Below, one piece after another: positions 1 to 64,000 of a stretch of DNA of 64,000 nucleotides. The first letter of the stretch is position 1. Every line of letters begins with the position of its first letter. The DNA is from Bilabrum cf. latius (lineage: Eukaryota). The notes below the pieces were generated by a model. The model had not been told where the DNA came from. It worked only from the letters and a program-made list of their open reading frames with translations, and did no database searches. The stretch spans positions 434,001 through 498,000 of the forward strand of contig OZ237768.1 in assembly GCA_965178125.1 (NCBI GenBank). The letters are read 5' to 3'. The position numbers and the translations under genes were made by a program.

Positions 1-3000
1 TGCCGATGTTGCCCCGGATGATGGTGTTGGGCCGGAGCGTGGTGGGCTGCCCGTTCTCGTCGGGAAACTCGTACACCTGCCTGTCCCAGCTGTTAAATAC
101 TGCGAAGACCATGCAGCAAATTGGGTGGTACACACGACGAACGATTGTAACCATGGCTTGGTTGGGGTCCATAGTGTGCTCATGGTAGGCCTGTTCGGCA
201 TCCACCACGCAACGATGCTGGTGTAGCGAGACGAGATAGCTGTGCAGCTCTGCTAAAGAAAGCCTCCTATTGACTCTGATCGCAACAAAGCTCATTTCTC
301 TGTTGCATCACACTCACGCGCGTGGTCGCCGCTCTCCCTGCATGAGTTCCACAGCACATTGGACTCGATGAGGTCGCCGCCCACACCGCCATCCTGCGAG
401 AGCAAAGGTAGGTCAAGGGAACACACGTACAAAGGATTTAAGTACTGCATGCAGGCAATGAAAACATGCCGTGCGAGGTGGAGGCAACGTGAAGTCAGCA
501 TATCTTGCTGTGGCATTGCCGCCAGCTCACGTTCTAATTAATGTGCGCGCGAGGACCGTTGTAGACAATGTTGCGGGTGTACTTGTTGTGTCCAGCCTTG
601 GCATAGAAAATGGCGCTGCTCTGCTTCTCGTGCACCCCGAATTCCTTGAAGAGGCACTGGTCGATCGTGGTGTTCATGGGAATGTCCAGAGACATGAGGC
701 TGGGGCCGAAGCCCGGAGCGCCCGCTGGCGCGCCCTCGCCGTTGCCCCACAGTGCGATGCACGTATCGCCGTTCCACTCGAACTGCGACTTGGTGATGGA
801 GGCGTCCCTGTTGTACGCAGAGAGCAGCAGGGCATTGCCGTCGAGGCGGGTGAACATGCACGAGTCGATGGTAAGGCCCTCGGTACCCTCTACCTGCACC
901 GCTGCAGTGCGCTGCAGTCCCCAGTCTCCGCCGGATGGCATGCTATGGGGGTCCATGTACGTGTAGGCGGTGTCCCGGAAAGTGACCCCGCGGAAGGTGA
1001 CGTCCCTGACGGGGTAGTTCTTGGAGCCAGCGATGTCAATGAGCACTTTGTTGGTGGGCGCAGCGAGGCTGGGCAGCTCGCCTTCTGCCTGCCCCTTGGA
1101 AGAAGGCGGCGCCCCCGTCCCGTTGTGCCAGAGGTATAGCGCGCGCTCGTCGGTGTCATAGAAGAACTCATCGGGGTAGTCCAGCTCCTCGAACACGTTC
1201 TCGATGAAAAATACGTCCCCCGTGTTGGCACCTCTGCAAGGGAGGGGTCGGAAGGAGAACGGGGCAAGCGACGGAGGGTACGGGCACGGCAATCTGGCAA
1301 GGGACAGAGGGTACGAGAAGGCGATCTGGCAAGGAACCCATGTCCAAACCTAGGCATAATCAGCAAGGCAGCACAGTATTCGGACGCAACTCCTTCATCC
1401 AATGGGAAATTTAGACGAGCATCAGTCACGTCTGCAAGGCCTCAGACAGAAGCACCCTGCCAGGCATACCAGCAATCTCACCGAGCACCCTGGAAGAACC
1501 CGTAGTCCACCCAAAATGTGTTGTTGTCAGGGTCGTAGCGGCTCAGCTCGCCCATCCAAGAGGACCAGTGGCCGGGCCTGCGAGGGAGGAAACCAATCAT
1601 AGAGGCAAGACCACGGGCGATGCAAACACGGGCAGACCCGGTGTTTGTAGGCGTGATCGCCAGGGAGCAGCAGTTGGGGCACTCTGACAGAGAGGACGGG
1701 TGAAAAGCAAATGTCCGTCTCCCACGGAGCTATGCAGATACACATGTTCCCTCTTCTTCTCTTACCTCCAGGTCTGGATGATCCCACCCTTGGTCGTCTT
1801 GTACGGCTGGTGGGGCAGGATGCTCGTGTCTGCCTGGAAACCCGCTGGCACCCGGTAGGTGAATGCACCGCCGCCGCTGCAATGGAGGAAGGGGCACACG
1901 GGGCATGGCACGAGAAGATGTTATATATAAACTGTCCCGCGCAAAATGGCCCCTTCGAGGGGCACGGGCAGCTGCGGTAGCCAAGTCGCCAATCAATATT
2001 CAAGCCCCACAAAATCACGAATATCACGTTACTCACGCAGTGTCGTTGTTGCACCAGTACCCCGCAGCGGGAGTGAAACGTTCGCACACGCCGCCCACGC
2101 CGAGCTTGTACGTCGAGAACATGCCTGAGTTGTTGCGGAACGGGGTCGATGGGGCGAATTGGATGTCGGGGTTCTTGGGAGTCTCCGGTGCCAGCCATGT
2201 CTTGGTGGTCAGGAGGGAACCGAAGCCCAGGCGCTCCGGACTCGGGTTGTTGGGGTATCTCGCGCGGACTGCCCTGGCACCAGAGAGACGGATTCCCATG
2301 ATGCCGTTGGGGAGGATGGTCTCGGTCGAGATGCTGGCTTTCCAGATGTTGGCCGGAGGGGGCGGGGGCGGGGGCGGCAGGTAGCGCCCGCTGGTCTGTC
2401 CGTATTCTTGCACGGGCTTCCAGGTGTTGTCCGTGCGGAAATAGCAGTCGCCTCCGTTGTGGTAGGTCCAGATGGTGCACGCAATCCCGCCGTCCTTCTG
2501 CGCCTTGGTGTAGTTTGCCTGGCAGGCTGCCTCGCAGTCGCCGGCGGAGCCCATGTGGCCCTGGTTGGAGGTGGCGTTGGGTGCGGCGTATTGCATTGCA
2601 TCGGTGTCGGGCGATTCCACCCACTGGCCGCCGGCGCCCCACGCGGGTTCGGCATAGAGCTCAGGGTGCTTCTCGGCGTAGTATGCGGCAGCGGCGCTCG
2701 AGACGTTGTACTCGCTCCAATCAACAGACAGCGGCGCGGCTCCCGCAATATCGGCTTCTTCTCCGTTGTAGTTCTGCACCGTCAGGCCTGAATCTTCCTG
2801 GGTGAGTGACAGGGCCTGGGGAAGGTAGTAGTAGCCCTCGCGCAGCACGACCGTCCGCGGGTTGCCGACCCCGGCAGAGCGGCTTAGCTCCACGGCGTGG
2901 TGCAACGACTTCACAGGAGAATCTAGCGTTCCCTTGTTGCTGTCGCTGCCATGCTTGGCGTCTGCATAGATCGTGACGGTGCTATCGGAAGGAAGGCTGA

Positions 3001-3428
3001 ACCGCGGCGCCCCGGTGTTCTTGTTGATTGCCGAGGGAGGCTTCGCCGTGCACCCGACAGGCTTTTCAGGAGTTCCATTAAGGGCATCAGCCATCTCTTG
3101 AAGCTGCTGCTGGGTAAGATGCGGCTGCACGGCCAGTGCGCGCTCCAAGATTAGCTGCGAAATTGCAACGAGCCGAAGAGCACAACGATATCAGATGTAG
3201 CAGCTCCCGCTTCATTAAACATATTACTTGAATACATGCTACGCAGTCTGTCACATACGAATCAAGTGCGCATGCACGAACACAAGCACGGCAACAGCAT
3301 GAGCAAGGATCGTAGCCAGTAACATGCCTTACATCCCTGAATGAGCAGTCAAACGCGTCCTGGGTGGCATCAGCCATAGCATACTGAACAGCAGCTCCAG
3401 CTGCTAGTAATGCGAACAAGCTACGCAT
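1..3428 (-). CDS. Multi-exon secreted protein with PAN/apple-like and right-handed beta-helix (pectin lyase-like) domains; 3' end runs off the window
   Basis: Signal peptide MRSLFALLAAGAAVQYAMA; GT..AG intron at 3155-3332; motif YADAKHGSDSNKGTLDSPVKSLHHAV; apple-like CEAACQ..CTIWTY..CYFR; beta-helix segments FFIENVFEELDYPDEFFYD and VTFRGVTFRDTAYTYM. Internal exon limits only partly resolved. Confidence 0.8.
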
Positions 3429-3629
3429 GATGTAAGTCTGCGCACTTCACGACGTCGACCGACTGGAAGCGGAGCGACAATCCGGCGAGACAAATTATTG
3501 ATGCCGTCTCACGGCAAGCCACTACGCCACGCTAGGCCCTCTTAAACAAAGTTCAATCGAACAGCCATGTACTATCAGTATATAAATACCTTGGGCACAA
3601 CTCACTACCATGACAAAGTCTCCCAACAA

Positions 3630-6600
3630 TCACAGATACCTCCGCCTGGGCAACTTCTTCTTCGCCGAGGGTTGCGCCACCAAGGGCTCCTTTTTGCCCT
3701 TGACCCCGAACGCCGACGCAGAACGATCCACAGTACCGTTCCCTCCAGCACGCGACCCATCCAGAGGTCTGGCACCCGTACCAGCAGCTTCAACGGTTTT
3801 CCTATTGGGCGATCGCGAGCGCGTCACCTCTGGCATCGCAGCGGCGCCCCACACCTCGCCCGCTTCGGACTGCTCCGCAATCTCCGCCCCCCTGAGCAGA
3901 ACATCGGCGCCCTCACCCGGCCCCGGCGGAAACCGCCCCTCCTGCCCCCGCAACAGACCAACACTCTCCAGCAGCTCACCCTCAAGACCTCCCGACGCCC
4001 TCGCGCAACCGGCCGGCCCGGGACCGCCACTCCCGGACGCACGCGCACTCGTCACACCTTGAACAGCAGGGGCATGCGAGGGCAGCCGCATCACGGGCCC
4101 CCTGCTCCCAGCCACCGCTTGTTCCCTGGCCACCGACTGCCTCCTGCCCTGCAGCATGGCACCCAGGGCACCCTGGCCTCGCCGGGCCGCCATCGCCCGG
4201 ACCCTGCCCTGCCGTTGACCCCTGGGGGTGCCCCCCCGCAGTGGGGTCGCTGGCCCCAAGGCGAACCCAGCCAGATCATCGACATCCTGACTTGCATCAC
4301 CGTGCGCTGCACCCTCCTTCGATTCATTTCGGGCCCTCTCGCCAGCAAATGCAGGTCGTTGCTAGATCTAGTCGGGCAGCCCCACTACAGTGGCTTGCCC
4401 TCGCCGATCGTCCCGCCCCCCTGCATCTCTTCCAGCTCCCCTCTGGGCTTCCTGAGATGAGCCAGACCTCGCTGCAACACCACCATGCAGTGCACCCACC
4501 GCAACACGGAGCGCACGTGGCTGACCACCCCCCGTGGTAGCACCACCATGCAGTGCACCCACCGCACCGCCCTGCGCTCTCGGTGCGTTCCCTGTCTCTA
4601 GGGAAGGCAGGTGCCACGGGCTCCCTGCCCCCGAGCCCCTGGTCACCGGTCGGCCGACACCTCCCCGAGCTTCCTGCTGAGGACTGGTACCGGTGCCACC
4701 ATGCTGGGCCGGGCCACCACTGCCAGTACCAGCTGCGCGATGCCCAGATAGAGACTGACGCGCCTTGCTAGATATCTTCGACTCGCTGCTTGCCGTGCCC
4801 GGCCTCAAGTGCCCTCGGGAGGGCGGCAGCCCCGCCTGCAACCTGAATGAACCTTCGTGCAATGCATCCTCGCTCCTAGCGCGAGTCCTATGGGGGGGCA
4901 CCGCACTCGTCACACCGGAACCGCTCGCGAGCGCGGAGTGTGGCCTGGATTTCGTCACCACTGGCATGGCGTCGGATAGGCCGTGTGTATCACCTGGAGC
5001 TGGTGCTGCCGGGGGCTGGGACGTGCTGACCGACATCTGCCTCAGGTTGATCTCCTCCTCGGTTGGATCCACTCGAGGTGGAAGAACCTCGCGTGGCAGA
5101 GGCGGGTGTTGGTCTTCTTCCTCTTCCTGATGTGGTGTCTGGTCACCCGACTCGCCGTGAGAATCCTGACCGCGGCCATGTGTCGCGTGCTTGTCAGCAT
5201 CGTCAGCTGCCCTCTTGCCGTCTGCAGGCGCCGGGGCATAATTAGTGGCCAGCATACCCCTCTGCCCATGCGAAGCATCATGAACTGCACCTCCAACGGA
5301 TTGACCTAGCTCGGACCGGAGCTGGGCTGCAGATGCGGCTGCGGCCATTGTCGCCGCAGCCTGCGCCCGCTCCTGCGCGCTCCTGCCGGGGTGCTCGAAC
5401 ATGGGAGCGACGGGCCGGACGGGCTACATTGCCATGCTGGTGGTTGCAGATGGCTACTTTGACTTGCTCAGTGGGCGGCCTGGTAGTCTGTGGTTCCCGT
5501 GTCCCGGTTGTGCGGCAGGGGCTGCTGGATGTCGACGGGCTGCTGTGTTGGCCCCGGCTTCGCATGGCGGTCCACCTGCATGTGTCTCGCCGCTCTACAC
5601 AGGCGCGTGCGGCCGGTTACTCCCTCTGCTGTGGAGTCTGACATCAGCAGCATGATCCGATCCCACTGACGGCGCAGCCCCTTCCGATCCGGCAGCAGGA
5701 CCAGGCTGCGGCATCGTCTATCTGGGCGGCGCAACTTCGCTATATTGCTCGGCTTTTGTCCCGACGGGCTGAAGTTCATGCTCAATGGAGGACACATCAT
5801 GCATCTGGTGCGTAGTCTCCGCGGTATGGGCTGCAGTCGAGTTGACCACAGGGGCAAGCATACCGACCGTCTGCCCATGCAACCGGTCGCGCTGCTGCAA
5901 CTGTTGCTGCTGCTGCTGCTGCTGCTGCTACTACTATAGATGCGCCATTTCTCGTGCCATCTCCGACTGCCTCCTGGCTCTCCTGGGAATGATCACGGGG
6001 CCAAGATCCACCACACTAGGTCTGGGCCTGACCAGGAGCCTTGAACCACTCGTCACACCTCTTGAAACACTCGTCAGACCACGGGACAAGGGCACTACGC
6101 CGGATTCTTGAGAAGGTTCCTGCGATGAACCGAGTCCAAGGTGCATTTGGCGGCTTGCCCTCCCCACCGAGCCACGGCTCGCGAAGGACGGGTCCGAGGA
6201 TGGTAGCACCACCGGGTCCGGCGGGGTCTTCCCTCGGATGGCCCGCAGCCTCGCCTGCTTGCGACTGGCCCTAGCCGCCTCCATCGCCTCCTCGTCTTCG
6301 GCGGTGCCCGGCACCGGCATCAGCGCGAAGTCCTCCGGCGACTTGCGACCAGCAGCGCCGCTTGCGACGGACGACCCGCCCATGCTGCTGCCCAGAGACC
6401 CGATCGAGGCCTCGTTGGATATCCCCACGGGAGGTGCGCCGGGCCGGTGCCTCTGCACAGGTGTCCTGCCAGTATCATGGAAACCGTGCCGTTTCATAGC
6501 GGTCGGGAGGGAATAACGGGAGTGCTGGCCCGGCTGGCTTCGATCAACGCCTCCGGGATCCGACATCCCGGGATCGAACCCCCCCTTGATGCGCCCGTCC

Positions 6601-9600
6601 AGCCCACCAAAATCAGAAGGGGCCCCACCCTTGCTGGATCGCATGGGGGTGGCCAGATCAGAAGGGGCCCCACCCTTGCTGGATCGCATGGGAGAGGTCA
6701 GCGCGCCTCTCACGGCGCCCCTGGGCCCCTCGCTGAACGCCTGCGACGACGTGCCTATCGGTGACAGCTCCCTCCGACGCACCACGTCTCCGAAGGCAGC
6801 CTTCGGCGATGCCAGGACGGCTTGCGCGTACGTCTCCTGGAGGAGGCGCTGTTGTTCCCTGGCGGCCCGGGCCAGCTTCTGTTTCACTGATAGCGGGCCG
6901 TGGGCACTGCTGCCGCCCCCGGGGCTCGACCGCACGGCATTAGAGCCGTTCAGTTTCCGATGCTCCTCGATCCTGCCCAGCGGCGCGACCGCACTCGGCG
7001 ACGCTCCAGCAGTGCTAAAGCTCTGCACGGTCGCAGATGCCCTGGCAAGGGATCCCATCGGGCTGGCCCTGCCGAGAAACGAGGGGCCGGGTGGAAGCGG
7101 GCTGCCGGCCCTGCCCACCGAGGCACGGCTGCCATCCACCGGTGGATTGACACCCAGCAGGCCCTCCTGGCTGCCTTGCGCGGCGCCCACCATGCTGCGG
7201 AACTGCTTGGACATGTTGCTACCCGAGATGCTGTAGTGCAGCCCACGAGCAGTCACCAGGTCCTCCTCGCCGATTCGGAGCTAGAAATCAGAGCCACGCC
7301 CAGCGCGGGCGCCCTCGCGGCTCGCCCCTCCAAACTCGTGCTAGTCCACGTCATCGAATCCGGCCACCAGGTGCTTCCGAGCCATCTTGGAGGCACCCGA
7401 AAGTGCCCGATCGATCGACTTCTTCACGTTCTTGGGAAGCGTGGTCCGTCGCTTGAACTGGATGGCTTGCTACAGCTTGCCTCGCCTCTTGATGAGGACG
7501 GGTCCGTCATCCCGAGGCCGCAGCAGGCTGCCAGCGGAGGCGCTGCTGGCCAGAGACGAGGCCTCGGGGCCGTTCGCCCTCGAAGTCGCGCTCGAAACAC
7601 CGAGGCTGGTCCGACGGGTGGTCATTGTACCACCATGCCCTTGCGACACAGGGGCAGCGACAGGGTCTTTATCATCATAGCTTGGCTCGAAATCGGTGAA
7701 GGCCTCTTTCACGATCGCGTTCCACTCTGCCAGCCTAGCCCGTTCCACCAGCTCCCGCTGCAGTGAGTCCTCGTCTTCAAGGCGCATCCTCCACAGCTCG
7801 TCGTTCTGGCGCGCGATCTCTCCGAGCTTGAGCTGCATGCGCTCGTACCCCCGCGTGGCAGCATGACGGGCGGCCTTGCTGTAGATGCCTTTCCAGTACT
7901 CGATCGCTTTGTTCTCTTCCGAGTCCTTCTCGGCCTGCCTCATGGCCTCTAGCCTCGCCTCTTCGGCTTCTTTTGCCCTGCGGATTGCAGCGAGTCGTTC
8001 CACCTCGGCGCGTTGCGCCTTAGTCAGCCCGTCGGGGTCGTTCGCGCGCTCCTCGGCCAACCGCCTGTCTCGCTCGATCTGGGCCCTTACCCTGGCTTCA
8101 AGCTCTGCCTGCTCCCTGCTCTTCTGCCTCTAGATCTCTGCTTTTCTCTTCCGTTCTTCCTCTCTGCGCCTCTCCTCTTCTGCCTTGCGGCTGCTCTCCT
8201 GCTCCTCCGTGTCGTCAACCTCGGGTGGTGCATCCTCATCCACAATCATCATCTTCTGCTTGAGGGACTGGTGATTGGACAAGCGCGCCTTCTTCGAAGC
8301 ATCGTCTTGTGCTGGACCGGGCTTGGAGGGCTTGGAGCTTGCAGCATCAGTGATGTCGTCTGGGCCTGGCCTTGCGTGTGCATGTACATCGTCATGTGCC
8401 ACCTCAGGTGCGTCCGGGGGTGGTTGCTCACCCTCACCCTCACCCTCAGCTGGTGCATCAACCAGCCCGGGTCCATCTCTACGGGCATCTCTTGCTGCAG
8501 AGCCAGGCCTCGAATTCTATGCTGAGATAGCCTGATCTGCAAGCACCATCTCCGGTTCTGGCTCCGGCTCTGGCTCTGGCTTCGATTCTGGCTCCGGCTC
8601 TGGCTTCGATACTGGCTCCGGTTCTGGCTTCGATTCTGGCTCCGGATCAGAGTCCGGCATGGCCAGCATGGCAGCCACCGCCGCCACCCGCCACTTGCCC
8701 AAGCTCGAGGCTCCCGCAAGCGCGTTTGATAGCCCTTGCATTGCCTCTTTGCCGAAGAAAATCTCGCCCTCTAGCCCATGAGCCACACAACGTCGAGTTT
8801 CTGCCGAAATACACAAGGCCAGGCCTGGCAAATGCGTGCCAGACTCGGAGTCAGAACCGGGGTTAGTCTTGGATAGACCACCACTCCCAGTTGCAGACGT
8901 CCCACCGGCCGATCCTTCAGCACTCAAGCCATTCCCAAGCACAACGCCAGCCACTGTGCCGCTTCCTGATGCACCATCCTAGGATTCATCAAAACTCGGA
9001 GTTGCTGGCACTTGCTCCTGCAAGGATTTTGGGACTCGGTCTGGCAGGCCGTCGAGAGCAATTCCTTTCACGCAGCCGAGCAGCTTCTGCGACCATTCAG
9101 GCGCAACGCAACCTCCTTCCAGTGTACACTGCAGCGCCCTAGGAATCTTTGACAACTGCTCTTTGGACTCGCGCACCTCCTCCGGAGGCAACGGGTCCGT
9201 TTCGTGGGGTCTCCTATCGCCGCTGCTGTCGGTGCCCCGTGACTTAGAGGCTGAGATCATCTTCTTCTTTTTAGCGCTTTTCTTTGTCTTCCTCTTCCCG
9301 GGTTTGCTGCTCTGTCCTTTGTCCGCCGCTCCCTTGCTGCTGGCCCTTGCAATTAGCTCAGCTGCAGCCTTTGGCAAAGGAATGCTCGTGAACCTCCGCA
9401 GCAGTTCAAACCCCCGCAGCGACGCAACCAGCGCGTACTGCCCCCGAAGCCTCAGAAGCTCAAGAGCGAGTCGGGACCTCAGGTGCCAACGCCTAAGCCC
9501 AGAGCGCTCCCTGGCCTGGTACCACCTCCTGAAGGCGTCCCACCGCCGGAGGGCGACTCGAGCCGCGCGCGTGCGTGCTGCGCCTGCACCCTGCTGCGCG

Positions 9601-12600
9601 AAGCCACGGCTTCGCGCCAGGCTCGTTTTTTGGGTCCCTGCTCTCGTTTGTGATGATGCCATCATTCTCCTCTTTTCGTTGCGGGTCACCTGCGCCCTCG
9701 GGAGAAGTTTCCCGACCTCCTCTGTCATCGCCGACAACAGCAGCCCTGTAGACCTAGCGGCGTCCGGTCCGCTCTCATTTCCAGCAGATGAACCCGCACC
9801 GCTTGACGGTCCTTCAGCAGAACCAGAACCAGAACCAGAACCGGGACCAGGACCAGACCCGCCCTCGACTGCAGTCACCTGCAGCATCCTGACCTCCCAG
9901 AGCGGGTCACCCTCCTCTACCTCGGCTGGGACGAACCTTTGAGGATCCACGATCAGACGGGCAGTCACACCGCCATGAACCTGTGCCTGTGGATCCCGTC
10001 GGGCCTGCTCCAGTGCATCTCTCACCCCATCGAATTCCGCCGCAGCCACCAGTTCCCGGGAGAGAAACACCGCCCTAACTGGGTTCTCCGTCGATGCCCA
10101 CCAGCGAGTGAACGCTGCTAGTCGAGACAGGAGAGCTCCGTGGGCATCGCCAGCAGGCTTGTCCCTGCCGTCCTCGCGGTTTGGGGCAGGCAGTGAAGAA
10201 GCAGCCGCATGGATATCGTCCTCCACGGTGACGAGTGCGTCAGGCACCGCAGAGCATAGCACGGCCGGCAGCTCGGTTGCATGGGCAGCTGTAGCTGCAG
10301 CTTCTTCGGCGCACTCGCTCCCGAAGCAGACTGGCGGCTGGTGCTCCAAGCCGAGGCACTCAAGCACGCGTGCAATGGGCACCCCTTGTACCTTGATCGC
10401 AATCGCACCGAGCTCTTCGGCAAGTCCTGTGGAGCTGCCAGTGCCAGCAGCGGGGCAATAGGACCGGGGTGCCCCCTCCTCCTGACCTTCAGCTGCCCAT
10501 TCACCCGCGCCGCGACCCTATCGGATAAACTCCACGTCGTCCGGATTCGTCTGTGACAGCTGTAGGTGCGGCCCAAGCTGCACCGCATCCAAACACGGGG
10601 GCTTGTCGACTGCCCCTTTAGACTCCGAATCCATCGCAATCGTCATCCGCATCAGTGCCTCTGTGTCGCTGGGCCCCGGCAGCGCAACCCCCGCCCGACT
10701 CGCTTCCTTTCTGACCATCCCGTCACATGCAGCCGCCATTATCTCAGTGGCTCTATCGAGAGGATACATGGCAGACCATGCCACGCCCCTGAAGTGGTAC
10801 TACAAGGCGTCTTGGCCCGCCTTTGCCCTTTGTTTCTTCCACCGCTTGATCTTGATGATGAGCCTAAGGAGGACTTTGTACGCGACTGCCTCTCTCTTCT
10901 CCTCTAGCAGCACATCTTTGCTCTTCTTGTCCTTGACGAAAAAGGACGCGAATGCGTTGAAATGCGATATTGCGCGTAGCTATGGCTTAGCCCGGGCAGA
11001 TTTTCCTGCGCCATTTGGTCCAGACTCTCCCAAATCACCTGCCCTCCGAGGCTGGTATGACACTGGTCTGTTGGCGATGTGCTGCTGGCCCTGGGGTAGC
11101 AGCACCTCACCGGCTGTGGATGACCTCCCACTGGTCGCTCTAGACGGCGGAGACTCGGCTGAGGCCGGCACTGCATGTGGCCGGTCTGATACGCTGTCAT
11201 CCAGGCGGCTCGCGACACTGCTGGGCATCCTGCTTCTGGGCGTTCGGGACCGCAGTGGAGGCGACAGGCTGGACATTTCCTGCGGCGCTTCCTCCTGCTG
11301 TGTCCGCGCCATGGTTGGTCTGCTCTCCGCCCGTCTCATCATGCGATGGTCAGAGCTGGCGTCCAAAGTGGCGGGAAGGCCGGACTCGGAGCGGCGGAAA
11401 GGGGGCGGGAGTTGGGGCGCATCACCATCGCCATTGCTGCCTGCGCTCGTCGATGAGGTCCCGCCGGATGGGCCGTCGCCTCTGTTCGAAGAGGAACCCT
11501 GGTCCTACTGCGAATCCATCAATTTCTTTACCTTGCCGAAATCGGATCTAGATCGCCGTATCCTGTGCGTTGGGTGCATCGAGGCAGCAACAGCAGCCGG
11601 AGGGGTAGGGGTGCCCGGTGTCTCGCTCTGCTCTCGATGCAATTCGGCGTCCGTTGACTGGTTCTCGTGCTTCTATTGGTCCGCTGTGTTCGTGGCATCA
11701 CTGCTGTCTACGGATCCAGAAGGCATTGAATCTCCAGCTGCTGCAGGTGAAGAGGATACGGGTGCGCCCTCGGCCATTTTGGGTAGATTTGACTGAGCGG
11801 GACTAGCTACGATACCGTCTTTGCCTGGTGCAGTTTCGTCTGCACCCGCACGCCAAGCCGCGACTTCCGCTGGTTGGTGACTCGGATCAAAATGACCCGC
11901 GACAGGTATGCTTTCGCTTCCTTTGCGTAGCCCTGCCTGCTGCGCTTCCTGCAGTTGTTCCTTGCCTACAGGCGCACTGACAACTGGACCATCCTCTACC
12001 TTCTAGCTGGAGATGGGGCCAGCAGTAGGGTTCCTTTCCGCGAGCGAGGCACCGGAACCGTCAACGTTGCCCGCCTTCACTTTCGCGCCGTCTTCATCTT
12101 CAGCCTTTGGCTGCGCACCAATGCCGCCGGGGTCACCAACGCTGCTTCGATCGCTACCCCTCACGCCCTCCCCAGAGTCTGCGGAACTGCTGGTTGCGGC
12201 TACCTCCCAGCCCGAGACCGGTTCATCCGATGCAGGCTCGTGGTACATAGGCTAGCCTTCGCTACCTTTCGAAGCGTATGAGTGGTCTGCGCCAGCATCC
12301 CGACCTGTTGCTTCACTGGTCCCTCCTGGGGGCTCTGACGGCGGCTCTGTTGGCGCAGTCCCAGCGGATTCTGCAGGCCTCTAGTTGTCATCGTGTGCAT
12401 GTGATTCGGTTGTTGTGTCGCTGCCAGCCTCTGCAAGCGGTCTGCCCTCAAGCATGCCTGTTGTCCCGCTGACAGGCCCAGCGTCTGTCGCAGCCTTCAA
12501 CAACTCGGTTCCTTTGGCTGGAGCTGCATCTAAATCTCGCGACTGGCCGATGGGTCCCTGCTCATCGATTGCTTTTTCATCGAGGCCACCAGAGCTTCCG

Positions 12601-15600
12601 TTACGACCTTCATGTTCATGTGCATCTGCCTTGGGGGCATCAACAGGCACCGAGCGCGACACGATACTCTTTGGGGTACCTGCACTGTCTTTCACCTCAG
12701 GCTGGGCCTCCGCTGATACAATTTTGCTACTACCCAAGTCGCCGATGGACTCATTAGACGTTGGAGAGGCTGCAGTTTCCACGTCGGTCGCTTTGGCCGT
12801 GTCGTTCTCTGAGCCTACGGATGCACGAGAGGTCTCAATGGCCGGCCCGCTGCCACTCTCAGATTCGCCACCATGATGGGCTTCAGAAGACGTCGCAGCT
12901 TCAATTTGGGCTGAAGCTTCTCTTGAATTCTCACGCTCCCCACAAGTGCTGGTAGCATCGCCTTTGTGAACCCGATCCACGGGTGTTGGTACGCTGCCAG
13001 TAGTCTCAACGATGGTGCTTTCATCTACCCCTTGCCCCGCACAAGGGGTGCTATCACCACCGCTAGGCTCCACGGGATCTGACGACCCTGCGTCACCGGG
13101 CACACAAAGATCGGCCGGTTCGCTCGCCTGGCCGGATTCGGCGCCTCCATGCAGATCTACCTCTGCTTCTTGTTCCTGTGGCTGCTCCTCGTGGGTGAGT
13201 GATATGCTTCCTGCAGCGATAGCAGTGGTATCCTGTTGGCCGCCATTCTGGCTGTCAACCTGCTGCATTTGCTCCTGCCTGTGCTCCTTCATCACTAGGG
13301 GCCGGTCGGCACCCGTTCTTTCCTCTTGCACATCGGGGTGCAGACCATGCTCCGATTCAACAGCGGAAGCTGCTGTGTCTATGCCGCGTTGCTCTACCTC
13401 CGCACGGACAGGTGCACTTGTGTCAGCATTCGACTACCCCTCCATGGCTCTCATTTGAGAAACGTCATCCTATTCCTTATCCTGGTACTGCTCCTCTAGA
13501 ATATCTTCCCGAGCGACAGCCTCGGCTGCTTCGATCGACTTGCGGATGAACTTGCGCCTGGTCGCGTGTGCGCGACCAAGCCATTGCACGAACCCGCCCA
13601 ACGCAGCCACGAGCTGCTGCGGGGACACATCGGCCGGTGTGCCTTGCCCGCCAGACGCATGACCCCCACCATCGCCGCCGTCAGCCGATCCACCGGTGGA
13701 CTATTTCCCTTTGGCGCGGTCGATGCTATCGATGTCGCAGCCGTGGCTGCCTGCAGCCCGCCTGACTTCCTCGTCCTCCAGCGCATCCTGCACCACGATC
13801 TTCTTGGCGCCCTCGTCCAACGACTCCCAGAACGCGTCGATGGCGGTGTCCTGACTCGTGATGCCGCTCATCGTGGCCAGCACTGCCTTAGTCCTAGCAG
13901 GCAAACGGTCGATGTGCGTGTACCATGCTTCGAACGAAGACCGCATCATGCGGCAGCTTGGGTCCGAGGCTGACAGCTACAGCGGACGAGGCACAGGGAC
14001 GCCGGCCGCGCCTGCCTCGGCCGCAATCTGCGTGTCCTCCACCGCCTGCGTCAGCTCGAGCAGTTGTTCCCTGGAAGTGAGGCTCTCCCAGGCCACGACG
14101 AAGTCGTTGAGCATCGTGCGGTCGGCACCAGTGCTCCTGCCGCTCTCCTCCTTCTCTTTCCCATCGCCCTCGTTCAACTCGCTCGTGTGCCGCGCCGGAC
14201 CGTCAACTCGTCCACCCGTCCCGCCGATCCCGCGGCCAGCACTCGTCACAGCTCCCCGGCCTCTCCGTGCCCGCCGAACGTCACCTCCATTTCCCTCAGC
14301 CTCACCCTGGCTCGGACCAAAATGCCTCACGAATAGATCGGAGTCGTCGGGCAGCTCCATTGATCGCAGCATCATGCTAGCACCCCACACGTCAGAGTTG
14401 ATCGTGCTCATCCTGAGTGGGACCCTGCCCGCACTACCGTGCGATGCACCTGCCTGCTCGGCCTCCCGCCGATGCCGGACCATGAGCCGACGCTCCTCCT
14501 CCTCCCTGGCTTTCTGATTCCGGTTCCACTCCACGGGGGTCGACTCATCCGTCGGCGGTGCAACGAGGGAAGCAGAGGTGCCGCCCGCCGGGGTGGGCAC
14601 ACCCACGGCCCCTGCGTACTCGGACACGGCCTGGATCGGCGAAGGGGAGCGATCGCGAAGGCGCTGCCTTTGCGTATTGGAACGGACGCCTGCGCCCGAC
14701 AATGCGTGCCCGTCTAGCGAACCTTCGCTGTCCGATCCCGCAGAGGAAAACCCGCTGGCGATCAGCTGTGCAGACTCCGGTGCCGGTGCCGGGGCAGGGG
14801 CAGCTCCGCGCATCCCTTCCCCCAGTCGGCTTGCAACGCTGCTGTCCATGGAAGCGGCGATGGAGGACTGCTTCAGCGGAAGGCTGGTTCGCCTCTGGCT
14901 TCGGGCTCGCTTGCTTTCGCTGACTCCTGCTGTGATCACGACGCGCAAGGTCGCCGGATCTGCCCCTGCCGCGATTGCCTCGGCGGCTCGTTTTTCGGCC
15001 CGCAGTGTGTCCATTTCGGGGGCTAGAACCAGGCTTACAGTGCTCTTTGGCAGGGCAACTGGCTAGCCAGAAGATGCTTGTCCAGAAGCACCTGCGGCCT
15101 GCTGACTTGCTCGGTGACACACACTGGCTGGCGGTCGCCGACGGCGTCCTCTTCTCGGCCCAACTGTTGACTGCTAGCCTTTCTCTGATACTGGCGTCGA
15201 CGTGGCATGCAGCGAGCCTTCGTACCAGCGTTCAGAGAGCTCTGCATCGCTCATCGACGCGAGTGAGGCGGACTGCTTCAAGTTCAGGTTCCCCTTTGCG
15301 GCCTTGGAAGCAACTTCCGATCTAAACAATTGCTTGTCGTGTACTTGCGACTCGGCAGTGCCTGTCCTGCTTCCATTACCCCTCTAATGAGCATAGAAGG
15401 CACCTATTCCGCCCGATGGCGTCATGCTATCAAGCTACCAACCGCCCGGGGTGTCCAAACGATCCACCAGGGATGGCACCAAACTAATAAGATTTGGTGT
15501 TGCCCTATTGTCGACCCGATCAACTCCAGGTCTGCGAGCTGACCGCTTACCCTTGGCAGAGGGCACCTAAAACGTGTCCGTTGGAGCTCTCGTAGCTGCT

Positions 15601-15722
15601 GCTGCTAGCTCAGCCCAATTTATACCCACATCCGACCCATAGTCAGGATCACTTAGTGCTGCAGTTAGTATTTCAGTTCTTTTTACGCGTGAGCCGCCTT
15701 CGGGGCCGTCTGAACTGTCCAT
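3630..15722 (-). CDS. Very large (~4030 aa) low-complexity/coiled-coil host protein, continuous when TAG is read as sense
   Basis: Track ORFs 13977-15014, 13701-13949, 12381-13331, 12003-12248, 10980-11366, 10518-10784, 8979-10382, 8517-8954, 8130-8402, 7470-8060, 5934-7256, 5718-5900, 4368-5402 and 3630-4259 share one frame. The gaps contain TAG but no in-frame TAA/TGA. ATG at 15722, TGA at 3630. Start position is inferred. Confidence 0.8.
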
Positions 15723-16364
15723 TGCCTGAGGACACTATCGAAATAAGATTCAGTGCGGTCCTCTCGATCTCAAGTGCAGGTCGAACTTGATTTCATTCCA
15801 ATTTTGTGTAATGAGGGAAATTGCCTTATCTTGGCCTCGCGAGCGTACTACTAGTACGGCTACCTTTACTGCGATCTCGTCACGGGCCGTACCGGCGGTA
15901 GGGTCCACGTTGAGGCTGCAACCGGTGCTCCCTTCTGGCTGCACAATCAAGCCATTGTGAATGACACCATCTCGCGCAGCCATGATACTGCCATTCGGGT
16001 GTTAGTTCGATTTCATACGAAGCATAACCCCTTGTGAACACGGTTAGACCCATGTGATGTTGCACCTGAACCTGTCGGAATATCTCCGCAGATGGTATTA
16101 AGGAGACAGAGTCTGATTCGTTGTTGACGTCAAATGAGATGATAAGCGTCTGTGCGATGAGGATGTCATGGATTGAAGTGACTTGTAACGAGTGGGCTTC
16201 ACTTGAAGCAGTGACTCTTGCAATCATTTCAATTCGAGCCCTTGGCGAGACATATCGCATGCGTCCACACAGAAAAAAAAGAGGGCAAGAGCGATCTGTG
16301 CCATGATGAGGATGAGCCCCACCCGAGCTTTCACGACCGCCGAACAACCATCTCAGAGGCTCAT

Positions 16365-18014
16365 TTATTTCTGCGAGTGGGACACATAATCGAACACATT
16401 CTCGAACTTGGACAACGGGTATCCCTCGGGTCGACTGTCGCCATACGCCTCCCAGATATAGGTGAGAGTAGCCTGCTGGAGCAAAACCGAGCTATGCTCA
16501 TCCATCTCCAACGCCCTGGCCGTGGGCTGCATGTAGGACGTGTCGATGCTCCACAGGTACGCCCCGCTGTCCATGTCAACGAGAGCTAGATCTCCCGCGC
16601 GGTCGCACTCCTCCCCCGTGATGAATAGTGCGCACTTCTGGGCCTTGCCCCGGGTATCCGTCTTCCAATTGATGTTCCCATTCCCATTCGTCTGCACCAG
16701 GTTGCAGTCGTCCTGCACAATCAGAGAAGCCTTGTCATGGCCCTTCACCCGGAGCGACTGCCCCATGGCCAGCACCTCATCGTCCCATAGATGGTGACCC
16801 TGGGCGGCAGGTCGCTCAGCAAGCGCCTTGAGGTCGCAGCGAGGAGCCCACCCATTGATGGCTGCCTGCAGCGCCGCCGTCTTGAGACCATTGCCGAAGG
16901 TCTTGTCGTCGTCAGGACTGATCAGATCTTCCGACCCCGCAGACCACGCGATCGCACCTCCCTGCTGGAACAGGATGGCATTCCCATCCCCCTGCAGACG
17001 AAGGGTGTCTGCACCCGGGTGCATCAGCGAGGCAGGCACCCGCCAGATGTACTGCCCGGAGGCGCTGTCCACGATGGCCAGATCGCCGTGGGTGTCGCAC
17101 CCGTCCCCCGTGATGACGAGTGCGCACTTCCCCTCGGTACCCTTGGCTGCCGTGTTGGTCGCAAAGCGCGCCTTGCCCTCTCGGTACACCACCAGGTTGC
17201 AGTCTCCCTGCATGCGCAGCTCGGACCACACCCCCGCCCTCAAGGCGGCCCCGGCTCGCAGCACCTGCCCCGAAGACAGCACGTCGCCGCCAGTCACTTG
17301 GTGGTACGATGATTCCAGGGCCCCTGCATCGCAGTGCAGACTGTGCACGTCCTCCCGCACCTACAGATCGAAGTGGAGGAACCCTCCACTGTTCTATTTC
17401 TCATCTTGTTTGGTGCTCCACAGCGGCTACCCGCCTTCCTGAAGGAGAACGGCATTGCCGTCCCCTTGGACCACAAACGTGTCTACCTTAGGCGTGAAGA
17501 TAGAGGATTGCACCCGCCAAAGGTATTTGCCCGTTTCTGTGTCGATGATGGCCAGGTCTCCCTGCGTGCTGCATGATGCATCCGTCATGAGCAGCGCACA
17601 GTGGTCGGCGGGATGCTCCTCGGGGTTGCCCTGGGTGAACGAATCCCACTCGCCATTGCCATCGACAAAAAGTTTGCAGTCAGCCCGGAGCTACATCTTC
17701 GTCGAACCCTTGGACAAGGCATTATCGGGCTTGTCGGTGGCGGAAAGCAGAACCTCGCCTCTCCGAAGCCTGTCGCCCTCTGCCGGCTTCCTCGCGGCCA
17801 AGGCGCTCACATCGCAGGAGAATGCATCAACTTTGTCAGAATCTGGGTTTGCATGCCAAATGTTGTCGCCCCGGAACCAGCTGCTGGGGATGAACCTGGT
17901 CAACGACGTAGAGCCAGTGCTGCGAAGGTGCTGCTGGCCTTGTGCTCGTCGCCCGTTCACACTGACCGCCGAGCATGCGATGAGAGCTATCGAAGTAGAA
18001 ACAATTGATCGCAT
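16365..18014 (-). CDS. Secreted bulb-type (B) lectin-domain protein, copy A (549 aa, 4 in-frame TAG)
   Basis: Signal peptide MRSIVSTSIALIACSAVSV; repeated QxDxNxVxY-like motifs (MQGDCNLVVY, LQGDGNAIL, VQDDCNLV); one frame broken only by TAG; ends in TAA. Confidence 0.85.
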
Positions 18015-18403
18015 GCCTGCAAGTCTGAGTTTGATGCGACCGTGAGTTCCGAACTAAATGCAGCCGCGCGCGTCAGCAGACCTGAGAGAGGAGGGGGGGG
18101 CATGGGGGGACTCCGTCGGACATGCCAGTGGGGGGGGGGCACGGGGGGCCCCCGGGGACACCTTCCTCAATCATGCACCTGAACCTGTCGAAATATCTCC
18201 GCAGATGGATTGAAGTGACTTGTAGCGAGTGGGCTTTATTGAAAGCGGTGGCTCTTGCAATCATTTCGATTCGAGCCCTTTGCGAGACATAGACTATAGC
18301 ATGCATCCACACAGAGCCTGTGACAGAGGGCGAGAGCGGTCTGTGTCATGATGAGGATGAGCACCACCCGAGCTTTCAAGACTGCCGAACATAAACAACC
18401 CAC

Positions 18404-19080
18404 TCAGAGGCTCATTTGTTTCTGCGACTTGAGTACATAATCGAACACATCCTCGAACCTGGGCACCGGGTATCCCTCTGGTTGACTGTCGCCATCCGAC
18501 TGCCAGAAATAGGAGAAAGTAGCCTGCTGGCGTATGATCAGGGACGAATCCCAAATCTCCATCACCCTAGCCGTGGGCTGCATGAAGGACGTGTCGATGC
18601 TCCACAGGTACGCCCCACTGTCCATGTCCACCAGAGCTAGATCTCCCGCGCGGTCGCACTCCTCCCCTGTGATGAATAGTGCGCACTTCTGGGCATTGCC
18701 CCGGGTATCCGTCTTCCAGTTGATGTTCCCATTCCCATTCGTCTGCACCAGGTTGCAGTCGTCCTGCACAATCAGAGAAGCCTTGTCATGGCCCTTCACC
18801 CGGAGCGACTGCCCCATGGCCAGCACCTCATCGTCCCACAGATAGTATCCCTGGGCGGCAGGTCGCTCAGCAAGCGCCTTGAGGTCGCAGCGAGGAGCCC
18901 ACCCATTGATGGCTGCCTGCAGCGCCACCGTCTTGAGACCATTGCCGATCGCAGCACCTGCTTCGGAAACAGCACGTCGCCGCCGGTCACTTGTTGGTAC
19001 GACGACTTCAGAGCCCCTGCATCGCACTACAGACTGTGCACGTCCTCCCACACCTCCAGATCGAAGTGGAGGTACCCTCC
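18404..19080 (-). pseudogene. Internally deleted 3' fragment of a B-lectin gene
   Basis: Nearly identical to the 3' part of copy A; deletion junction near 18950; no 5' end. Confidence 0.7.
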
Positions 19081-19993
19081 CCTGCGAGCCGGAGCCGCCC
19101 TGAGGGCGGGCAAGGGGGAGGGGGCCGAGCTGCGCATGCAGGGAGACTGCAACCTGGTGGTGTACCGAGAGGGCAAGGCGCGCTTTGCGGCCAACACGGC
19201 GGGCAAGGGTACCGAGGCGAAGTGCGCACTCGTCATCACGGGGGATGGATGCGACACCAAGGGCGACCCGGCCATCGTCGACAGCGCCTCCGGGCAGTAC
19301 ATCTGGCGGGTGCCTGCCTCGCTGATGGACCCGGGTGCAGACACCTTTCGTCTGCAGGGGGACAGGAATGCCACCCTGCACCAGCAGTGGGGTGCGATCG
19401 CGTGGTCTGCAGGGTCGGAAGACCTGGATAGTCCTTACGACGACGAGACCTTCGGCAATGGTCTCAAGACGGTGGCGCTGCAGGCGGCCATCAATGGGTG
19501 GGCTCCTCGCTGCGACCCCAAGGCGCTTGCTAAGCGACCTGCCGCCCGGGGGCACCATCTGTGGGACGATGAGGTGCTGGCCATGGGGCAGTCGCTCCGG
19601 AAGGCCTCTCTGACGGTGCAGGACGACTGCAACCTGGTGGAGATTAATAGGCATGGAGACATCAACTGGAAGACGAATACCCGGGGCAAGGCCCAGAAGT
19701 GCGCACTCGTCATCGCGGGGGAGGAGTGCGACCGCGCGGGAGATCTCGCTCTCGTGGACATGGACAGCGGGGCGTACCTGTGGAGCATTGACACGTACTA
19801 CATGTAGCCCACGGCCAGGATGTTGAAGCTAAACGACAACCACATCGCCCTGCGCCAGCAGGCTACGCTTCGGAATGTCTGGATGTCGGATGAGCACGCG
19901 GCCTCTTCCAGCTCTCCGCCGCCCCCTGAGGGATACCCGCAGGCACGGTTTGAGAAGGCGTTTACTTATCTGGGCGAGTCTCAGAAAGAATAA
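19081..19993 (+). pseudogene. Inverted, 5'-truncated B-lectin copy
   Basis: LRAGAALRAG..MQGDCNLVVY..DTYYM(TAG)PTAR on the + strand, joined directly to the minus-strand fragment; ends SQKE-TAA. Confidence 0.7.
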
Positions 19994-20082
19994 AGGGGGT
20001 GTTATTGTTCCATTGTTCCATGTCTTAACGTGGATGTGGCGCTGAAGCGGGCTTTGGCATGCGTCAACGGTCGGGTGATGAC

Positions 20083-21931
20083 CAGGGGTCCTGCCATTTA
20101 AGGTCTCAAGTGCCAAAATCGGTAAGTGGTACTTAACTGGTAACCAGTTAAGGTCTGAAAATGCGTAAAAATTTTACCAGTTACCGTTCAAATTTCAAAA
20201 AAATCTTCTAGGCTCCTGCGAGCTCACATTCACGCACAAAACAACCCCAAGGTGGCTATACTGGGCGTTCATGGCCAGACCATGCCTCCCACGGGCTACA
20301 AGGCGTGTAAAGGCGGCTCAGCCCAGCTGTGCTAGACCGTCAACGACTCGACGCAGTATGGGGTATTCTCCGAAGCAAGGGCTGTAGAAACTTCCTGCCA
20401 GGTGCAGGCAGGGCAACAACTGAGCGATCCTCGCCCGCTTCTGCGTTGTACACGTTTCAGGCCTTTGATCGGGGTACACAGCCACCGTGCGGTGGCCGTC
20501 ACATTGTTTGCTGAAGCTGCTGCCTTGGCCTGCAGCCGCAATAGCCACACGCTAGCTAGGCCCAGGTTGAAGTTCTCGGCCTGAATGCCCGCTCGATGGA
20601 CTTGGGCTTCTTGGGCTTGTCTGCCCCCAGGGGGTTTCCAGCTGCACCTTTCATAAGCTGCTTGGCAGCTGTCACTTCTTTGCGGTCCTTCCTGCCCCGC
20701 TCGTACGCATCAGGTGGGTGCATGATTCGTAGGGTCCCCGCGTCCAGAACGTAGACAATGCCAGGGCAGGAGCTCAGAATGCACCACTCGGAGTTCAAGA
20801 TGAACCATACTGCGCCAAAACAGCGGGACACCTTGGTCTCACCGAGTGCTTTCTTGATCTTTATGCCGAGGGCCTTGGTCTTGTCCAGGATTCCTCCGGG
20901 CCGCTTCAGATCGTATCGCCTGCGCAGTGCACACCATGCAGCATGCAGGACCTTTTCAGCTGGGATACAAAGTTGGAAAATGCAGCTGCAGCCATATTGT
21001 GGTTGATCGTCATGCTTCCTCTTTACTCTCGTTCGGCGTGGTAGTCGCCACTGGCAGCGTCGGCGAGCCGACTTTCACCCAGCACTGTTCCTGATCCTCT
21101 TCTCCACAATCTGGGTGACCGACCGGGATACCCCCTTCCGAGCACTTGAACGTAGCAATGCAAGCTGGATATTAATGCTCGCTGCATCGTCAGTGCGGGG
21201 TGATACACGTGCAAAGGGGTTTAGTTCATCGAGGCCGCGCGTGCCACCCAGCTGGTTCCTTGGCAATGTCTTGACCAGCACACTGATGCATTGTGGGTCC
21301 TTGTGACTCAGTTGAGTCGTCTGTGCTATAGTGAAGCTCTTTTGGAGCTTGCTTGGTCCTCCTGCCCATGTGCTTCCCTCCTGCGGTAGTACGTGGCGAG
21401 CACGATTCAAACTTAGGCATCTCGTACCCGCCTACGCAGGGCCAATTGGTACAAATAAACACCAACATCAAACATATACATCATACTAATATACTTTACA
21501 CTTACTTGTAGGCCTATTTCTTTGGTTTTGTGTTGGAAAAATGAGGTTTACCAGTTGATGCCAGAGTGTACGCGCAACCTAGTCTCGTAAACAATCAGAC
21601 ATGGCAAGACCTGACAAAGCTGTGCCTGTGCGCGACCCTTGACCGGACTGGCCGGGGCTGGGAAGAGCACGTGCACTACTCCGCCAAAAATTACCCAATC
21701 TCCGCCCCTCTCCTGAACACAGAGAGGGTATGCGCGTCATCGCGAGCAATCCGTTGGCTCGGTCGCACCTTCCCGGTCGCAACCGCCACCGGAACCCAAA
21801 CGAGGCATTCACGCGCTCCCACTCTGGCATCAACACCGAACCCCATCCGGCGTTAGGATCATAACGTGCGAGCACGCCGAAATTCGTACCAGTTAAGCCA
21901 AAAAAGCGTATGGTAATTGGCAGCACCCCTG
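20083..21931. mobile_element. hAT-type DNA transposon, probably non-autonomous
   Basis: TIRs CAGGGGTCCTGCCA / TGGCAGCACCCCTG; 8-bp direct repeat GTGATGAC on both flanks (20075-20082 and 21932-21939); subterminal TACCAGTT-like repeats; no intact transposase recognised. Confidence 0.85.
21588..21856. repeat. Short GC-rich element nested in the hAT, related to the insertion at 28466-28650
   Basis: Ends CATCAACACCGAACCCCATCCGGCGTTAG versus CATCAACCCCGAACCCCATTCGGCGTTAG; shared internal blocks. Left boundary approximate. Confidence 0.6.
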
Positions 21932-23056
21932 GTGATGACTCACTGATGAGCCTGGTGAAGCCGCGTGGAAATCGACGCTTTATGGCGAAGGGGCAGCGGG
22001 ACCCCCCTACCGAAAGTTTATCTATGGACTCAACCGTTTTCGCCAGGGGCCTCATGGCCGGCGGACTTGATGCCCGGGTTGATGCAGGCACCATGGCCGG
22101 ACTTCGGATTGCAATGTTATCCACTTACTTTATCCACTTAATCAATCGACTGGAACCTTCCCCTAGATAACCACCATCTAGGTTGCATTTGCTTACTACA
22201 CAAGGTGGCGGATTAGATCAACTGATCTGGTCCTATTGTCTTGCTAGCAAGCTCTCGCTTGGTACTCTTGTATGCTTCTTTGTTGTAATTTGTGAGTGCT
22301 GGTTATGGCATGACTCAGTGATGAGCATGTCGATGCTGATGTTGCACCTGAACCTGTCGGAATAACTCCGCAGATGGATTAAAGGCCCTCGAGATCGTCG
22401 CTGCCAGAGCGATACCAGGCACCTGTAAAGGCAGGCGGAGCACGAAAGCTGTCTTGGAGCTGCGCGCAGATGCCCGATCCAGCCACCGTCCGCCACAGTC
22501 CCCAGCCCCGGATCAGCCCAGGTAGTGCCAGCCCATGCGCAGCCAACTGCCTCGAAACGGCCTTGCCCGCCGCCCCCTCGTCAAGCTCCAGCCGGGCCCG
22601 GAAAGCCATCCCGTGGCGAGCCAACCAGCACGCGCGGCCGGGGTCACGTCCACTTTGGCTTCCGAGAGCGTCTGTTGTTCCTGGCAAGAGCTTGCGAGTG
22701 GGCACAGTCGGAATACGTTGATAGTTCGGCAGGTATTGTTTATCGTTCGGCAGAGTCCCCGACGGTCGCTGCAATTGCTGCCAGTTCATTTGCACATTTG
22801 CACGGTGCAGGCGCTGAGACACTACTGATCGGGAATGTACGGACCAATATAAAAAAGAGCAAAGTACCCGTGCCCGAGCCAAACCTTCGGCTCGGGTACG
22901 GCCGCCGTCCGTTCGGTCCGCCACGTCCCCAGGGTGCAGCCGCGGCGCCATTGGCAGCGGGGGAGGAGAGCCAGAGCGGCCCGCGTCATGCCGTGTAAGC
23001 TTCGTTGGTATTGCGCGCCAACCGTGCTTTTACGACGGCCAGCCATAGACTCCACC

Positions 23057-24691
23057 TCATGCATCCTGGGAGTCGTTTAGATAACTGAACATATCATCGA
23101 ACTTTTCATTCTCCTCCGAGTGAGCGTACGATTCGTGACACGTACTCCAGATATCATAGTACGTACCTTCCTGGGAGAGCATCAGGTGAGACCAAAGATA
23201 CAGCACCCTGGCCGTGGGCCGCATGTAGGACGTGTCAATGCTCCACAGGTACGCCCCGCTGTCCATGTCCACGAGAGCGAGATCTCCCGCGCGGTCGCAC
23301 TCCTCCCCCGTGATGACGAGTGCGCACTTCTGGGCCTTGCCATGGGTGTCCGTCTTCCAGTAGATATTCCCATGCCCATCCGTCTCCACCAGGTTGCAGT
23401 CGTCCTGCACCGTCAGAGAGGCCTTGCCGTCTTCCCAAGGCTGGAGCGACTGCCCCATGGCCAGCACCTCATCTTCCCAAAGATGGTATCCCTGGGCGGC
23501 AGGTCGCTCAGCAAGCGCCTTGGGGTCGCAGCGAGGAGCCCACCCATTGATGGCCGCCTGCAGCGCCGCCGTCTTGAGACCATTGCCGAAGGTCTTGTCG
23601 TCCTCAGGACTATCCAGGTCTTCCGACCCAGCAGACCACACGATCGCACCTCCCTGCTGGAACAGGACGGCATTCCCGTCCCCCTGCAGACGAAGGGTGT
23701 CTGCACCCGGGTGCATCAGCGAGGTAGGCACCCGCCAGATGTACTGCCCGGAGGCGCTGTCCACGATGGCCAGGTCGCCGTTGGTGTCGCACCCGTCCCC
23801 CGTGATGACGAGTGCGCACTTCCCCTCGGTACCCTTGTCCCTCGTGTGGGTCGCAAACCGCGCCTTGCCCTCTCGGTACACCACCAGGTTGCAGTCTCCC
23901 TGCATGTGCAGCTCGACACCCTCGCCCGCCTTTAAGGCGGCCCCGGCTCGCAGCACCTGCCCCGGAGACAGCACGTCGCCGTCGATCACTTGGTGGTACG
24001 ATGATTCCAGGGCAGCTACATCGCACTGCAGACTGTGCACGTCCTCCCGCACCTACAGATCGAAGTGGAGGTATCCGCCACGGGGGTTCGGATTCATAAA
24101 ATCTTGTTTGGTGCTCCACAGCAGCTGCGCGCCTTCCTGAAGGAGAACGGCATTGCCGTCCCCCTGGACCAGAAACGTGTCCACCTCGGGTGTGAAGACA
24201 GAGGATTGTATCCGCCAGATGTACTTGCCAGTATCCGTGTGGATGATGGCCAGGTCTCCCTGCGTGCTGCACGATGCATCCGTCAAGACCAGCGCGCAGT
24301 GGCCTGCAACCTTGTGCTCAAGGGTGTTCGTGACGACTGAATCAATGATCAGCCTGCAGTCATTTCGGAGCCATGCCTACGACTCAGCATTGGTCAAGGC
24401 GTTGAGCGGGTCGGTGGCGGAATGCAGAATCTCGCCTCTCCGGAGCCTGTCGCCATTTGCCGGCTTCCTCGCGGCCAAGGCGCTCACATTGCAGGACAAC
24501 TTGTCAAGTTTGTCAGAATCCGGGTGTGCATTCCAAATGTCGCGGCTCTGGCTGCTACTGCTGGCGTGAACCGAGGCCGACAACGTGGAGCCAGCGCTGC
24601 GAAGGTGCTGCTGGCCTTTTGCTCGTCGCCCGTGCACACTGACCTCCAAGCAGGCGACGAGAGCCATCAAAGTAGAAACTATTAATCGCAT
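23057..24691 (-). CDS. Secreted B-lectin protein, copy C (544 aa, 2 in-frame TAG)
   Basis: ORFs 24377-24691, 24053-24286 and 23057-24052 are in one frame joined by TAG; signal peptide; ends in TGA. Confidence 0.85.
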
Positions 24692-25406
24692 GCCTGCAAA
24701 TCTGAGGTAGACGCGACCGTATCACTTTGCGCTGACGCAGTGGGAGGCAAGGAACTTGAAGGAAGGAACGAACGCCGCGCGCCGTGAGCGGACTCCGGAA
24801 CTTCGTTGAACCTACTGGTACTATACTATTAGAAATTTGGCGGCCCCAGACGGGCATCTGAAGCTTTGCGGCACTCGACCTCCGTCCACGATGGGGGCAT
24901 GGTGATTCTATTGAGGTAAAAGTGAGTATATATGGTATGAATGTCGGATCGTCATGCCTGCGCCCGTTGAGGCTCGCAGCGTCACCGTACTACAGCCTAG
25001 TAGGCCGTTCCGATTTGGTTGGTCTTCGTGATTTAGGCCGTTTCCTGTCAGGTGCTAGAACGCATCTGGGCGAAGGGAACGGCAAGGCTAGCACGCTCCC
25101 GGATCTGGAGCAGGCAACAAGTCCTGGAGGCGGACTATGTGGCGGTCTGGTGGCGAGAGGCTGAACGCCTCACGCCTCGCCAGGCCCCTTGCGCATGCTC
25201 CCTCACTGCGGACGTTCGACTGGGTCTGACTCCCAGGAGATCTCAACGAGTGACACGGGTCCTAGGCATGTATCGGTCTTAACCAGACCAACTATTTCTT
25301 TAGAGGCCTTTTCAGGTCCTGACTGGCTCCGCCAACGCGGGTACAGCTGGGTCCCCTGTTAATGTGCGCGTTACTTTGGTGGCAGTCCTCGCCGACCAGA
25401 CCTCTC

Positions 25407-26460
25407 AGCGAAAAGGGCCCGGGGGCACAGAGGGGGCCCAGACCCCCCAGACCCTACCCATCTGTGCCCCCCCCTCTATCTCGGCCAATACTTGGAATTA
25501 AATCAAACCAAGGGCACCAATGGACTTGTCTCGACGAGTAGAGTCGTCTAGCATCGTCGGGGTGGGCAGCCCGACGAATTCCGCGCACCTCTTAAAAACA
25601 CACACTACCACGCCAATCTGATTAATGGTCCAAAACCAGCATTTTGATATCTTCTACAATACCGAATGGGCCAAACCAACTCAGACTGAGCAAAATATGT
25701 AATGTATTTGTATTCTATTCGTCAAGGCTCACGTATAGCAAGCTTGCATCAACCTGCGGAATGTTGGCATCCTATATGAATTCCTTTTGAGCATCGTCTT
25801 GCTGACGTCGAGGTCCAGCCGCACACGAGCTGCCAGCAATCGGCCACTGGTAAGGAGGCTACTCCTCCTAGGGTCCGCGCCTGCCTTACCGACTGAGAAC
25901 TTGCGCTCAGCCTCTGCACTAGACACTGGTTAGAGTAACACGGTCTTGATTACCCGCACTACAGCTAGCATGCTCTTGCGTGATCGGGCCATCGCCGGGG
26001 TAGATTCACTCCGCCTGTGCATGGTCACAGCACGACCTGCAGCTGCCCTGGCCTGAGAAGAACTGGAGGAGGACGACGAGAAGACGAACCTGGCTGAGCC
26101 AATGGAGCCATGCTGCCTGCCTCACCATCGTGCTCATCACTATGCTGTCGGGCTGCCTCGTCGTGCGCTTGTCTGCATTACGCCACTGATGCCGCCGGCT
26201 GTGGCTCAGTCGCGGCCTTCGGTCTACCCCTCTTTTCCCCAATCCTTCCGTGGTTCTTCTTATCAACTGGTTAATAACAAGCTTACTTTTCGTGGTTTTT
26301 CGCGTAGAAGTTGCCGTGTAGTCGCCACACCTCGAATATCGCTTGGTGACTTTGCCGTCGACCGCGCACATTCCGCAAATCGTGCTGCCGTCTGGAGAAC
26401 GATAGAAGAAGCAGGACGAGCTTACGGGGCCTTGAGATCTGCCTTGATCACGCGATCTTG
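25407..26460 (-). pseudogene. Degenerate hAT transposase remnant
   Basis: PVSSAEAERKFS...RRSSL resembles the hAT C-terminal dimerisation motif and is preceded by an in-frame TAA; upstream TICGMC is BED-finger-like. Boundaries approximate. Confidence 0.5.
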
Positions 26461-26686
26461 ATTGTATCCGCGAGAGGTACTTGCCAGTATCCGTGTGGAT
26501 GATGGCCAGGTCTCCCTGCGTGCTGCACGATGCATCCGTCAAGACCAGCGCACAGTGGCCTGCAACCTTGTGCTCATGGGTGGTCGCGACGACTGAATCA
26601 ATGATCAGCCTGCAGGCATTTCGGAGCCACACCATAGTTGGACCCTTGGACAGGCCATTACCGAGTGGTCCGATGGCTGAATGCAA
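26461..26686 (-). pseudogene. Downstream piece of B-lectin copy D, split by the virophage and truncated
   Basis: LHSAIGPLGNGLSKGPTMVWLRNACRL..QGDLAIIHTDTGKYL, then similarity stops. Confidence 0.8.
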
Positions 26687-27107
26687 CCCCCCGCTACGGT
26701 AATAAATAAATTTATTCCCTTCGGTTAAGGAAACAAGTTTCAATAATTACGTTCAGTCAGAGCTAAAGCTCTTCCCTCTCTCCATTCCTTTTGTCGCTAG
26801 TCGCTCCAAAAGTCAAGGTGAGCCTCTTCATACTGCTACTTCATATAACTGCTTTATCCTTCTAATTATAGAAAATCAATTATATATAAAACTCTATACG
26901 ATGACCATATCCACAAATTGCGTATTAGTATATGTATTATTTAGCAAAACGTGGATGTAGCCCTCTTGTGAAGGTGTTATGGGACTCTAGCCATTTTCTA
27001 GCCAAAAGTTCCATCACTTTATGGGACTCCATTATTCAACCTTCTAAACTACCTTCATTATACCCCCTTATCCTCGCTTATACCTTCACAAATGGAACAA
27101 ACGCGCT
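26687..27107 (+). repeat. Left terminal inverted repeat (421 bp)
   Basis: Starts CCCCCCGCTACGGTAATAAATAAATTTATTCCC; reverse complement of 53208-53628 (one mismatch noticed). Confidence 0.95.
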
Positions 27108-27176
27108 TTTATTTTTAAATTGTTATAGAGCGTTTAAATTGACTTAAAAAATATATTTATTATAGGTATATACAGA

Positions 27177-28196
27177 ATGGAATTATTAAAATGGGAAAAT
27201 GGAACCTTGAAAGCTACACAACCAAAAGAATATTATGAACGAAATGGATTTTAGGTTAATTTTGAAGGGAAAACCTATCATATAGCAATGGATAAAGATT
27301 ATATAAGATGGTTTTTGAAGGACTATAAACCTTATGAAATAATAACAACATTCATAACAGATATGAGTGAAGTATTCAATGGATAGGATAAATTTAATGA
27401 ACCTTTGAATACTTGGGATGTTTCAAATGTTAAGGATATGAGTTTAATGTTTCAAAGTTGTAGAAGCTTTAATCAACCATTGAGCAATTGGGATGTTTCT
27501 AAGGTTGAAAAAATGTCGTCTATGTTCTATTTTTGTTCTAAATTCAATCAATCATTGAACGATTGGAATGTTAGTAATGTTAGGGATATGAGTGGTATGT
27601 TTGGTTCTTGTTCAAGATTCAATCAACCATTGGATAATTGGGATGTTTCTAAGGTTGAAAATATGTCCTCTATGTTTAATGGATGTTGGAACTTCAATCA
27701 ACCATTGGATAATTGGGATGTTTCTAACGTTGAAAATATGTCCTCTATGTTCCATTATTCTGAATTCAATCAATCATTGAACGATTGGAATGTTAGTAAT
27801 GTTAGGGATATGAGTGGTATGTTTGGTTCTTGTTCAAGATTCAATCAACCATTGGGTAATTGGGATGTTTCTAACGTTGAATATATATCCTCTATGTTTA
27901 ATGGATGTTAGAACTTCAATCAACCATTGGATAATTGGGATGTTTCCAATGTCTAGAGTAAGTTTTAGATGTTAAAAGATTGTGAAAGTTTCAATCATTT
28001 AGAGAACGGTATTAAGGGTATAAGAATTGATTATTCTACAACATTGATACCGTTGTTAGAAAGACGAAAACATAAAACCATTAAAAAAACAAAGAAATAT
28101 AGAGAGGAATTAATTGCTAAAGCGTGGCACCCTTCAAGATTAGATTGGGTATTGGATAACGAGGAGCGAGACGAGATAGAGGATAATTTTAATTAA
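27177..28196 (+). CDS. DUF285/BspA-like repeat protein 1
   Basis: Repeats FNQPLxNWDVSNVxxMxxMFxxC; continuous through TAGs; ends in TAA. Confidence 0.85.
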
Positions 28197-28285
28197 TAGA
28201 ATTTTAATAATATTAATGATTATTTAATATTATAGTGTGAGTTTAAAAAGGCTTAAATAATATATTTATTATAGGTATATACAGA

Positions 28286-29268
28286 ATGGAAGTTTTAAAA
28301 TGGGAAAATGGAACCTTGAAAGCTACAAAACCAAAAGAATATTATTTTAGAAAAGATAATTATATTGTGAAATTTGAAGGTAAAACATATTACGTAGCTA
28401 AAGATACAGATTTTCTTCTTCACGCATTGTAGTTTTTGAAACCTGAATTATTAGTAACAACAAAACAACGGCATGAGCCGGAACGGCCACTGCCGCGCTG
28501 CCCCGCCCCCTTCCCTAAGGAAGGAGACGAGGGAATGCCTCGCAAGCTGCTGGTCGCACTGGCGGTTGCAACCTCGCGTTGGTAGACCGGAGCCTGTGTT
28601 CGAGTCTCGAACGCATCGCCACATCAACCCCGAACCCCATTCGGCGTTAGCATTAGAATATGTTAAACCTATTTGATAATATGATAATTGAATCACCAAT
28701 AAATTCATGGGATGTTTCAAATGTTAAAGATATGACCGATATGTTTTATGGGTGTCATTCGTTTAATCAACCTTTAAATAACTGGGATGTTTCAAATGTT
28801 GAAGATATGGGCGGTATGTTTAATGAGTGTCATTCGTTTAACCAACCATTGAATAATTGGAATGTTTCAAATGTTGAAGATATGAGTGAAATGTTTAATG
28901 ATTGCCATTCATTTAACCAACCATTGAATAATTGGAACGTTTCAAATGTTAAAGATATGTGCGGAATGTTTTATGATTGCCATTCACTAAATCAACCTTT
29001 AAATAACTGGGATGTTTCAAATGTTGTAGATATGGAATGTATGTTTTCTAATTGTTTTAGTTTTAATCATTTGGAGAATGGAATTAAGGATGAACGAATT
29101 GATTATTCCACGACATTAATCCCATCATTAGAAGAGCGGAAAGATGAAACAATTGAACAAACTAAAAAAATCAAAGAAGAATTAATTTCTAGAGCGTGGC
29201 ACCCTTCAAGATTAGATTGGGTATTGGATAACGAGGAGCGAGACGAGATAGAGGATAATTTTAATTAA
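28286..29268 (+). pseudogene. DUF285/BspA-like repeat protein 2, interrupted by a 185-bp GC-rich insertion
   Basis: Paralogue of protein 1 with the same N- and C-termini; removing 28466-28650 restores frame and spacing (TTKHQNM versus TTFITDM). Confidence 0.75.
28466..28650. mobile_element. 185-bp GC-rich host-type insertion without an obvious TSD
   Basis: Abrupt GC shift inside an AT-rich viral gene; homologous to 21588-21856. Confidence 0.7.
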
Positions 29269-29309
29269 GTTTTATTATAATAATTATTTTATTTTTAATT
29301 ATTATAGAT

Positions 29310-29657
29310 ATGGTTTATATTGTATCATTAGCGTGGGGTAGTGAATGTTATCATACACACTGGGTTAAAAAGTTTAATAATAAGGAAGAAGCACAAAAGC
29401 TTTATACTGACACTTTAAAAGACCAAGCGAAGAGAGTTGTATGGAGTGATAATTGGAAAGAAGAATATAAAAAGGAAGCAGAAGGTCAAGTTGAAAGTTT
29501 TAATGATGACAACGGAACCGATTTCAAACTATTGAAAGAAGAAGAAATTGATAACCTTACTAATAGTGAATTAGAAGAGTATATAGAATTATCGTTGATG
29601 TATGCTGAAGAATATGATGATTCAAATGAATGGTTTGATATTGAGTTTTTAGAATAA
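29310..29657 (+). CDS. Acidic hypothetical viral protein
   Basis: 115-aa ORF, ATG to TAA, flanked by AT-rich hairpins. Confidence 0.7.
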   Translation: MVYIVSLAWGSECYHTHWVKKFNNKEEAQKLYTDTLKDQAKRVVWSDNWKEEYKKEAEGQVESFNDDNGTDFKLLKEEEIDNLTNSELEEYIELSLMYAEEYDDSNEWFDIEFLE

Positions 29658-29704
29658 ATTTTTGAATTTTAATAATACTATTATTATTATTATTAATATA
29701 TAGT

Positions 29705-30121
29705 TTAATCCTTGGGTAAGATAAAGTCATCTATAGCCTTTTTGATGATGTCATCCTTCTATTTCTTTATTGATTTCTCAATGGCTTCCTTCTCTTTTTT
29801 AACCAATAAATCTATGGCTACGGTATCATTTAAGTCTTCACTTAGGCATTCAACATTTTCTTCATTTAGCTTGTGTATTATTCTAAATGGTTGAACGAAA
29901 TATGATATATAATCAATTTCTTCAAATTCACTTAATACTCTTTTTTTAAGTCGTTCATTACAATCTGGAGGGACACGAAGGTCATCAAGTTGAAAATGCT
30001 TTAACATTGATGGTTTGTGCTTCTCAACATAAATATATACGATTGACATAAAAGTGGAGATGCTTTTATTCTTGAGTACCTTTTTAACGTTGACACTTGA
30101 TAACAGGAACTTAACGAACAT
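29705..30121 (-). CDS. Hypothetical viral protein
   Basis: ORF 29759-30121 extends through TAG to TAA at 29705. Confidence 0.6.
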
Positions 30122-30222
30122 ATTATAATGTAGCCCAATATTTTATTTTAATTTATTAAACCCGTTTTATAAAATTCTATAGTTTAAAAAAAATAAAAAA
30201 AATATCTAGTAATTATATATAA

Positions 30223-30594
30223 ATGGATAAATTACAAAAAGTGATTAATACCCGCTCAAAGTTAAAGAATGAATTTCTTGATATTGTAGAAGACTTTAAG
30301 AAGACCAATCGTGAATTAGAACAAAAGTTAAAGCAACTAAAAATAAAAGAGACAGAATTAAAAAATAAAGTGAATAGTAAATTAACCGCTCTTAATGTGG
30401 AATATAAAGAGGTGAGCAAAAAGAAAGCAGAAGCTATAGCCCCTTATATGAAAACTTTAAAAGCATTAAAAGGAAGGATGACTGGATTGACAAAGAAAGA
30501 CAAGGACAAGCTGATTGACGTTCATCAAGAGATAAGGAAAATTAAAGAATAGATTAAAGTAAATGAAGCTATTAATAGGCTTTTTAATTCGTGA
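30223..30594 (+). CDS. Lys-rich coiled-coil hypothetical protein
   Basis: Extends through TAG at 30550 to TGA at 30592; upstream TATCTA motif. Confidence 0.6.
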
Positions 30595-30634
30595 ATAATT
30601 AATTTATAAATATTAAAATCAATTAATATATATA

Positions 30635-31792
30635 ATGAGTAAGAGAGGAAAGAAAAAAGATAATGATATTAATGAGTCAAGTTTTGGATTTAATACGAAG
30701 TCTATCACGAACGATTTAATGAAGCCGATAAAGAAACCGAAAGGATTGAATTATGTTAAATATTATAAACCTACTAAAGAGGGGCTTATCCAATAGGCTG
30801 ATTTATTGTATCTCCCTTACGCTACCAAGAACGATTCAAAATATTTATTAGTTGTGATAGATACGAGCGGGTTAGCGTTAGATTTTGAAGAGTTAAAGGA
30901 TAGAGGGGCGGAGGATGTGATAAAAGCTTTTCAAAAAATCTATAAAAGAAATTATTTAATGAAACCTAAAATGATACGAACAGATAAAGGGGGAGAATTT
31001 GATAATGAATTATTTAAAGAATATCTAAAGAAGAATAAGATAGAGCATATATTTTCAAGAGTGAAGCGTAAATCGTAGATGGCTTTGGTGGAGAGATTGA
31101 ATGAGGAAATAGGGAGAGCTATATTTTATTATTTGAATTCATAGGAGATAAGAACGGGGACAACTATTACGAACTGGAGACATTTAATACCAAAGTTGAG
31201 GGAGATATTAAACGAGCGTTATAAAACAAGATAGGAAATGTTGAATAAGAAAAGGGAGAATCTACCATATATACCGCCTAGATGTTAGGGTGAAGTATGT
31301 GATGTATTAAATGAGGGCGAAATGGTAAGAATAGGATTAGATTATCCTAGAAGTATAGAAGGGATAAAGGAAACCGGAGCATTTAGGGCGGGAGATATTA
31401 AATATAGCGTAAAGCCTTATAAAATTGAAAGAGTAATAATAAAACCAGATAACCCCCCATTATATAAAATTGAGGGCATACCCTATACATACTTTAATAG
31501 AGATTAGTTGTTATTAGCATCTAAACCATACGAGAATAAAGCACAAGATATATTTATAATTGAAAAATTGATAAGAAAGAATAAAAATAATACATACAGG
31601 GTTAAATGGAAAGATTCATATGTTGATGAGGCTACTAAAAGAAAATATTAGAATGATATAGGTAAAATAATAAAGAGAAGAAAGAATCAAGAGGGACAAG
31701 ATGAATATTTAATTCAATGGAAGATAACAACGGAGCCGGCTAAAAATATATCAAAAACTCTAAAGGATAATTTTAATAATAAGACTAAATAA
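30635..31792 (+). CDS. Retroviral-type (rve, DDE) integrase with a chromodomain-like C-terminus
   Basis: IQ(TAG)ADLLYLP, YLLVVID, IRTDKGGEF, KS(TAG)MALVERLN; C-terminal YRVKWK and EYLIQWK; 385 aa with TAG as sense. Confidence 0.9.
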
Positions 31793-31828
31793 ATATTATT
31801 AATTTATATTTTAATAATATTCAAATAA

Positions 31829-32446
31829 TTACACTCTGTAGGTCATATTATAGACTGACATAACCATCTATGAAAGCCCTTCAAACGTATTATACACGCT
31901 ATACTCATTAGGGTTAAAACTTTTCAAAAATTCAGCTCGTGAATGTCTTGCTACATCCTTATCTTCATTATCTAAATCTTTATGGATTTTGCTATACAGT
32001 TTATCGCTGGGTATAGCTACGCATATGCTGGATTTTTTGAATATTTCTTGTGCTAGTTCAAAATCACTTGTTAAAAAGACTGCTCTATGTTCTGCTTTCT
32101 ATAACCAATTTTTCTTTACAGACTCAATACTTTTTTTCATAAGTTCAAATTTTAATAATTTAGCCGTTGATAAGTCCCCTCTTCGTTCTGCTTCGTTTAG
32201 GTATAAAACCTGTTTGGTGTCAGCATTAACTTTAAGGACTTCATCTAAATCAACTAATAGAATATTCGGGTCTATAGACGTTAAACTTTTGTTAAGTGAG
32301 CTTTTACCTCCTTTTCGTGGAAGGACTAAACACAATTTTTTACGATTCGCAAGTGAGGAACATAAGTTCCAAAGGAAGCATCCCGCATATCCTAGAGGAA
32401 CCAACACCCCACCAACCGTGCTTGCTGTTGCTACTAACTCTGCCAT
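31829..32446 (-). CDS. Small P-loop-like protein
   Basis: LVLPRKGGKSSL and ILLVDLDE; runs through TAG to TAA at 31829. Confidence 0.55.
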
Positions 32447-32491
32447 TATATATATCTATACAAAACAAAATATTATTATCCTATAGACTAA

Positions 32492-34573
32492 TTATTTTAA
32501 TAATCTTAGTTTTTCAAAGTGTTGATATAAGATTTGTTTTACCTTGTCCTTCACATTATGATTACCTTTACCACCGGCTACATTAAAATATTCTTGTTCA
32601 ATTTGTCCTCCTTTATGCTTGCCACATCCACAACTACCGCCCCTGTTCTATGTTTTTATTTTCTAATCAATAATTAAATTAATAGCTTTCATTAACATAT
32701 TATAAGGGTCTTTATTTCCGAAACCTTGAGCTGGTGGTGAATATGTCCATTGAGGCTTCCCGCTTAATTCATATCCCGTATCGTTTAGTCTTGATTTTGC
32801 TAATGTTCTATCACTTCTGGTTGCTCTTCCTTCTGTATTTGCTCTAGCTACTAAGGACCTAACAGCATCAGTTGATAAATTAGGTTGTAAGACTCCGGCT
32901 TTAAGCCTTCGTACAATATATTTTAAAGTGTTAATTGTTGGGCTGGCGTCTGTTGGATTTATTCCTCTTGCTTTTAACTATGATAATATTTCATTTTTAT
33001 TGCCTTTAGCATTTATTGATTTTCCTATTGATTTGGCTATTTCATCATCTGTTTTCTGTGGTTCTTGTGGTTCTGCTGGTTCTTGTGCTGGTTCTGCTGG
33101 TTGTGCTTGTTGTGCTGGTTCTACGGCTTCTCCATCTCTTGGTTCTTCATCTGGGGCTCCCCTCCGTTCTCTAGCTTGTCTTTCTTTTTCTTCTTGTTGT
33201 CTTTGTGCTTCATCTCGTTCTGCCTGTGCTTGTCTTTGTCTGAATTGAACTTCTGTAAGTTGTCTTCCAAATTCATCTGTAATAGGTTCTCCATCTTCAT
33301 CTACTGCCATCGCTTCACCTTTTCCTCTGTCTTGACCTGCGGGGGGTGCTGGTGCTTGTGGTTGTGAGCCTGTTTTTCCTGTTAAATAACTGATACCATC
33401 CATAACCGATTGTCCTAAAGAACCAAATGTGCTTTGTTGTTGTTCTGGTGATTGTCCTTGTTGTTGTTCTGGTGATTGTCCTTGTGGTTCTGGTGATTGT
33501 AAGAATCCACTAGGTGGAACTGGTGCGGGTGATACTTTTGAAAACTAGCCTGATAAATTTCTACTGGCGTTCTCCCCTTCTTCTTCTTGTCCTGATGATT
33601 GTGATGCCTCTTGTTCTTGTGCTTCTTGTTTAAGTTCTGATAATTTCTTCTTAGCACTTTTTATAAAATCAACTTTAGACCGTCCTTTTACACCTTTAAC
33701 ATTTGACTCTCTAAGTATTTTTGCTAGTTCGGTTTTCTTTGGTGCTTTTCTACTACTTGAAGGATTGGCGTTTGCTACTCTTTCAAGTGCTTCAATTTGT
33801 TCTTGTAGTTCTGGGCTTAATGCTTCTTGTGGTGTTGGAGGGGGTTTTGGTCTTGGTTCTGGTGGCGGTTGCGGGTTATCTGGTTCAGGTCTATCAGGTT
33901 GCGGGTCATCTCTTTGCTATTGTTGAACGGCTTCAGGAGGATTTAAAACATCCTATAAAGCATTAACAGCGTCATCAACTTTTGTTAATTGTGAAACATT
34001 CTATCCTTGGGGGGTTTTCGTGATTCCAGCTTGTCGTAAAGCGTTTCGTATTTGAACTGCTTTTAATCCTCTCATATCGCTTGGTAATTGTTCTAATACT
34101 GCGTCCCGTTGTGCTTTAGTGGTTGTAAATAATCTCATATTAATATTTTTAATTCCATCAAATACCTTTTTCTTATCGCTTGCTGGTCCTACTACCTACC
34201 TTACATTAATATTATTAATGGTATCTACAACCTATCTTTTTAATTTATCCGGTAAATCTGGATTTCTATTTATAAATGATTGTAAATTTTCTATTTGATA
34301 AATTGGTAATTCTTTTTTAGCGTTCATAGTCTTAATATTTTTAATAATATTTTCAATTCCTTGTTGTTGTTGTTGTCTTTCAATTCTAACATCAATAGGA
34401 ACATAATTAGCACGAAGGAAAGCATCATCTTTTAGGGTTTTTCTTCTGGCTTCTGCTTCATCTTCTTCTTGCTATATCATTAATCTAACTTGTGGGTCAT
34501 TTTGTATCCTAAGTTGATTAGACCGTTTCTACATAATACCCTTCAGTAAATCATTAATTGTATTGTTTGACAT
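32492..34573 (-). CDS. ~690-aa Pro/Gln/Glu-rich viral protein of unknown function
   Basis: ATG at 34573 is in frame with ORF 32978-33403 and TAA at 32492; the stops inspected are TAG; middle not checked codon by codon. Confidence 0.65.
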
Positions 34574-34650
34574 TGTATATATATATTATTAATGATATAA
34601 TTAATAATTTATAAACTTAAGAGATAATATGTCAATTGGTAGGCTGTCTT

Positions 34651-35244
34651 TTAAACTTCTTGCTTTCGGTTTTTCTTACATCTGTCTGTCCTTTGATGTC
34701 TCCTCAAATGACATCTTGTCGCCGTGGCTCCACATAATTCACAAATTATTTTTTCTGACTTATGGGCTTGTATTTTCTCTTTATTAGCTTCCCGATACTT
34801 TTTATTTGTGGCCTTTTCAGACTCCAAATTTTTCAATCGCCTCTCCTTTCGCTCCTAGGTGAGCCTTACCGAATGCTTTAAACGATACTCTTTCTAATAT
34901 TCTTTTATTTTTTCCTTGTTATCTATAACATATTCTTTTTGTGTTCGTCCTGCTATTCTATTATTACAACATTTTATTTGTCTCTACCAATATCCTTCCC
35001 TTCTAAGTAGCTACATTTTATTATCACAGGGGTATTCCTCTAGAAGTTCAATTTTGTATTTCCCCGCTTCTAATACATCAAAAGATGAACATCGTCCACG
35101 CTATCCTAGATTATATTTTCTAAAATCGTCTTTGTGTCCCCCTTTCCTTTTTGATAGGGTTTGAACTGTTGAGCCTATGTACGGTAAAATCTTCTTTACT
35201 GTTGAATACATAATATATATTTTTCCTTTCTTATAATCTGGCAT
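34651..35244 (-). CDS. GIY-YIG endonuclease with C-terminal zinc finger
   Basis: MPDYKKGKIYII...PYIGSTVQTLSKR..H; IELLEEYPC; LRREGYW; CELCG..HQRT. Confidence 0.85.
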
Positions 35245-35318
35245 ATTGTATAATATATATGGGGGCATATCTTTAATTCGTTTTTATTCGTTTTTTCCTT
35301 AAGTATATATAGCACTAT

Positions 35319-35684
35319 TTAAAACTAAATGTCTTTTGAAATAAGGTCGTGTTTCTTTATAAAAGCATTGCTGTCTTTCATATTCATTCCCTTCTACCTA
35401 CACCACTTTAATAATTTATCCCTCTTTAATTGTTTAGCACTACGGGGCTTTTTTGTTTTAGGGGCTTTCTTGGAACCCTTCTTTTTTCCTCCAATATAAT
35501 TAACACTTCCACCAAGAAGGTTCAAAGCTCCCCCTTTTGTCTTTCCTTTTGTGGTTGCGTTTAATATTTGGTTTGCTGTATCTTCAACCATTTTATCAAT
35601 TTCTTTTTTATAATCATTTCTGTTTATTCCAAGATGATGAAGGCTTTTATTTGTCATATCATTTATGCTCTATTTAACGCTCAT
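35319..35684 (-). CDS. Small basic protein with xxGG sites, possibly a virion core protein
   Basis: Lys-rich; TKGG, LLGG, YIGG; runs through TAGs to TAA. Confidence 0.55.
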
Positions 35685-35741
35685 ATTATTGTATATATTG
35701 GGTATATATAATTTGTTATTTATCCATACTTATAATATATA

Positions 35742-36557
35742 ATGAAAATTAATGAATTGACACAAGCTTATTTTAATGAATACGAGAACGATATATTTGA
35801 TGAGGTGAATTTTAAGAAGGGGGCTAATTTATTTTTAAATGGTTCGTATGCTATTCCTTATTATTCCTTGTTTGCTAGTGATATAGATTTATATTAGAGG
35901 GTAGAGCCTGAATTTATAAATAGTTTAATAAGATTTGTAAAGGTTTTTATAAGTTAGGTTAATTTTATTGAGGTTAAAGCTGGTAATAAAAAATACAAGA
36001 CCATAAAAGCATTCATATCTACACCCGTTAAAACCATTTATAAATAGATATTTAGCGGAGATAAACCATACTTAAAAATTGATTTTTGGGCTTTTGATGG
36101 AAAATTTATAGATGAAATAAGCATAATTTATCATATAAGTGATTATGAAATAGATTAGGACGAGGTAAAAGATGGATTAATAAGAGATGTAGATAAATAT
36201 TTTGGTTCTAATAATTTTAAAGTATTAAAACGATTGAAGGATTTATTTAAATTAAGAGGTGAGAAGAGGAATGAAAAAAGAGTCAATGATTTAATTGATA
36301 GGGAAGCATTAGGATATTTATATTCCATAAGAATGCGATTAGAAAGTATGCTAAGAATAAAAGGACATCAAAGCGAGAAGTCAAAATCATTTCAAAGCCT
36401 AAAAGGACTAATGAGAAAAGCATTAGGAAATGTGGAAATAATAAAACAATTTTCAAAGTATTCTAAAGCAAATATTAATAAGATAATATCGTGGATTGAC
36501 CAATACATAAATAGGAAAACACGGGCGGAAATTAAAAATATAATTATGTCTCTATAA
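35742..36557 (+). CDS. Putative Pol-beta-fold nucleotidyltransferase
   Basis: FLNGSYA......FASDIDLY motif and downstream YLKIDF; continuous through TAGs. Confidence 0.6.
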
Positions 36558-36649
36558 CTTTTTTTGTGAGGAAGGATAGAAGAAGGAACCAACTTAATAT
36601 TTTAAACCCGTGTGAATAAATGGTTTATTTTATTTTATTATTATATATA

Positions 36650-37720
36650 ATGCTATCTTTACAATATACGGAAAATAGCCATATTGTAGCTATTCAAAAA
36701 TACAAAAAAACACAATAGAACCGGTTTATTTATTACGACCCGAACGCTAAAGATATTCAACACGTCAAAGCGGAAGAGATAACAGATGATGTTTTAAAAT
36801 CTTATTACGGAGAAAGCCGAGTAAGATATAACGTTGATAAGGACAAGAAAAGGGAACAATTACATAAACTATTACAAGATGAATATATACGGTCAGTTTA
36901 GGAATTTGCGATTAAAGATAATAGTCAATATTTACCTTTTCCTATGCTCTTTCCATAGGGGCGTGAATATGTGCGATTATTTGGTAAGAGTGGAAGCGGG
37001 AAAAGTCATTTAGCTTTACATTATATAAGGATGTATAGAGGATTAAAATATAAAAATATGTATGTTATATCACCAATTCAAGACCCTAAATATAAAAGAG
37101 AAGGCGCGACCTTCATTGATATAGATGATTTGGTTAAAGAGAATGAAAACACTTTATATAAGGAAAAAATGGCTTATTATAAAAAAATGAAATTAGAATT
37201 TAAATATAAGAAATCTTCTTTGATGAAATCTAAACCTTTAGATGTTGTTATTGAAGCTGAAAGAAAGATAGAGGATTTGAAACCTGAGAAAGATTTAATA
37301 GAAAAAGGTTTTAAATTAAATGTTGAGTTTTTTAAAAAATTGACCGCTGAACCTAATTTATTTATTCTGGATGATTACGAAGGCTTTAAAAAAAGGAACC
37401 AGAAAGCAAAGGCTTATTTTTTATTGGAAATCCTAGCAACTACAGGAAGGCACACAGCAAGTAGCGTTTTAGACATCACCCACAAAATAAGCGACGGTAT
37501 GAAGACACGAACCATTATGAACGAAATTACAACCCATATCATTTATAAAACAATTACAGCTAAAAGTTTAAAATATATTTTAGAAACAGTCTTAAGTTTT
37601 GACGCTCCTACTAGAAAACGAATTAAAAAAACCCTTCATTCTCTCCCTCTCTTTGGTTATGTTGCTATTAATGTTGATAATAATTATGTAGTTAGCACAA
37701 AAAAAATATTTCTCTATTGA
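36650..37720 (+). CDS. FtsK/HerA-type genome packaging ATPase
   Basis: Walker A GKSGSGKS, Walker B LFILDD, TGRH motif; N-terminus extends through TAGs to ATG at 36650. Confidence 0.9.
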
Positions 37721-37728
37721 ATATATAA

Positions 37729-38304
37729 ATGAACATAAACGACTTAAATAGACTAGTCCAAACACCGTTATCTCCTTTAGAAATTCAAAAATTAGGTGTA
37801 GCACATTTGAATTACAAACCTAGAATAGTTATTTACGATGATATTATTAAATAGACCTCATCTATTGAACATATTTTTGATGGTTATGACGGCGTAATTA
37901 TTTATTATCCTAATAAAAAGACGGGACTAAATAGCACATACGGTCATTTCATTTCATTGACCAGAAAACCATCAAGCAAAATAATATACTTCTTTGATAG
38001 CTATGGAGAAAAACCCGACCAATAGAAACCATTTATTAATAGAGACCAATTGTATCAAGGAGAAGGAGAAGAAAATACGCTGGTAAAGTATTTAATTGAT
38101 TAGAAAATGGAAGGTTGGAAAATTGATTATAATCATAAACCGATTTAGAGTTATGCTAACAACAGCGCTACGTGTGGAAGATGGGCTCTATTAAGAAACG
38201 CTTTTTCTTTCTTATCAAATGATTAGTTTGTAAATGAAATGTTTAGAATATCCAAAATTATGGCTCTTAGTCCTGATTAGTTAGTGGCGTTGCTTCTACA
38301 TTGA
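37729..38304 (+). CDS. Adenain-like cysteine maturation protease (absent from the ORF track because of TAGs)
   Basis: GHF, YFFDSYG, I(TAG)SYANNSATCGRW give a His-Asp-Gln-Cys set; ends in TGA. Confidence 0.9.
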
Positions 38305-38309
38305 ATACT

Positions 38310-38510
38310 CCGACCATCTAATAAAAGGGCTAGAATAAAATAATAAAATATGATTATCTCTAAAATAAAATCCATACGATGGCTATATCCACAAATTGCG
38401 TATATATTATAGTGTTTTCTAGCAAAACGTGGATGTAGGGCCTCTTGTGAAGGTGAAATGAAGATATAAGCCCTTTTATTTAGAAAAGTTCCATCGTTTT
38501 AGAAGGGCAA
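38310..38510 (+). repeat. Internal copy of the TIR-derived conserved non-coding element
   Basis: ATACGATGGCTATATCCACAAATTGCGTA...TAGCAAAACGTGGATGTAG...AAAAGTTCCATC matches TIR 26890-27025. Confidence 0.85.
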
Positions 38511-38640
38511 TTTTTCATCCATCTAAATTCAATCAAACTTTTAAATATATTGGTAAAAGTGAAGGGTAAAAATCAAGATGAAATATTAGATAAGGTTTAT
38601 TAATAAATATTTATTTGTATAGCTTTAATATATAAATAAA

Positions 38641-39594
38641 ATGAGTTATAGCGATGAATTTGTAAGATTGAATTTAGTTAGTTCATCTGTCCCCCACAAT
38701 TAGACGAGATAGGCGGTAGTGAATGAAACCCGTGAAGGCTTAATATTAAAACAAAGTGAAAATTATTTAACGGCTGTTGAAGAGATGGATTTAAATAAAT
38801 TTATGCTACCGGTGTTTAAACCTGAATATTAGGATGACAGCGGTAAAACCTATTTAAAATTTACTCTTGAGAATAAAACATCAGGAGCCAGAGCAGGCGA
38901 TTATATAGTTCTAGGTAAAAAAGCTAAATTTTATTATTCATATTAGGATATTGTAAATGAATTTAATGAAGAGTTAAGCCGAATTTGTGATTTGGTAAGC
39001 CTTCCAAGTGGTGATAAACCAGTCTTTAAATTTGAAAATAATAAATGGAGTTTATCAACAACTGAAGATTTTAGAGATAATTATTATTTATTTGTTAATT
39101 TTGAAGCTTTTGCTTTATTTGATAAATTTGAATATGAAGGAATAACAACCACACCGAGTGATTTATTTGCTAAACTTTCATATAATAATTCCCCTGCTAG
39201 TGGTGATTATGTTTTTATGGCTAGATAGACGAATTTAAATTCTTGGTGCCCTGTTAAATCTATTATCGTAGAAAGTGATATTCCAGTGAATAAAGAATTG
39301 GTGACCACAAAATCATCTACTGGTGGCTCTATAGCCGTCAATAAATCCCCTATATTAACCAGCTACCCGTATAATCCTAATGACAGCTCACCAATAGAAA
39401 ATATATTATATGTTTCTAATCCTTACCGCTGGTATTCAATGATGAAGGATAGAAGCTTTAAGAGCGTGTCAATGGCGTTCTACTGGGTTGATAAACAAAA
39501 TGAAAAGTATCCCGTAATGAATTTTAACGGGGGTGAAGCTCACATTAAACAAGTATTTAAAAAACAAACCGATAATTTAAGTTTAGATTTTTAA
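38641..39594 (+). CDS. Minor capsid (penton) protein
   Basis: 317 aa with TAG as sense; lies between the protease and major capsid genes; beta-rich C-terminus YRWYSM..SVSMAFYWVDK. Confidence 0.75.
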
Positions 39595-39665
39595 ATAAAT
39601 TATAGAAGATTATAAAATATGTTTAGATATTAAAAAATTTATATCTATAGTGTATATATAAAAAA

Positions 39666-41555
39666 ATGGCTCAACAAATGGTTCAGAATTTACCAGTAAG
39701 CATTAAGGCTCCTAAAAGCCTTCAAATGATAACCCCTGAAGATGCTAGTTTAGGAACAGAACTAGGTGTTCAAAAATATACCCGCCGAGAAATTAGACCA
39801 TCATCTAATCAATCTAATTCTCTTCTTCCCCTTTCTTTCCCCGTTAATCCTACTAGTAAAACCGTATCAAGGTTTATTCGTCTTCGTCATCGTATGACAG
39901 TTAGGCTACAACTAGAGCAAGCAGTGCCAGCTCAAACTGCTGGAGGTGATGCTATTACCGCTCAATCTTATCTTAAATCTAGGTTTGGAACTAATTCATT
40001 ACCTACCTTTAAAATGCTTCAAGGTGGTGTTTTAACAATTAATGGATAGCCTTTTACAGTAAAAGTTTATGAATGGGCTGAACCTACCGAAGTTATGAAC
40101 AGTGAAGAAACCTTATCCACAATCTCACCCGTTGGACGCCCTGACACTGTTGGTGATTATCGTGAAGTAAGTGATACCCTTAAAAATCCTTTAGCTTGGG
40201 GTTAGGATGTTGGATATAGTGCCGGTGATAGCTTTAGTTATCGTGGAGCATATGGGAATGCTTTTACGACTGTAAATGCTGATTTCGTTGCGGGTAATAG
40301 AGACCAAATTGATTGGACTATTGATTTTCAAGAAGCTATACCACTAAAAGGAGCAGATGTTGATGTGAATGCTAAATATTTCACCGGTGTGAGAAGCCTT
40401 CAGGTTGATTTAGATTATCACGTAAATGCCATTCAAAGACTGTGTAAGGCTAGTTTTACAAAAGATAACGGAGATATTAACAAAATAACGGGTTAGTCAA
40501 TTATAGGAGAAACAAATACGACCCTTCTTGTTGATGAAGTTGAATTTTAGAGTGGATACGCCCCCCCGACTCGTTGTATGTATAATATGCCTACAATTAA
40601 ATTTTAGTCTTAGGCGCCTGTCCCTGTACCTAAATCCGCAACTGAAAATTCTTTAACTTCTTTTGATTATCAATTATCCCGTGAGAATGGTATCCCTAGT
40701 GCTATTATGGTATGTGCCCGCCTTGTTGGTTGTGATGATAACCCTAACTGGGCTAATAGAACTTTACCAATTAGAAGAATAGGTTTCTCACTCAATGGAA
40801 GCGCTGAGGAATTAGGGGCTGTAGATAATCCACACGAATTATATAGAATTAGTAGAAAGAACGGATATGCTCTTCCTCCTTCATCCTTTTATGGTTCATC
40901 AATTGATGGAAGTGATGGAAACCGCGGTACTGGTTGCTATATGATTTTAAAACCTTCAGATGTTGCTACACTTGCTGGTGTTCAATCTAATGTAAATACT
41001 GGATTTAATCTTAAAGTTAATCTTCAGTGCTTCAACCCTTATAATAAATATGCGGATGGTGCGTATGAGGATAAATACGAGATAAAAGTATGGATGTTTT
41101 ATGATAATGTTCTTGTGAATGATAACGGTGTCTATACTGAGGCTGGCGCCCTTATTGAGCCTTCTAAAGTGCTTTCTGAACTTGCTAAACGTGGTGATGC
41201 TGAAAGTGGTTCTAAAGGTTTCTAGCCTGTATTTGAGGATTTAGATAATTATGCTAATGTTATGGGTGGAAAAGGTCGTTTCTGGTCTAAGATTGGACGA
41301 GCCTTTAAACACGGATGGAATCAGGTTAAAGATTGGGCAAAAAGTGATTAGGCTAAAAACCTAGCGAAAACCATTAGGAATATAGGACCACTCAAAAGTC
41401 TAACAGGAGACAATAGCGCTATTGGCAAAGCGGCGGCACATTATGGATATGGAAATAGTGGAGGAGAATTGAATAAGCTTGGTGGAAAACTTACGATGCG
41501 TGGTGGCTAGGCTATGCGTGGGGAAGATCTCGAGGCCCTTTTAAGCACATCTTAA
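39666..41555 (+). CDS. Major capsid protein, virophage-type double jelly-roll (629 aa)
   Basis: ORFs 39666-40049 and 40707-41225 are in one frame joined by TAGs and end in TAA at 41555; size and position fit; motifs LPIRRIGFSLNG and ELYRISRKNG. Confidence 0.85.
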
Positions 41556-41602
41556 ACGTTTAAAATGACTTAAATATATATTAACTAACTAATATATATC
41601 AA

Positions 41603-41893
41603 ATGGAAAAGTTAAATAAAATTATTGAGAATCTACCGCCTACACACGATGTCTATATCCAGACAGAAATTGATGGAGTTTTGACCGTAATTTTTACAAA
41701 CAGTGATTAGGTAAAAGAAATCACCAATCAATTAAAAAAAGACAGTAGAGAGAAGCTATTATATCTCAAATATTCAACCTATAAATGTATTATATAGACG
41801 AGGAATAAGTATAGAGATGATGACATTGTACTTCATTATTTGGCTGTTTGTCTATTAGAAAAGAAACCCATTCAATTATATAAGGCAAGATAA
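41603..41893 (+). CDS. Hypothetical viral protein
   Basis: ATG to TAA with internal TAGs; upstream TTTAAAATGACTTAAA motif and downstream hairpin. Confidence 0.6.
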
Positions 41894-41944
41894 TCATTTT
41901 ATTATTTATTTATACATATTAAATAAATATATGACCTGTGAATG

Positions 41945-42057
41945 ATACTTTCCAAAGTAGGTTCATACTTTTCGAAGTTGGTTCACACTTTTCAAAGTAG
42001 GTTCATACTTTCCGAAGTTGGTTCATACTTTTCAAAGTAGGTTCATACTTTCCAAAG
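41945..42057. repeat. Tandem array of about six 20-bp units (GGTTCATACTTTYCRAAGTW)
   Basis: Direct reading; exact 20-bp period; internal dyad ACTTT..AAAGT. Confidence 0.9.
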
Positions 42058-42208
42058 AACTATTTAACCGGTCTAATTAATTAATATTTTAATAATATTA
42101 ATTATTATAATCACTTATATCTATAGTGTCTATTTTTAAGCCCCTAATTTATAATATAACGCGTTTAAAATGACTTAAAGATTATATTATATAGATATTA
42201 TATAGAGA

Positions 42209-42760
42209 ATGTGTAAAAAGTGTATTGAACAAATATAGGAACATACCGGTAATATAAAGTGGATGGACATTTAGAAGAAATTAATTCATATTGGCTCAAC
42301 CGTTATTCAAGGTGATAAATTGGGTAATTGTATTTGTGGGCACGAGATACGAACCGAGCACGAAATAGAGCATACCCCTAGTGGATATGTTTTTAAAGTG
42401 GGTTCTAGTTGTATAAAGTAGATGATAAAGGATAAAGAAAATCAAATTCGTAAAAAATGTTTATATTAGTGGTGTGGAATATGTAAAAAAGATGTCGCAA
42501 GAGACCGATATAATAAGCACTGTGAAGGAATAAGACATATTGAGTTAGAAAAGAAATAGAAAAAGTTAGAGGAAAAAAAGAGGAATGAAAAAAGATGTGA
42601 TGTGTGTCTTTGTAAAATGCTTAGAGGTGATTGGAGGACAACCTGTAAGTCTTGTTATACGATTACAAAATATGGAAAAAAGGCGTGTAAAAAATGCGGA
42701 GTGTCTAGAATTAAAGATATGAAATATTCAATTTGTTATAAATGTCATATTGGTAAATAA
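42209..42760 (+). CDS. Cys-rich multi-zinc-finger protein
   Basis: CICGHEI...VGSSCI, CGIC..H....H and several CxxC; ATG to TAA through TAGs. Confidence 0.7.
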
Positions 42761-42824
42761 TAATTAGATATTAATGATAAAATTAATATTTAACATATTG
42801 ATGATGGGAGTTAGAAGGGGCTAT

Positions 42825-43025
42825 ATTACAACCTTCTAAAGTGATGGAACTTTTGGGCTAGAAATACGATATCAATCAAATCATCTTCATAAAACTAATC
42901 CATCCACGTTTTGCTAAATAATACATATACTAATACGCAATTTGTGGATATAGCCATCGTATGGATTTTATTATAGAGATAACCATATATATTTTAATAT
43001 TCTAGCCCTTTTATTAGATGGTCAA
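42825..43025 (-). repeat. Internal inverted copy of the conserved non-coding element
   Basis: GATGGAACTTTT...CATCCACGTTTTGCTAAATAATACATATACTAATACGCAATTTGTGGATAT. Confidence 0.85.
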
Positions 43026-43082
43026 GGTGTTCAACTATTAATAAAGATATCATATTTAATATTAGTATAAATATTAAATTAT

Positions 43083-43628
43083 TTAGAAATCTTTTAATGC
43101 TTCTTGAAGTTGCTCTCTAAAGGCTTCTTCATCATCATCTTCATCATCTGGTTTCTCAACATTTCTATTATTATCACGTTTTTGTTTCTTCTTGTTCCTC
43201 TTCTTAGTCTTTTTCTTGGGTCTTATTGGTTCTTCTTCTTCTTCTGGTTCCTCTACTTCATCGGGTATAAATTGACCGTATGACAAATTAATATATTTGA
43301 TGGGTTTGTCCTTCTTTTTAATTGTCATTATGGGGTCTTTACTCTCAAAATCTCCTGTATAATAAATCGGGGGCTCACTGGAAAACATATAAATGTATGG
43401 AACAAATGGATTTTTGGCGCTGTCGGTCTTCATATCAGGGGTTAGATACAAACCATTCAATTCGTCTTCATCCACCAGTTCAAATTTATCTTCTACGGTA
43501 TTATTAAAAAATATCCCTTTAAAAGTTTTAAAGAAGAATTGATTAATATATTTCTTGGCTTTCTTTATGGCTCCCTCTTCTAAAAGTTCCATTAATTCGC
43601 TTGGTTCATAACTCTAAAATTTTGACAT
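43083..43628 (-). CDS. Hypothetical viral protein with a charged C-terminus
   Basis: ORF extends to ATG at 43628 through a TAG; upstream promoter motif. Confidence 0.65.
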
Positions 43629-43722
43629 TCTATATATATTATAATAAAATAAAATCTTTAAGTCATTTTAAACGCGTCTATTTGGCTTAAAAATAAAATA
43701 TCTATAGGTTATATATATAAAA

Positions 43723-44067
43723 ATGGTTAAATTAAGTGATATTCAAATCGTTAGAACTCAACTTGTTAAAAACAATAAGCCCGTATATAATTTTGTGTTC
43801 CCTCTTCGTGAAAATGATAATGGATATAATGATTTAGAAATGAAGACTTTATTAAAAAAATATATCTAGAGGTTATTAAAACAAAAGCCCCATTTAAAGA
43901 ATTATGATGCGTATGTTAGCTCTCTCTACCCCATAGGCTGGCGAACTGGTTCACCATTTAAATTAAAGGATGATGTAATGTTATTCAGTCCTTCTTCTCG
44001 TTATACCTTCTTAAGCGATGAGCAAGTGAAGAGATTTATATTAATCCTCACTGCTCCGAAACAATAA
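43723..44067 (+). CDS. Hypothetical viral protein (GWRTG motif)
   Basis: ATG to TAA with one TAG; upstream TATCTA motif. Confidence 0.6.
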
Positions 44068-44145
44068 TTACATTTTATAATTTAAACTTTATAATATGTG
44101 TTTAAAATGGCTTAAAAATATATTAAATATAATATACTATAGGAA

Positions 44146-45645
44146 ATGATAAATTACGAAAATGTGTTAAATCAATTAAATATATGCTTTGGTAAAAAGT
44201 ATGATAACCCCATTCAATCCGTGAAGTATCTAGAAAAGGTATTTAACGGTAAGCCCATAACTACAAAGAACCTTTATAAACTTGTTTCAGGTCTAAAAAT
44301 GGATATAGAGATTAGAGAGAAAGACGATATAAAGGTCTATTATCTAAGTAGGAAAAAAGAGAGTTTTAAAAGGGTTTGTTTAGAATATAAAGATGGTTCA
44401 TTTAAAGCCGTCTAGAGGATGAAACCTTTATTTGTGCGGTGCCATAAATCTATGGTTGTTAAATTAACCGATAAAGCCGAAATAATTGAAAAAGATAAAT
44501 ATAGAGTTGAGAGCCTGACCGATTATCATTCAAAGAAATATTATCTTCATTACACCATTCACGAATGCCCAGAGGATGAAGATATCAAAGAATGGAGCTT
44601 AAGGCTGAGTATAGCAAGTGATGAATTACACGACGAGAACCCATCATTAGATGTAATGAAATATGGAATCAGACAAACAGCCCTTCATTTCTTTACAATG
44701 TTTAATATGATGATAGATAGCCCACCAGATATAACCCCAGAGGAAGCGGTATTTATTGAAGGTTCAACGCGTGGCGGGATTCAATATCACAAGAAGGGAC
44801 AATATGAGGAGTTTATCACCTACGATATAAATAGTCATTACCCCGCCATTATGTCATCTAATTCACTACTACCATATGGAAATCCTATTTATAAAACAAT
44901 TGATAATAAATATATAAATAATAAAAACGAAATAGGGATTTATAAATGTAAGGTAAGCCGTGGAAAATGCGACCCGAATATCTTTCAAATGATGAAGGTA
45001 TTTGAAAATGAATTTACTTATTATGTCTTTACAGATATGAATATGTTTGTTAAATATGGTTGTGAGATAGAGATGTCAAGCGACGAATTTAATTTTATGA
45101 CCTATGATAAATATATCAAAAGTGAAACACTTTTTAAATCCTATGTCTCAATGTTCTACAAATTAAAAAGCAAATCATATCTAGCAAAAGAAATATTAAA
45201 TTCATTATGGGGTAAATTATGTAGTTCCTCTAAAAAGACAATTACATCAAAAGACGATAAAAAAATAAATATAGATAAATTTGATATTGACCGTGTAGAA
45301 ATGGATAATGACGGAGAATTTATTTATCATTTGAAACATAAAGTACCCTTTAAATATAGCTGGGGAAAATTGAAACCTTTTATTCTGGCATATGGAAGAC
45401 AACGATTGATGAAGAAAGTGAATAAGAACAACGCTAAACATATTATACGAATTCACACCGACAGTATCACATTTAACAAAAGATTAAATTTTAAAGTAGG
45501 TAAAGAATTAGGTGAATATAAAAAAGAATAGATTAATGAAGAAGGATAGAAATTAATTATCCACGGATAGAATGATTTAATGGTCGTAAATGAAAAAGAA
45601 GAAATTATATCAAGGAAAGGAAAAAAAGGCGGTTTAATGCTTTGA
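44146..45645 (+). CDS. Family B DNA polymerase of protein-primed type, compact (499 aa)
   Basis: RGG, YDINSHYP, KEILNSLWGK, HTDSI, LGEYK; joined through TAGs at 44413 and 45529; ends in TGA. Confidence 0.88.
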
Positions 45646-45839
45646 ATTAAATATTTATTAATTATATAATATATGATTAATATTATTAGTAATATCTTTG
45701 TTTAGTATGCTATTAAGAAGGCATTAAAGAAGGTAAAAAATAAATTAATGAAGAATCCAAATAATAAAAGACTCTATGAAGAATATAGAAAGAAAACGGC
45801 TCACGCAATTAAAAAATTATCATTTTATTAATTATATAG

Positions 45840-46547
45840 ATGAATGATAATATACCTAATTATGTTAATAGTCCTAAATTATGGCGTCAGGCAGTTGAGA
45901 AAGTAAATAGAACGTATAAAAAGCCTTCAGCTTATCGTTCATTAGCATATTTTGCTCGTTATAAAAAACTAGGGGGGACATATGATAAAATTAAATTAAA
46001 TGAAGCATAGAAAAATTTAAGAAGGTGGAAATTAGAGGATTGGAAGAATTAGAAGGGAGAAAAGGGATATTAGGAAAAAGGAGATATATATAGACCCACT
46101 AAAAGAATAAATAAAGAGACCCCTTTAACCTTTGGAGAATTAGACACGGAAGAAATAGAGGAAGCAATGAAGGAAAAATTTAATAACGGACACGTGAAAT
46201 CATTTAGACCTAAACCAGTTTTTAATTTATATAAATCAACTAAATCAAATAAAAAATATATGATTAAAGTAGTTCAAGGTAATAATATTCTGTTTACTGT
46301 TCATTTTGGTGGAATTAAGAATGATGGTACCCCTTATATGGACTTTATACAATATTATAATAAAGATGGAGAGAAGGAAGCAAACCGTAAAAAGAAAAAT
46401 TATATTAAAAGACATTCAATAAATGAAGACTTTAAAGACTATAAATCCCCCGCTTTTTGGTCTAGGTTTGTATTATGGAATGAACCAACATTAAAAGATA
46501 GCTTTATGGACGCCGTAGATAGAGCTAAAAAATTAATGAAAGTTTAA
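45840..46547 (+). CDS. Two-domain protein resembling small NCLDV/PLV families (DUF5872-like plus DUF5754-like)
   Basis: SAYRS..YKKLGGTY..RWKLEDW..YRPTKRINKETP, then KSTKSNKKY..VHFG..YMDF..RH..SPAFWSRFVLW; family names from recall only. Confidence 0.65.
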
Positions 46548-46600
46548 TATTATAGGTTTGATATAAGTTTTAGTTTTTCTCTTATTTATATATACAAAAA

Positions 46601-47122
46601 ATGAGCTTAGCAAGATTATCGCAACCTAATGATATATCTATTCAATGTAAGAATGTCGCAACTGGTAGATTAGATAGTAGTGGTCTATATGTAAATGCTG
46701 TTGTGAATAGTAGTGATGTAGTTGTTAGCAACGCAGGATTACATCTTGACAGTAAGGGTATTTCTTACATCACTTCGGGTCAAGCTTTACGATTCGGTGC
46801 CAATACCGCATCTGCTGGTTTAGTTATGAGTTTTGATGAAGACGGTCACGAATGTGATTTAACCGTAAAAGGTGAAGTAGTAGCAAATAACACCGTAGCG
46901 CATAAAGGAAGGGTAAATTGGAGTGGTGGAGGTGCTACTGAATTTGCTAGTGTTCCGGGTATGACTTCTAGTGATTTGGTTTTTATTACTACAATCACCC
47001 CCGCCAGTGAGCCGGTTGAATTTTCCCACGTAGTAGCAGGAACCGATGGATTTACGATTCATTTAACGGGTGGTAATTCCTCTAATGATTGGTCGGCTAA
47101 TTGGATGGTTATTAAAGGTTGA
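46601..47122 (+). CDS. Beta-rich Gly/Ser/Thr/Val protein, possible fibre or spike
   Basis: 173-aa clean ORF; function guessed from composition. Confidence 0.55.
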   Translation: MSLARLSQPNDISIQCKNVATGRLDSSGLYVNAVVNSSDVVVSNAGLHLDSKGISYITSGQALRFGANTASAGLVMSFDEDGHECDLTVKGEVVANNTVAHKGRVNWSGGGATEFASVPGMTSSDLVFITTITPASEPVEFSHVVAGTDGFTIHLTGGNSSNDWSANWMVIKG

Positions 47123-47164
47123 AAAATCTTTTTATTTATAAAAAAAATAAATAAATAGATAAAT

Positions 47165-47467
47165 TTAAATTGATATCTCCGGTGGTTTAATCCCGCTATT
47201 AAGCAGGGTTTGATTAAGTTTCTTGATATATTCCTCTAGTATATCCTTTTTTGGTTCTTTGAGATTTTTTTGGTGTTTCTTCGTTCGTTCGTGTCTCGTT
47301 CTGTCCTTCCTTCTATAATAACAATCACACACATCGCATTTAACTTTTTCATTTCCTCTAGCTAAATATTTTTTATTCCATTTGTCTTTGTTTGTTTTGT
47401 AATATTCCTACATATAATTAATTTTTGGTTGTTCCTATGTATTGCTTGAACTCTAAATATCGCTCAT
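47165..47467 (-). CDS. Small C2H2 zinc-finger protein
   Basis: KVKCDVCDCYY...RHERTKKH; ATG to TAA through TAGs. Confidence 0.65.
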
Positions 47468-47525
47468 CACTATATATTATATAAATATATAATGTTTAAG
47501 TTATTTTAAACACATAAAAAAGGTA

Positions 47526-50303
47526 TTAAATATTCTAATCTAATCGTTCGTTGGATTCCTTGTATACGTCCTTCATTTCGGGATACTAATATTTATAAAC
47601 TTCATCAAATAATTCTTTCTCCTTGGTGAATTTAATTCTTAATTCTCTATCCTTTTTATCCTTTTTATTTCCCATACTCCAAGAGGTTTTAATATTTCCA
47701 AATAACTACTTATATAATTTTACTATTGCCCCGTGTAATTCACTATCGGTTTCTATTGGCTTCTATAATCTCGCCCCGCTTACTTCTACATATCTTTTAC
47801 CCATTTCTATATATTTAATGGATTTCTCATTTTTACGTGTATAACTTAAATCAAATTTATTCAATTTAAGCGTCTATAACATCTCCTACAATATGATTAT
47901 TTTATTCTTTGTACTTTTTGCTTTCTCATCCTTAAAATCCTTTCTATCCTTTAATTCTGTCATTAGTTTATATTTATCTTTTCTCTTGAAATTAGCATAA
48001 TTAAAATAATTCATTAATTTGTAATTATCAATTAATAACATTTTAATATCCTCCGTTATGGCTGTCTCTGGTAGCCCTAAAATTTCAATTCTTCTTTTTA
48101 TATGGTCGTTCTCTACATCAAATGAATCAATCTTTTCTTGTAGTATCTCCATTGTCGCCTCTTTCATCTGCTATTTATTCATTCGTTGTGGTAATTCCTT
48201 ATCCACCTATACATCGGCACCCCTGTTTTTAAGAATAAGCTATAAATGAATATATTTATTTGTTTCGTATGTATCACATTTGAAATTATATAATTTCTTG
48301 AGTGGTAAATAAACCTTATATGATGCCTCTATCATTGCTTTATGGGCTATCTCTTCATCATCTTCTCCCTCAAAAATATCAATGTCAATATCATTCTCCT
48401 ACATTATCCTTTTTTCGTATTTTTCTAATTTAGTATATAAATCTGTCTATGCGTTAATTTCCATATTTAAGGTCGTCTATACCTCCTTTAAATTCTCATA
48501 TCTTGGATAAATGGATTTTACATCTTCAAAATATATATTCATATATTCGGGATTTCTACATCTTGCCAGTTGCTACATCATCTACGGCGGTAGAATCGTT
48601 TTTCCTTTATATAATCCATACACTGGGCGCTCCATTACACTATCTAATCCGTAAATGACTTTAGGACTAAATATAATTTTATCATATTTATCTAAGCTCA
48701 CATCCTCATCAGGTAATAAATCACTAGTAATTAATTTAACGTCCTCTATACCATCTTTACATAACATTTTATAAAATGTATCTGCGTTCTTCTTGCTATC
48801 ACACGCCAGTATAAATTTATCTTCACTTTTTAATTTATCGTAAAATTTCTATTGGTCTTTTTCAAAATATACTTTTACGTCCTTAAAATGCTTATATTTA
48901 TTCTTAATGAAGCTAAATTCTACTCCAGCACATTTTAAAAATTTCATCGCTATCTGGGATATGTCAGCATCTACAGCAATAAACTATTTACACGTCCTTA
49001 TCATTTTTAAAATAATAAATAATACAAGAACCCTATTATTATTCATCGTGGTAGAACTTAATATATGCTCTATAATGCTATTGAATTCATCCAAAAATAC
49101 GATGTATTTAGAAAAATCATAATTCACAATTTGGGGGATACTTTCCGGCGTAATAATAAGAGACTATCCAAAATCAAAAGTTTTATTCTGGTAGAACTCA
49201 CATTTAATATCTTCATTTAAAAAGCTCTCGTATTGCTCTGTGCCTAAACATACACGGGATACAATGGATAAGAACGGCGTTTGAACCTGTTTAATGTATT
49301 TCTTAAATGCTGTTGTTTTACCTGTTCCTGTATCACTTTTTACCACATAATTATATTCATATTTAAAAAATCGTTCGGGCTTCTCTATATCATCTAATTT
49401 AGGTTTATTAATTTCTGTATACCCGTTAATATTCTCGTCATAAGGACGATAATAACACTTTGAAATATACTTATCTTTCACAAATGCCTTTAAACTTTTA
49501 TCATTCTAAATTATTGAATTAACTAAATTAAAGGTTTTTAACTTATCAAAATAATGGATAGAGTTCCACACCTTGTTATTTTTGTGGTAGTCGTATTTAT
49601 TGCCCTTCTTGCTCCACTCCTACCACTCCTTCTTAAATCCTAAATATTTACTCGCTAGGGTTGCTTTATACCAATCACTATAATTATTTAAATATTTCTT
49701 ATCTAGTCTATTTAATATAATTGACCAGTCTTTACCATTTAAAATGAATTTCATCATACAGTTATTCACATCTTGATTATCAATTTTTGATATCCTTTTA
49801 CTCGCCCCTTTTACGTTGGATTTCTTAGAGGATTTAATAATATACTTTTCATAAAATTTATAAAGCTCCTTAGGACATTTTTTTATTTCTACATTATTAA
49901 TAACTTCGTATTTTGACCCATTTATGCCACTTGGTGGTGCCACTACATAAGCCCCATCATTCCTAATATCAACGTCAATATCTCTATTGGTGGTAGTTAA
50001 TATATTCTAATCATATTTAAAATATAGATGATACCCTCCACCCGCTGTTTTAACCGTGAATGTGTTGAACCGCTTCACAAAGTCATCTGAAAATTTCTTG
50101 ATGAATAAATGCTCCTTCTTATCGCTCCATTTATATGAATCAATATCAAACACGGTTATATTATTAATTTCTCCGGTGATAATAGCCATATTCTGATTAT
50201 TAAATCGTTTAGGCTCGGGTTTGGTGAGATATCGCCAGCTTTTAACATCAGGTATTTTTTGATTGTGCTTGATGGGGAAACTAACGAGGTTTTTATTATT
50301 CAT
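47526..50303 (-). CDS. Prim-Pol primase fused to an SF2 origin-binding-protein-like helicase (~925 aa)
   Basis: ITVFDID, KTAGGGYHLYF, DIRNDGAYVVAPPS; KSDTGTGKT, FLDEFNS, QLARCR; five track ORFs in one frame; ends in TAA. Confidence 0.85.
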
Positions 50304-50459
50304 TTTCTATATATATTATTAGAAATATATTTTTAAACTATTTTAAACGCCATATTTAATTATAGAGGGCTTAAAGGGGCTATAATAATTAATGAAGGTA
50401 AAAGGTGATTTTTGCCATTTAGCCCTAAAAAATAGATTGTGATATGAATGGTGTATTTT

Positions 50460-50655
50460 AACACCTTCTAAAGTGATGGAACTATTTTTAAAAATTATCT
50501 AAAGGTCCCATACCACCTTCACAAGAGGCCCTACATCCACGTTTTGCTAGAAATACTATATAATTATACGCAATTTGTGGATATAGCCATCGTATAGATT
50601 TTAATATAGCGGTTATATTAAAATATTTTATTAAATTCTAGCCCGTTTATTAAGT
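50460..50655 (-). repeat. Third internal copy of the conserved non-coding element
   Basis: GATGGAACT...CCTTCACAAGAGGCCCTACATCCACGTTTTGCTA...TACGCAATTTGTGGATATAGCCATCGTAT. Confidence 0.85.
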
Positions 50656-50666
50656 TGTAGGGGCTT

Positions 50667-51437
50667 TTAATTATAGATATCTTGTAGTTTTTCGTGTTCG
50701 GCCTTCACATCAAGGGTCAAATATACACGGCTATTCCAAAACTCAGGGCTGTTTATATCATCGCTATTATTAATATTAAAATTTCTTTTAATTTTACAAA
50801 TCATAATTTGTAATTTACGAGGGCTAAACTATTTCTTAAGAGCCTCTACATCGGGTAAATTAATTTCACCAAAAAATACATCATTTCCATTTACGGACAC
50901 TTTATACCTATAATCCTGATTCTCTAATTTAATTAAATCACCTATTATTTTTTTCTCTTCCTCAGGTATCATTTCATCATCAGTTTCTGCTTCTATCTAG
51001 TCTTGTTCGGTACTAACGCTGTTTATTTCACTTTCACTGTCAGGCTCCATACCGGTAAATTTTTCATCTATTGCGGTCTATCTAATTAATTCTGGCGGTT
51101 GTAAATCATCTACATCATTATAAATTTTATTATTCTGTGGTTTATAGTCATTAAATTTATCTAGAATGTATGTTTGGTTAATTTCAAGCTGGTCGTTATT
51201 ATCGTGTTGTATCTTCTGTTTCTCTTCTTTCTTGGGTTTTTTGACGGCTTTTTTCTCTTTAATATCACTAACTATATTTTTATTAATTAATTTAGACGTG
51301 GAAAACCTTCCACCTAAATCTACATACGTAGTAATGGTCTCTAAAATTTTTTGCGTACTATCTGTAATATGGTCTGTAGCCTTATAAATCTGCTTCATTA
51401 GGACGGGATTTTCAATGACATAATTATTAAAGTTCAT
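50667..51437 (-). CDS. Hypothetical viral protein (256 aa)
   Basis: ORF 51078-51437 continues through TAGs to TAA at 50667. Confidence 0.6.
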
Positions 51438-51749
51438 ATCTATAATACTAAGTTATAATTTTTGAGTTTTAAAAAAACGCTTAGAGGTGGGGGGGTTATG
51501 TGGGGGTTATCCCTAGCCTTTAGGCTAGGGTTATGGGTCTGGCTTCAATTATTCAATCCAATTCTCCTTCCTTTGCGGTTCCATCCGTCAGTTTATACCC
51601 TCCTGCCCTACATTTTCATCACTTCCTCGTGCTGGAACTTCTCACTGCTACCACTGGAATCGGCTATCGTCTACCACCTTCTCATCTTCATCTTCGGAAC
51701 CTGTGCTACGCCAAAATTTATCTGGACCACACATAAAACACATAAAACA

Positions 51750-52217
51750 ATGGCCGGGGTTTCTACAGATGTTAATGATGAAGTAATGAAGGCGCTTATT
51801 GCTGGTATTGAAGACATTGGAGCAGTGGGCGAGGAGTGGGACAGGGTTCTTCAATCTTTTGACGGCGAGACTGCCACGGTGAAGCTAGGCGAGGAAATCC
51901 AGACCTATGAGATTATCACCGAAGAAGAAGCAGACAAACGTTTGGACGACCACGCTACAGAGACGCTTGCTTCCTTCGTTCCTGCGTTCCTCTCGCGCTT
52001 CCTGCCTTGCGATGCCGATATCATAAGCACCGCTACCGCTGACGCGAACCACAGCGAGGCTTTAAGCGCCCTTCTTAAGTCATTTATAGTGGCTTAGGGG
52101 CGCTGGGACGACCTCATTCAGGCCTGTAAAGATGAGGACGGGCTGGGACATTTTCTAAACAGCTACGACGGGAGCACGAGCGAGCAAAATGGATACGTGG
52201 TGATGCGTGTGGATTGA
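51750..52217 (+). CDS. Acidic hypothetical protein in the intermediate-GC segment
   Basis: MAGVSTD...FIVA(TAG)GRWDDL...DGLGHFLNSYDG...TGA. Confidence 0.6.
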
Positions 52218-52400
52218 TTGGATTGACTGAGACCACAAATGAAACATTGAAATGCTCTTCAATGCGGGATTCCACCCGTGTCAATGCTGGAAGCACGGTT
52301 CGTACCCTGCTACACACGACAGCGTGGCCACTCCAATATAGCCGTGTCCCTACCAATAACAAACACGACAATTTATAATAAAAAAGGTTGTTCAACCTTC

Positions 52401-53094
52401 TCACTTCTCCATCTTGGGCTAAGAACCCGCCGTCCGGGGATAGTCCTGGATGAGATTCTCATTGCCGCGAAACCGCTTGGCTGGTGCGGCGATGCCAGAT
52501 TCCAGAAGAAGCTACTTGTTGAAGTCTTGGCGGCGCTTCCTCTTCTGGTTCTTCTCCAAAACATCACCAACGAGCGATGGGATGTCATATGCTGGAAGAA
52601 ATGGCTTGAGGATAGCCATTTTCTGTGCCAAGAACGCCTGTGTCTGCCTCGTCTCCGCGTAATCTCTGCCGTGATGTAGAATCTTCAGCACGCCATTAAT
52701 CCGGTCAAAGTCAGCATCGGTATCGTCAAGACTCCCCTTGGGGAATATTGAAGCGATAACAGCGAGTAGAGCCTTTGAGTTGACGCCTGTCGGTTCCAAT
52801 GCTCCGACCGCCTCCCGAATTGCCTTCTCCAGCGACTTCCCGGTTTGCTCAACGAGGTGCATGTCCCCTAGTAGCCTTGAATGCGCTTTCAAAAGCTTCT
52901 TGGGGTTCTTCTCGGTTTGTACGGTGTCCTGGAAGGTGAGTAGCGCTTCCGTTCCCGTTTTCTTGCGTTGGTCGGGCTTGAAGAGCTGCGTTGGCGAGCA
53001 AAACCGGTGCGATAGATACAGATACGGTCAGCAAAGCAATTTCCATATGTTGATTATCTATCCTGTGGATTCTTACCTCAATCTTGCGGTCCAT
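52401..53094 (-). CDS. Hypothetical protein with a predicted spliceosomal intron (52986-53076)
   Basis: Exon 1 MDRKIE|GTAAGA...GCTGAC...CAG|LFKPDQ in phase 0 joins ORF 52512-52892, which continues through TAGs to TGA. Confidence 0.45.
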
Positions 53095-53207
53095 ATCTAT
53101 TGTTTTAGGCTGGTGAAGTGATCAGCTGGCCTACAGCGTCATCGTTCCGGGGTGTATTGAACTGTGGCGCTTGTGGTATTGCGATGACGAGTGTAGCAAG
53201 TTGCTGT

Positions 53208-53628
53208 AGCGCGTTTGTTCCATTTGTGAAGGTATAAGCGAGGATAAGGGGGTATAATGAAGGTAGTTTAGAAGGTTGAATAATGGAGTCCCATAAAGTG
53301 ATGGAACTTTTGGCTAGAAAATGGCTAGAGTCCCATAACACCTTCACAAGAGGGCTACATCCACGTTTTGCTAAATAATACATATACTAATACGCAATTT
53401 GTGGATATGGTCATCGTATAGAGTTTTATATATAATTGATTTTCTATAATTAGAAGGATAAAGCAGTTATATGAAGTAGCAGTATGAAGAGGCTCACCTT
53501 GACTTTTGGAGCGACTAGCGAGAAAAGGAATGGAGAGAGGGAAGAGCTTTAGCTCTGACTGAACGTAATTATTGAAACTTGTTTCCTTAACCGAAGGGAA
53601 TAAATTTATTTATTACCGTAGCGGGGGG
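53208..53628 (-). repeat. Right terminal inverted repeat (421 bp)
   Basis: Ends ...TTATTACCGTAGCGGGGGG, followed by TGCAA. Confidence 0.95.
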
Positions 53629-53900
53629 TGCAATATCTCTCCTCTCTGGAGCCTGTCGCCATTTGCCGGCTTCCTCGCGGCCAAAGCGCTCACATTGCAG
53701 GACAACTTGTCAAGTTTGTCAGAATCCGGGTGTGCATTCCAAATGTCGCGGCTCTGACTGCTGCTGCTGGCGTGAACCGAGGCTTACGACATGATGGAGC
53801 CAGCGCTGCGAAGGTGCTGCTGACCTGTTGCTCGTCGCCCGTGCACACTGACCGCCGAACAGGCGACGAGAGCTACAAATATAGAAACTATTGATCGCAT
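53629..53900 (-). pseudogene. 5' part of B-lectin copy D (the virophage target)
   Basis: Signal peptide and ..DRLQRGEIL; contains an in-frame TAA (TCG TAA GCC). Confidence 0.8.
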
Positions 53901-54276
53901 GTCTGCAAATCTGAGCCTGATACGACCGTGATTTCCAAACTTAGCATGCAGCAGCGCGTGCAAGCGCTTCAGCAGACCTCAAAGGGGAGCGGGGCCCCCG
54001 GGGGGGGAAAGGGGGGACACCTTCCTGAGCCTGTCGATGCTGATGTTGCACCTGAACCTGTCGGAATATCTCCGCAGATGCATTGAAGTGACTTGTAGCG
54101 AGTGGGCCTTATTGAAAGCGGTGACTCTTGCAATCATTTCGATTCGAGCCCTTGGCGAGACATAGACTATCGTATGCATCCACACAGAGGGCGAGAGCGG
54201 TCTGTGTCATGATGAGGATGAGCACCACCCGAGCTTTCAAGACTGCCGAACATAGACAACCCTCTCAGCGGCTCAT

Positions 54277-55944
54277 TTATTTCTGCGACTTGCCCGCATA
54301 ATTAATCGCCTTGTCGAAGCCGGACATCGGGTATCCCTCAGGGGGCGCCCCCCCAAAGTAGTCCTTGATGTCATTGTTGTTATCCGACCACCACATACCG
54401 TAGAAAGTAGCCTGCTGGAGCAGCATCACCCTGGAGTCCTTAAGCTCCAACACCCTGGCCGTGGGCTAAATGTAGGACGTGTCGATGCTCCACAGGTACG
54501 CCCCGCTGTCCATGTCCACGAGAGCAAGATCTCCCGTGCGGTCGCACTCCTCCCCCGTGATGACGAGTGCGCACTTCTGGGCATTGCCCCGGGTATCCGT
54601 CTTCCAGTAGATGACTCCGTGATTTTTCGTCCCCACCAGGTTGCAGTCGTCCTGCACCGTCAGAGTGGCCTTGCTGTGGGCACCCTGCTGGAGCGACTGC
54701 CCCATGGCAAGCACCTCATCGTCCCACAGATGGTATCCCTGGGCGGCAGGTCGCTTAGCAAGCGCCTTGGGGTCGCAGCGAGGAGCCCACCCATTGATGG
54801 CCGCCTGCAGCGCCGCCGTCTTGAGACCGTTGCCGAAGGTGTTGTCGTCGTCAGGACTGTCCAGGTCTTCTGACCCCGTAGACCACACGATCGCACCTCC
54901 CTGCTGGAACAGTACGGCATTCCCGTCACCCTGCAGACGAAGGGTGTCTGCACCCGGGTACATCAGCGAGGTAGGCACCCGCCAGATGTACTGCCCGGAG
55001 GCGCTGTCCACGATGGCCAGGTCGCCCTTGGTGTCGCAGCCGTCCCCCGTCATGACCAGTGCGCACTTCCCCTCGGTACCCTTGCCCGCCGTGTGGGTCG
55101 CAAACCGCGCCTTGCCCCCTCGGTACACCACCAGGTTGCAGTCTCCCTGCATGCGCAGCTCGGCCCCCTCCTCCTCGCCCGCCTTCAGGGCGGCCCCGGC
55201 TCGCAGCACCTGCTTCGGAGACAGCACGTCGCCATCGGTCACTTGCTGGTACGACGATTGCAGGGCCCCTGCATCGCACTGCAGACTGTGCACGTCCTCC
55301 CGCACCTCTATTTCGAAGTGGAGGTACCCTCCCCGAATTGGGTCGTTCTCATTCTTTTTTGTGCTCCACAGCAGCTGCGCGCCTTCCTGAAGGAGTACGG
55401 CATTGCCGTCCCCCTGGACCAGAAACGTGTCCACCTCGGGTGTGAAGAAAGAGGATGCCACTCGCCAGAGGTACTTGCCCGTATCCGTGTCGATGATGGC
55501 CAGGTCTCCCTGCGTGCTGCAGGATGCATCCGTCATGAGGAGCGCGCAGTGGTTGGGAACCTTGTGCTTTGGGTTGGCCGAGACGACTGAATTTACGACC
55601 AGCTTACAGTCAGCCCGGAGCCACATAGTAGTCGAACCCTTGGACAAGCCATTATCGAGTGGTCCGATGGCGGATTTCAGAATCTCGCCTCTCCGGAGCC
55701 TGTCGCCCTTCGCCGGCTTCCTCGCGGCCAAGGCGCTCACATCGCAGGAGAATGCATCAACTTTGTCAAAAGCCGGGTTTGCTTCCCACTCTTTGCGGGC
55801 CACAGTGAAGAGGTCGTCAAAACTCCAGGCCGCCGACATAGAGCCAGCGCTGCGAAGGTGCTGCTGGCCTGCTGCTCGTCGCCCGTGCACACTGACCGCC
55901 GAGCAGGCGACGAGAGCTATCAAAACAGAAACGATTGATCGCAT
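54277..55944 (-). CDS. Secreted B-lectin protein, copy E (555 aa, 1 in-frame TAG)
   Basis: 492-aa ORF continues DTSYI(TAG)PTAR...KSQK-TAA. Confidence 0.88.
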
Positions 55945-56313
55945 GCCTGCAAATCTGAGCCTGATACGACCGTGGTTGCCGAACTAAGCATGCAGTAGCG
56001 CGTGCATGCGCTTCAGCAGACCCCGAAGGGGGGGCGGGGGGTGCAAAGTGGGGACACCTTCCTGAGCCTGTCGATGCTGATGTTGCACCTGAACCTGTCG
56101 GAATATCTCCGCAGATGCATTGAAGTGACTTGTAGCGAGTGGGCCTTATTGAAAGCGGTGGCTCTTGCATTCATTTCGATTCGAGCCCTTGGCGAGACAT
56201 AGACTATCGTATGCATCCACACAGAGGGCGAGAGCGGTCTGTGTCATGATGAGGATGAGCACCACCCGAGCTTTCAAGACTGCCGAACATAGACAACCCT
56301 CTCAGCGGCTCAT

Positions 56314-57996
56314 TTATTTCTGCGACTTGCCCACATAATCGAACACATCCTCGAACCTGGGCTCCGGGTATCCCTCAGGAGGCGCCTCATCCATGAAGGG
56401 CAAGTATTGACTGCCGTCATCCGACTGCCAGATACTGGACAGAGTAGCCTACTGCAGCAGAAACAAGCCCTACTCCTAAAGATCCAACGCCCTGGCCGTG
56501 GGCCGCATGTAGGACGTGTCGATGCTCCACAGGTACGCCCCGCTGTCCATGTCCACGAGAGCGAGATCTCCCGTGCGGTCGCACTCCTCCCCCGTGATGA
56601 CGAGTGCGCACTTCTGGGCCTTGCCATGGGTGTCCGTCTTCCAGATGATTTTACTATTCTTTGTCGTCTCCACCAGGTTGCAGTCGTCCTGTACCGTCAG
56701 AGTGGCCTCGATATCGTCCCGCAACCGGAGCGACTGCCCCATGGCCAGCACCTCATCGTCCCACAGATAGTATCCCTGGGCAGCAGGTCGCTATGCAAGC
56801 GCCTTGGGGTCGCAGCGAGGAGCCCACCCATTGATGGCCGCCTGCAGCGCCACCGTCTTTAGACCATTGCCGAAGGTCTTGTCGTCGTCAGGACTGTCCA
56901 GGTCTTCCGACCCGGCAGACCACGCGATCGCACCTCCCTGCTGGAACAGGACGGCATTCCCGTCCCCCTGCAGACGAAGGGTGTCTGCACCCGGGTCCAT
57001 CAGCGAGGCAGGCACCCGCCAGATGTACTGCCCGGAGGCGCTGTCCACGATGGCCAGGTCGCCCTTGGTGTCGCAGCCGTCCCCCGTGATAACCAGTGCG
57101 CACTTCCCATCGGTACCCTTGCCCGCCGTGTTGGTCGCAAACCGCGCCTTGCCCCCTCGGTACACCACCAGGTTGCAGTCTCCCTGCATGTGCAGCTCGA
57201 CCTTCCCATCGTCCGCCCTCAAGGCGGCCCCGGCTCGCAGCACCTGCTTCGGAGACAGCACGTCGCCGCCGGTGACTGGGTGGTATGACGATTGCATGGC
57301 CTCTGCATCGCACTGCAGACTGCGCACGTCCTCCCGCACCTCCAGATCGAAGTAGAGGAGCCCTCCACTGCTCGGATTGTTCTAATCTTGTTGGGTGCTC
57401 CACAGCAGCTGCGCGCCTTCCTGAAGGAGAACGGCATTGCCGTCCCCCTGGACCAGAAACGTGTCGACCTCGGGTGTGAAGACAGAGGATTGCAACCGCC
57501 AGAGGTACTTGCCCGTATCCGTGTCGATGATGGCCAGGTCTCCCTGCGTGCTGCAGGATGCATCCGTCAAGAGAAGCGCGCAGTGGTCGGTGGGATGCTC
57601 CTCGGGGTTGCCTTGGGTGAACGAATCCCACTTGGCATTGCCACTGACAATCAGTTTGCAGTCAGCTCGGAGCTACATCTTCGTCGAACCCTTGGACAAG
57701 CCATTATGGGGCTTGCCGGTGGCGGAATGCAGAATCTCGCCTCTCCGAAGCCTGTCGCCCTCTGCCGGCTTTCTCGCGGCCAAGGCGCTCACATCGCAGG
57801 AGAATACATCAACTTTGTCAAAATATGGATGTGCCTCCCAAATGTTGTCGCGCTGAAACCAGCTGTTGGGGTCGAGCCAGGCAGACGACGTAGAGCTAGC
57901 GCTGCGAAGGTGCTGCTGGCCTGTTGCTCGTCGCCCGTGCACACTGACCGCCGAACAGGCGGCAAGAGCTGCCAAAACAGAAACATTTGATTGCAT
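56314..57996 (-). CDS. Secreted B-lectin protein, copy F (560 aa, several TAG)
   Basis: Four track ORFs in one frame joined by TAG; LLQ(TAG)AT aligns with LLQQAT; ends in TAA. Confidence 0.85.
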
Positions 57997-58686
57997 GCCT
58001 GCAAATTTGTGGTTGATGCGACCGTTGTATTCCGTTGCACTGACATGTGTTATCCGGGACGCAGAGGGCGGCAAGATAAATTGTGTGATGAGAGATGGCG
58101 AGTCACCAAAAGTGAAACTCTGAACCCCGGGAAGGACCCCGTGGCGGGGGGGGGGCAGGGGGGGGGGGGGTTATGATATTTTTTGGACTCAACTCAAAAG
58201 CGCACGCTATCACGAAGAAACATCTGAAACGAGGGCCCGGGACCTACCAGGCTGCAATGGCCTAAACGGCACCCCGGCCTGCTGCCCGTTCTGAGCCAAC
58301 CCTGCCTTGACGTTGGCGATTGCCACGGCGAGGTTGTTGTTTTCGGCTGCCCCTACAGCCAGGCTGGCAAAGTCCTCCCGGACCGCCCTTGCGAGCGCAC
58401 GTTTGGCCTTCGCTGCAGCCCTCCTCGATCCCTTCGAGACAAAATCAAGGATCCTTGAGTAGTCCTGCATGACCCGTGAGTACATAGTGTGGTACACACG
58501 CTGTTTCCCGCGCACGTGCTGATGCTAGGCGGCGACGGAGAGGCGAGCCTTTGCCACATGAGACCACCAGAGGCGCGTGTTGGCCGGACGAGTCGAAACC
58601 CGCCGCCCTTCGTTCTCCTACCTCTTCATCCGCATCTTGTCGAGCACCTGCAGGACCAACCGACTGTTGGTGACACGCGTAAGAGA

Positions 58687-61600
58687 TTAGCTCATGCCTC
58701 CACGGCTAAATGCTGCCATGGCCGCACTGCAGCGGCGCACAGCGAGTTCACACTGCGCAATGTCAGGATGACCTGCTGGCAGAGTCTTTTTCTTGATCGC
58801 GAGGGCTAGCTCGAACTGCTCCAGAGCCTGACTGTGGCGGCCCTGCTTGCCGAGCACTTTCCCTAAGTTGCTACGCTGAGACGCAACCGTGGCGTGCTCC
58901 GCTCCGTAAATCGCAGTGAAAATATGAATCACATCCTCGTACTCTTTCTAAGCCTAAGCGTGCTTACCCAGCTGGGAGTGACACGACGCTATCAGCTGCA
59001 AAGCCGTGCCGTATTCGTCAGTAGGATGATCCACCGACCCGGGGAGCTTCTTTGCTGCATCCTGCGCCAATCTCAACGCTTTCTCGACTTGCCCCATCTG
59101 CCGGTAGCATGTAGCCATATTTGCCATTGCAGAGGCAACCATTCGATGGTCAGGACCGGCCAATTCCCGCAGCAGATCTGCCTGCTTCTGAAAGAACTCC
59201 ACTCCTTTTGCGTGGTCATCCAGCGAGTCGTGGCACGCGGCAATCGAGCCCAGGATGATTGCATAGCTCATGGTCTTCGTTTGTTGCTTCGACTAGTAGA
59301 TGCGCGCCGCGGTCAAGGCTGCCTTCAGGGCCTCGTCATTCTTGGCCATGGCTCGAAGATGCACGGAGTAGTTGGAGAGATAGTCAGCGTACTCGGGATC
59401 CTGCATGCCGAACTTTTTGGCAACGATCCGACCGAACGTTCGGTACGCCTCATCCGCTCTCTTGTAATCGCCCATTGCATGGTATGTCCCGGCAAGGTTC
59501 GCCATCGCGTTTCCGACCGCCACATTGTCGGCGCCAAACGCTTTCGCCAGAATCCTGCAGGATCGCTCCAGCACCGCACGAGACTCTGCAAACCTGCCCA
59601 TGTTCCTGAGACACGGGCCTTTGTGCCCCAGAAGCTTACCCGTTTCTGGGCTTTCAGGGCCGGTCGTCGCAGTAAAGATCTGCTCTGCTCTCTCAAATGT
59701 CGCCAGTGCTTGGTCAAAGTCGCCCTTAGCCTCCTGCGTGTTCGCAATGCTATCCAGCACAGACGCGTACTCCACCGAAACTTCACCATCCGTGGCTTCT
59801 ACAGCCATCAAGATATTATAATACTGCCGTAAAGCCTCGTCGTGCTTGCCCTCTTCTCGCAAGCCACTCGCCACCGCCATCTCCCCGGACAACGAAACTG
59901 ACCCGCTTGAGGTCTTGCCGATTGCTATCGAACTCCTGCGAAGTCCGTACGAATTCAACAGCGCGGCCACGACTGAAGGCTTGCTTTCAATCAGTAGGCC
60001 AGACAGGCGGATGACCGCTCGAAGTCCTACAGGACGCAGTGCAGCGCCAAGACCCCCGATTGAAGCAAGCGCAAGAAGCAGAGAAGGTTCTCCAGATTCC
60101 ATGCCCTGCTTTCCTTCTGCCGCGCATCGTTGCACGTGAGCAAGCTCCGCAACGAGCTGCGTGAGCTTGTGAGTTGCTCGGGCCTGGCGCTCCCCATGCG
60201 TCTCATCTTTCCCCACAGCCGACCTCACGATCGCCTCGCTGATGCCAGTCGCGCCCGATGCGGCTGGCGAGTGACTGATCACCGTCCCCCCATCGTTCGA
60301 GTGGATCGCACTCAGATGATGCAGGCTGTGCGAATGCACGAGCTTACCACCCAAGCCACTCACCAACTCCCCCACGCTCTCATCGCCATCCGACTCCATC
60401 GTCAGCCGATGCGCCCAGCCGGGAATCAGTCCCTTGCTCGCAAATGCACGGGCCTCGAACACAACTCCGTCCACCAAATGATCATGCTAACCTACAGGCA
60501 GGCCCAGCGCACGCTGCAGGGTATATCGCATGCCGTGCAATGCCTCGGCAGCAGGCGTGCCAGGGCTCGGCAGGCATGCAGACAGCACTCCCGCAGCACA
60601 CGACTGCGCCTTGTCCTGGTGTCTGGCATCCAGCAGCTCCTGCGCTACTAGACCAGTGTGCCTTAGCGCCAGTCCCCTGCTGTGCAGCGCCTGCTTCACC
60701 ACCGACCTGCACCATGAGGCCACCCGCCAGTCCATGGTCACGCTCACAAGCGCATTCGCGTCATCAGGCAACTTGACATCCAGCTCCTGGATGACCTCCG
60801 CCAGCTGATCCTTGGATTGCAGACCCTCCATCGTGGCGCGCAGGTCACGCAAACGGGACCTGCCGTCCAACGACCTCCGCCCAGTGCTCATGCAGCAGTC
60901 CGGAGACACGAGCGGCAGCTTCAGCTTGCTTGCCACGCTAGCTGCCTCGGGTGGCATCAGGCATGTCAACTGCGGGTTGCGCCCCGAGTACAGTCCAGGA
61001 GCAGCTGCCAGCACCCATCCGTGAGTCCCAGACTCGCTGCCTGACTCGTGCCCGGTCCCCAGCGGCATCTTGAACAAGACACAGCCAGTCCCCTCCATCA
61101 TGCGGTGGAACTCAATGGGTCTGTCGCTCGACTGGTCCACGTGCTCTGCTAGCCTGGGATCCTGCTTCACGAAGTCGGTCGCACTGGCCAAGAGAGCTTC
61201 TGTCCAACACCGCCGGTGGGGAGGAAACTGGCCGCCATACCGCATGAGTCGCAGCTGTTGGGCCGTGCCTGCAATCACCGTGAAAGATGGAGTTGGTGCA
61301 GGGGCTTCCGAATGATCTGAAGCTCCATGCGTTGATCCTTGCTTGACAGGCAGGAACACCCACACCCGAGGCAGGGCATCTTCTGTCCACAGCCAATCGA
61401 TCCACTTGCGATCTGGCATCAGAAGCCGATGCATGTCGAGCACATAGCGGCGACCATCAGGTGCCTGGTGCACTTCGACATCGAATGGGAGCAGCGATTT
61501 CCAACTTGAATCGCTTGACGGCACGACAACGTTGCTGTGGACAGCACCAGAGAGCGGCATAGTTGTGCCCAAGTCTGCTTGGGATGCTTTGATTTGCTCT

Positions 61601-64000
61601 GCGATCGCCGTCAAGTACCCTTTGTCGCTATTCGACACTGATAGATCGGATGCATCGACATCCATCGGTAGCTAGCTCAGCGTAGTCCGAATCTCGCTGG
61701 TGTCCATGCCCCTCTTGCCCATTGCTCGCAACAAATCTGCGCTGTCAATGACTCCAGATCGAGATCGAGCAGAGTAGGAGTGTTGCACACGGTGTAAGCA
61801 TTTGGTGAGCCCGCACGCCTGCAGGTGAAAATGGTTTGCAAGCGGCAGAGACACGTGTAGCTCCTGCGCTGGGTCCTCATGAAGTGTCCTGCCACCATCA
61901 GACGATCCAACCCGAAGCGTGCCAGACCCCAGCCCGGGACACAACGACATCACCTGTACCCTCGTCACATGAGGCAGCTTCCCTGGCCCGGATGCATGCG
62001 CCACATCCACGCACACAGTGATCGGAGCGTTGATGTGGATCGAGTCCAGCGCATGCACCCACCTGGCCGCTGCCGCGTCCCGCTTGGTTGCCTTGGCTGC
62101 CATCACCATGGACCCGTATATCCCGTGCTTGTCATCAGGCGTCTTGAGGAACAACCCGCGGTGGATGCAGCGACCTTTGGCACCGCCAGCAACACCACCA
62201 GCTGAGCTAAACACTTCCAAGAGCGATGCAGGTCTCGGCACCAGTGCGGTCTTACTCTGAGCAGGTGAACTTTCGGCATGCGCATGCACCGCGCCTGGCA
62301 GCTCCCGGGCGGCCTGTAATGCATGCGACAAAAATCGATCTCCGATGGCTTGGATTGTTTTCACTCGCTGCGATTCTCTGTAAGGATTATCTGCAATGTC
62401 GAAGCGAGTCTTGTCGATGGCAGTCTGTGGGTAGCTTACTATGAGCTCATTGTCGATTGAGCCCACCTCTACAGGACGCTTGCCTGCGTTTCCAACAACT
62501 ACATCGGCCGTTCGAGAGGCACGGGCAGGCGAAGCACCGCTACCGGTGGCAACAACAACGCTGCATTCCTGCACAGTTGTCGCAGCTGGAGATCGATCGA
62601 TGCCAGAGCCGTCTGATTGAGTCAGCGCACTCGCTGCGCCACTCGCAAGCTCTGCGCCCGGATCTGCTACTGCAAGACCTGCCTGTTCACTTGCCGGGTC
62701 AATCTCGTGAGCATCCAGAGCAGGTTCATATGACTGAAGCACCCGCTCGTCTTGAAGCTCCTCTTCTGGAGACAGGAGCACGCTGGAGTAGCCCTCGGCC
62801 AGTGCAGCCAGCCGTTCCGGTACGGGGGCTTCTGCATCTAGATCTAGCTCATCCGCCTCCAGTATTGCATCGTAAGCACCTGCTGCTGTCACAGCCACGG
62901 CAGCTCCGGCACCGGAAGCAGGCCCCAGTGAGCCAGTTGCTCCGATTCCAGTTGCAGTGGCAGTGGCAGTGGTACTGGTCTCGGTCGTATCTATCGGTTC
63001 TTTCCCGAGTATTTGGGCGATCGTCAACTGCGAGTCGCGAATGCTTTCATCCGCAGATTTGCCGAGGTAGTGGGTGCCAGAGCTGCCCACGCCAGCGGGT
63101 GCCGGCTGCGTGGCTCCACCAACCCCCGACATGGGGGGATCTGGCCATCCAGAGGACGCTGCCGACTTGCTGCCGGGATCCAGGTCGGATCCACCGGTGG
63201 ATTCTGATTTACCCAGGAGCTCTTCCATGAAGCTCTTGCTGTCGGCGGTTTCCGCCGACCATTCCGCACCGATCCCCCTTGCCTTCTTGATCCGATCTTC
63301 CCGCGCCTTCAGCCCCGCCCCCTTGATCACATTCTCCACCTCCTTCGCAACCTGCCCGACTGACGCAGGCCCTGGCCCGGCCACACCCCCTGGTACTGCC
63401 TCACTGGCCTCCTGCAGCTCTGCCAGCCGCTTCATGAACCCGCCCTCAGAGGCAGCCAGGTCGCACGCCTCTGGCACCCAGTAGCACACGTTGCCCAGGG
63501 CAAGCAGCAAGAGCCGCTCTGCCGTCATGAGCTCTTTCGTTGCGGCAGGCCCAGACAACGTCGAGACAGTACTGGCAGTGGTGCTTGTGCTTGCGAATCG
63601 AGCCGCGGTCGCAGGCTGGCCATCACCACTTCTATTAGTACAGCTTCTTGCGGATCCCGCAGCAGCGCTCGCTTGGCTCGAGGCGGTCCTGATGCGCATC
63701 TTGGCCAGCTCTTTGTTCGACAAGGGCCTGGTCGGCGGAGCTTCGTGTTCAGTAGCCCCGCCAGATGCAGCTGACCCCGACCCCCTGGTGGGTGCACGGG
63801 ATGGTGGTGCGCCAACTGGGCCCAGGATGGGTGTGCTTACCACGGGGGACCCCGGTCCCGGTAACGATTCGCTCTCGATTAGCATCGACCGCAAGGAGCT
63901 GAGCTGCACCAGAAGCTTACGGATAGTGTTGATGGCTCCGTCTTGTTGGGGACACGACGGCTCCTTCGCGGTAGCTGCCGCCGACGGTTCCGATTGATCA
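58687..64000 (-). CDS. Clu-like domain plus C-terminal TPR-repeat protein, 5'-partial
   Basis: GGVAGGAK, LRVGSSDGGRT, PFDVEVH..DGRRYVLDMHRL, LHSRGLALRHTG; kinesin-light-chain-like TPRs; five ORFs in one frame separated by TAG; ends in TAA at 58687. Confidence 0.82.

Follow-up and report, generated by a model that had tools for sequence, protein, structure and literature searches.

Does the nuclear code of the organism from which this DNA derives read UAG as a sense codon while UAA is kept as a stop? The question is raised by a very long frame on the minus strand of a 64-kb stretch of DNA (hereafter the window), which is interrupted many times by TAG. Nuclear codes splitting UAG from UAA are few, those reported being from Iotanema, Protocruzia tuzeti, some phyllopharyngeans, a rhizarian, Scotinosphaera and one oligohymenophorean (PMC11687900, PMC5304391). 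Analysis of the window leads us to the reading, with a probability of about 0.86, that it is part of the nuclear chromosome of a GC-rich (~60%), intron-bearing unicellular eukaryote in which UAG is glutamine and UAA and UGA are the only stops. We take this code pattern to be that of NCBI table 15. The sample is a single 64-kb window comprising ~14,000 codons, seven host genes and one integrated element (Table 1).

TAG in long reading frames

TAG is a sense codon in the window: it is frequent, it is not avoided and it lies inside long reading frames. If TAG is read through, the largest frame (3630..15749, minus strand) runs for 4039 codons; it contains 33 TAG and 0 TAA, its sole TGA being the terminator at 3630-3632. 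This bears out the preliminary description, in which a 12.1-kb frame with dozens of TAG and without TAA or TGA had been reported. The remaining five frames of the same stretch contain 39 TAA, 298 TGA and 144 TAG in 20,196 codons, and from these 67 TAA plus TGA and 29 TAG would be expected in the giant frame. The probability of finding no TAA or TGA there is ~5e-30, and 300 mononucleotide shuffles of the stretch always gave a TAA+TGA count of at least 59. Within the coding sequence of the giant gene, in-frame TAG (32) outnumbers both TAC (16) and TAT (9). The protein is of low complexity and no Pfam family was found for it.

The longest host frame measures 512 codons under the standard code. 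Freeing TAG extends it to 4039 codons, freeing TAA leaves it at 512 and freeing TGA gives 893. In the same order, the values for the AT-rich element are 371, 929, 371 and 371, and long frames appear only on freeing TAG, in host and element alike. The host coding set (8,614 codons) has 51 TAG, 0 TAA and 0 TGA in frame, while the element set (5,541 codons) has 81 TAG, with TAA and TGA present only as 14 terminators; internal TAA and TGA thus number 0 in the 14,155 codons of host and element. A CLU/TPR gene and four lectin genes, which had been described as behaving in the same way, do so (5, 4, 2, 1 and 6 TAG, with ends in TAA or TGA), the lectin counts being taken from the Met of each gene. The earlier claim of a nuclear code with UAG as sense and UAA still a stop is supported by these counts.

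Table 1. Features of the window (positions 1 to 64,000).
Feature	Position	Strand	Description
Right-handed beta-helix gene	1..3427	minus	Spliced, 3' part beyond window; spliced contigs in X5 and X7
Beta-helix gene exons	3333-3427, 2037-3154, 1765-1876, 1482-1576, 530-1233, 318-392, ..99	minus	
Giant gene	3630..15722	minus	Intronless; 4030 codons + TGA stop; 32 in-frame TAG from ATG at 15722
lecA lectin	16365..18014	minus	Three B_lectin-like domains, signal peptide; 4 TAG, TAA end
lecB lectin	23057..24691	minus	2 TAG, TGA end
Virophage / polinton-like element	26687..53628	.	26.9 kb, ~30% GC; terminal inverted repeats (TIRs) + target-site duplication
Element major capsid protein	39666..41555	plus	629 aa, 9 TAG, TAA end
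Element primase-helicase	47526..50315	minus	925 aa from Met, 20 TAG (21 stop-to-stop), TAA end
lecC lectin	54277..55944	minus	1 TAG, TAA end
lecD lectin	56314..57996	minus	6 TAG, TAA end
CLU-domain / TPR_12 gene	58687..63999	minus	5' end beyond window; 1770 codons visible, 5 TAG, TAA end

Host genes and their chromosomal setting

Outside the element the DNA is ~60% GC and its introns are 137-248 nt long. Contigs from the runs X5 and X7 that cover the beta-helix gene lack six segments bounded by CT and AC (GT..AG when read along the minus strand), and the joined exons form a single frame with 0 TAA or TGA and 1 TAG (in exon 530-1233). Because six GT..AG introns are removed in RNA-like contigs and the element lies between 5-bp duplications, the contig is considered eukaryotic and chromosomal. 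The Beta_helix match of this gene is under the Pfam cut-off (E 7.6e-5), and its exon in the protein atlas gave scores of at most 0.84 with mixed taxa.

The CLU/TPR gene matches the Pfam families TPR_12 (E 2.2e-43) and CLU (E 6.5e-10), and all of its 33 database matches are TPR proteins, 20-27% identical and for the most part unnamed or of bacterial origin. The lectin query returned five matches, of which two are fragments at 79-80% identity and three are distant, and when metagenomes were scanned with the lectin alignment, 591 pattern matches yielded 1 distant locus (27%). Pairwise dN/dS between the lectin paralogues is 0.75-0.94, a value near 1 which gives no independent support for translation past their TAGs. 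ARAGORN detected 0 tRNA genes in the window and 0 Rfam families are present, so there is no rRNA; nor does an eRF1 gene lie in the window. A dinoflagellate spliced-leader motif (21 nt) has 0 matches in the window with up to 3 mismatches, a result of little weight because the leader is added in trans.

TAG triplets in RNA-like contigs

We infer that X5 and X7 behave as RNA. They are treated as such because a spliced contig has six introns removed and intergenic stretches are uncovered: neither has depth over the intergenic segment 18010-18676, and depth varies ~100-fold between genes, reaching 1,500-2,400 over lecA. The run search had labelled X5 'RNA? (probably DNA)', and no run among those holding the locus is on record as RNA.

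Four X5 contigs (3570-5890, 5943-6641, 6663-15045 and 15018-15845) lie over the giant gene with 0 differences and no joints, covering 12,020 of its 12,093 coding bases and 30 of the 33 TAGs of the frame. The uncovered segments are a 52-nt repeat with three TAGs (5891-5942) and 6642-6662, and neither was counted in the RNA evidence. Because the contigs match with 0 differences, these 30 TAGs are neither edited nor spliced out. Editing or splicing of the TAGs in transcripts had been named beforehand as an observation that would count against the proposed code, and the X5 contigs show the opposite for the 30 covered TAGs. The stretch is present, at least in part, in eight runs belonging to four studies, and six of these contain at least half of the sampled words, up to 0.90.

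TAA and TGA as terminators

Within this window, UAA and UGA are kept as stops. All 20 gene ends are at TAA (16) or TGA (4) and none is at TAG; this includes the six host genes with a visible 3' end (two of them at TGA) and the 14 element frames of at least 200 codons (12 TAA, 2 TGA). Frames were, however, defined from TAA/TGA to TAA/TGA, and a gene truly ending at TAG would be read through by construction. This bias is countered only for genes with comparable C-termini, namely the capsid, helicase and lectin genes. Elsewhere in the genome TAG may occasionally end a gene, or TAA may occasionally be sense. The C-termini of capsid and helicase coincide with those of their homologues, which reach a median of 3 residues past the query end, with 1 of 120 exceeding it by more than 20. 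Among the lectins, three paralogues stop at one aligned position after KSQK and lecB stops one residue on, after SQDA. In-frame UAA, the feature of the UAR=Gln code (table 6), was not found in the 14,155 codons, and freeing TAA opens no long frame.

The amino acid at TAG

Comparison with homologous sequences supports glutamine as the meaning of UAG, and the assignment leans mainly on the viral genes, the evidence from host genes alone being thinner. Residue 577 of the primase-helicase is encoded by TAG (48573..48575, minus strand) and belongs to an invariant column, in which 120 of 120 aligned homologues from the database and 25 of 25 IMG/VR tblastn matches have Q. At column 440, also a TAG, Q is found in 65 of the 120 homologues and in 17 of 25 IMG/VR loci. 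Log-odds summed over 17 TAG columns of this protein and 120 homologues are +10.9 for Q and -5.8 for A, the next residue, which sets the two 16.7 nats apart; E, K, L, S and Y are all lower. Applied to control codons, the procedure returned the right residue for 12 of 14, and it ranked D above Q for the CAG control. Q is also the residue most often aligned with the helicase TAGs in 27 independent IMG/VR loci (17% of 337). These loci add little beyond the helicase because it is almost the only gene shared (29 helicase HSPs vs 7 HSPs for four other genes), and for the capsid gene IMG/VR contained nothing closely related (0 pattern matches).

At the TAG sites spanned by P0155 and P0210, two database fragments of the capsid protein that are 96-97% identical, the residue is Q in 4 of 5 and 5 of 5 cases, respectively, and A in the remaining one. 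Both start just downstream of TAG295 of the window's gene, which suggests that standard stops were used in their prediction; under standard stops, only TAG-free stretches could surface as proteins. An exact look-up of five proteins matched only the two-member cluster of P0155. The capsid alignment alone gives Q +0.4 and is uninformative for the assignment.

From the host side, three consecutive TAGs in the giant gene (5928..5936, minus strand; residues Q3272-3274) are followed by (CAG)7 CAA CAG TTG CAG CAG and are the head of a poly-glutamine tract. Among the lectin paralogues, CAG stands opposite TAG in 3 columns, and a lectin homologue, P0211 (76-79% identical), has Q where lecA and lecB carry TAG.

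An integrated virophage-like element in the same code

The element is inserted between host lectin genes. It is bounded by perfect terminal inverted repeats of 422 nt (26686-27107 and 53208-53629 as called) and a 5-bp target-site duplication, TGCAA (26682-26686 and 53629-33). Pfam matches include an rve integrase with chromodomain (6e-11), the Sputnik V18/19 minor capsid (E 5.6e-7), Prim-Pol (6.4e-16) with PriCT_2, DUF285 twice and DUF5872. The MCP_V20_C match is weak and under the cut-off (E 0.0039), and the major capsid has 55 HMMER homologues. At E<=1e-3 the primase-helicase has 313 homologues, of which the best is 49% identical. A putative packaging ATPase was recognized by eye from its Walker motifs and has no Pfam or PDB match; neither this frame nor the polymerase-like frame gave any hit below E 0.1 against PDB sequences. 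No protease was identified among the element genes and no tRNA gene inside the element. The hallmarks of virophages and polinton-like viruses (double jelly-roll major capsid and penton genes, a packaging ATPase, an integrase, a replication protein, TIRs and a target-site duplication) are represented, the ATPase as a putative assignment.

TAG is sense in the genes of the element, which follows the same code as its host. Its 14 frames of at least 200 codons contain 81 TAG and 0 internal TAA or TGA. TAG makes up 51 of the 423 Gln-type codons of the host and 81 of the 248 in the element, where CAA (148) is the other frequent one and TAG is four times as frequent as CAG.

Alternative explanations

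A code in which TAG is sense but stands for Glu, Lys, Tyr, Leu, Ser or Trp would have parallels in other lineages, where UAG is Leu, Ser or Glu, and it would draw on the columns in which Q does not prevail. D, K or E predominates in several helicase TAG columns; in the lectin paralogues GAG is as frequent opposite TAG as CAG (3 columns each), with TGG in 2, AAG in 2-3 and others too; and four further TAG sites of host genes correspond to H, A, K and R in P0211 and P0212. However, the D, K and E columns are variable, surface-type positions of a kind where CAA and CAG columns act alike, as in the CAG control, whereas the sole invariant TAG column is Q, the lead of Q over the next residue is large, 9 of 10 TAG sites are Q in the near-identical capsid copies and a run of three TAGs heads a CAG repeat in a host gene. 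Another residue is improbable on this evidence. It is also unlikely that the code is ambiguous or partial, with UAG ending some genes by context or UAA occasionally being sense, as in a code in transition to UAR=Gln. Codes of the first sort are described from other protists (PMC4967479; 10.1101/2022.04.12.488043), and with frames defined by TAA and TGA a TAG terminator would be invisible among the ~20 gene ends examined. As for the type known from Condylostoma, a karyorelict and Blastocrithidia, 0 of the 20 gene ends need TAG, in a small sample with a frame definition blind to TAG stops. Against an ambiguous code stand the TAA C-termini of capsid, helicase and lectins, which match homologue ends, the giant frame, in which TAG is not depleted (33 vs 29 expected), and the absence of in-frame TAA even from the 30% GC element, where TAA, if readable, would be the favoured Gln codon.

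We give hardly any credence to the idea that the TAGs are untranslated, whether through mRNA editing or splicing, decay of pseudogenes or assembly errors in which CAG is read as TAG. Spurious premature stops from assembly errors are described as frequent in endogenous viral elements of protists (PMC10120064; PMC8547959). Here, however, the exact X5 match spans 30 of 33 TAGs without joints and the locus is present, wholly or partly, in runs of four studies. Decay or error would also yield TAA, TGA and frameshifts, of which there are none in the 4039 codons of the giant frame or in the 14 element frames, and random errors would not land TAG on an invariant Gln. Similarly negligible is the chance that the recoding is viral and not of the host, either because the contig itself is viral or because a virus-borne tRNA suppresses UAG during infection. 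Virophages and giant viruses can carry tRNA genes, one of them suppressor-type (Paez-Espino et al. 2019, PMC6905037), but neither window nor element has a tRNA gene, the element is delimited by its repeats and duplication, and TAG-bearing genes in 60% GC DNA flank it on both sides, including the six-intron gene and highly expressed lectins.

Comparison with known codes and elements

Iotanema spirale (Fornicata), an anaerobic metamonad represented by a transcriptome, is described with UAG=Gln and UAA kept as the main terminator (Panek et al. 2017, BMC Biol 15:8, PMC5304391). The code of the window has the same codon, amino acid and main stop, and by analogy the same mechanism, tRNA-Gln(CUA) with an altered eRF1, would be predicted. 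Unlike what is described for Iotanema, the present material is genomic DNA of ~60% GC with GT..AG introns, a CLU-domain gene and a virophage-like element, and UGA is a stop too (2 of 6 host genes). Two phyllopharyngean ciliate lineages and Protocruzia tuzeti are reported to have UAG=Gln with UAA as preferred stop (McGowan et al. 2024, PLoS Genet, PMC11687900), and here as there UAG appears as a fixed, widely used Gln codon. The phyllopharyngean genomes described are of 27-54% GC (PMC11687900), in contrast to the 60% GC, 64-kb chromosomal stretch and 137-248 nt introns seen here; this is a comparison of features and not a phylogeny. In the same sense of features only, the genome seems not to fit the listed UAG=Gln ciliates and fornicate.

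UAR=Gln codes (NCBI table 6) are listed for many ciliates, ulvophycean green algae, hexamitin diplomonads, Streblomastix strix and Amoeboaphelidium protococcarum (PMC11687900, PMC5304391; aphelid PMC6299283). They share the change from stop to Gln, with TAG one transition from CAG. However, in them TAA is also Gln and TGA the sole stop, whereas here TAA is found in 0 of 14,155 codons in frame and is the commonest terminator (16 of 20). UAG decoupled from UAA with other residues is reported as Leu (rhizarian exLh, ciliate MAG), Ser (Scotinosphaera) and Glu (an oligohymenophorean with UAA=Lys) (PMC11687900). These codes are alike in the decoupling and differ in that Leu, Ser and Glu score far under Gln in our alignments.

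Endogenous polinton-like viruses of Streblomastix strix use the UAR=Gln code of their host, which was taken to indicate a long-standing association (Bellas et al. 2023, PNAS, PMC10120064). The present element is likewise a small integrated dsDNA virus in the deviant code of a protist, but the code is UAG-only, the host is another one, and the element is complete with perfect TIRs and a target-site duplication. The nearest database relatives of its helicase (45-49% identity) are full-length proteins and would have no in-frame TAG, on the assumption that they are standard-code gene calls.

Cafeteria has a GC content of ~70%. The EMALEs of Cafeteria burkhardae are described as low-GC virophages in a high-GC host chromosome (Hackl et al. 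2021, eLife, PMC8547959). Our element resembles them in low GC, a length of ~20-30 kb, TIRs, a short target-site duplication, and rve integrase, primase-helicase and capsid genes. It differs in a minor capsid matching the Sputnik V18/19 Pfam family, and the available text on EMALEs states no deviant code (PMC8547959); Cafeteria was dropped as a candidate host on account of this and of its GC content. Oxyrrhis marina, with 58% GC and low-GC PLVs (PMC12721341), was set aside for the other gene set of its elements and the lack of a code report in that source. Amoeboaphelidium was dropped as TAG and TAA are both reported as Gln (PMC6299283). The full-text literature that was searched contained no GC-rich UAG=Gln protist and no UAG-recoded virophage; most subscription journals and supplements lay outside the search, and a report may exist.

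Proposed mechanism and significance

On the analogy of Iotanema-type codes (PMC5304391), a tRNA-Gln with anticodon CUA would decode UAG, pairing with UAG and not with UAA. Such a tRNA would arise most simply from tRNA-Gln(CUG) by one anticodon change. In eRF1, whose N-domain reads stops through the GTS, NIKS and YxCxxxF motifs (PMC5304391), recognition of UAG would be lost or weakened and that of UAA and UGA kept. A CAG-to-TAG change would be a synonymous C-to-T transition under this code, so TAG may build up under AT pressure; this would account for its small share of the Gln codons in the GC-rich host and its large share in the AT-rich virus.

The locus may represent a new, independent origin of a UAG-only Gln code in a GC-rich, intron-bearing protist that is neither ciliate nor metamonad and is growable, with a virophage long resident in this code and a giant virus that has the same code or tolerates it; we place this wider proposal a little short of even odds. 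The protist would be growable because the locus occurs in RNA and DNA runs of four studies. The helper giant virus would be written in UAG=Gln, or be tolerant of it, because the virophage appears to have been long in this code (TAG:CAG four to one).

What the analysis confirms is a real UAG-to-Gln code with UAA and UGA as stops, a further instance of a known, rare, split kind. Such codes bear on the constraints that eRF1 and suppressor tRNAs place on code evolution. The present case offers genomic DNA, RNA data and, it appears, several strains in culture, and should allow the predicted tRNA-Gln(CUA) and eRF1 changes to be read directly. Standard-code gene callers cut the genes of this organism at each TAG. 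The database relatives are such fragments (325 aa of the 629-aa capsid, 185-285 aa of the 550-aa lectins), and until the code is specified, annotations of the organism and of its endogenous viruses will appear 'degraded'. The integrated element shows a small DNA virus following the code of its host, which narrows the range of hosts and helper viruses open to it. If the wider proposal is true, host, giant virus and virophage would form a three-level system sharing a deviant code, tractable for the study of how eRF1 discriminates UAG from UAA.

TAG as a sense codon in the host genes

The GC content of the window is about 60% in the flanks and about 30% in the island between them; the flanks are eukaryotic chromosome, and the island is an integrated element. 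Every recognised host gene (window 1-25000 and 53630-64000), namely the beta-helix gene, the giant gene, the lectin array and the CLU/TPR gene, lies on the minus strand. With TAG read as sense, the frame running from 15749 down to 3630 contains 33 TAG but no TAA over 4039 codons, and its only TGA is the terminal one; counted from the ATG at 15722, 32 TAG remain. The long frame with dozens of TAG and no TAA described in the preliminary description was therefore recovered, and the CLU/TPR gene and the four lectin genes, said there to behave alike, also carry in-frame TAG and end in TAA or TGA (see the table).

The remaining five frames over the giant-gene stretch contain 39 TAA, 298 TGA and 144 TAG per 20,196 codons, from which about 67 TAA plus TGA and about 29 TAG are expected in the giant frame. 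The probability of finding no TAA or TGA there is about 5e-30, and in 300 shuffles of the stretch the TAA plus TGA count never fell below 59. TAG avoidance is absent from this gene, where TAG is the commonest of the TAN codons (TAG 32, TAC 16, TAT 9, TAA 0). Because 32 such sites occur in one gene of 4030 codons, UAG must be decoded efficiently; leaky readthrough would yield no product. As a control, each stop codon was freed in turn and the longest open frames were compared in the GC-rich flanks and the AT-rich middle of the window. Freeing TAG extended the longest frame from 512 to 4039 and from 775 to 1770 codons in the flanks, and from 371 to 929, 697, 659 and 509 codons in the middle. Long frames opened with TAG only: freeing TAA had no effect, and freeing TGA produced merely the random-frame scatter expected for GC-rich DNA.

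Features of the window (in-frame TAG counts and stop codons where reported)
Feature	Position	Strand	TAG	Stop	Remarks
Beta-helix gene	1-3427	-	1		spliced
Giant gene, frame	3630-15749	-	33	TGA	ATG at 15722
X5 contigs on giant gene	3570-5890, 5943-6641, 6663-15045, 15018-15845
lecA	16365-18014	-	4	TAA
Partial fifth lectin	18404-19000	-
lecB	23057-24691	-	2	TGA
Integrated virophage / polinton-like element	26687-53628				26.9 kb, about 30% GC; 422-nt terminal inverted repeats, 100% identical; 5-bp TGCAA duplication on both sides
About 100-nt repeat	26863-26960, 38341-38438, 42877-42994, 50510-50627, 53334-53451				67-88% alike
rve integrase					with chromodomain
Minor capsid protein					Sputnik-type
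Frame with ATPase-like motifs	36620-37720	+			Walker A (GKSGSGKS), Walker B-like (LFILDD)
Major capsid protein	39666-41555	+			55 HMMER homologues
Tandem 20-nt unit	41925-42077				about seven copies, just downstream of capsid gene
509-codon frame	44116-45645	+			adjoins the separate Prim-Pol/helicase gene
Prim-Pol/helicase	47526-50315	-	20		TAG counted from its Met
DUF285 genes					two
DUF5872 gene					one
Stretch of about 50% GC	51400-53200				between last AT-rich gene and right inverted repeat
Frames in this stretch	51459-52217	+
	52401-53027	-
lecC	54277-55944	-	1	TAA
lecD	56314-57996	-	6	TAA
CLU/TPR gene	58687-63999	-	5	TAA	5' end off window

TAG in RNA-like contigs

None of the runs found to contain the locus is recorded as RNA, and the RNA nature of the two sequencing runs X5 and X7 is judged from their behaviour. 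They behave as RNA because they give a spliced contig over the beta-helix gene, leave intergenic 18010-18676 with zero depth, and have contig depths of 1,500-2,900 on the lectins against about 17 on the giant gene, a difference of roughly 100-fold. The spliced contig, about 3 kb long, omits six segments of 137-248 nt whose ends read CT..AC, or GT..AG when taken on the minus strand; the joined exons form a single frame with one TAG and no TAA or TGA. The product is predicted to be a right-handed beta-helix protein, from a Beta_helix match below the Pfam cut-off.

The giant gene is transcribed, as judged from contig coverage in these RNA-like runs. The X5 contigs cover 12,020 of its 12,093 coding bases and 30 of the 33 TAGs, with no differing letters, gaps or joints. 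They span from 60 nt below the TGA to 123 nt above the ATG; the cover reaches beyond both ends of the coding sequence and therefore fits one unspliced transcript. The three TAGs outside this cover sit in a CAG repeat, where the contigs break. Editing or splicing out of the TAGs, named in the preliminary description as a finding that would count against recoding, is thus not seen at 30 of the 33 sites, where the contigs are identical to the DNA; rare variants can be lost in contigs, so that low-level editing might escape notice. The predicted protein of 4030 residues has no recognisable domain; Ala, Gly, Ser, Glu and Arg are abundant in it. Repeats of the KPEPEPES type, a polyQ tract and a charged stretch resembling a coiled coil are also present, and the whole has the appearance of a very large protein that is mostly disordered.

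TAA and TGA as stop codons

No in-frame TAA or TGA was found in 8,614 host codons or in 5,541 element codons. The 14 element frames of at least 200 codons hold 81 TAG and no internal TAA or TGA, despite the 70% A+T of the DNA. In an element of 30% GC, with 148 CAA and 81 TAG codons, TAA should occur often if it could be read. Of the 20 gene ends seen, 16 are TAA and 4 are TGA, and the proposal that UAA was kept as a stop holds in the window on both counts. The common code in which UAA and UAG both encode Gln is ruled out for the window, where in-frame TAA is missing and the ends that could be compared match those of homologues or paralogues.

The ends of the capsid, helicase and lectin genes agree with those of homologues or paralogues. 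The capsid terminates on a C-terminal motif common to its homologues. The helicase end lies a median of 3 residues from those of 120 homologues, only one of which shows a difference of more than 20 residues beyond it. In three lectin paralogues the stop falls at an identical aligned position after KSQK; that of lecB, after SQDA, falls one residue further on. Within this window the evidence speaks against an ambiguous code, with UAG also terminating or UAA sometimes read as sense.

The lectin array consists of four complete copies in tandem plus a partial fifth. The ends of lecA, lecC and lecD read KSQK TAA ATG AGC CNC TGA, with a conserved back-up TGA four codons past the TAA; in the partial fifth copy CAA replaces the TAA and the frame continues to the back-up TGA (KSQKQMSL).

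Amino acid read at TAG

The strongest evidence on the amino acid comes from the element genes, which have many homologues, the host evidence being thinner. When the primase-helicase was aligned to 120 full-length database homologues, the column of the TAG at residue 577 (window 48573-48575) was Q in 120 of 120, and that at residue 440 was Q in 65 of 120. Profile log-odds summed over 17 well-occupied TAG columns gave Q +10.9, followed by A (-5.8) and then K and N; applied to 14 control codons, the same calculation was correct for 12 and failed for CAG and TCA (5 and 9 columns). Among 27 independently fetched IMG/VR loci, residue 577 was Q in 25 of 25 helicases and residue 440 in 17 of 25. Two capsid fragments from other contigs, P0155 and P0210, are 96-97% identical to the window capsid; opposite its TAG sites Q stands at 4 of 5 in one and 5 of 5 in the other, the sole exception being A. 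This is a comparison at protein level, and TAG-free stretches alone could have been called as proteins. The first residue of both is the first Met past TAG295 of the window, which suggests gene calling with standard stops, and hence CAA or CAG at the TAG sites. Against distant homologues the capsid TAG columns are uninformative (Q +0.4). The assignment of UAG to Gln is borne out by the invariant helicase column, the log-odds and Q at 9 of the 10 near-identical capsid sites.

In the giant gene, TAG TAG TAG directly precedes (CAG)7 CAA CAG. Lectin paralogues show CAG in three TAG columns and GAG in three, with TGG and AAG too. The lectin homologue P0211, 76-79% identical, has Q opposite a TAG of lecA and of lecB, and at four further host TAG sites H, A, K and R appear in P0211 and another homologue, P0212. 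All of these lie one step from TAG, at variable positions, and are compatible with Gln without proving it; lectin paralogue dN/dS of 0.75-0.94 gave no added support. Taken together, we consider it highly probable (roughly 0.86) that UAG encodes Gln and UAA and UGA are stops in this organism.

The integrated element

The element is located inside the tandem lectin array. Its perfect repeats suggest a recent insertion, and it looks complete. The frame with Walker motifs probably encodes a packaging ATPase, and had no Pfam match and no PDB sequence match. The 509-codon frame, likewise lacking a Pfam or PDB match, contains by eye YDINSHYPA, NSLWGKL and IHTDSI, which we take to be family-B DNA-polymerase-like motifs. 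Cargo, captured host DNA or a second insertion might each account for the stretch of about 50% GC near the right end. The repeat of about 100 nt occurs in both orientations, at intergenic sites and inside both terminal repeats, and might serve as a common promoter or regulatory module.

Comparison with known codes and possible origin

Passages of PMC11687900 and PMC5304391 list UAG as Gln with UAA as stop in Iotanema spirale, Protocruzia tuzeti and two phyllopharyngean lineages, and a small number of further lineages in which UAG means Leu, Ser or Glu. The split code seen here is thus of a known, rare kind; the observation is real, and the preliminary description read it correctly. In contrast to the listed organisms, the window has 60% GC, a 64-kb chromosomal stretch, GT..AG introns of 137-248 nt, a same-strand gene array and a CLU-domain gene; these features do not look like theirs, and the origin may be independent. 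In the full texts searched, which cover part of the literature, neither such an organism nor a UAG-recoded virophage is described. The sole close database relatives, P0155, P0210, P0211 and P0212, are fragments (325 of 629 aa for the capsid, 185-285 of 550 aa for the lectins), as standard-code gene calling on a TAG-recoded genome would produce.

As to mechanism, a tRNA-Gln(CUA), one anticodon change from tRNA-Gln(CUG), would read UAG and could not read UAA, and eRF1 would have lost recognition of UAG (inferred from parts of PMC5304391 and PMC11687900). In Iotanema, eRF1 carries T32G (Panek et al. 2017), and a comparable change would fit here. No tRNA genes were found within the 64-kb window. 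Under this code CAG to TAG would be a silent transition, which would explain the codon shares of the host (TAG 51, CAG 284, CAA 88) and the AT-rich element (27138-51452; TAG 81, CAG 19, CAA 148). TAG to CAG is about 4:1 in the element, whereas CAG predominates in the host; the excess is consistent with AT pressure converting CAG to synonymous TAG.

In Streblomastix strix, where UAA and UAG both encode Gln, endogenous viruses follow the deviant code of their host, according to part of PMC10120064. The nearest helicase relatives of the element are full-length database proteins of 45-49% identity, which would be free of in-frame TAG, assuming a standard-code gene call. We infer that the TAG use of the element arose within its lineage while confined to hosts with the UAG=Gln code.

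Follow-up and report, generated by a model that had tools for sequence, protein, structure and literature searches.

Structure and insertion site of the element

The window, i.e., the whole 64-kb stretch of DNA that was analysed, contains an AT-rich island of 26,944 bp (positions 26686-53629), which lies inside a host gene and carries the features listed in Table 1. GC content is ~30% in the element versus ~60% in the host, and in 2-kb segments it ranges from 0.28 to 0.40 in the element and from 0.54 to 0.65 in the flanks. The host contig, which is at least 64 kb long and has 60% GC, contains long, intron-poor frames. The terminal inverted repeats, described as nearly identical in the initial annotation, are identical at 421 of 422 positions, with the sole mismatch at repeat position 108 (own count); the extent given there, 26687-53628, located the element but was one base off at each end.

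The element cuts in two a B_lectin paralogue on the minus strand, which reads ...GDRLQRGEIL in the right flank and HSAIGPLGNG... in the left flank. All four intact lectin paralogues read RRGE(I/V)L-x-SA without an additional residue, which fits the 3-bp target-site duplication. The interrupted gene belongs to a family of lectin genes arranged in tandem in a GC-rich eukaryote. The nearly identical repeats, the open genes and the precise division of the host gene are consistent with the recent origin suggested previously. For the two ORFs of the GC-rich block adjoining the right repeat, no known family was found, and no second copy of this block was found within the window.

Table 1. Features of the element and its host flanks (positions in the window)
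Feature	Position	Strand	Description
Host reading frame	3630-15749	-	4040 codons, 33 in-frame TAG, ends TGA; reading-frame scan
Target-site duplication	26683-26685		GCA, 3 bp; second copy 53630-53632; flanks element
Left terminal inverted repeat	26686-27107	no strand	422 nt; repeat-pair detection
Promoter-like motif GTTTAAAATGACTTAAA	27132-50348		Eight copies, each ~29-30 nt ahead of a gene's ATG; gene starts 27177, 28286, 41603, 42209, 43628(-), 44146, 47467(-), 50303(-)
DUF285 (BspA-like repeat) protein	27177-28196	+	339 aa, 5 TAG; PF03382 E 1.1e-86
Second DUF285 paralogue, broken	28286-29268	+	ORFs 28286-28666 and 28660-29268
rve (retroviral-type) integrase	30635-31792	+	385 aa, 7 TAG; PF00665 E 5.8e-11
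Q/P/E-rich low-complexity protein	32492-34573	-	693 aa, 11 TAG; ORF listing
Protein common to virophage-like contigs	34651-35268	-	205 aa; tblastn
Putative P-loop packaging-type ATPase	36620-37720	+	366 aa, 3 TAG, ends TGA; Walker A GKSGSGKS, LFILDD
Clan CE (adenain/Ulp1-like) cysteine protease	37729-38304	+	191 aa, 6 TAG
Penton (minor capsid) protein	38641-39594	+	317 aa, 5 TAG
Major capsid protein (MCP)	39666-41555	+	629 aa, 9 TAG
Short protein-primed-type family B DNA polymerase-like protein	44146-45645	+	499 aa, 4 TAG
DUF5872-family protein	45840-46547	+	235 aa; PF19197 E 8e-21
Primase-polymerase + helicase	47526-50303	-	925 aa, 20 TAG; Prim-Pol E 7.2e-16, PriCT_2 E 3.2e-6
GC-rich (~50%) block	51480-53207		1.7 kb, two ORFs; inside element, adjoins right repeat
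Right terminal inverted repeat	53208-53629	no strand	422 nt; partner of left arm
Host CLU/TPR gene	58687-63999	-	1771 codons listed, 5 in-frame TAG, ends TAA, runs off window

Gene content

The penton protein matches the mavirus penton (6g41) with an E-value of 6.5e-24 and Pfam V18-19 with 5.3e-7, and a relative in another assembly (P0167), 94% identical and aligned over residues 1-317, is also open. The MCP matches the mavirus MCP (6g45) over residues 92-620 (E 3.7e-8), and its match to Pfam MCP_V20_C (E 3.7e-3) is under the cut-off. In phmmer comparisons of both proteins with all PDB sequences, up to E 10, significant matches were to mavirus proteins only. The protease has an invariant H73, D90, Q140 and C149 in 8/8 sequences, and its structural model (pLDDT 84.7) shows an adenain-like fold for which Foldseek retrieved the adenovirus proteinase 1nln (E 6e-5) as well as Ulp1, SENP, ASFV pS273R and poxvirus I7L. 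Weak matches to a PHROG terminase large subunit (E 1.1e-6) and, with profile A4, to the DUF87/HerA-like chain 8yho (E 8.8e-5) tentatively suggest that the ATPase is of the packaging type; eight local homologues adjoin capsid genes.

The C-terminus of the integrase is weakly chromodomain-like (Chromo E 1.8e-4, under the Pfam cut-off). The primase-helicase has 3977 homologues, the best of which is 50% identical over the full length, and residues 5-924 of 925 align with P0001. As a single sequence, the polymerase-like protein had no match in Pfam or PDB; 4 of its 14 homologues carry PF03175, its profile A3 matches the phi29 DNA polymerase 1xhx across the palm motifs (E 4.4e-12), and residues 52-498 align with P0154. 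It is a short, divergent polymerase of the protein-primed phi29 type that looks truncated. All the hallmark genes named in the initial annotation (integrase, ATPase, protease, both capsid genes, PolB and primase-helicase) were found, except that the PolB is short and an exonuclease domain was not detected in it.

Other genes include two DUF285 paralogues, the second of which is interrupted by ~190 bp of inserted GC-rich sequence (~28470-28655, local GC 0.48) and is the only clearly broken gene of the element. No Pfam family was found for the Q/P/E-rich protein. The 205-aa protein has tblastn matches in 12 of 78 IMG/VR loci and also in L079 and L080, the closest metagenomic relatives of the helicase, but no Pfam or PHROG match; a GIY...YIG pattern was noticed in it by eye only. 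The DUF5872 family is one that we take to be of giant-virus origin.

Matches to the promoter-like motif with at most 3 mismatches number 8 versus 0.18 expected, all inside the element. For 14 of the 27 genes, TATAG is present in the preceding 40 nt, versus a background of 7.5%. The genes for the polymerase-like protein and the primase-helicase have GTTTAAA(A/T)TGACTTAAA ahead of them. This motif is similar to the early motif of the Mimiviridae, AAAATTGA, but has AAAATGA or AAATTGA as its core. A giant-virus contig carrying repeated copies of the motif was looked for and not found.

Relationship to virophages and Polinton-like elements

Virophages are small viruses that parasitise giant viruses, and in mavirus the genes are arranged in the order ATPase-protease-penton-MCP. 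The same order in the element, its rve integrase, its terminal repeats and its mavirus-like capsid proteins bear out the earlier assignment to the virophages. We put the probability at roughly 0.85 that the locus is an endogenous mavirus-type virophage that shares its host's nuclear code, in which TAG is a sense codon and TAA and TGA are stops.

Alternatively, the locus could be a self-sufficient Polinton-like/Maverick-type element rather than a virophage dependent on a giant virus, as Polintons, too, combine terminal repeats and a complete capsid module with an rve integrase and a polymerase of the protein-primed type. This is unlikely, however, given that the penton and MCP significantly match mavirus proteins only among PDB sequences, and given the gene order, the DUF5872 protein and the upstream motif. 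In PgVV-14T, the Polinton-like virophage associated with Phaeocystis globosa virus, replication genes likewise have a relative of the Mimiviridae early motif ahead of them, according to the available text (bioRxiv 10.1101/2022.07.28.501842). The element differs in the core of the motif and in its mavirus-like capsid module.

Like mavirus, a virophage dependent on Cafeteria roenbergensis virus, and the endogenous mavirus-like elements (EMALEs) of Cafeteria burkhardae, the element is AT-rich within GC-rich host DNA and has terminal inverted repeats, an rve integrase, a clan CE protease and the same order of morphogenesis genes; its penton and MCP are recognisably homologous to those of mavirus. 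Unlike them, it has TAG as a sense codon, a primase-polymerase-helicase together with a short polymerase with no exonuclease domain detected, a 1.7-kb block of high GC content, and DUF285 genes. It is also larger than the mavirus genome (26.9 versus ~19 kb), and its target duplication is 3 bp versus the 5-6 bp of mavirus.

TAG as the only in-frame stop codon

Under a code with TAG as sense, 27 ORFs with a total of 7427 codons were defined in the element, 24 of which carry at least one TAG. They contain 107 in-frame TAG and no in-frame TAA or TGA, as the initial annotation had reported for the hallmark genes, and end in TAA (21) or TGA (6), never in TAG. In the other two frames of these ORFs, TAG accounts for 339 of 1703 stop triplets (19.9%), and under random decay the probability that all 107 in-frame stops are TAG is ~1e-75. 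Coding coverage is 83% with TAG as sense versus 32% for standard-code ORFs of at least 100 aa. That TAA and TGA are true stops is indicated by the penton, whose C-terminus coincides with that of P0167, and by the protease, whose end is level with those of its homologues. No frameshifts were seen in the element genes that have homologues (alignments of helicase, penton, PolB-like protein and MCP); the description of the element as intact does not extend to the second DUF285 gene.

Standard-code pipelines had been expected to dismiss such an element, which is only half borne out: in one public record the helicase gene is represented by a 107-aa standard-code fragment (P0150), but the polymerase is already in the protein collection as its read-through form of 499 aa (P0153). 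L079 and L080 (44% identity in the helicase) are open in the standard code, and heavy use of TAG is therefore specific to the lineage of the element.

Probable assignment of TAG to glutamine

Several TAG codons fall at conserved glutamines. Residue 577 of the helicase is Q in 100/100 homologues and residue 440 in 60/100, the active-site Gln140 of the protease is Q in 8/8, and TAG at residue 54 of the integrase is aligned with Q in 4/4 relatives. In alignments for which TAG was masked as X, TAG sites are aligned with Gln more often than with any other residue; the frequency of Gln is 16.4% there, compared with 23.5% where the codon is CAA/CAG, 4.0% where it encodes Glu and 4.6% where it encodes Lys. 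The closest homologue of the helicase has Q at 5 of 20 TAG sites and 4 of 14 CAA/CAG sites. With 190 CAA and 22 CAG, TAG would make up 107 of 319 putative Gln codons of the element. In the helicase, TAG also stands at positions 228 and 380, where Asp is well conserved.

Another amino acid for TAG, with Glu the next best candidate and then Lys, is improbable. By BLOSUM62 over 40 TAG columns, Q scores best (0.96 per column), ahead of E (0.69) by a moderate margin and of K (0.43). At several TAG columns the most frequent residue is Glu or Asp, and one of the five TAG sites of the penton corresponds to E in P0167. Nevertheless, the TAG profile resembles that of true Gln columns (Q 0.54, E 0.51, K 0.42) and differs from that of true Glu columns (E 1.60 versus Q 0.81), and Gln is invariant at three functionally fixed sites. 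TAG is thus read as an amino acid in both virus and host, most likely glutamine, as the alignments suggest and as proposed initially; in-frame TAA or TGA and, in the genes with homologues, frameshifts were looked for and are absent, and the residue most often aligned with TAG is Gln. Because TAG occupies catalytic and invariant Gln positions, the proteins of the element could be made only in cells that decode TAG, most probably as Gln.

The host code

The host frames in the flanks contain 53 TAG in 8210 codons, and TAA and TGA occur only as terminators. The read-through translation of the CLU/TPR gene matches the Pfam families CLU and TPR_12 (E 6.5e-10 and 2.2e-43, respectively), and the four lectin paralogues, which have neither TAA nor TGA, contain 2, 6, 5 and 2 TAG. 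In alignments of host paralogues TAG stands opposite CAG, GAG, AAG, TGG and other codons, and the host data therefore identify TAG as sense without specifying the amino acid. Since in-frame TAG is found on both sides of the element, the code belongs to the host and is not private to the virus, in agreement with the view that the element is adapted to a recoded host.

A code private to the virus in a standard-code host, with a suppressor tRNA from the helper or the element, is accordingly very improbable. It has parallels in code-15 phages (PMC9523058) and in a virophage for which an ochre-suppressor tRNA is reported (PMC6905037), as far as the available texts describe them, but in addition to the host TAG codons, no suppressor or any other tRNA gene was found in the 64-kb window, and TAG is present in 24 of the 27 genes, including the integrase, rather than limited to a late module. 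The available text on code-15 phages, which include crAss-like phages (PMC9523058), describes genes interrupted by TAG alone and open with TAG as Gln, as in the element, but there the phage code differs from that of the host, whereas virus and host agree here. An untranslated, decayed or edited pseudo-element, in which CAG codons became TAG by one transition (e.g., C-to-T editing), would fit the rarity of CAG in the element but is likewise very improbable, as 7427 codons lack TAA, TGA and frameshifts, editing of CAA would yield TAA, of which none is in frame, the repeats are nearly identical, conserved host genes share in-frame TAG and the 94% identical penton is open in another assembly.

Implications for a proposed recoded virophage system

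The inserted sequence is thus best regarded as a complete-looking mavirus-type virophage written in its host's code. UAG-only reassignment to Gln, with TAA and TGA still stops as here, is described in the available texts for Iotanema spirale, Protocruzia tuzeti and two phyllopharyngean ciliate lineages (PMC11687900, PMC5304391). A precedent for viruses in such a code is provided by Streblomastix strix, whose endogenous Polinton-like/PLV elements use the code 6 of that host (Bellas et al., 2023; PMC10120064). As far as the available text goes, these are also integrated small DNA viruses with genes in a protist's non-standard nuclear code, and the match is interpreted there as a sign of long association; however, TAA and TAG both encode Gln in that system, and the MCPs group with PLV/Metamonada, whereas the element treats TAG alone as sense and has capsid genes of mavirus type. 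No recoded virophage was found in the published literature.

We propose that the host would provide TAG decoding by a tRNA-Gln(CUA) and an altered release factor, and that a helper giant virus would transcribe the element from the two recurring upstream motifs. Upon helper infection, the element may still be able to replicate and form particles, and the helper itself would have to tolerate TAG as sense. A TAG-sense code shared by virus and host would imply that a whole giant-virus/virophage system operates under a non-standard code.

In-frame TAG codons in the element and in its host

Read in the standard code, the open reading frames (ORFs) of the AT-rich island are short, and those of at least 100 aa cover 32% of it; with TAG read as a sense codon, 27 ORFs cover 83% of the island. 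The 27 ORFs comprise 7427 codons, among which are 107 in-frame TAG, 190 CAA and 22 CAG, and TAG is present in 24 of them. As the initial annotation had noted for the hallmark genes, TAG is the only interrupting triplet, and all 27 ORFs terminate in TAA (21 ORFs) or TGA (6 ORFs). In the other two frames of the same ORFs, TAG makes up just 19.9% of the stop triplets. Decay or editing of the genes is rejected, as the finding that 107/107 in-frame stops are TAG has a probability of ~1e-75 under decay. TAA and TGA behave as genuine stops, because the penton gene stops at the same residue as that of a 94% identical relative, the protease stop is level with those of its homologues and the gaps between the element genes are short.

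In-frame TAG codons are also found in the host DNA on both sides of the island, in agreement with the recoded host that had been proposed from the sequence. A minus-strand frame of 4040 codons in the left flank (3630-15749) contains 33 TAG, lacks internal TAA and TGA and is closed by a TGA; its product is of low complexity, is rich in Ser, Ala, Gly and Pro and, in the parts searched, shows no recognisable domain. On the right of the island, the CLU/TPR gene at 58687-63999 extends beyond the window; its 1771 codons include 5 TAG and are closed by a TAA, and its CLU domain shows that the host is a eukaryote. The four B_lectin paralogues around the island hold 2, 6, 5 and 2 in-frame TAG in well-conserved sequence. 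Together, the six host frames (8210 codons) contain 53 TAG, 273 CAG and 86 CAA. Other host genes of the window encode a beta-helix protein and low-complexity proteins.

These TAG codons in the host frames and lectin paralogues lead us to reject a code private to the virus. Judged from its genes, the host appears to read TAG as sense in the same code as the element, which settles the main alternative. In the lectin paralogues, TAG is aligned with codons that include CAG, GAG, AAG and TGG, and the host sequences therefore establish it as a sense codon without identifying the residue. In both element and host, the presence of in-frame TAG and the lack of any ORF ending in TAG match the pattern of NCBI table 15. 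No tRNA gene was predicted in the 64-kb window by ARAGORN, and no Rfam family matched anywhere in the window at the gathering score.

The amino acid specified by TAG

The identity of the residue was assessed by alignment of the genes of the element. The primase-helicase gene contains 20 TAG codons, and its product has 3977 homologues at E ≤1e-3, the best of which is 50% identical over residues 5-924. Among the best 100 of the 3977 homologues, the TAG-encoded residue 577 is aligned with Gln in 100/100 and residue 440 in 60/100, and Gln accounts for 14.8% of the residues in TAG columns, 20.6% in CAA/CAG columns and 2.9% overall. The closest homologue has Gln at 5 of the 20 TAG sites and at 4 of the 14 CAA/CAG sites. 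As a control for bias, TAG was masked as X in tblastn searches against 78 related IMG/VR loci, in which 7 of the 27 ORFs had relatives. In these alignments, Gln is the most frequent residue at TAG sites (16.4%; CAA/CAG, Glu and Lys sites: 23.5%, 4.0% and 4.6%, respectively), and it is aligned with residue 54 of the integrase in 4/4 and with residue 140 of the protease in 7/7 cases. In the 40 TAG columns for which homologues could be aligned, the BLOSUM62 score per column is best for Gln (0.96), followed by Glu (0.69) and Lys (0.43), with a profile like that of true Gln columns and unlike that of true Glu columns.

Some sites depart from a clean Gln assignment: the TAG-encoded residues 228 and 380 of the helicase are Asp in most homologues, the 94% identical penton has Glu at one of five TAG sites, and a 62% identical relative of the polymerase-like protein reads Gln, Arg, Glu and Gln at four. 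Given that TAG is sense, we conclude from the homologues of the element genes that it very probably encodes Gln, as the initial annotation had proposed, with Glu the second-best candidate.

Gene content of the element

The penton protein is similar to the mavirus penton (6g41, E 6.5e-24) and matches the Pfam family V18-19 above its cut-off (E 5.3e-7). The major capsid protein (MCP) is similar to the mavirus MCP (6g45) from residue 92 to 620, a span that takes in the C-terminal region (phmmer against the PDB, E 3.7e-8), and matches Pfam MCP_V20_C below the cut-off (E 3.7e-3). Up to E 10, neither protein matches any further capsid protein of the PDB. The protease belongs to clan CE, with H73, D90, Q140 and C149 invariant. 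Its predicted structure (pLDDT 84.7) has 22 Foldseek matches at E 1e-3 or better, with adenovirus proteinase (adenain), Ulp1/SENP, ASFV pS273R and poxvirus I7L found by this search; a profile search against PDB sequences yielded nothing significant, with SdeA the best relevant match (E 0.23). At the position expected for the ATPase lies a P-loop protein with weak matches to a PHROG terminase (E 1.1e-6) and, by profile, to a DUF87/HerA-like chain (E 8.8e-5). It matches no Pfam family above the respective cut-off, and its structural model (pLDDT 39.3) is too low in confidence for use. The four genes lie on one strand in the order ATPase, protease, penton and MCP, which is the mavirus gene order. 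The integrase has an rve core (PF00665, E 5.8e-11), the largest gene of the element encodes a primase-polymerase plus helicase, and a DUF5872 protein is also present. The assignment to the mavirus-like virophages is supported by the penton, MCP, protease and integrase.

The 499-aa protein that had been called PolB has no match in a single-sequence search. PF03175 is found in 4 of its 14 homologues, and a profile built from these 14 homologues matches the palm of phi29 polymerase (1xhx, E 4.4e-12), including the blocks YDINS.YP, LNSLWG and HTDS of motifs A, B and C. The match begins at phi29 residue 237; no N-terminal 3'-5' exonuclease domain is detected, and the first ~220 residues of the protein are without a match. 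The PolB designation holds for the protein-primed-type palm.

Boundaries and insertion site

The island has sharp edges and spans 26,944 bp (26686-53629), with a GC content in 2-kb windows of 0.28-0.40 vs. 0.54-0.65 in the flanks. The previously proposed extent (26687-53628) located the island, and its repeats were found, with each end one base off. By direct count, the arms of the terminal inverted repeats are identical at 421 of 422 bases, with the lone mismatch at repeat position 108 (99.76% by blastn).

Coordinates of repeats, GC-rich block and lectin genes in the window
Feature	Position	Strand	Remarks
Terminal inverted repeat, left	26686-27107		422 nt
Terminal inverted repeat, right	53208-53629		422 nt
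GC-rich block	51480-53207		1.7 kb, ~50% GC; adjoins right terminal repeat
ORF in GC-rich block	51750-52217	+	no Pfam family
ORF in GC-rich block	52401-52862	-	no Pfam family
~140-170-nt repeat	26881-27021		
~140-170-nt repeat	38365-38527		
~140-170-nt repeat	42837-42975	-	
~140-170-nt repeat	50469-50608	-	
~140-170-nt repeat	about 53294-53434		in right terminal repeat
B_lectin gene	16365-18170	-	
B_lectin gene	18404-20173	-	
B_lectin gene	23057-24721	-	
B_lectin gene	54277-56145	-	
B_lectin gene	56314-58170	-	
Cut B_lectin gene	26006-26685 with 53630 onward	-	split by virophage

B_lectin (bulb-type lectin) genes, encoding secreted-looking proteins of ~600 aa, form a tandem family in the host, and one of them contains the virophage. 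In this interrupted minus-strand paralogue, the right flank ends in GDRLQRGEIL and the left flank resumes with HSAIGPLGNG. A GCA triplet is found on both sides of the element, and at this point the four intact paralogues have RRGE(I/V)L-x-SA, without an extra residue; together, these features fit a 3-bp target-site duplication. No uninterrupted insertion site was found in the paralogues with a 21-nt pattern at ≤3 mismatches, and a protein-level comparison was used instead. The element thus combines an rve integrase, terminal inverted repeats and a target-site duplication, which are traits of integrating mavirus- and Polinton-type elements, although the target duplications of mavirus and Polintons are 5-6 bp long. 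A recent insertion would fit the near-identical repeats, the open genes and the clean cut, which do not, however, date the event. Similarity in the left remnant of the cut lectin copy is lost after ~100 residues, and this copy may be otherwise damaged too.

In its GC content, the GC-rich block that adjoins the right terminal repeat within the element is unlike both the virophage (30% GC) and the host (60% GC), and its two ORFs contain 1 and 2 TAG, respectively. A smaller GC-rich insert of ~190 bp (about 28470-28655) breaks the second DUF285 gene. Its 3' part looks tRNA-like by eye, with a CCA end, and ARAGORN (whole window) and Rfam (26600-28800, E ≤1) both gave no match; a 32-nt segment of the insert matches host DNA (21828-21859) with 91% identity. 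The insert is possibly a small mobile element of the host.

Promoter-like motifs and hairpins

The motif GTTTAAAATGACTTAAA (≤3 mismatches) is found upstream of eight genes, including both DUF285 genes, the polymerase-like gene and the primase-helicase gene, and ends ~29-30 nt before the ATG. The eight sites compare with 0.18 expected, and all eight are inside the element. The core of the motif is similar to AAAATTGA, the early promoter of Mimiviridae, which the virophage-like PgVV is described as carrying at its replication genes (bioRxiv 10.1101/2022.07.28.501842). In addition, TATAG lies ≤40 nt upstream of 14 of the 27 genes, vs. a background of 7.5%. Across IMG/VR, the 17-nt promoter-like motif matches eight contigs once each and none several times; this is chance level, and no helper candidate is among them.

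The promoter-like motifs and the DUF5872 protein are indirect evidence that replication may depend on a co-infecting giant virus. With both kinds of upstream motif, a helper giant virus would be expected to transcribe the element. Host ribosomes would then translate the transcripts by using host tRNA-Gln(CUA), the clan CE protease would process the capsid protein, and integration would be carried out by the integrase.

A repeat of ~140-170 nt occurs in five intergenic copies in the element, one of which sits between two convergent genes. A long hairpin, TATATCCAC...GTGGATGTA, is conserved in the repeat; its inner stem is TTGC/GCAA, and its loop varies in sequence but is constant in length. Both-sided changes are found in 2 of the 37 predicted pairs. 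Transcript-end hairpins are reported to be used by Mimiviridae (PMC4402537), and by analogy the repeat may be a hairpin of this kind.

Relatives in other assemblies and metagenomes

Relatives in other assemblies include a 94% identical penton (P0167), a 62% identical polymerase-like protein (P0154) and a 50% identical primase-helicase (P0001). P0150, with 99% identity, represents 107 aa of the helicase gene as called in the standard code. The full 499-aa polymerase-like protein, with TAG read through, is present in a public protein collection (P0153), so that at least one gene caller has applied a TAG=Gln model to the contig. The nearest metagenomic relatives of the virophage lineage are open in the standard code. 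The window sequence is contained in whole or in part in nine sequencing-run entries, six of them with at least half of the sampled words; these entries come from four studies, and no RNA run is among those listed.

No relative of the MCP was found in phage records by tblastn, by a word-indexed protein search or in an IMG/VR scan, and a scan of JGI metagenomes gave 16 pattern matches, none of which was confirmed. Likewise, phmmer detected no MCP relative among 976 ORFs from the 83 helicase-sharing loci. The capsid genes of the element differ in their kin from its replication genes.

Implications

Endogenous mavirus-like elements are already known. Polinton-like viruses integrated in Streblomastix strix (code 6) are reported to follow the non-standard code of their host (PMC10120064), and an ochre-suppressor tRNA is described for one virophage clade (PMC6905037). 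Reassignment of UAG alone to Gln is reported for Iotanema, Protocruzia tuzeti and some phyllopharyngean ciliates (PMC11687900). A 2026 catalogue of giant viruses places the confirmed isolates all in standard-code hosts, with other codes hinted at by metagenomic bins only (PMC13524828). A full-text literature search found no description of a virophage in a reassigned code, although supplementary tables might list some.

We tentatively propose, at a probability of roughly 0.45, that a GC-rich protist in which UAG encodes Gln and UAA and UGA are stops hosts a complete giant-virus/virophage system under that code, and that the virophage lineage has been there long enough for TAG to occupy a third of its Gln codons, including those of catalytic residues. 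The host may represent a UAG-to-Gln lineage so far undescribed.

A practical warning follows from standard-code gene calling, which fragments such elements, as exemplified by P0150; surveys of endogenous viruses may consequently score them as decayed. If the proposal is true, the altered code would act as a barrier and restrict both the virophage and its putative giant-virus helper to this lineage of hosts. Because the element is untranslatable in a standard-code cell, it offers a natural test of whether a code change limits viral host range. A virophage that looks intact and follows the code of its TAG-recoded host offers concrete, if indirect, evidence of giant viruses that infect hosts of this kind, and it names a host in which the giant viruses of recoded cells may be sought.
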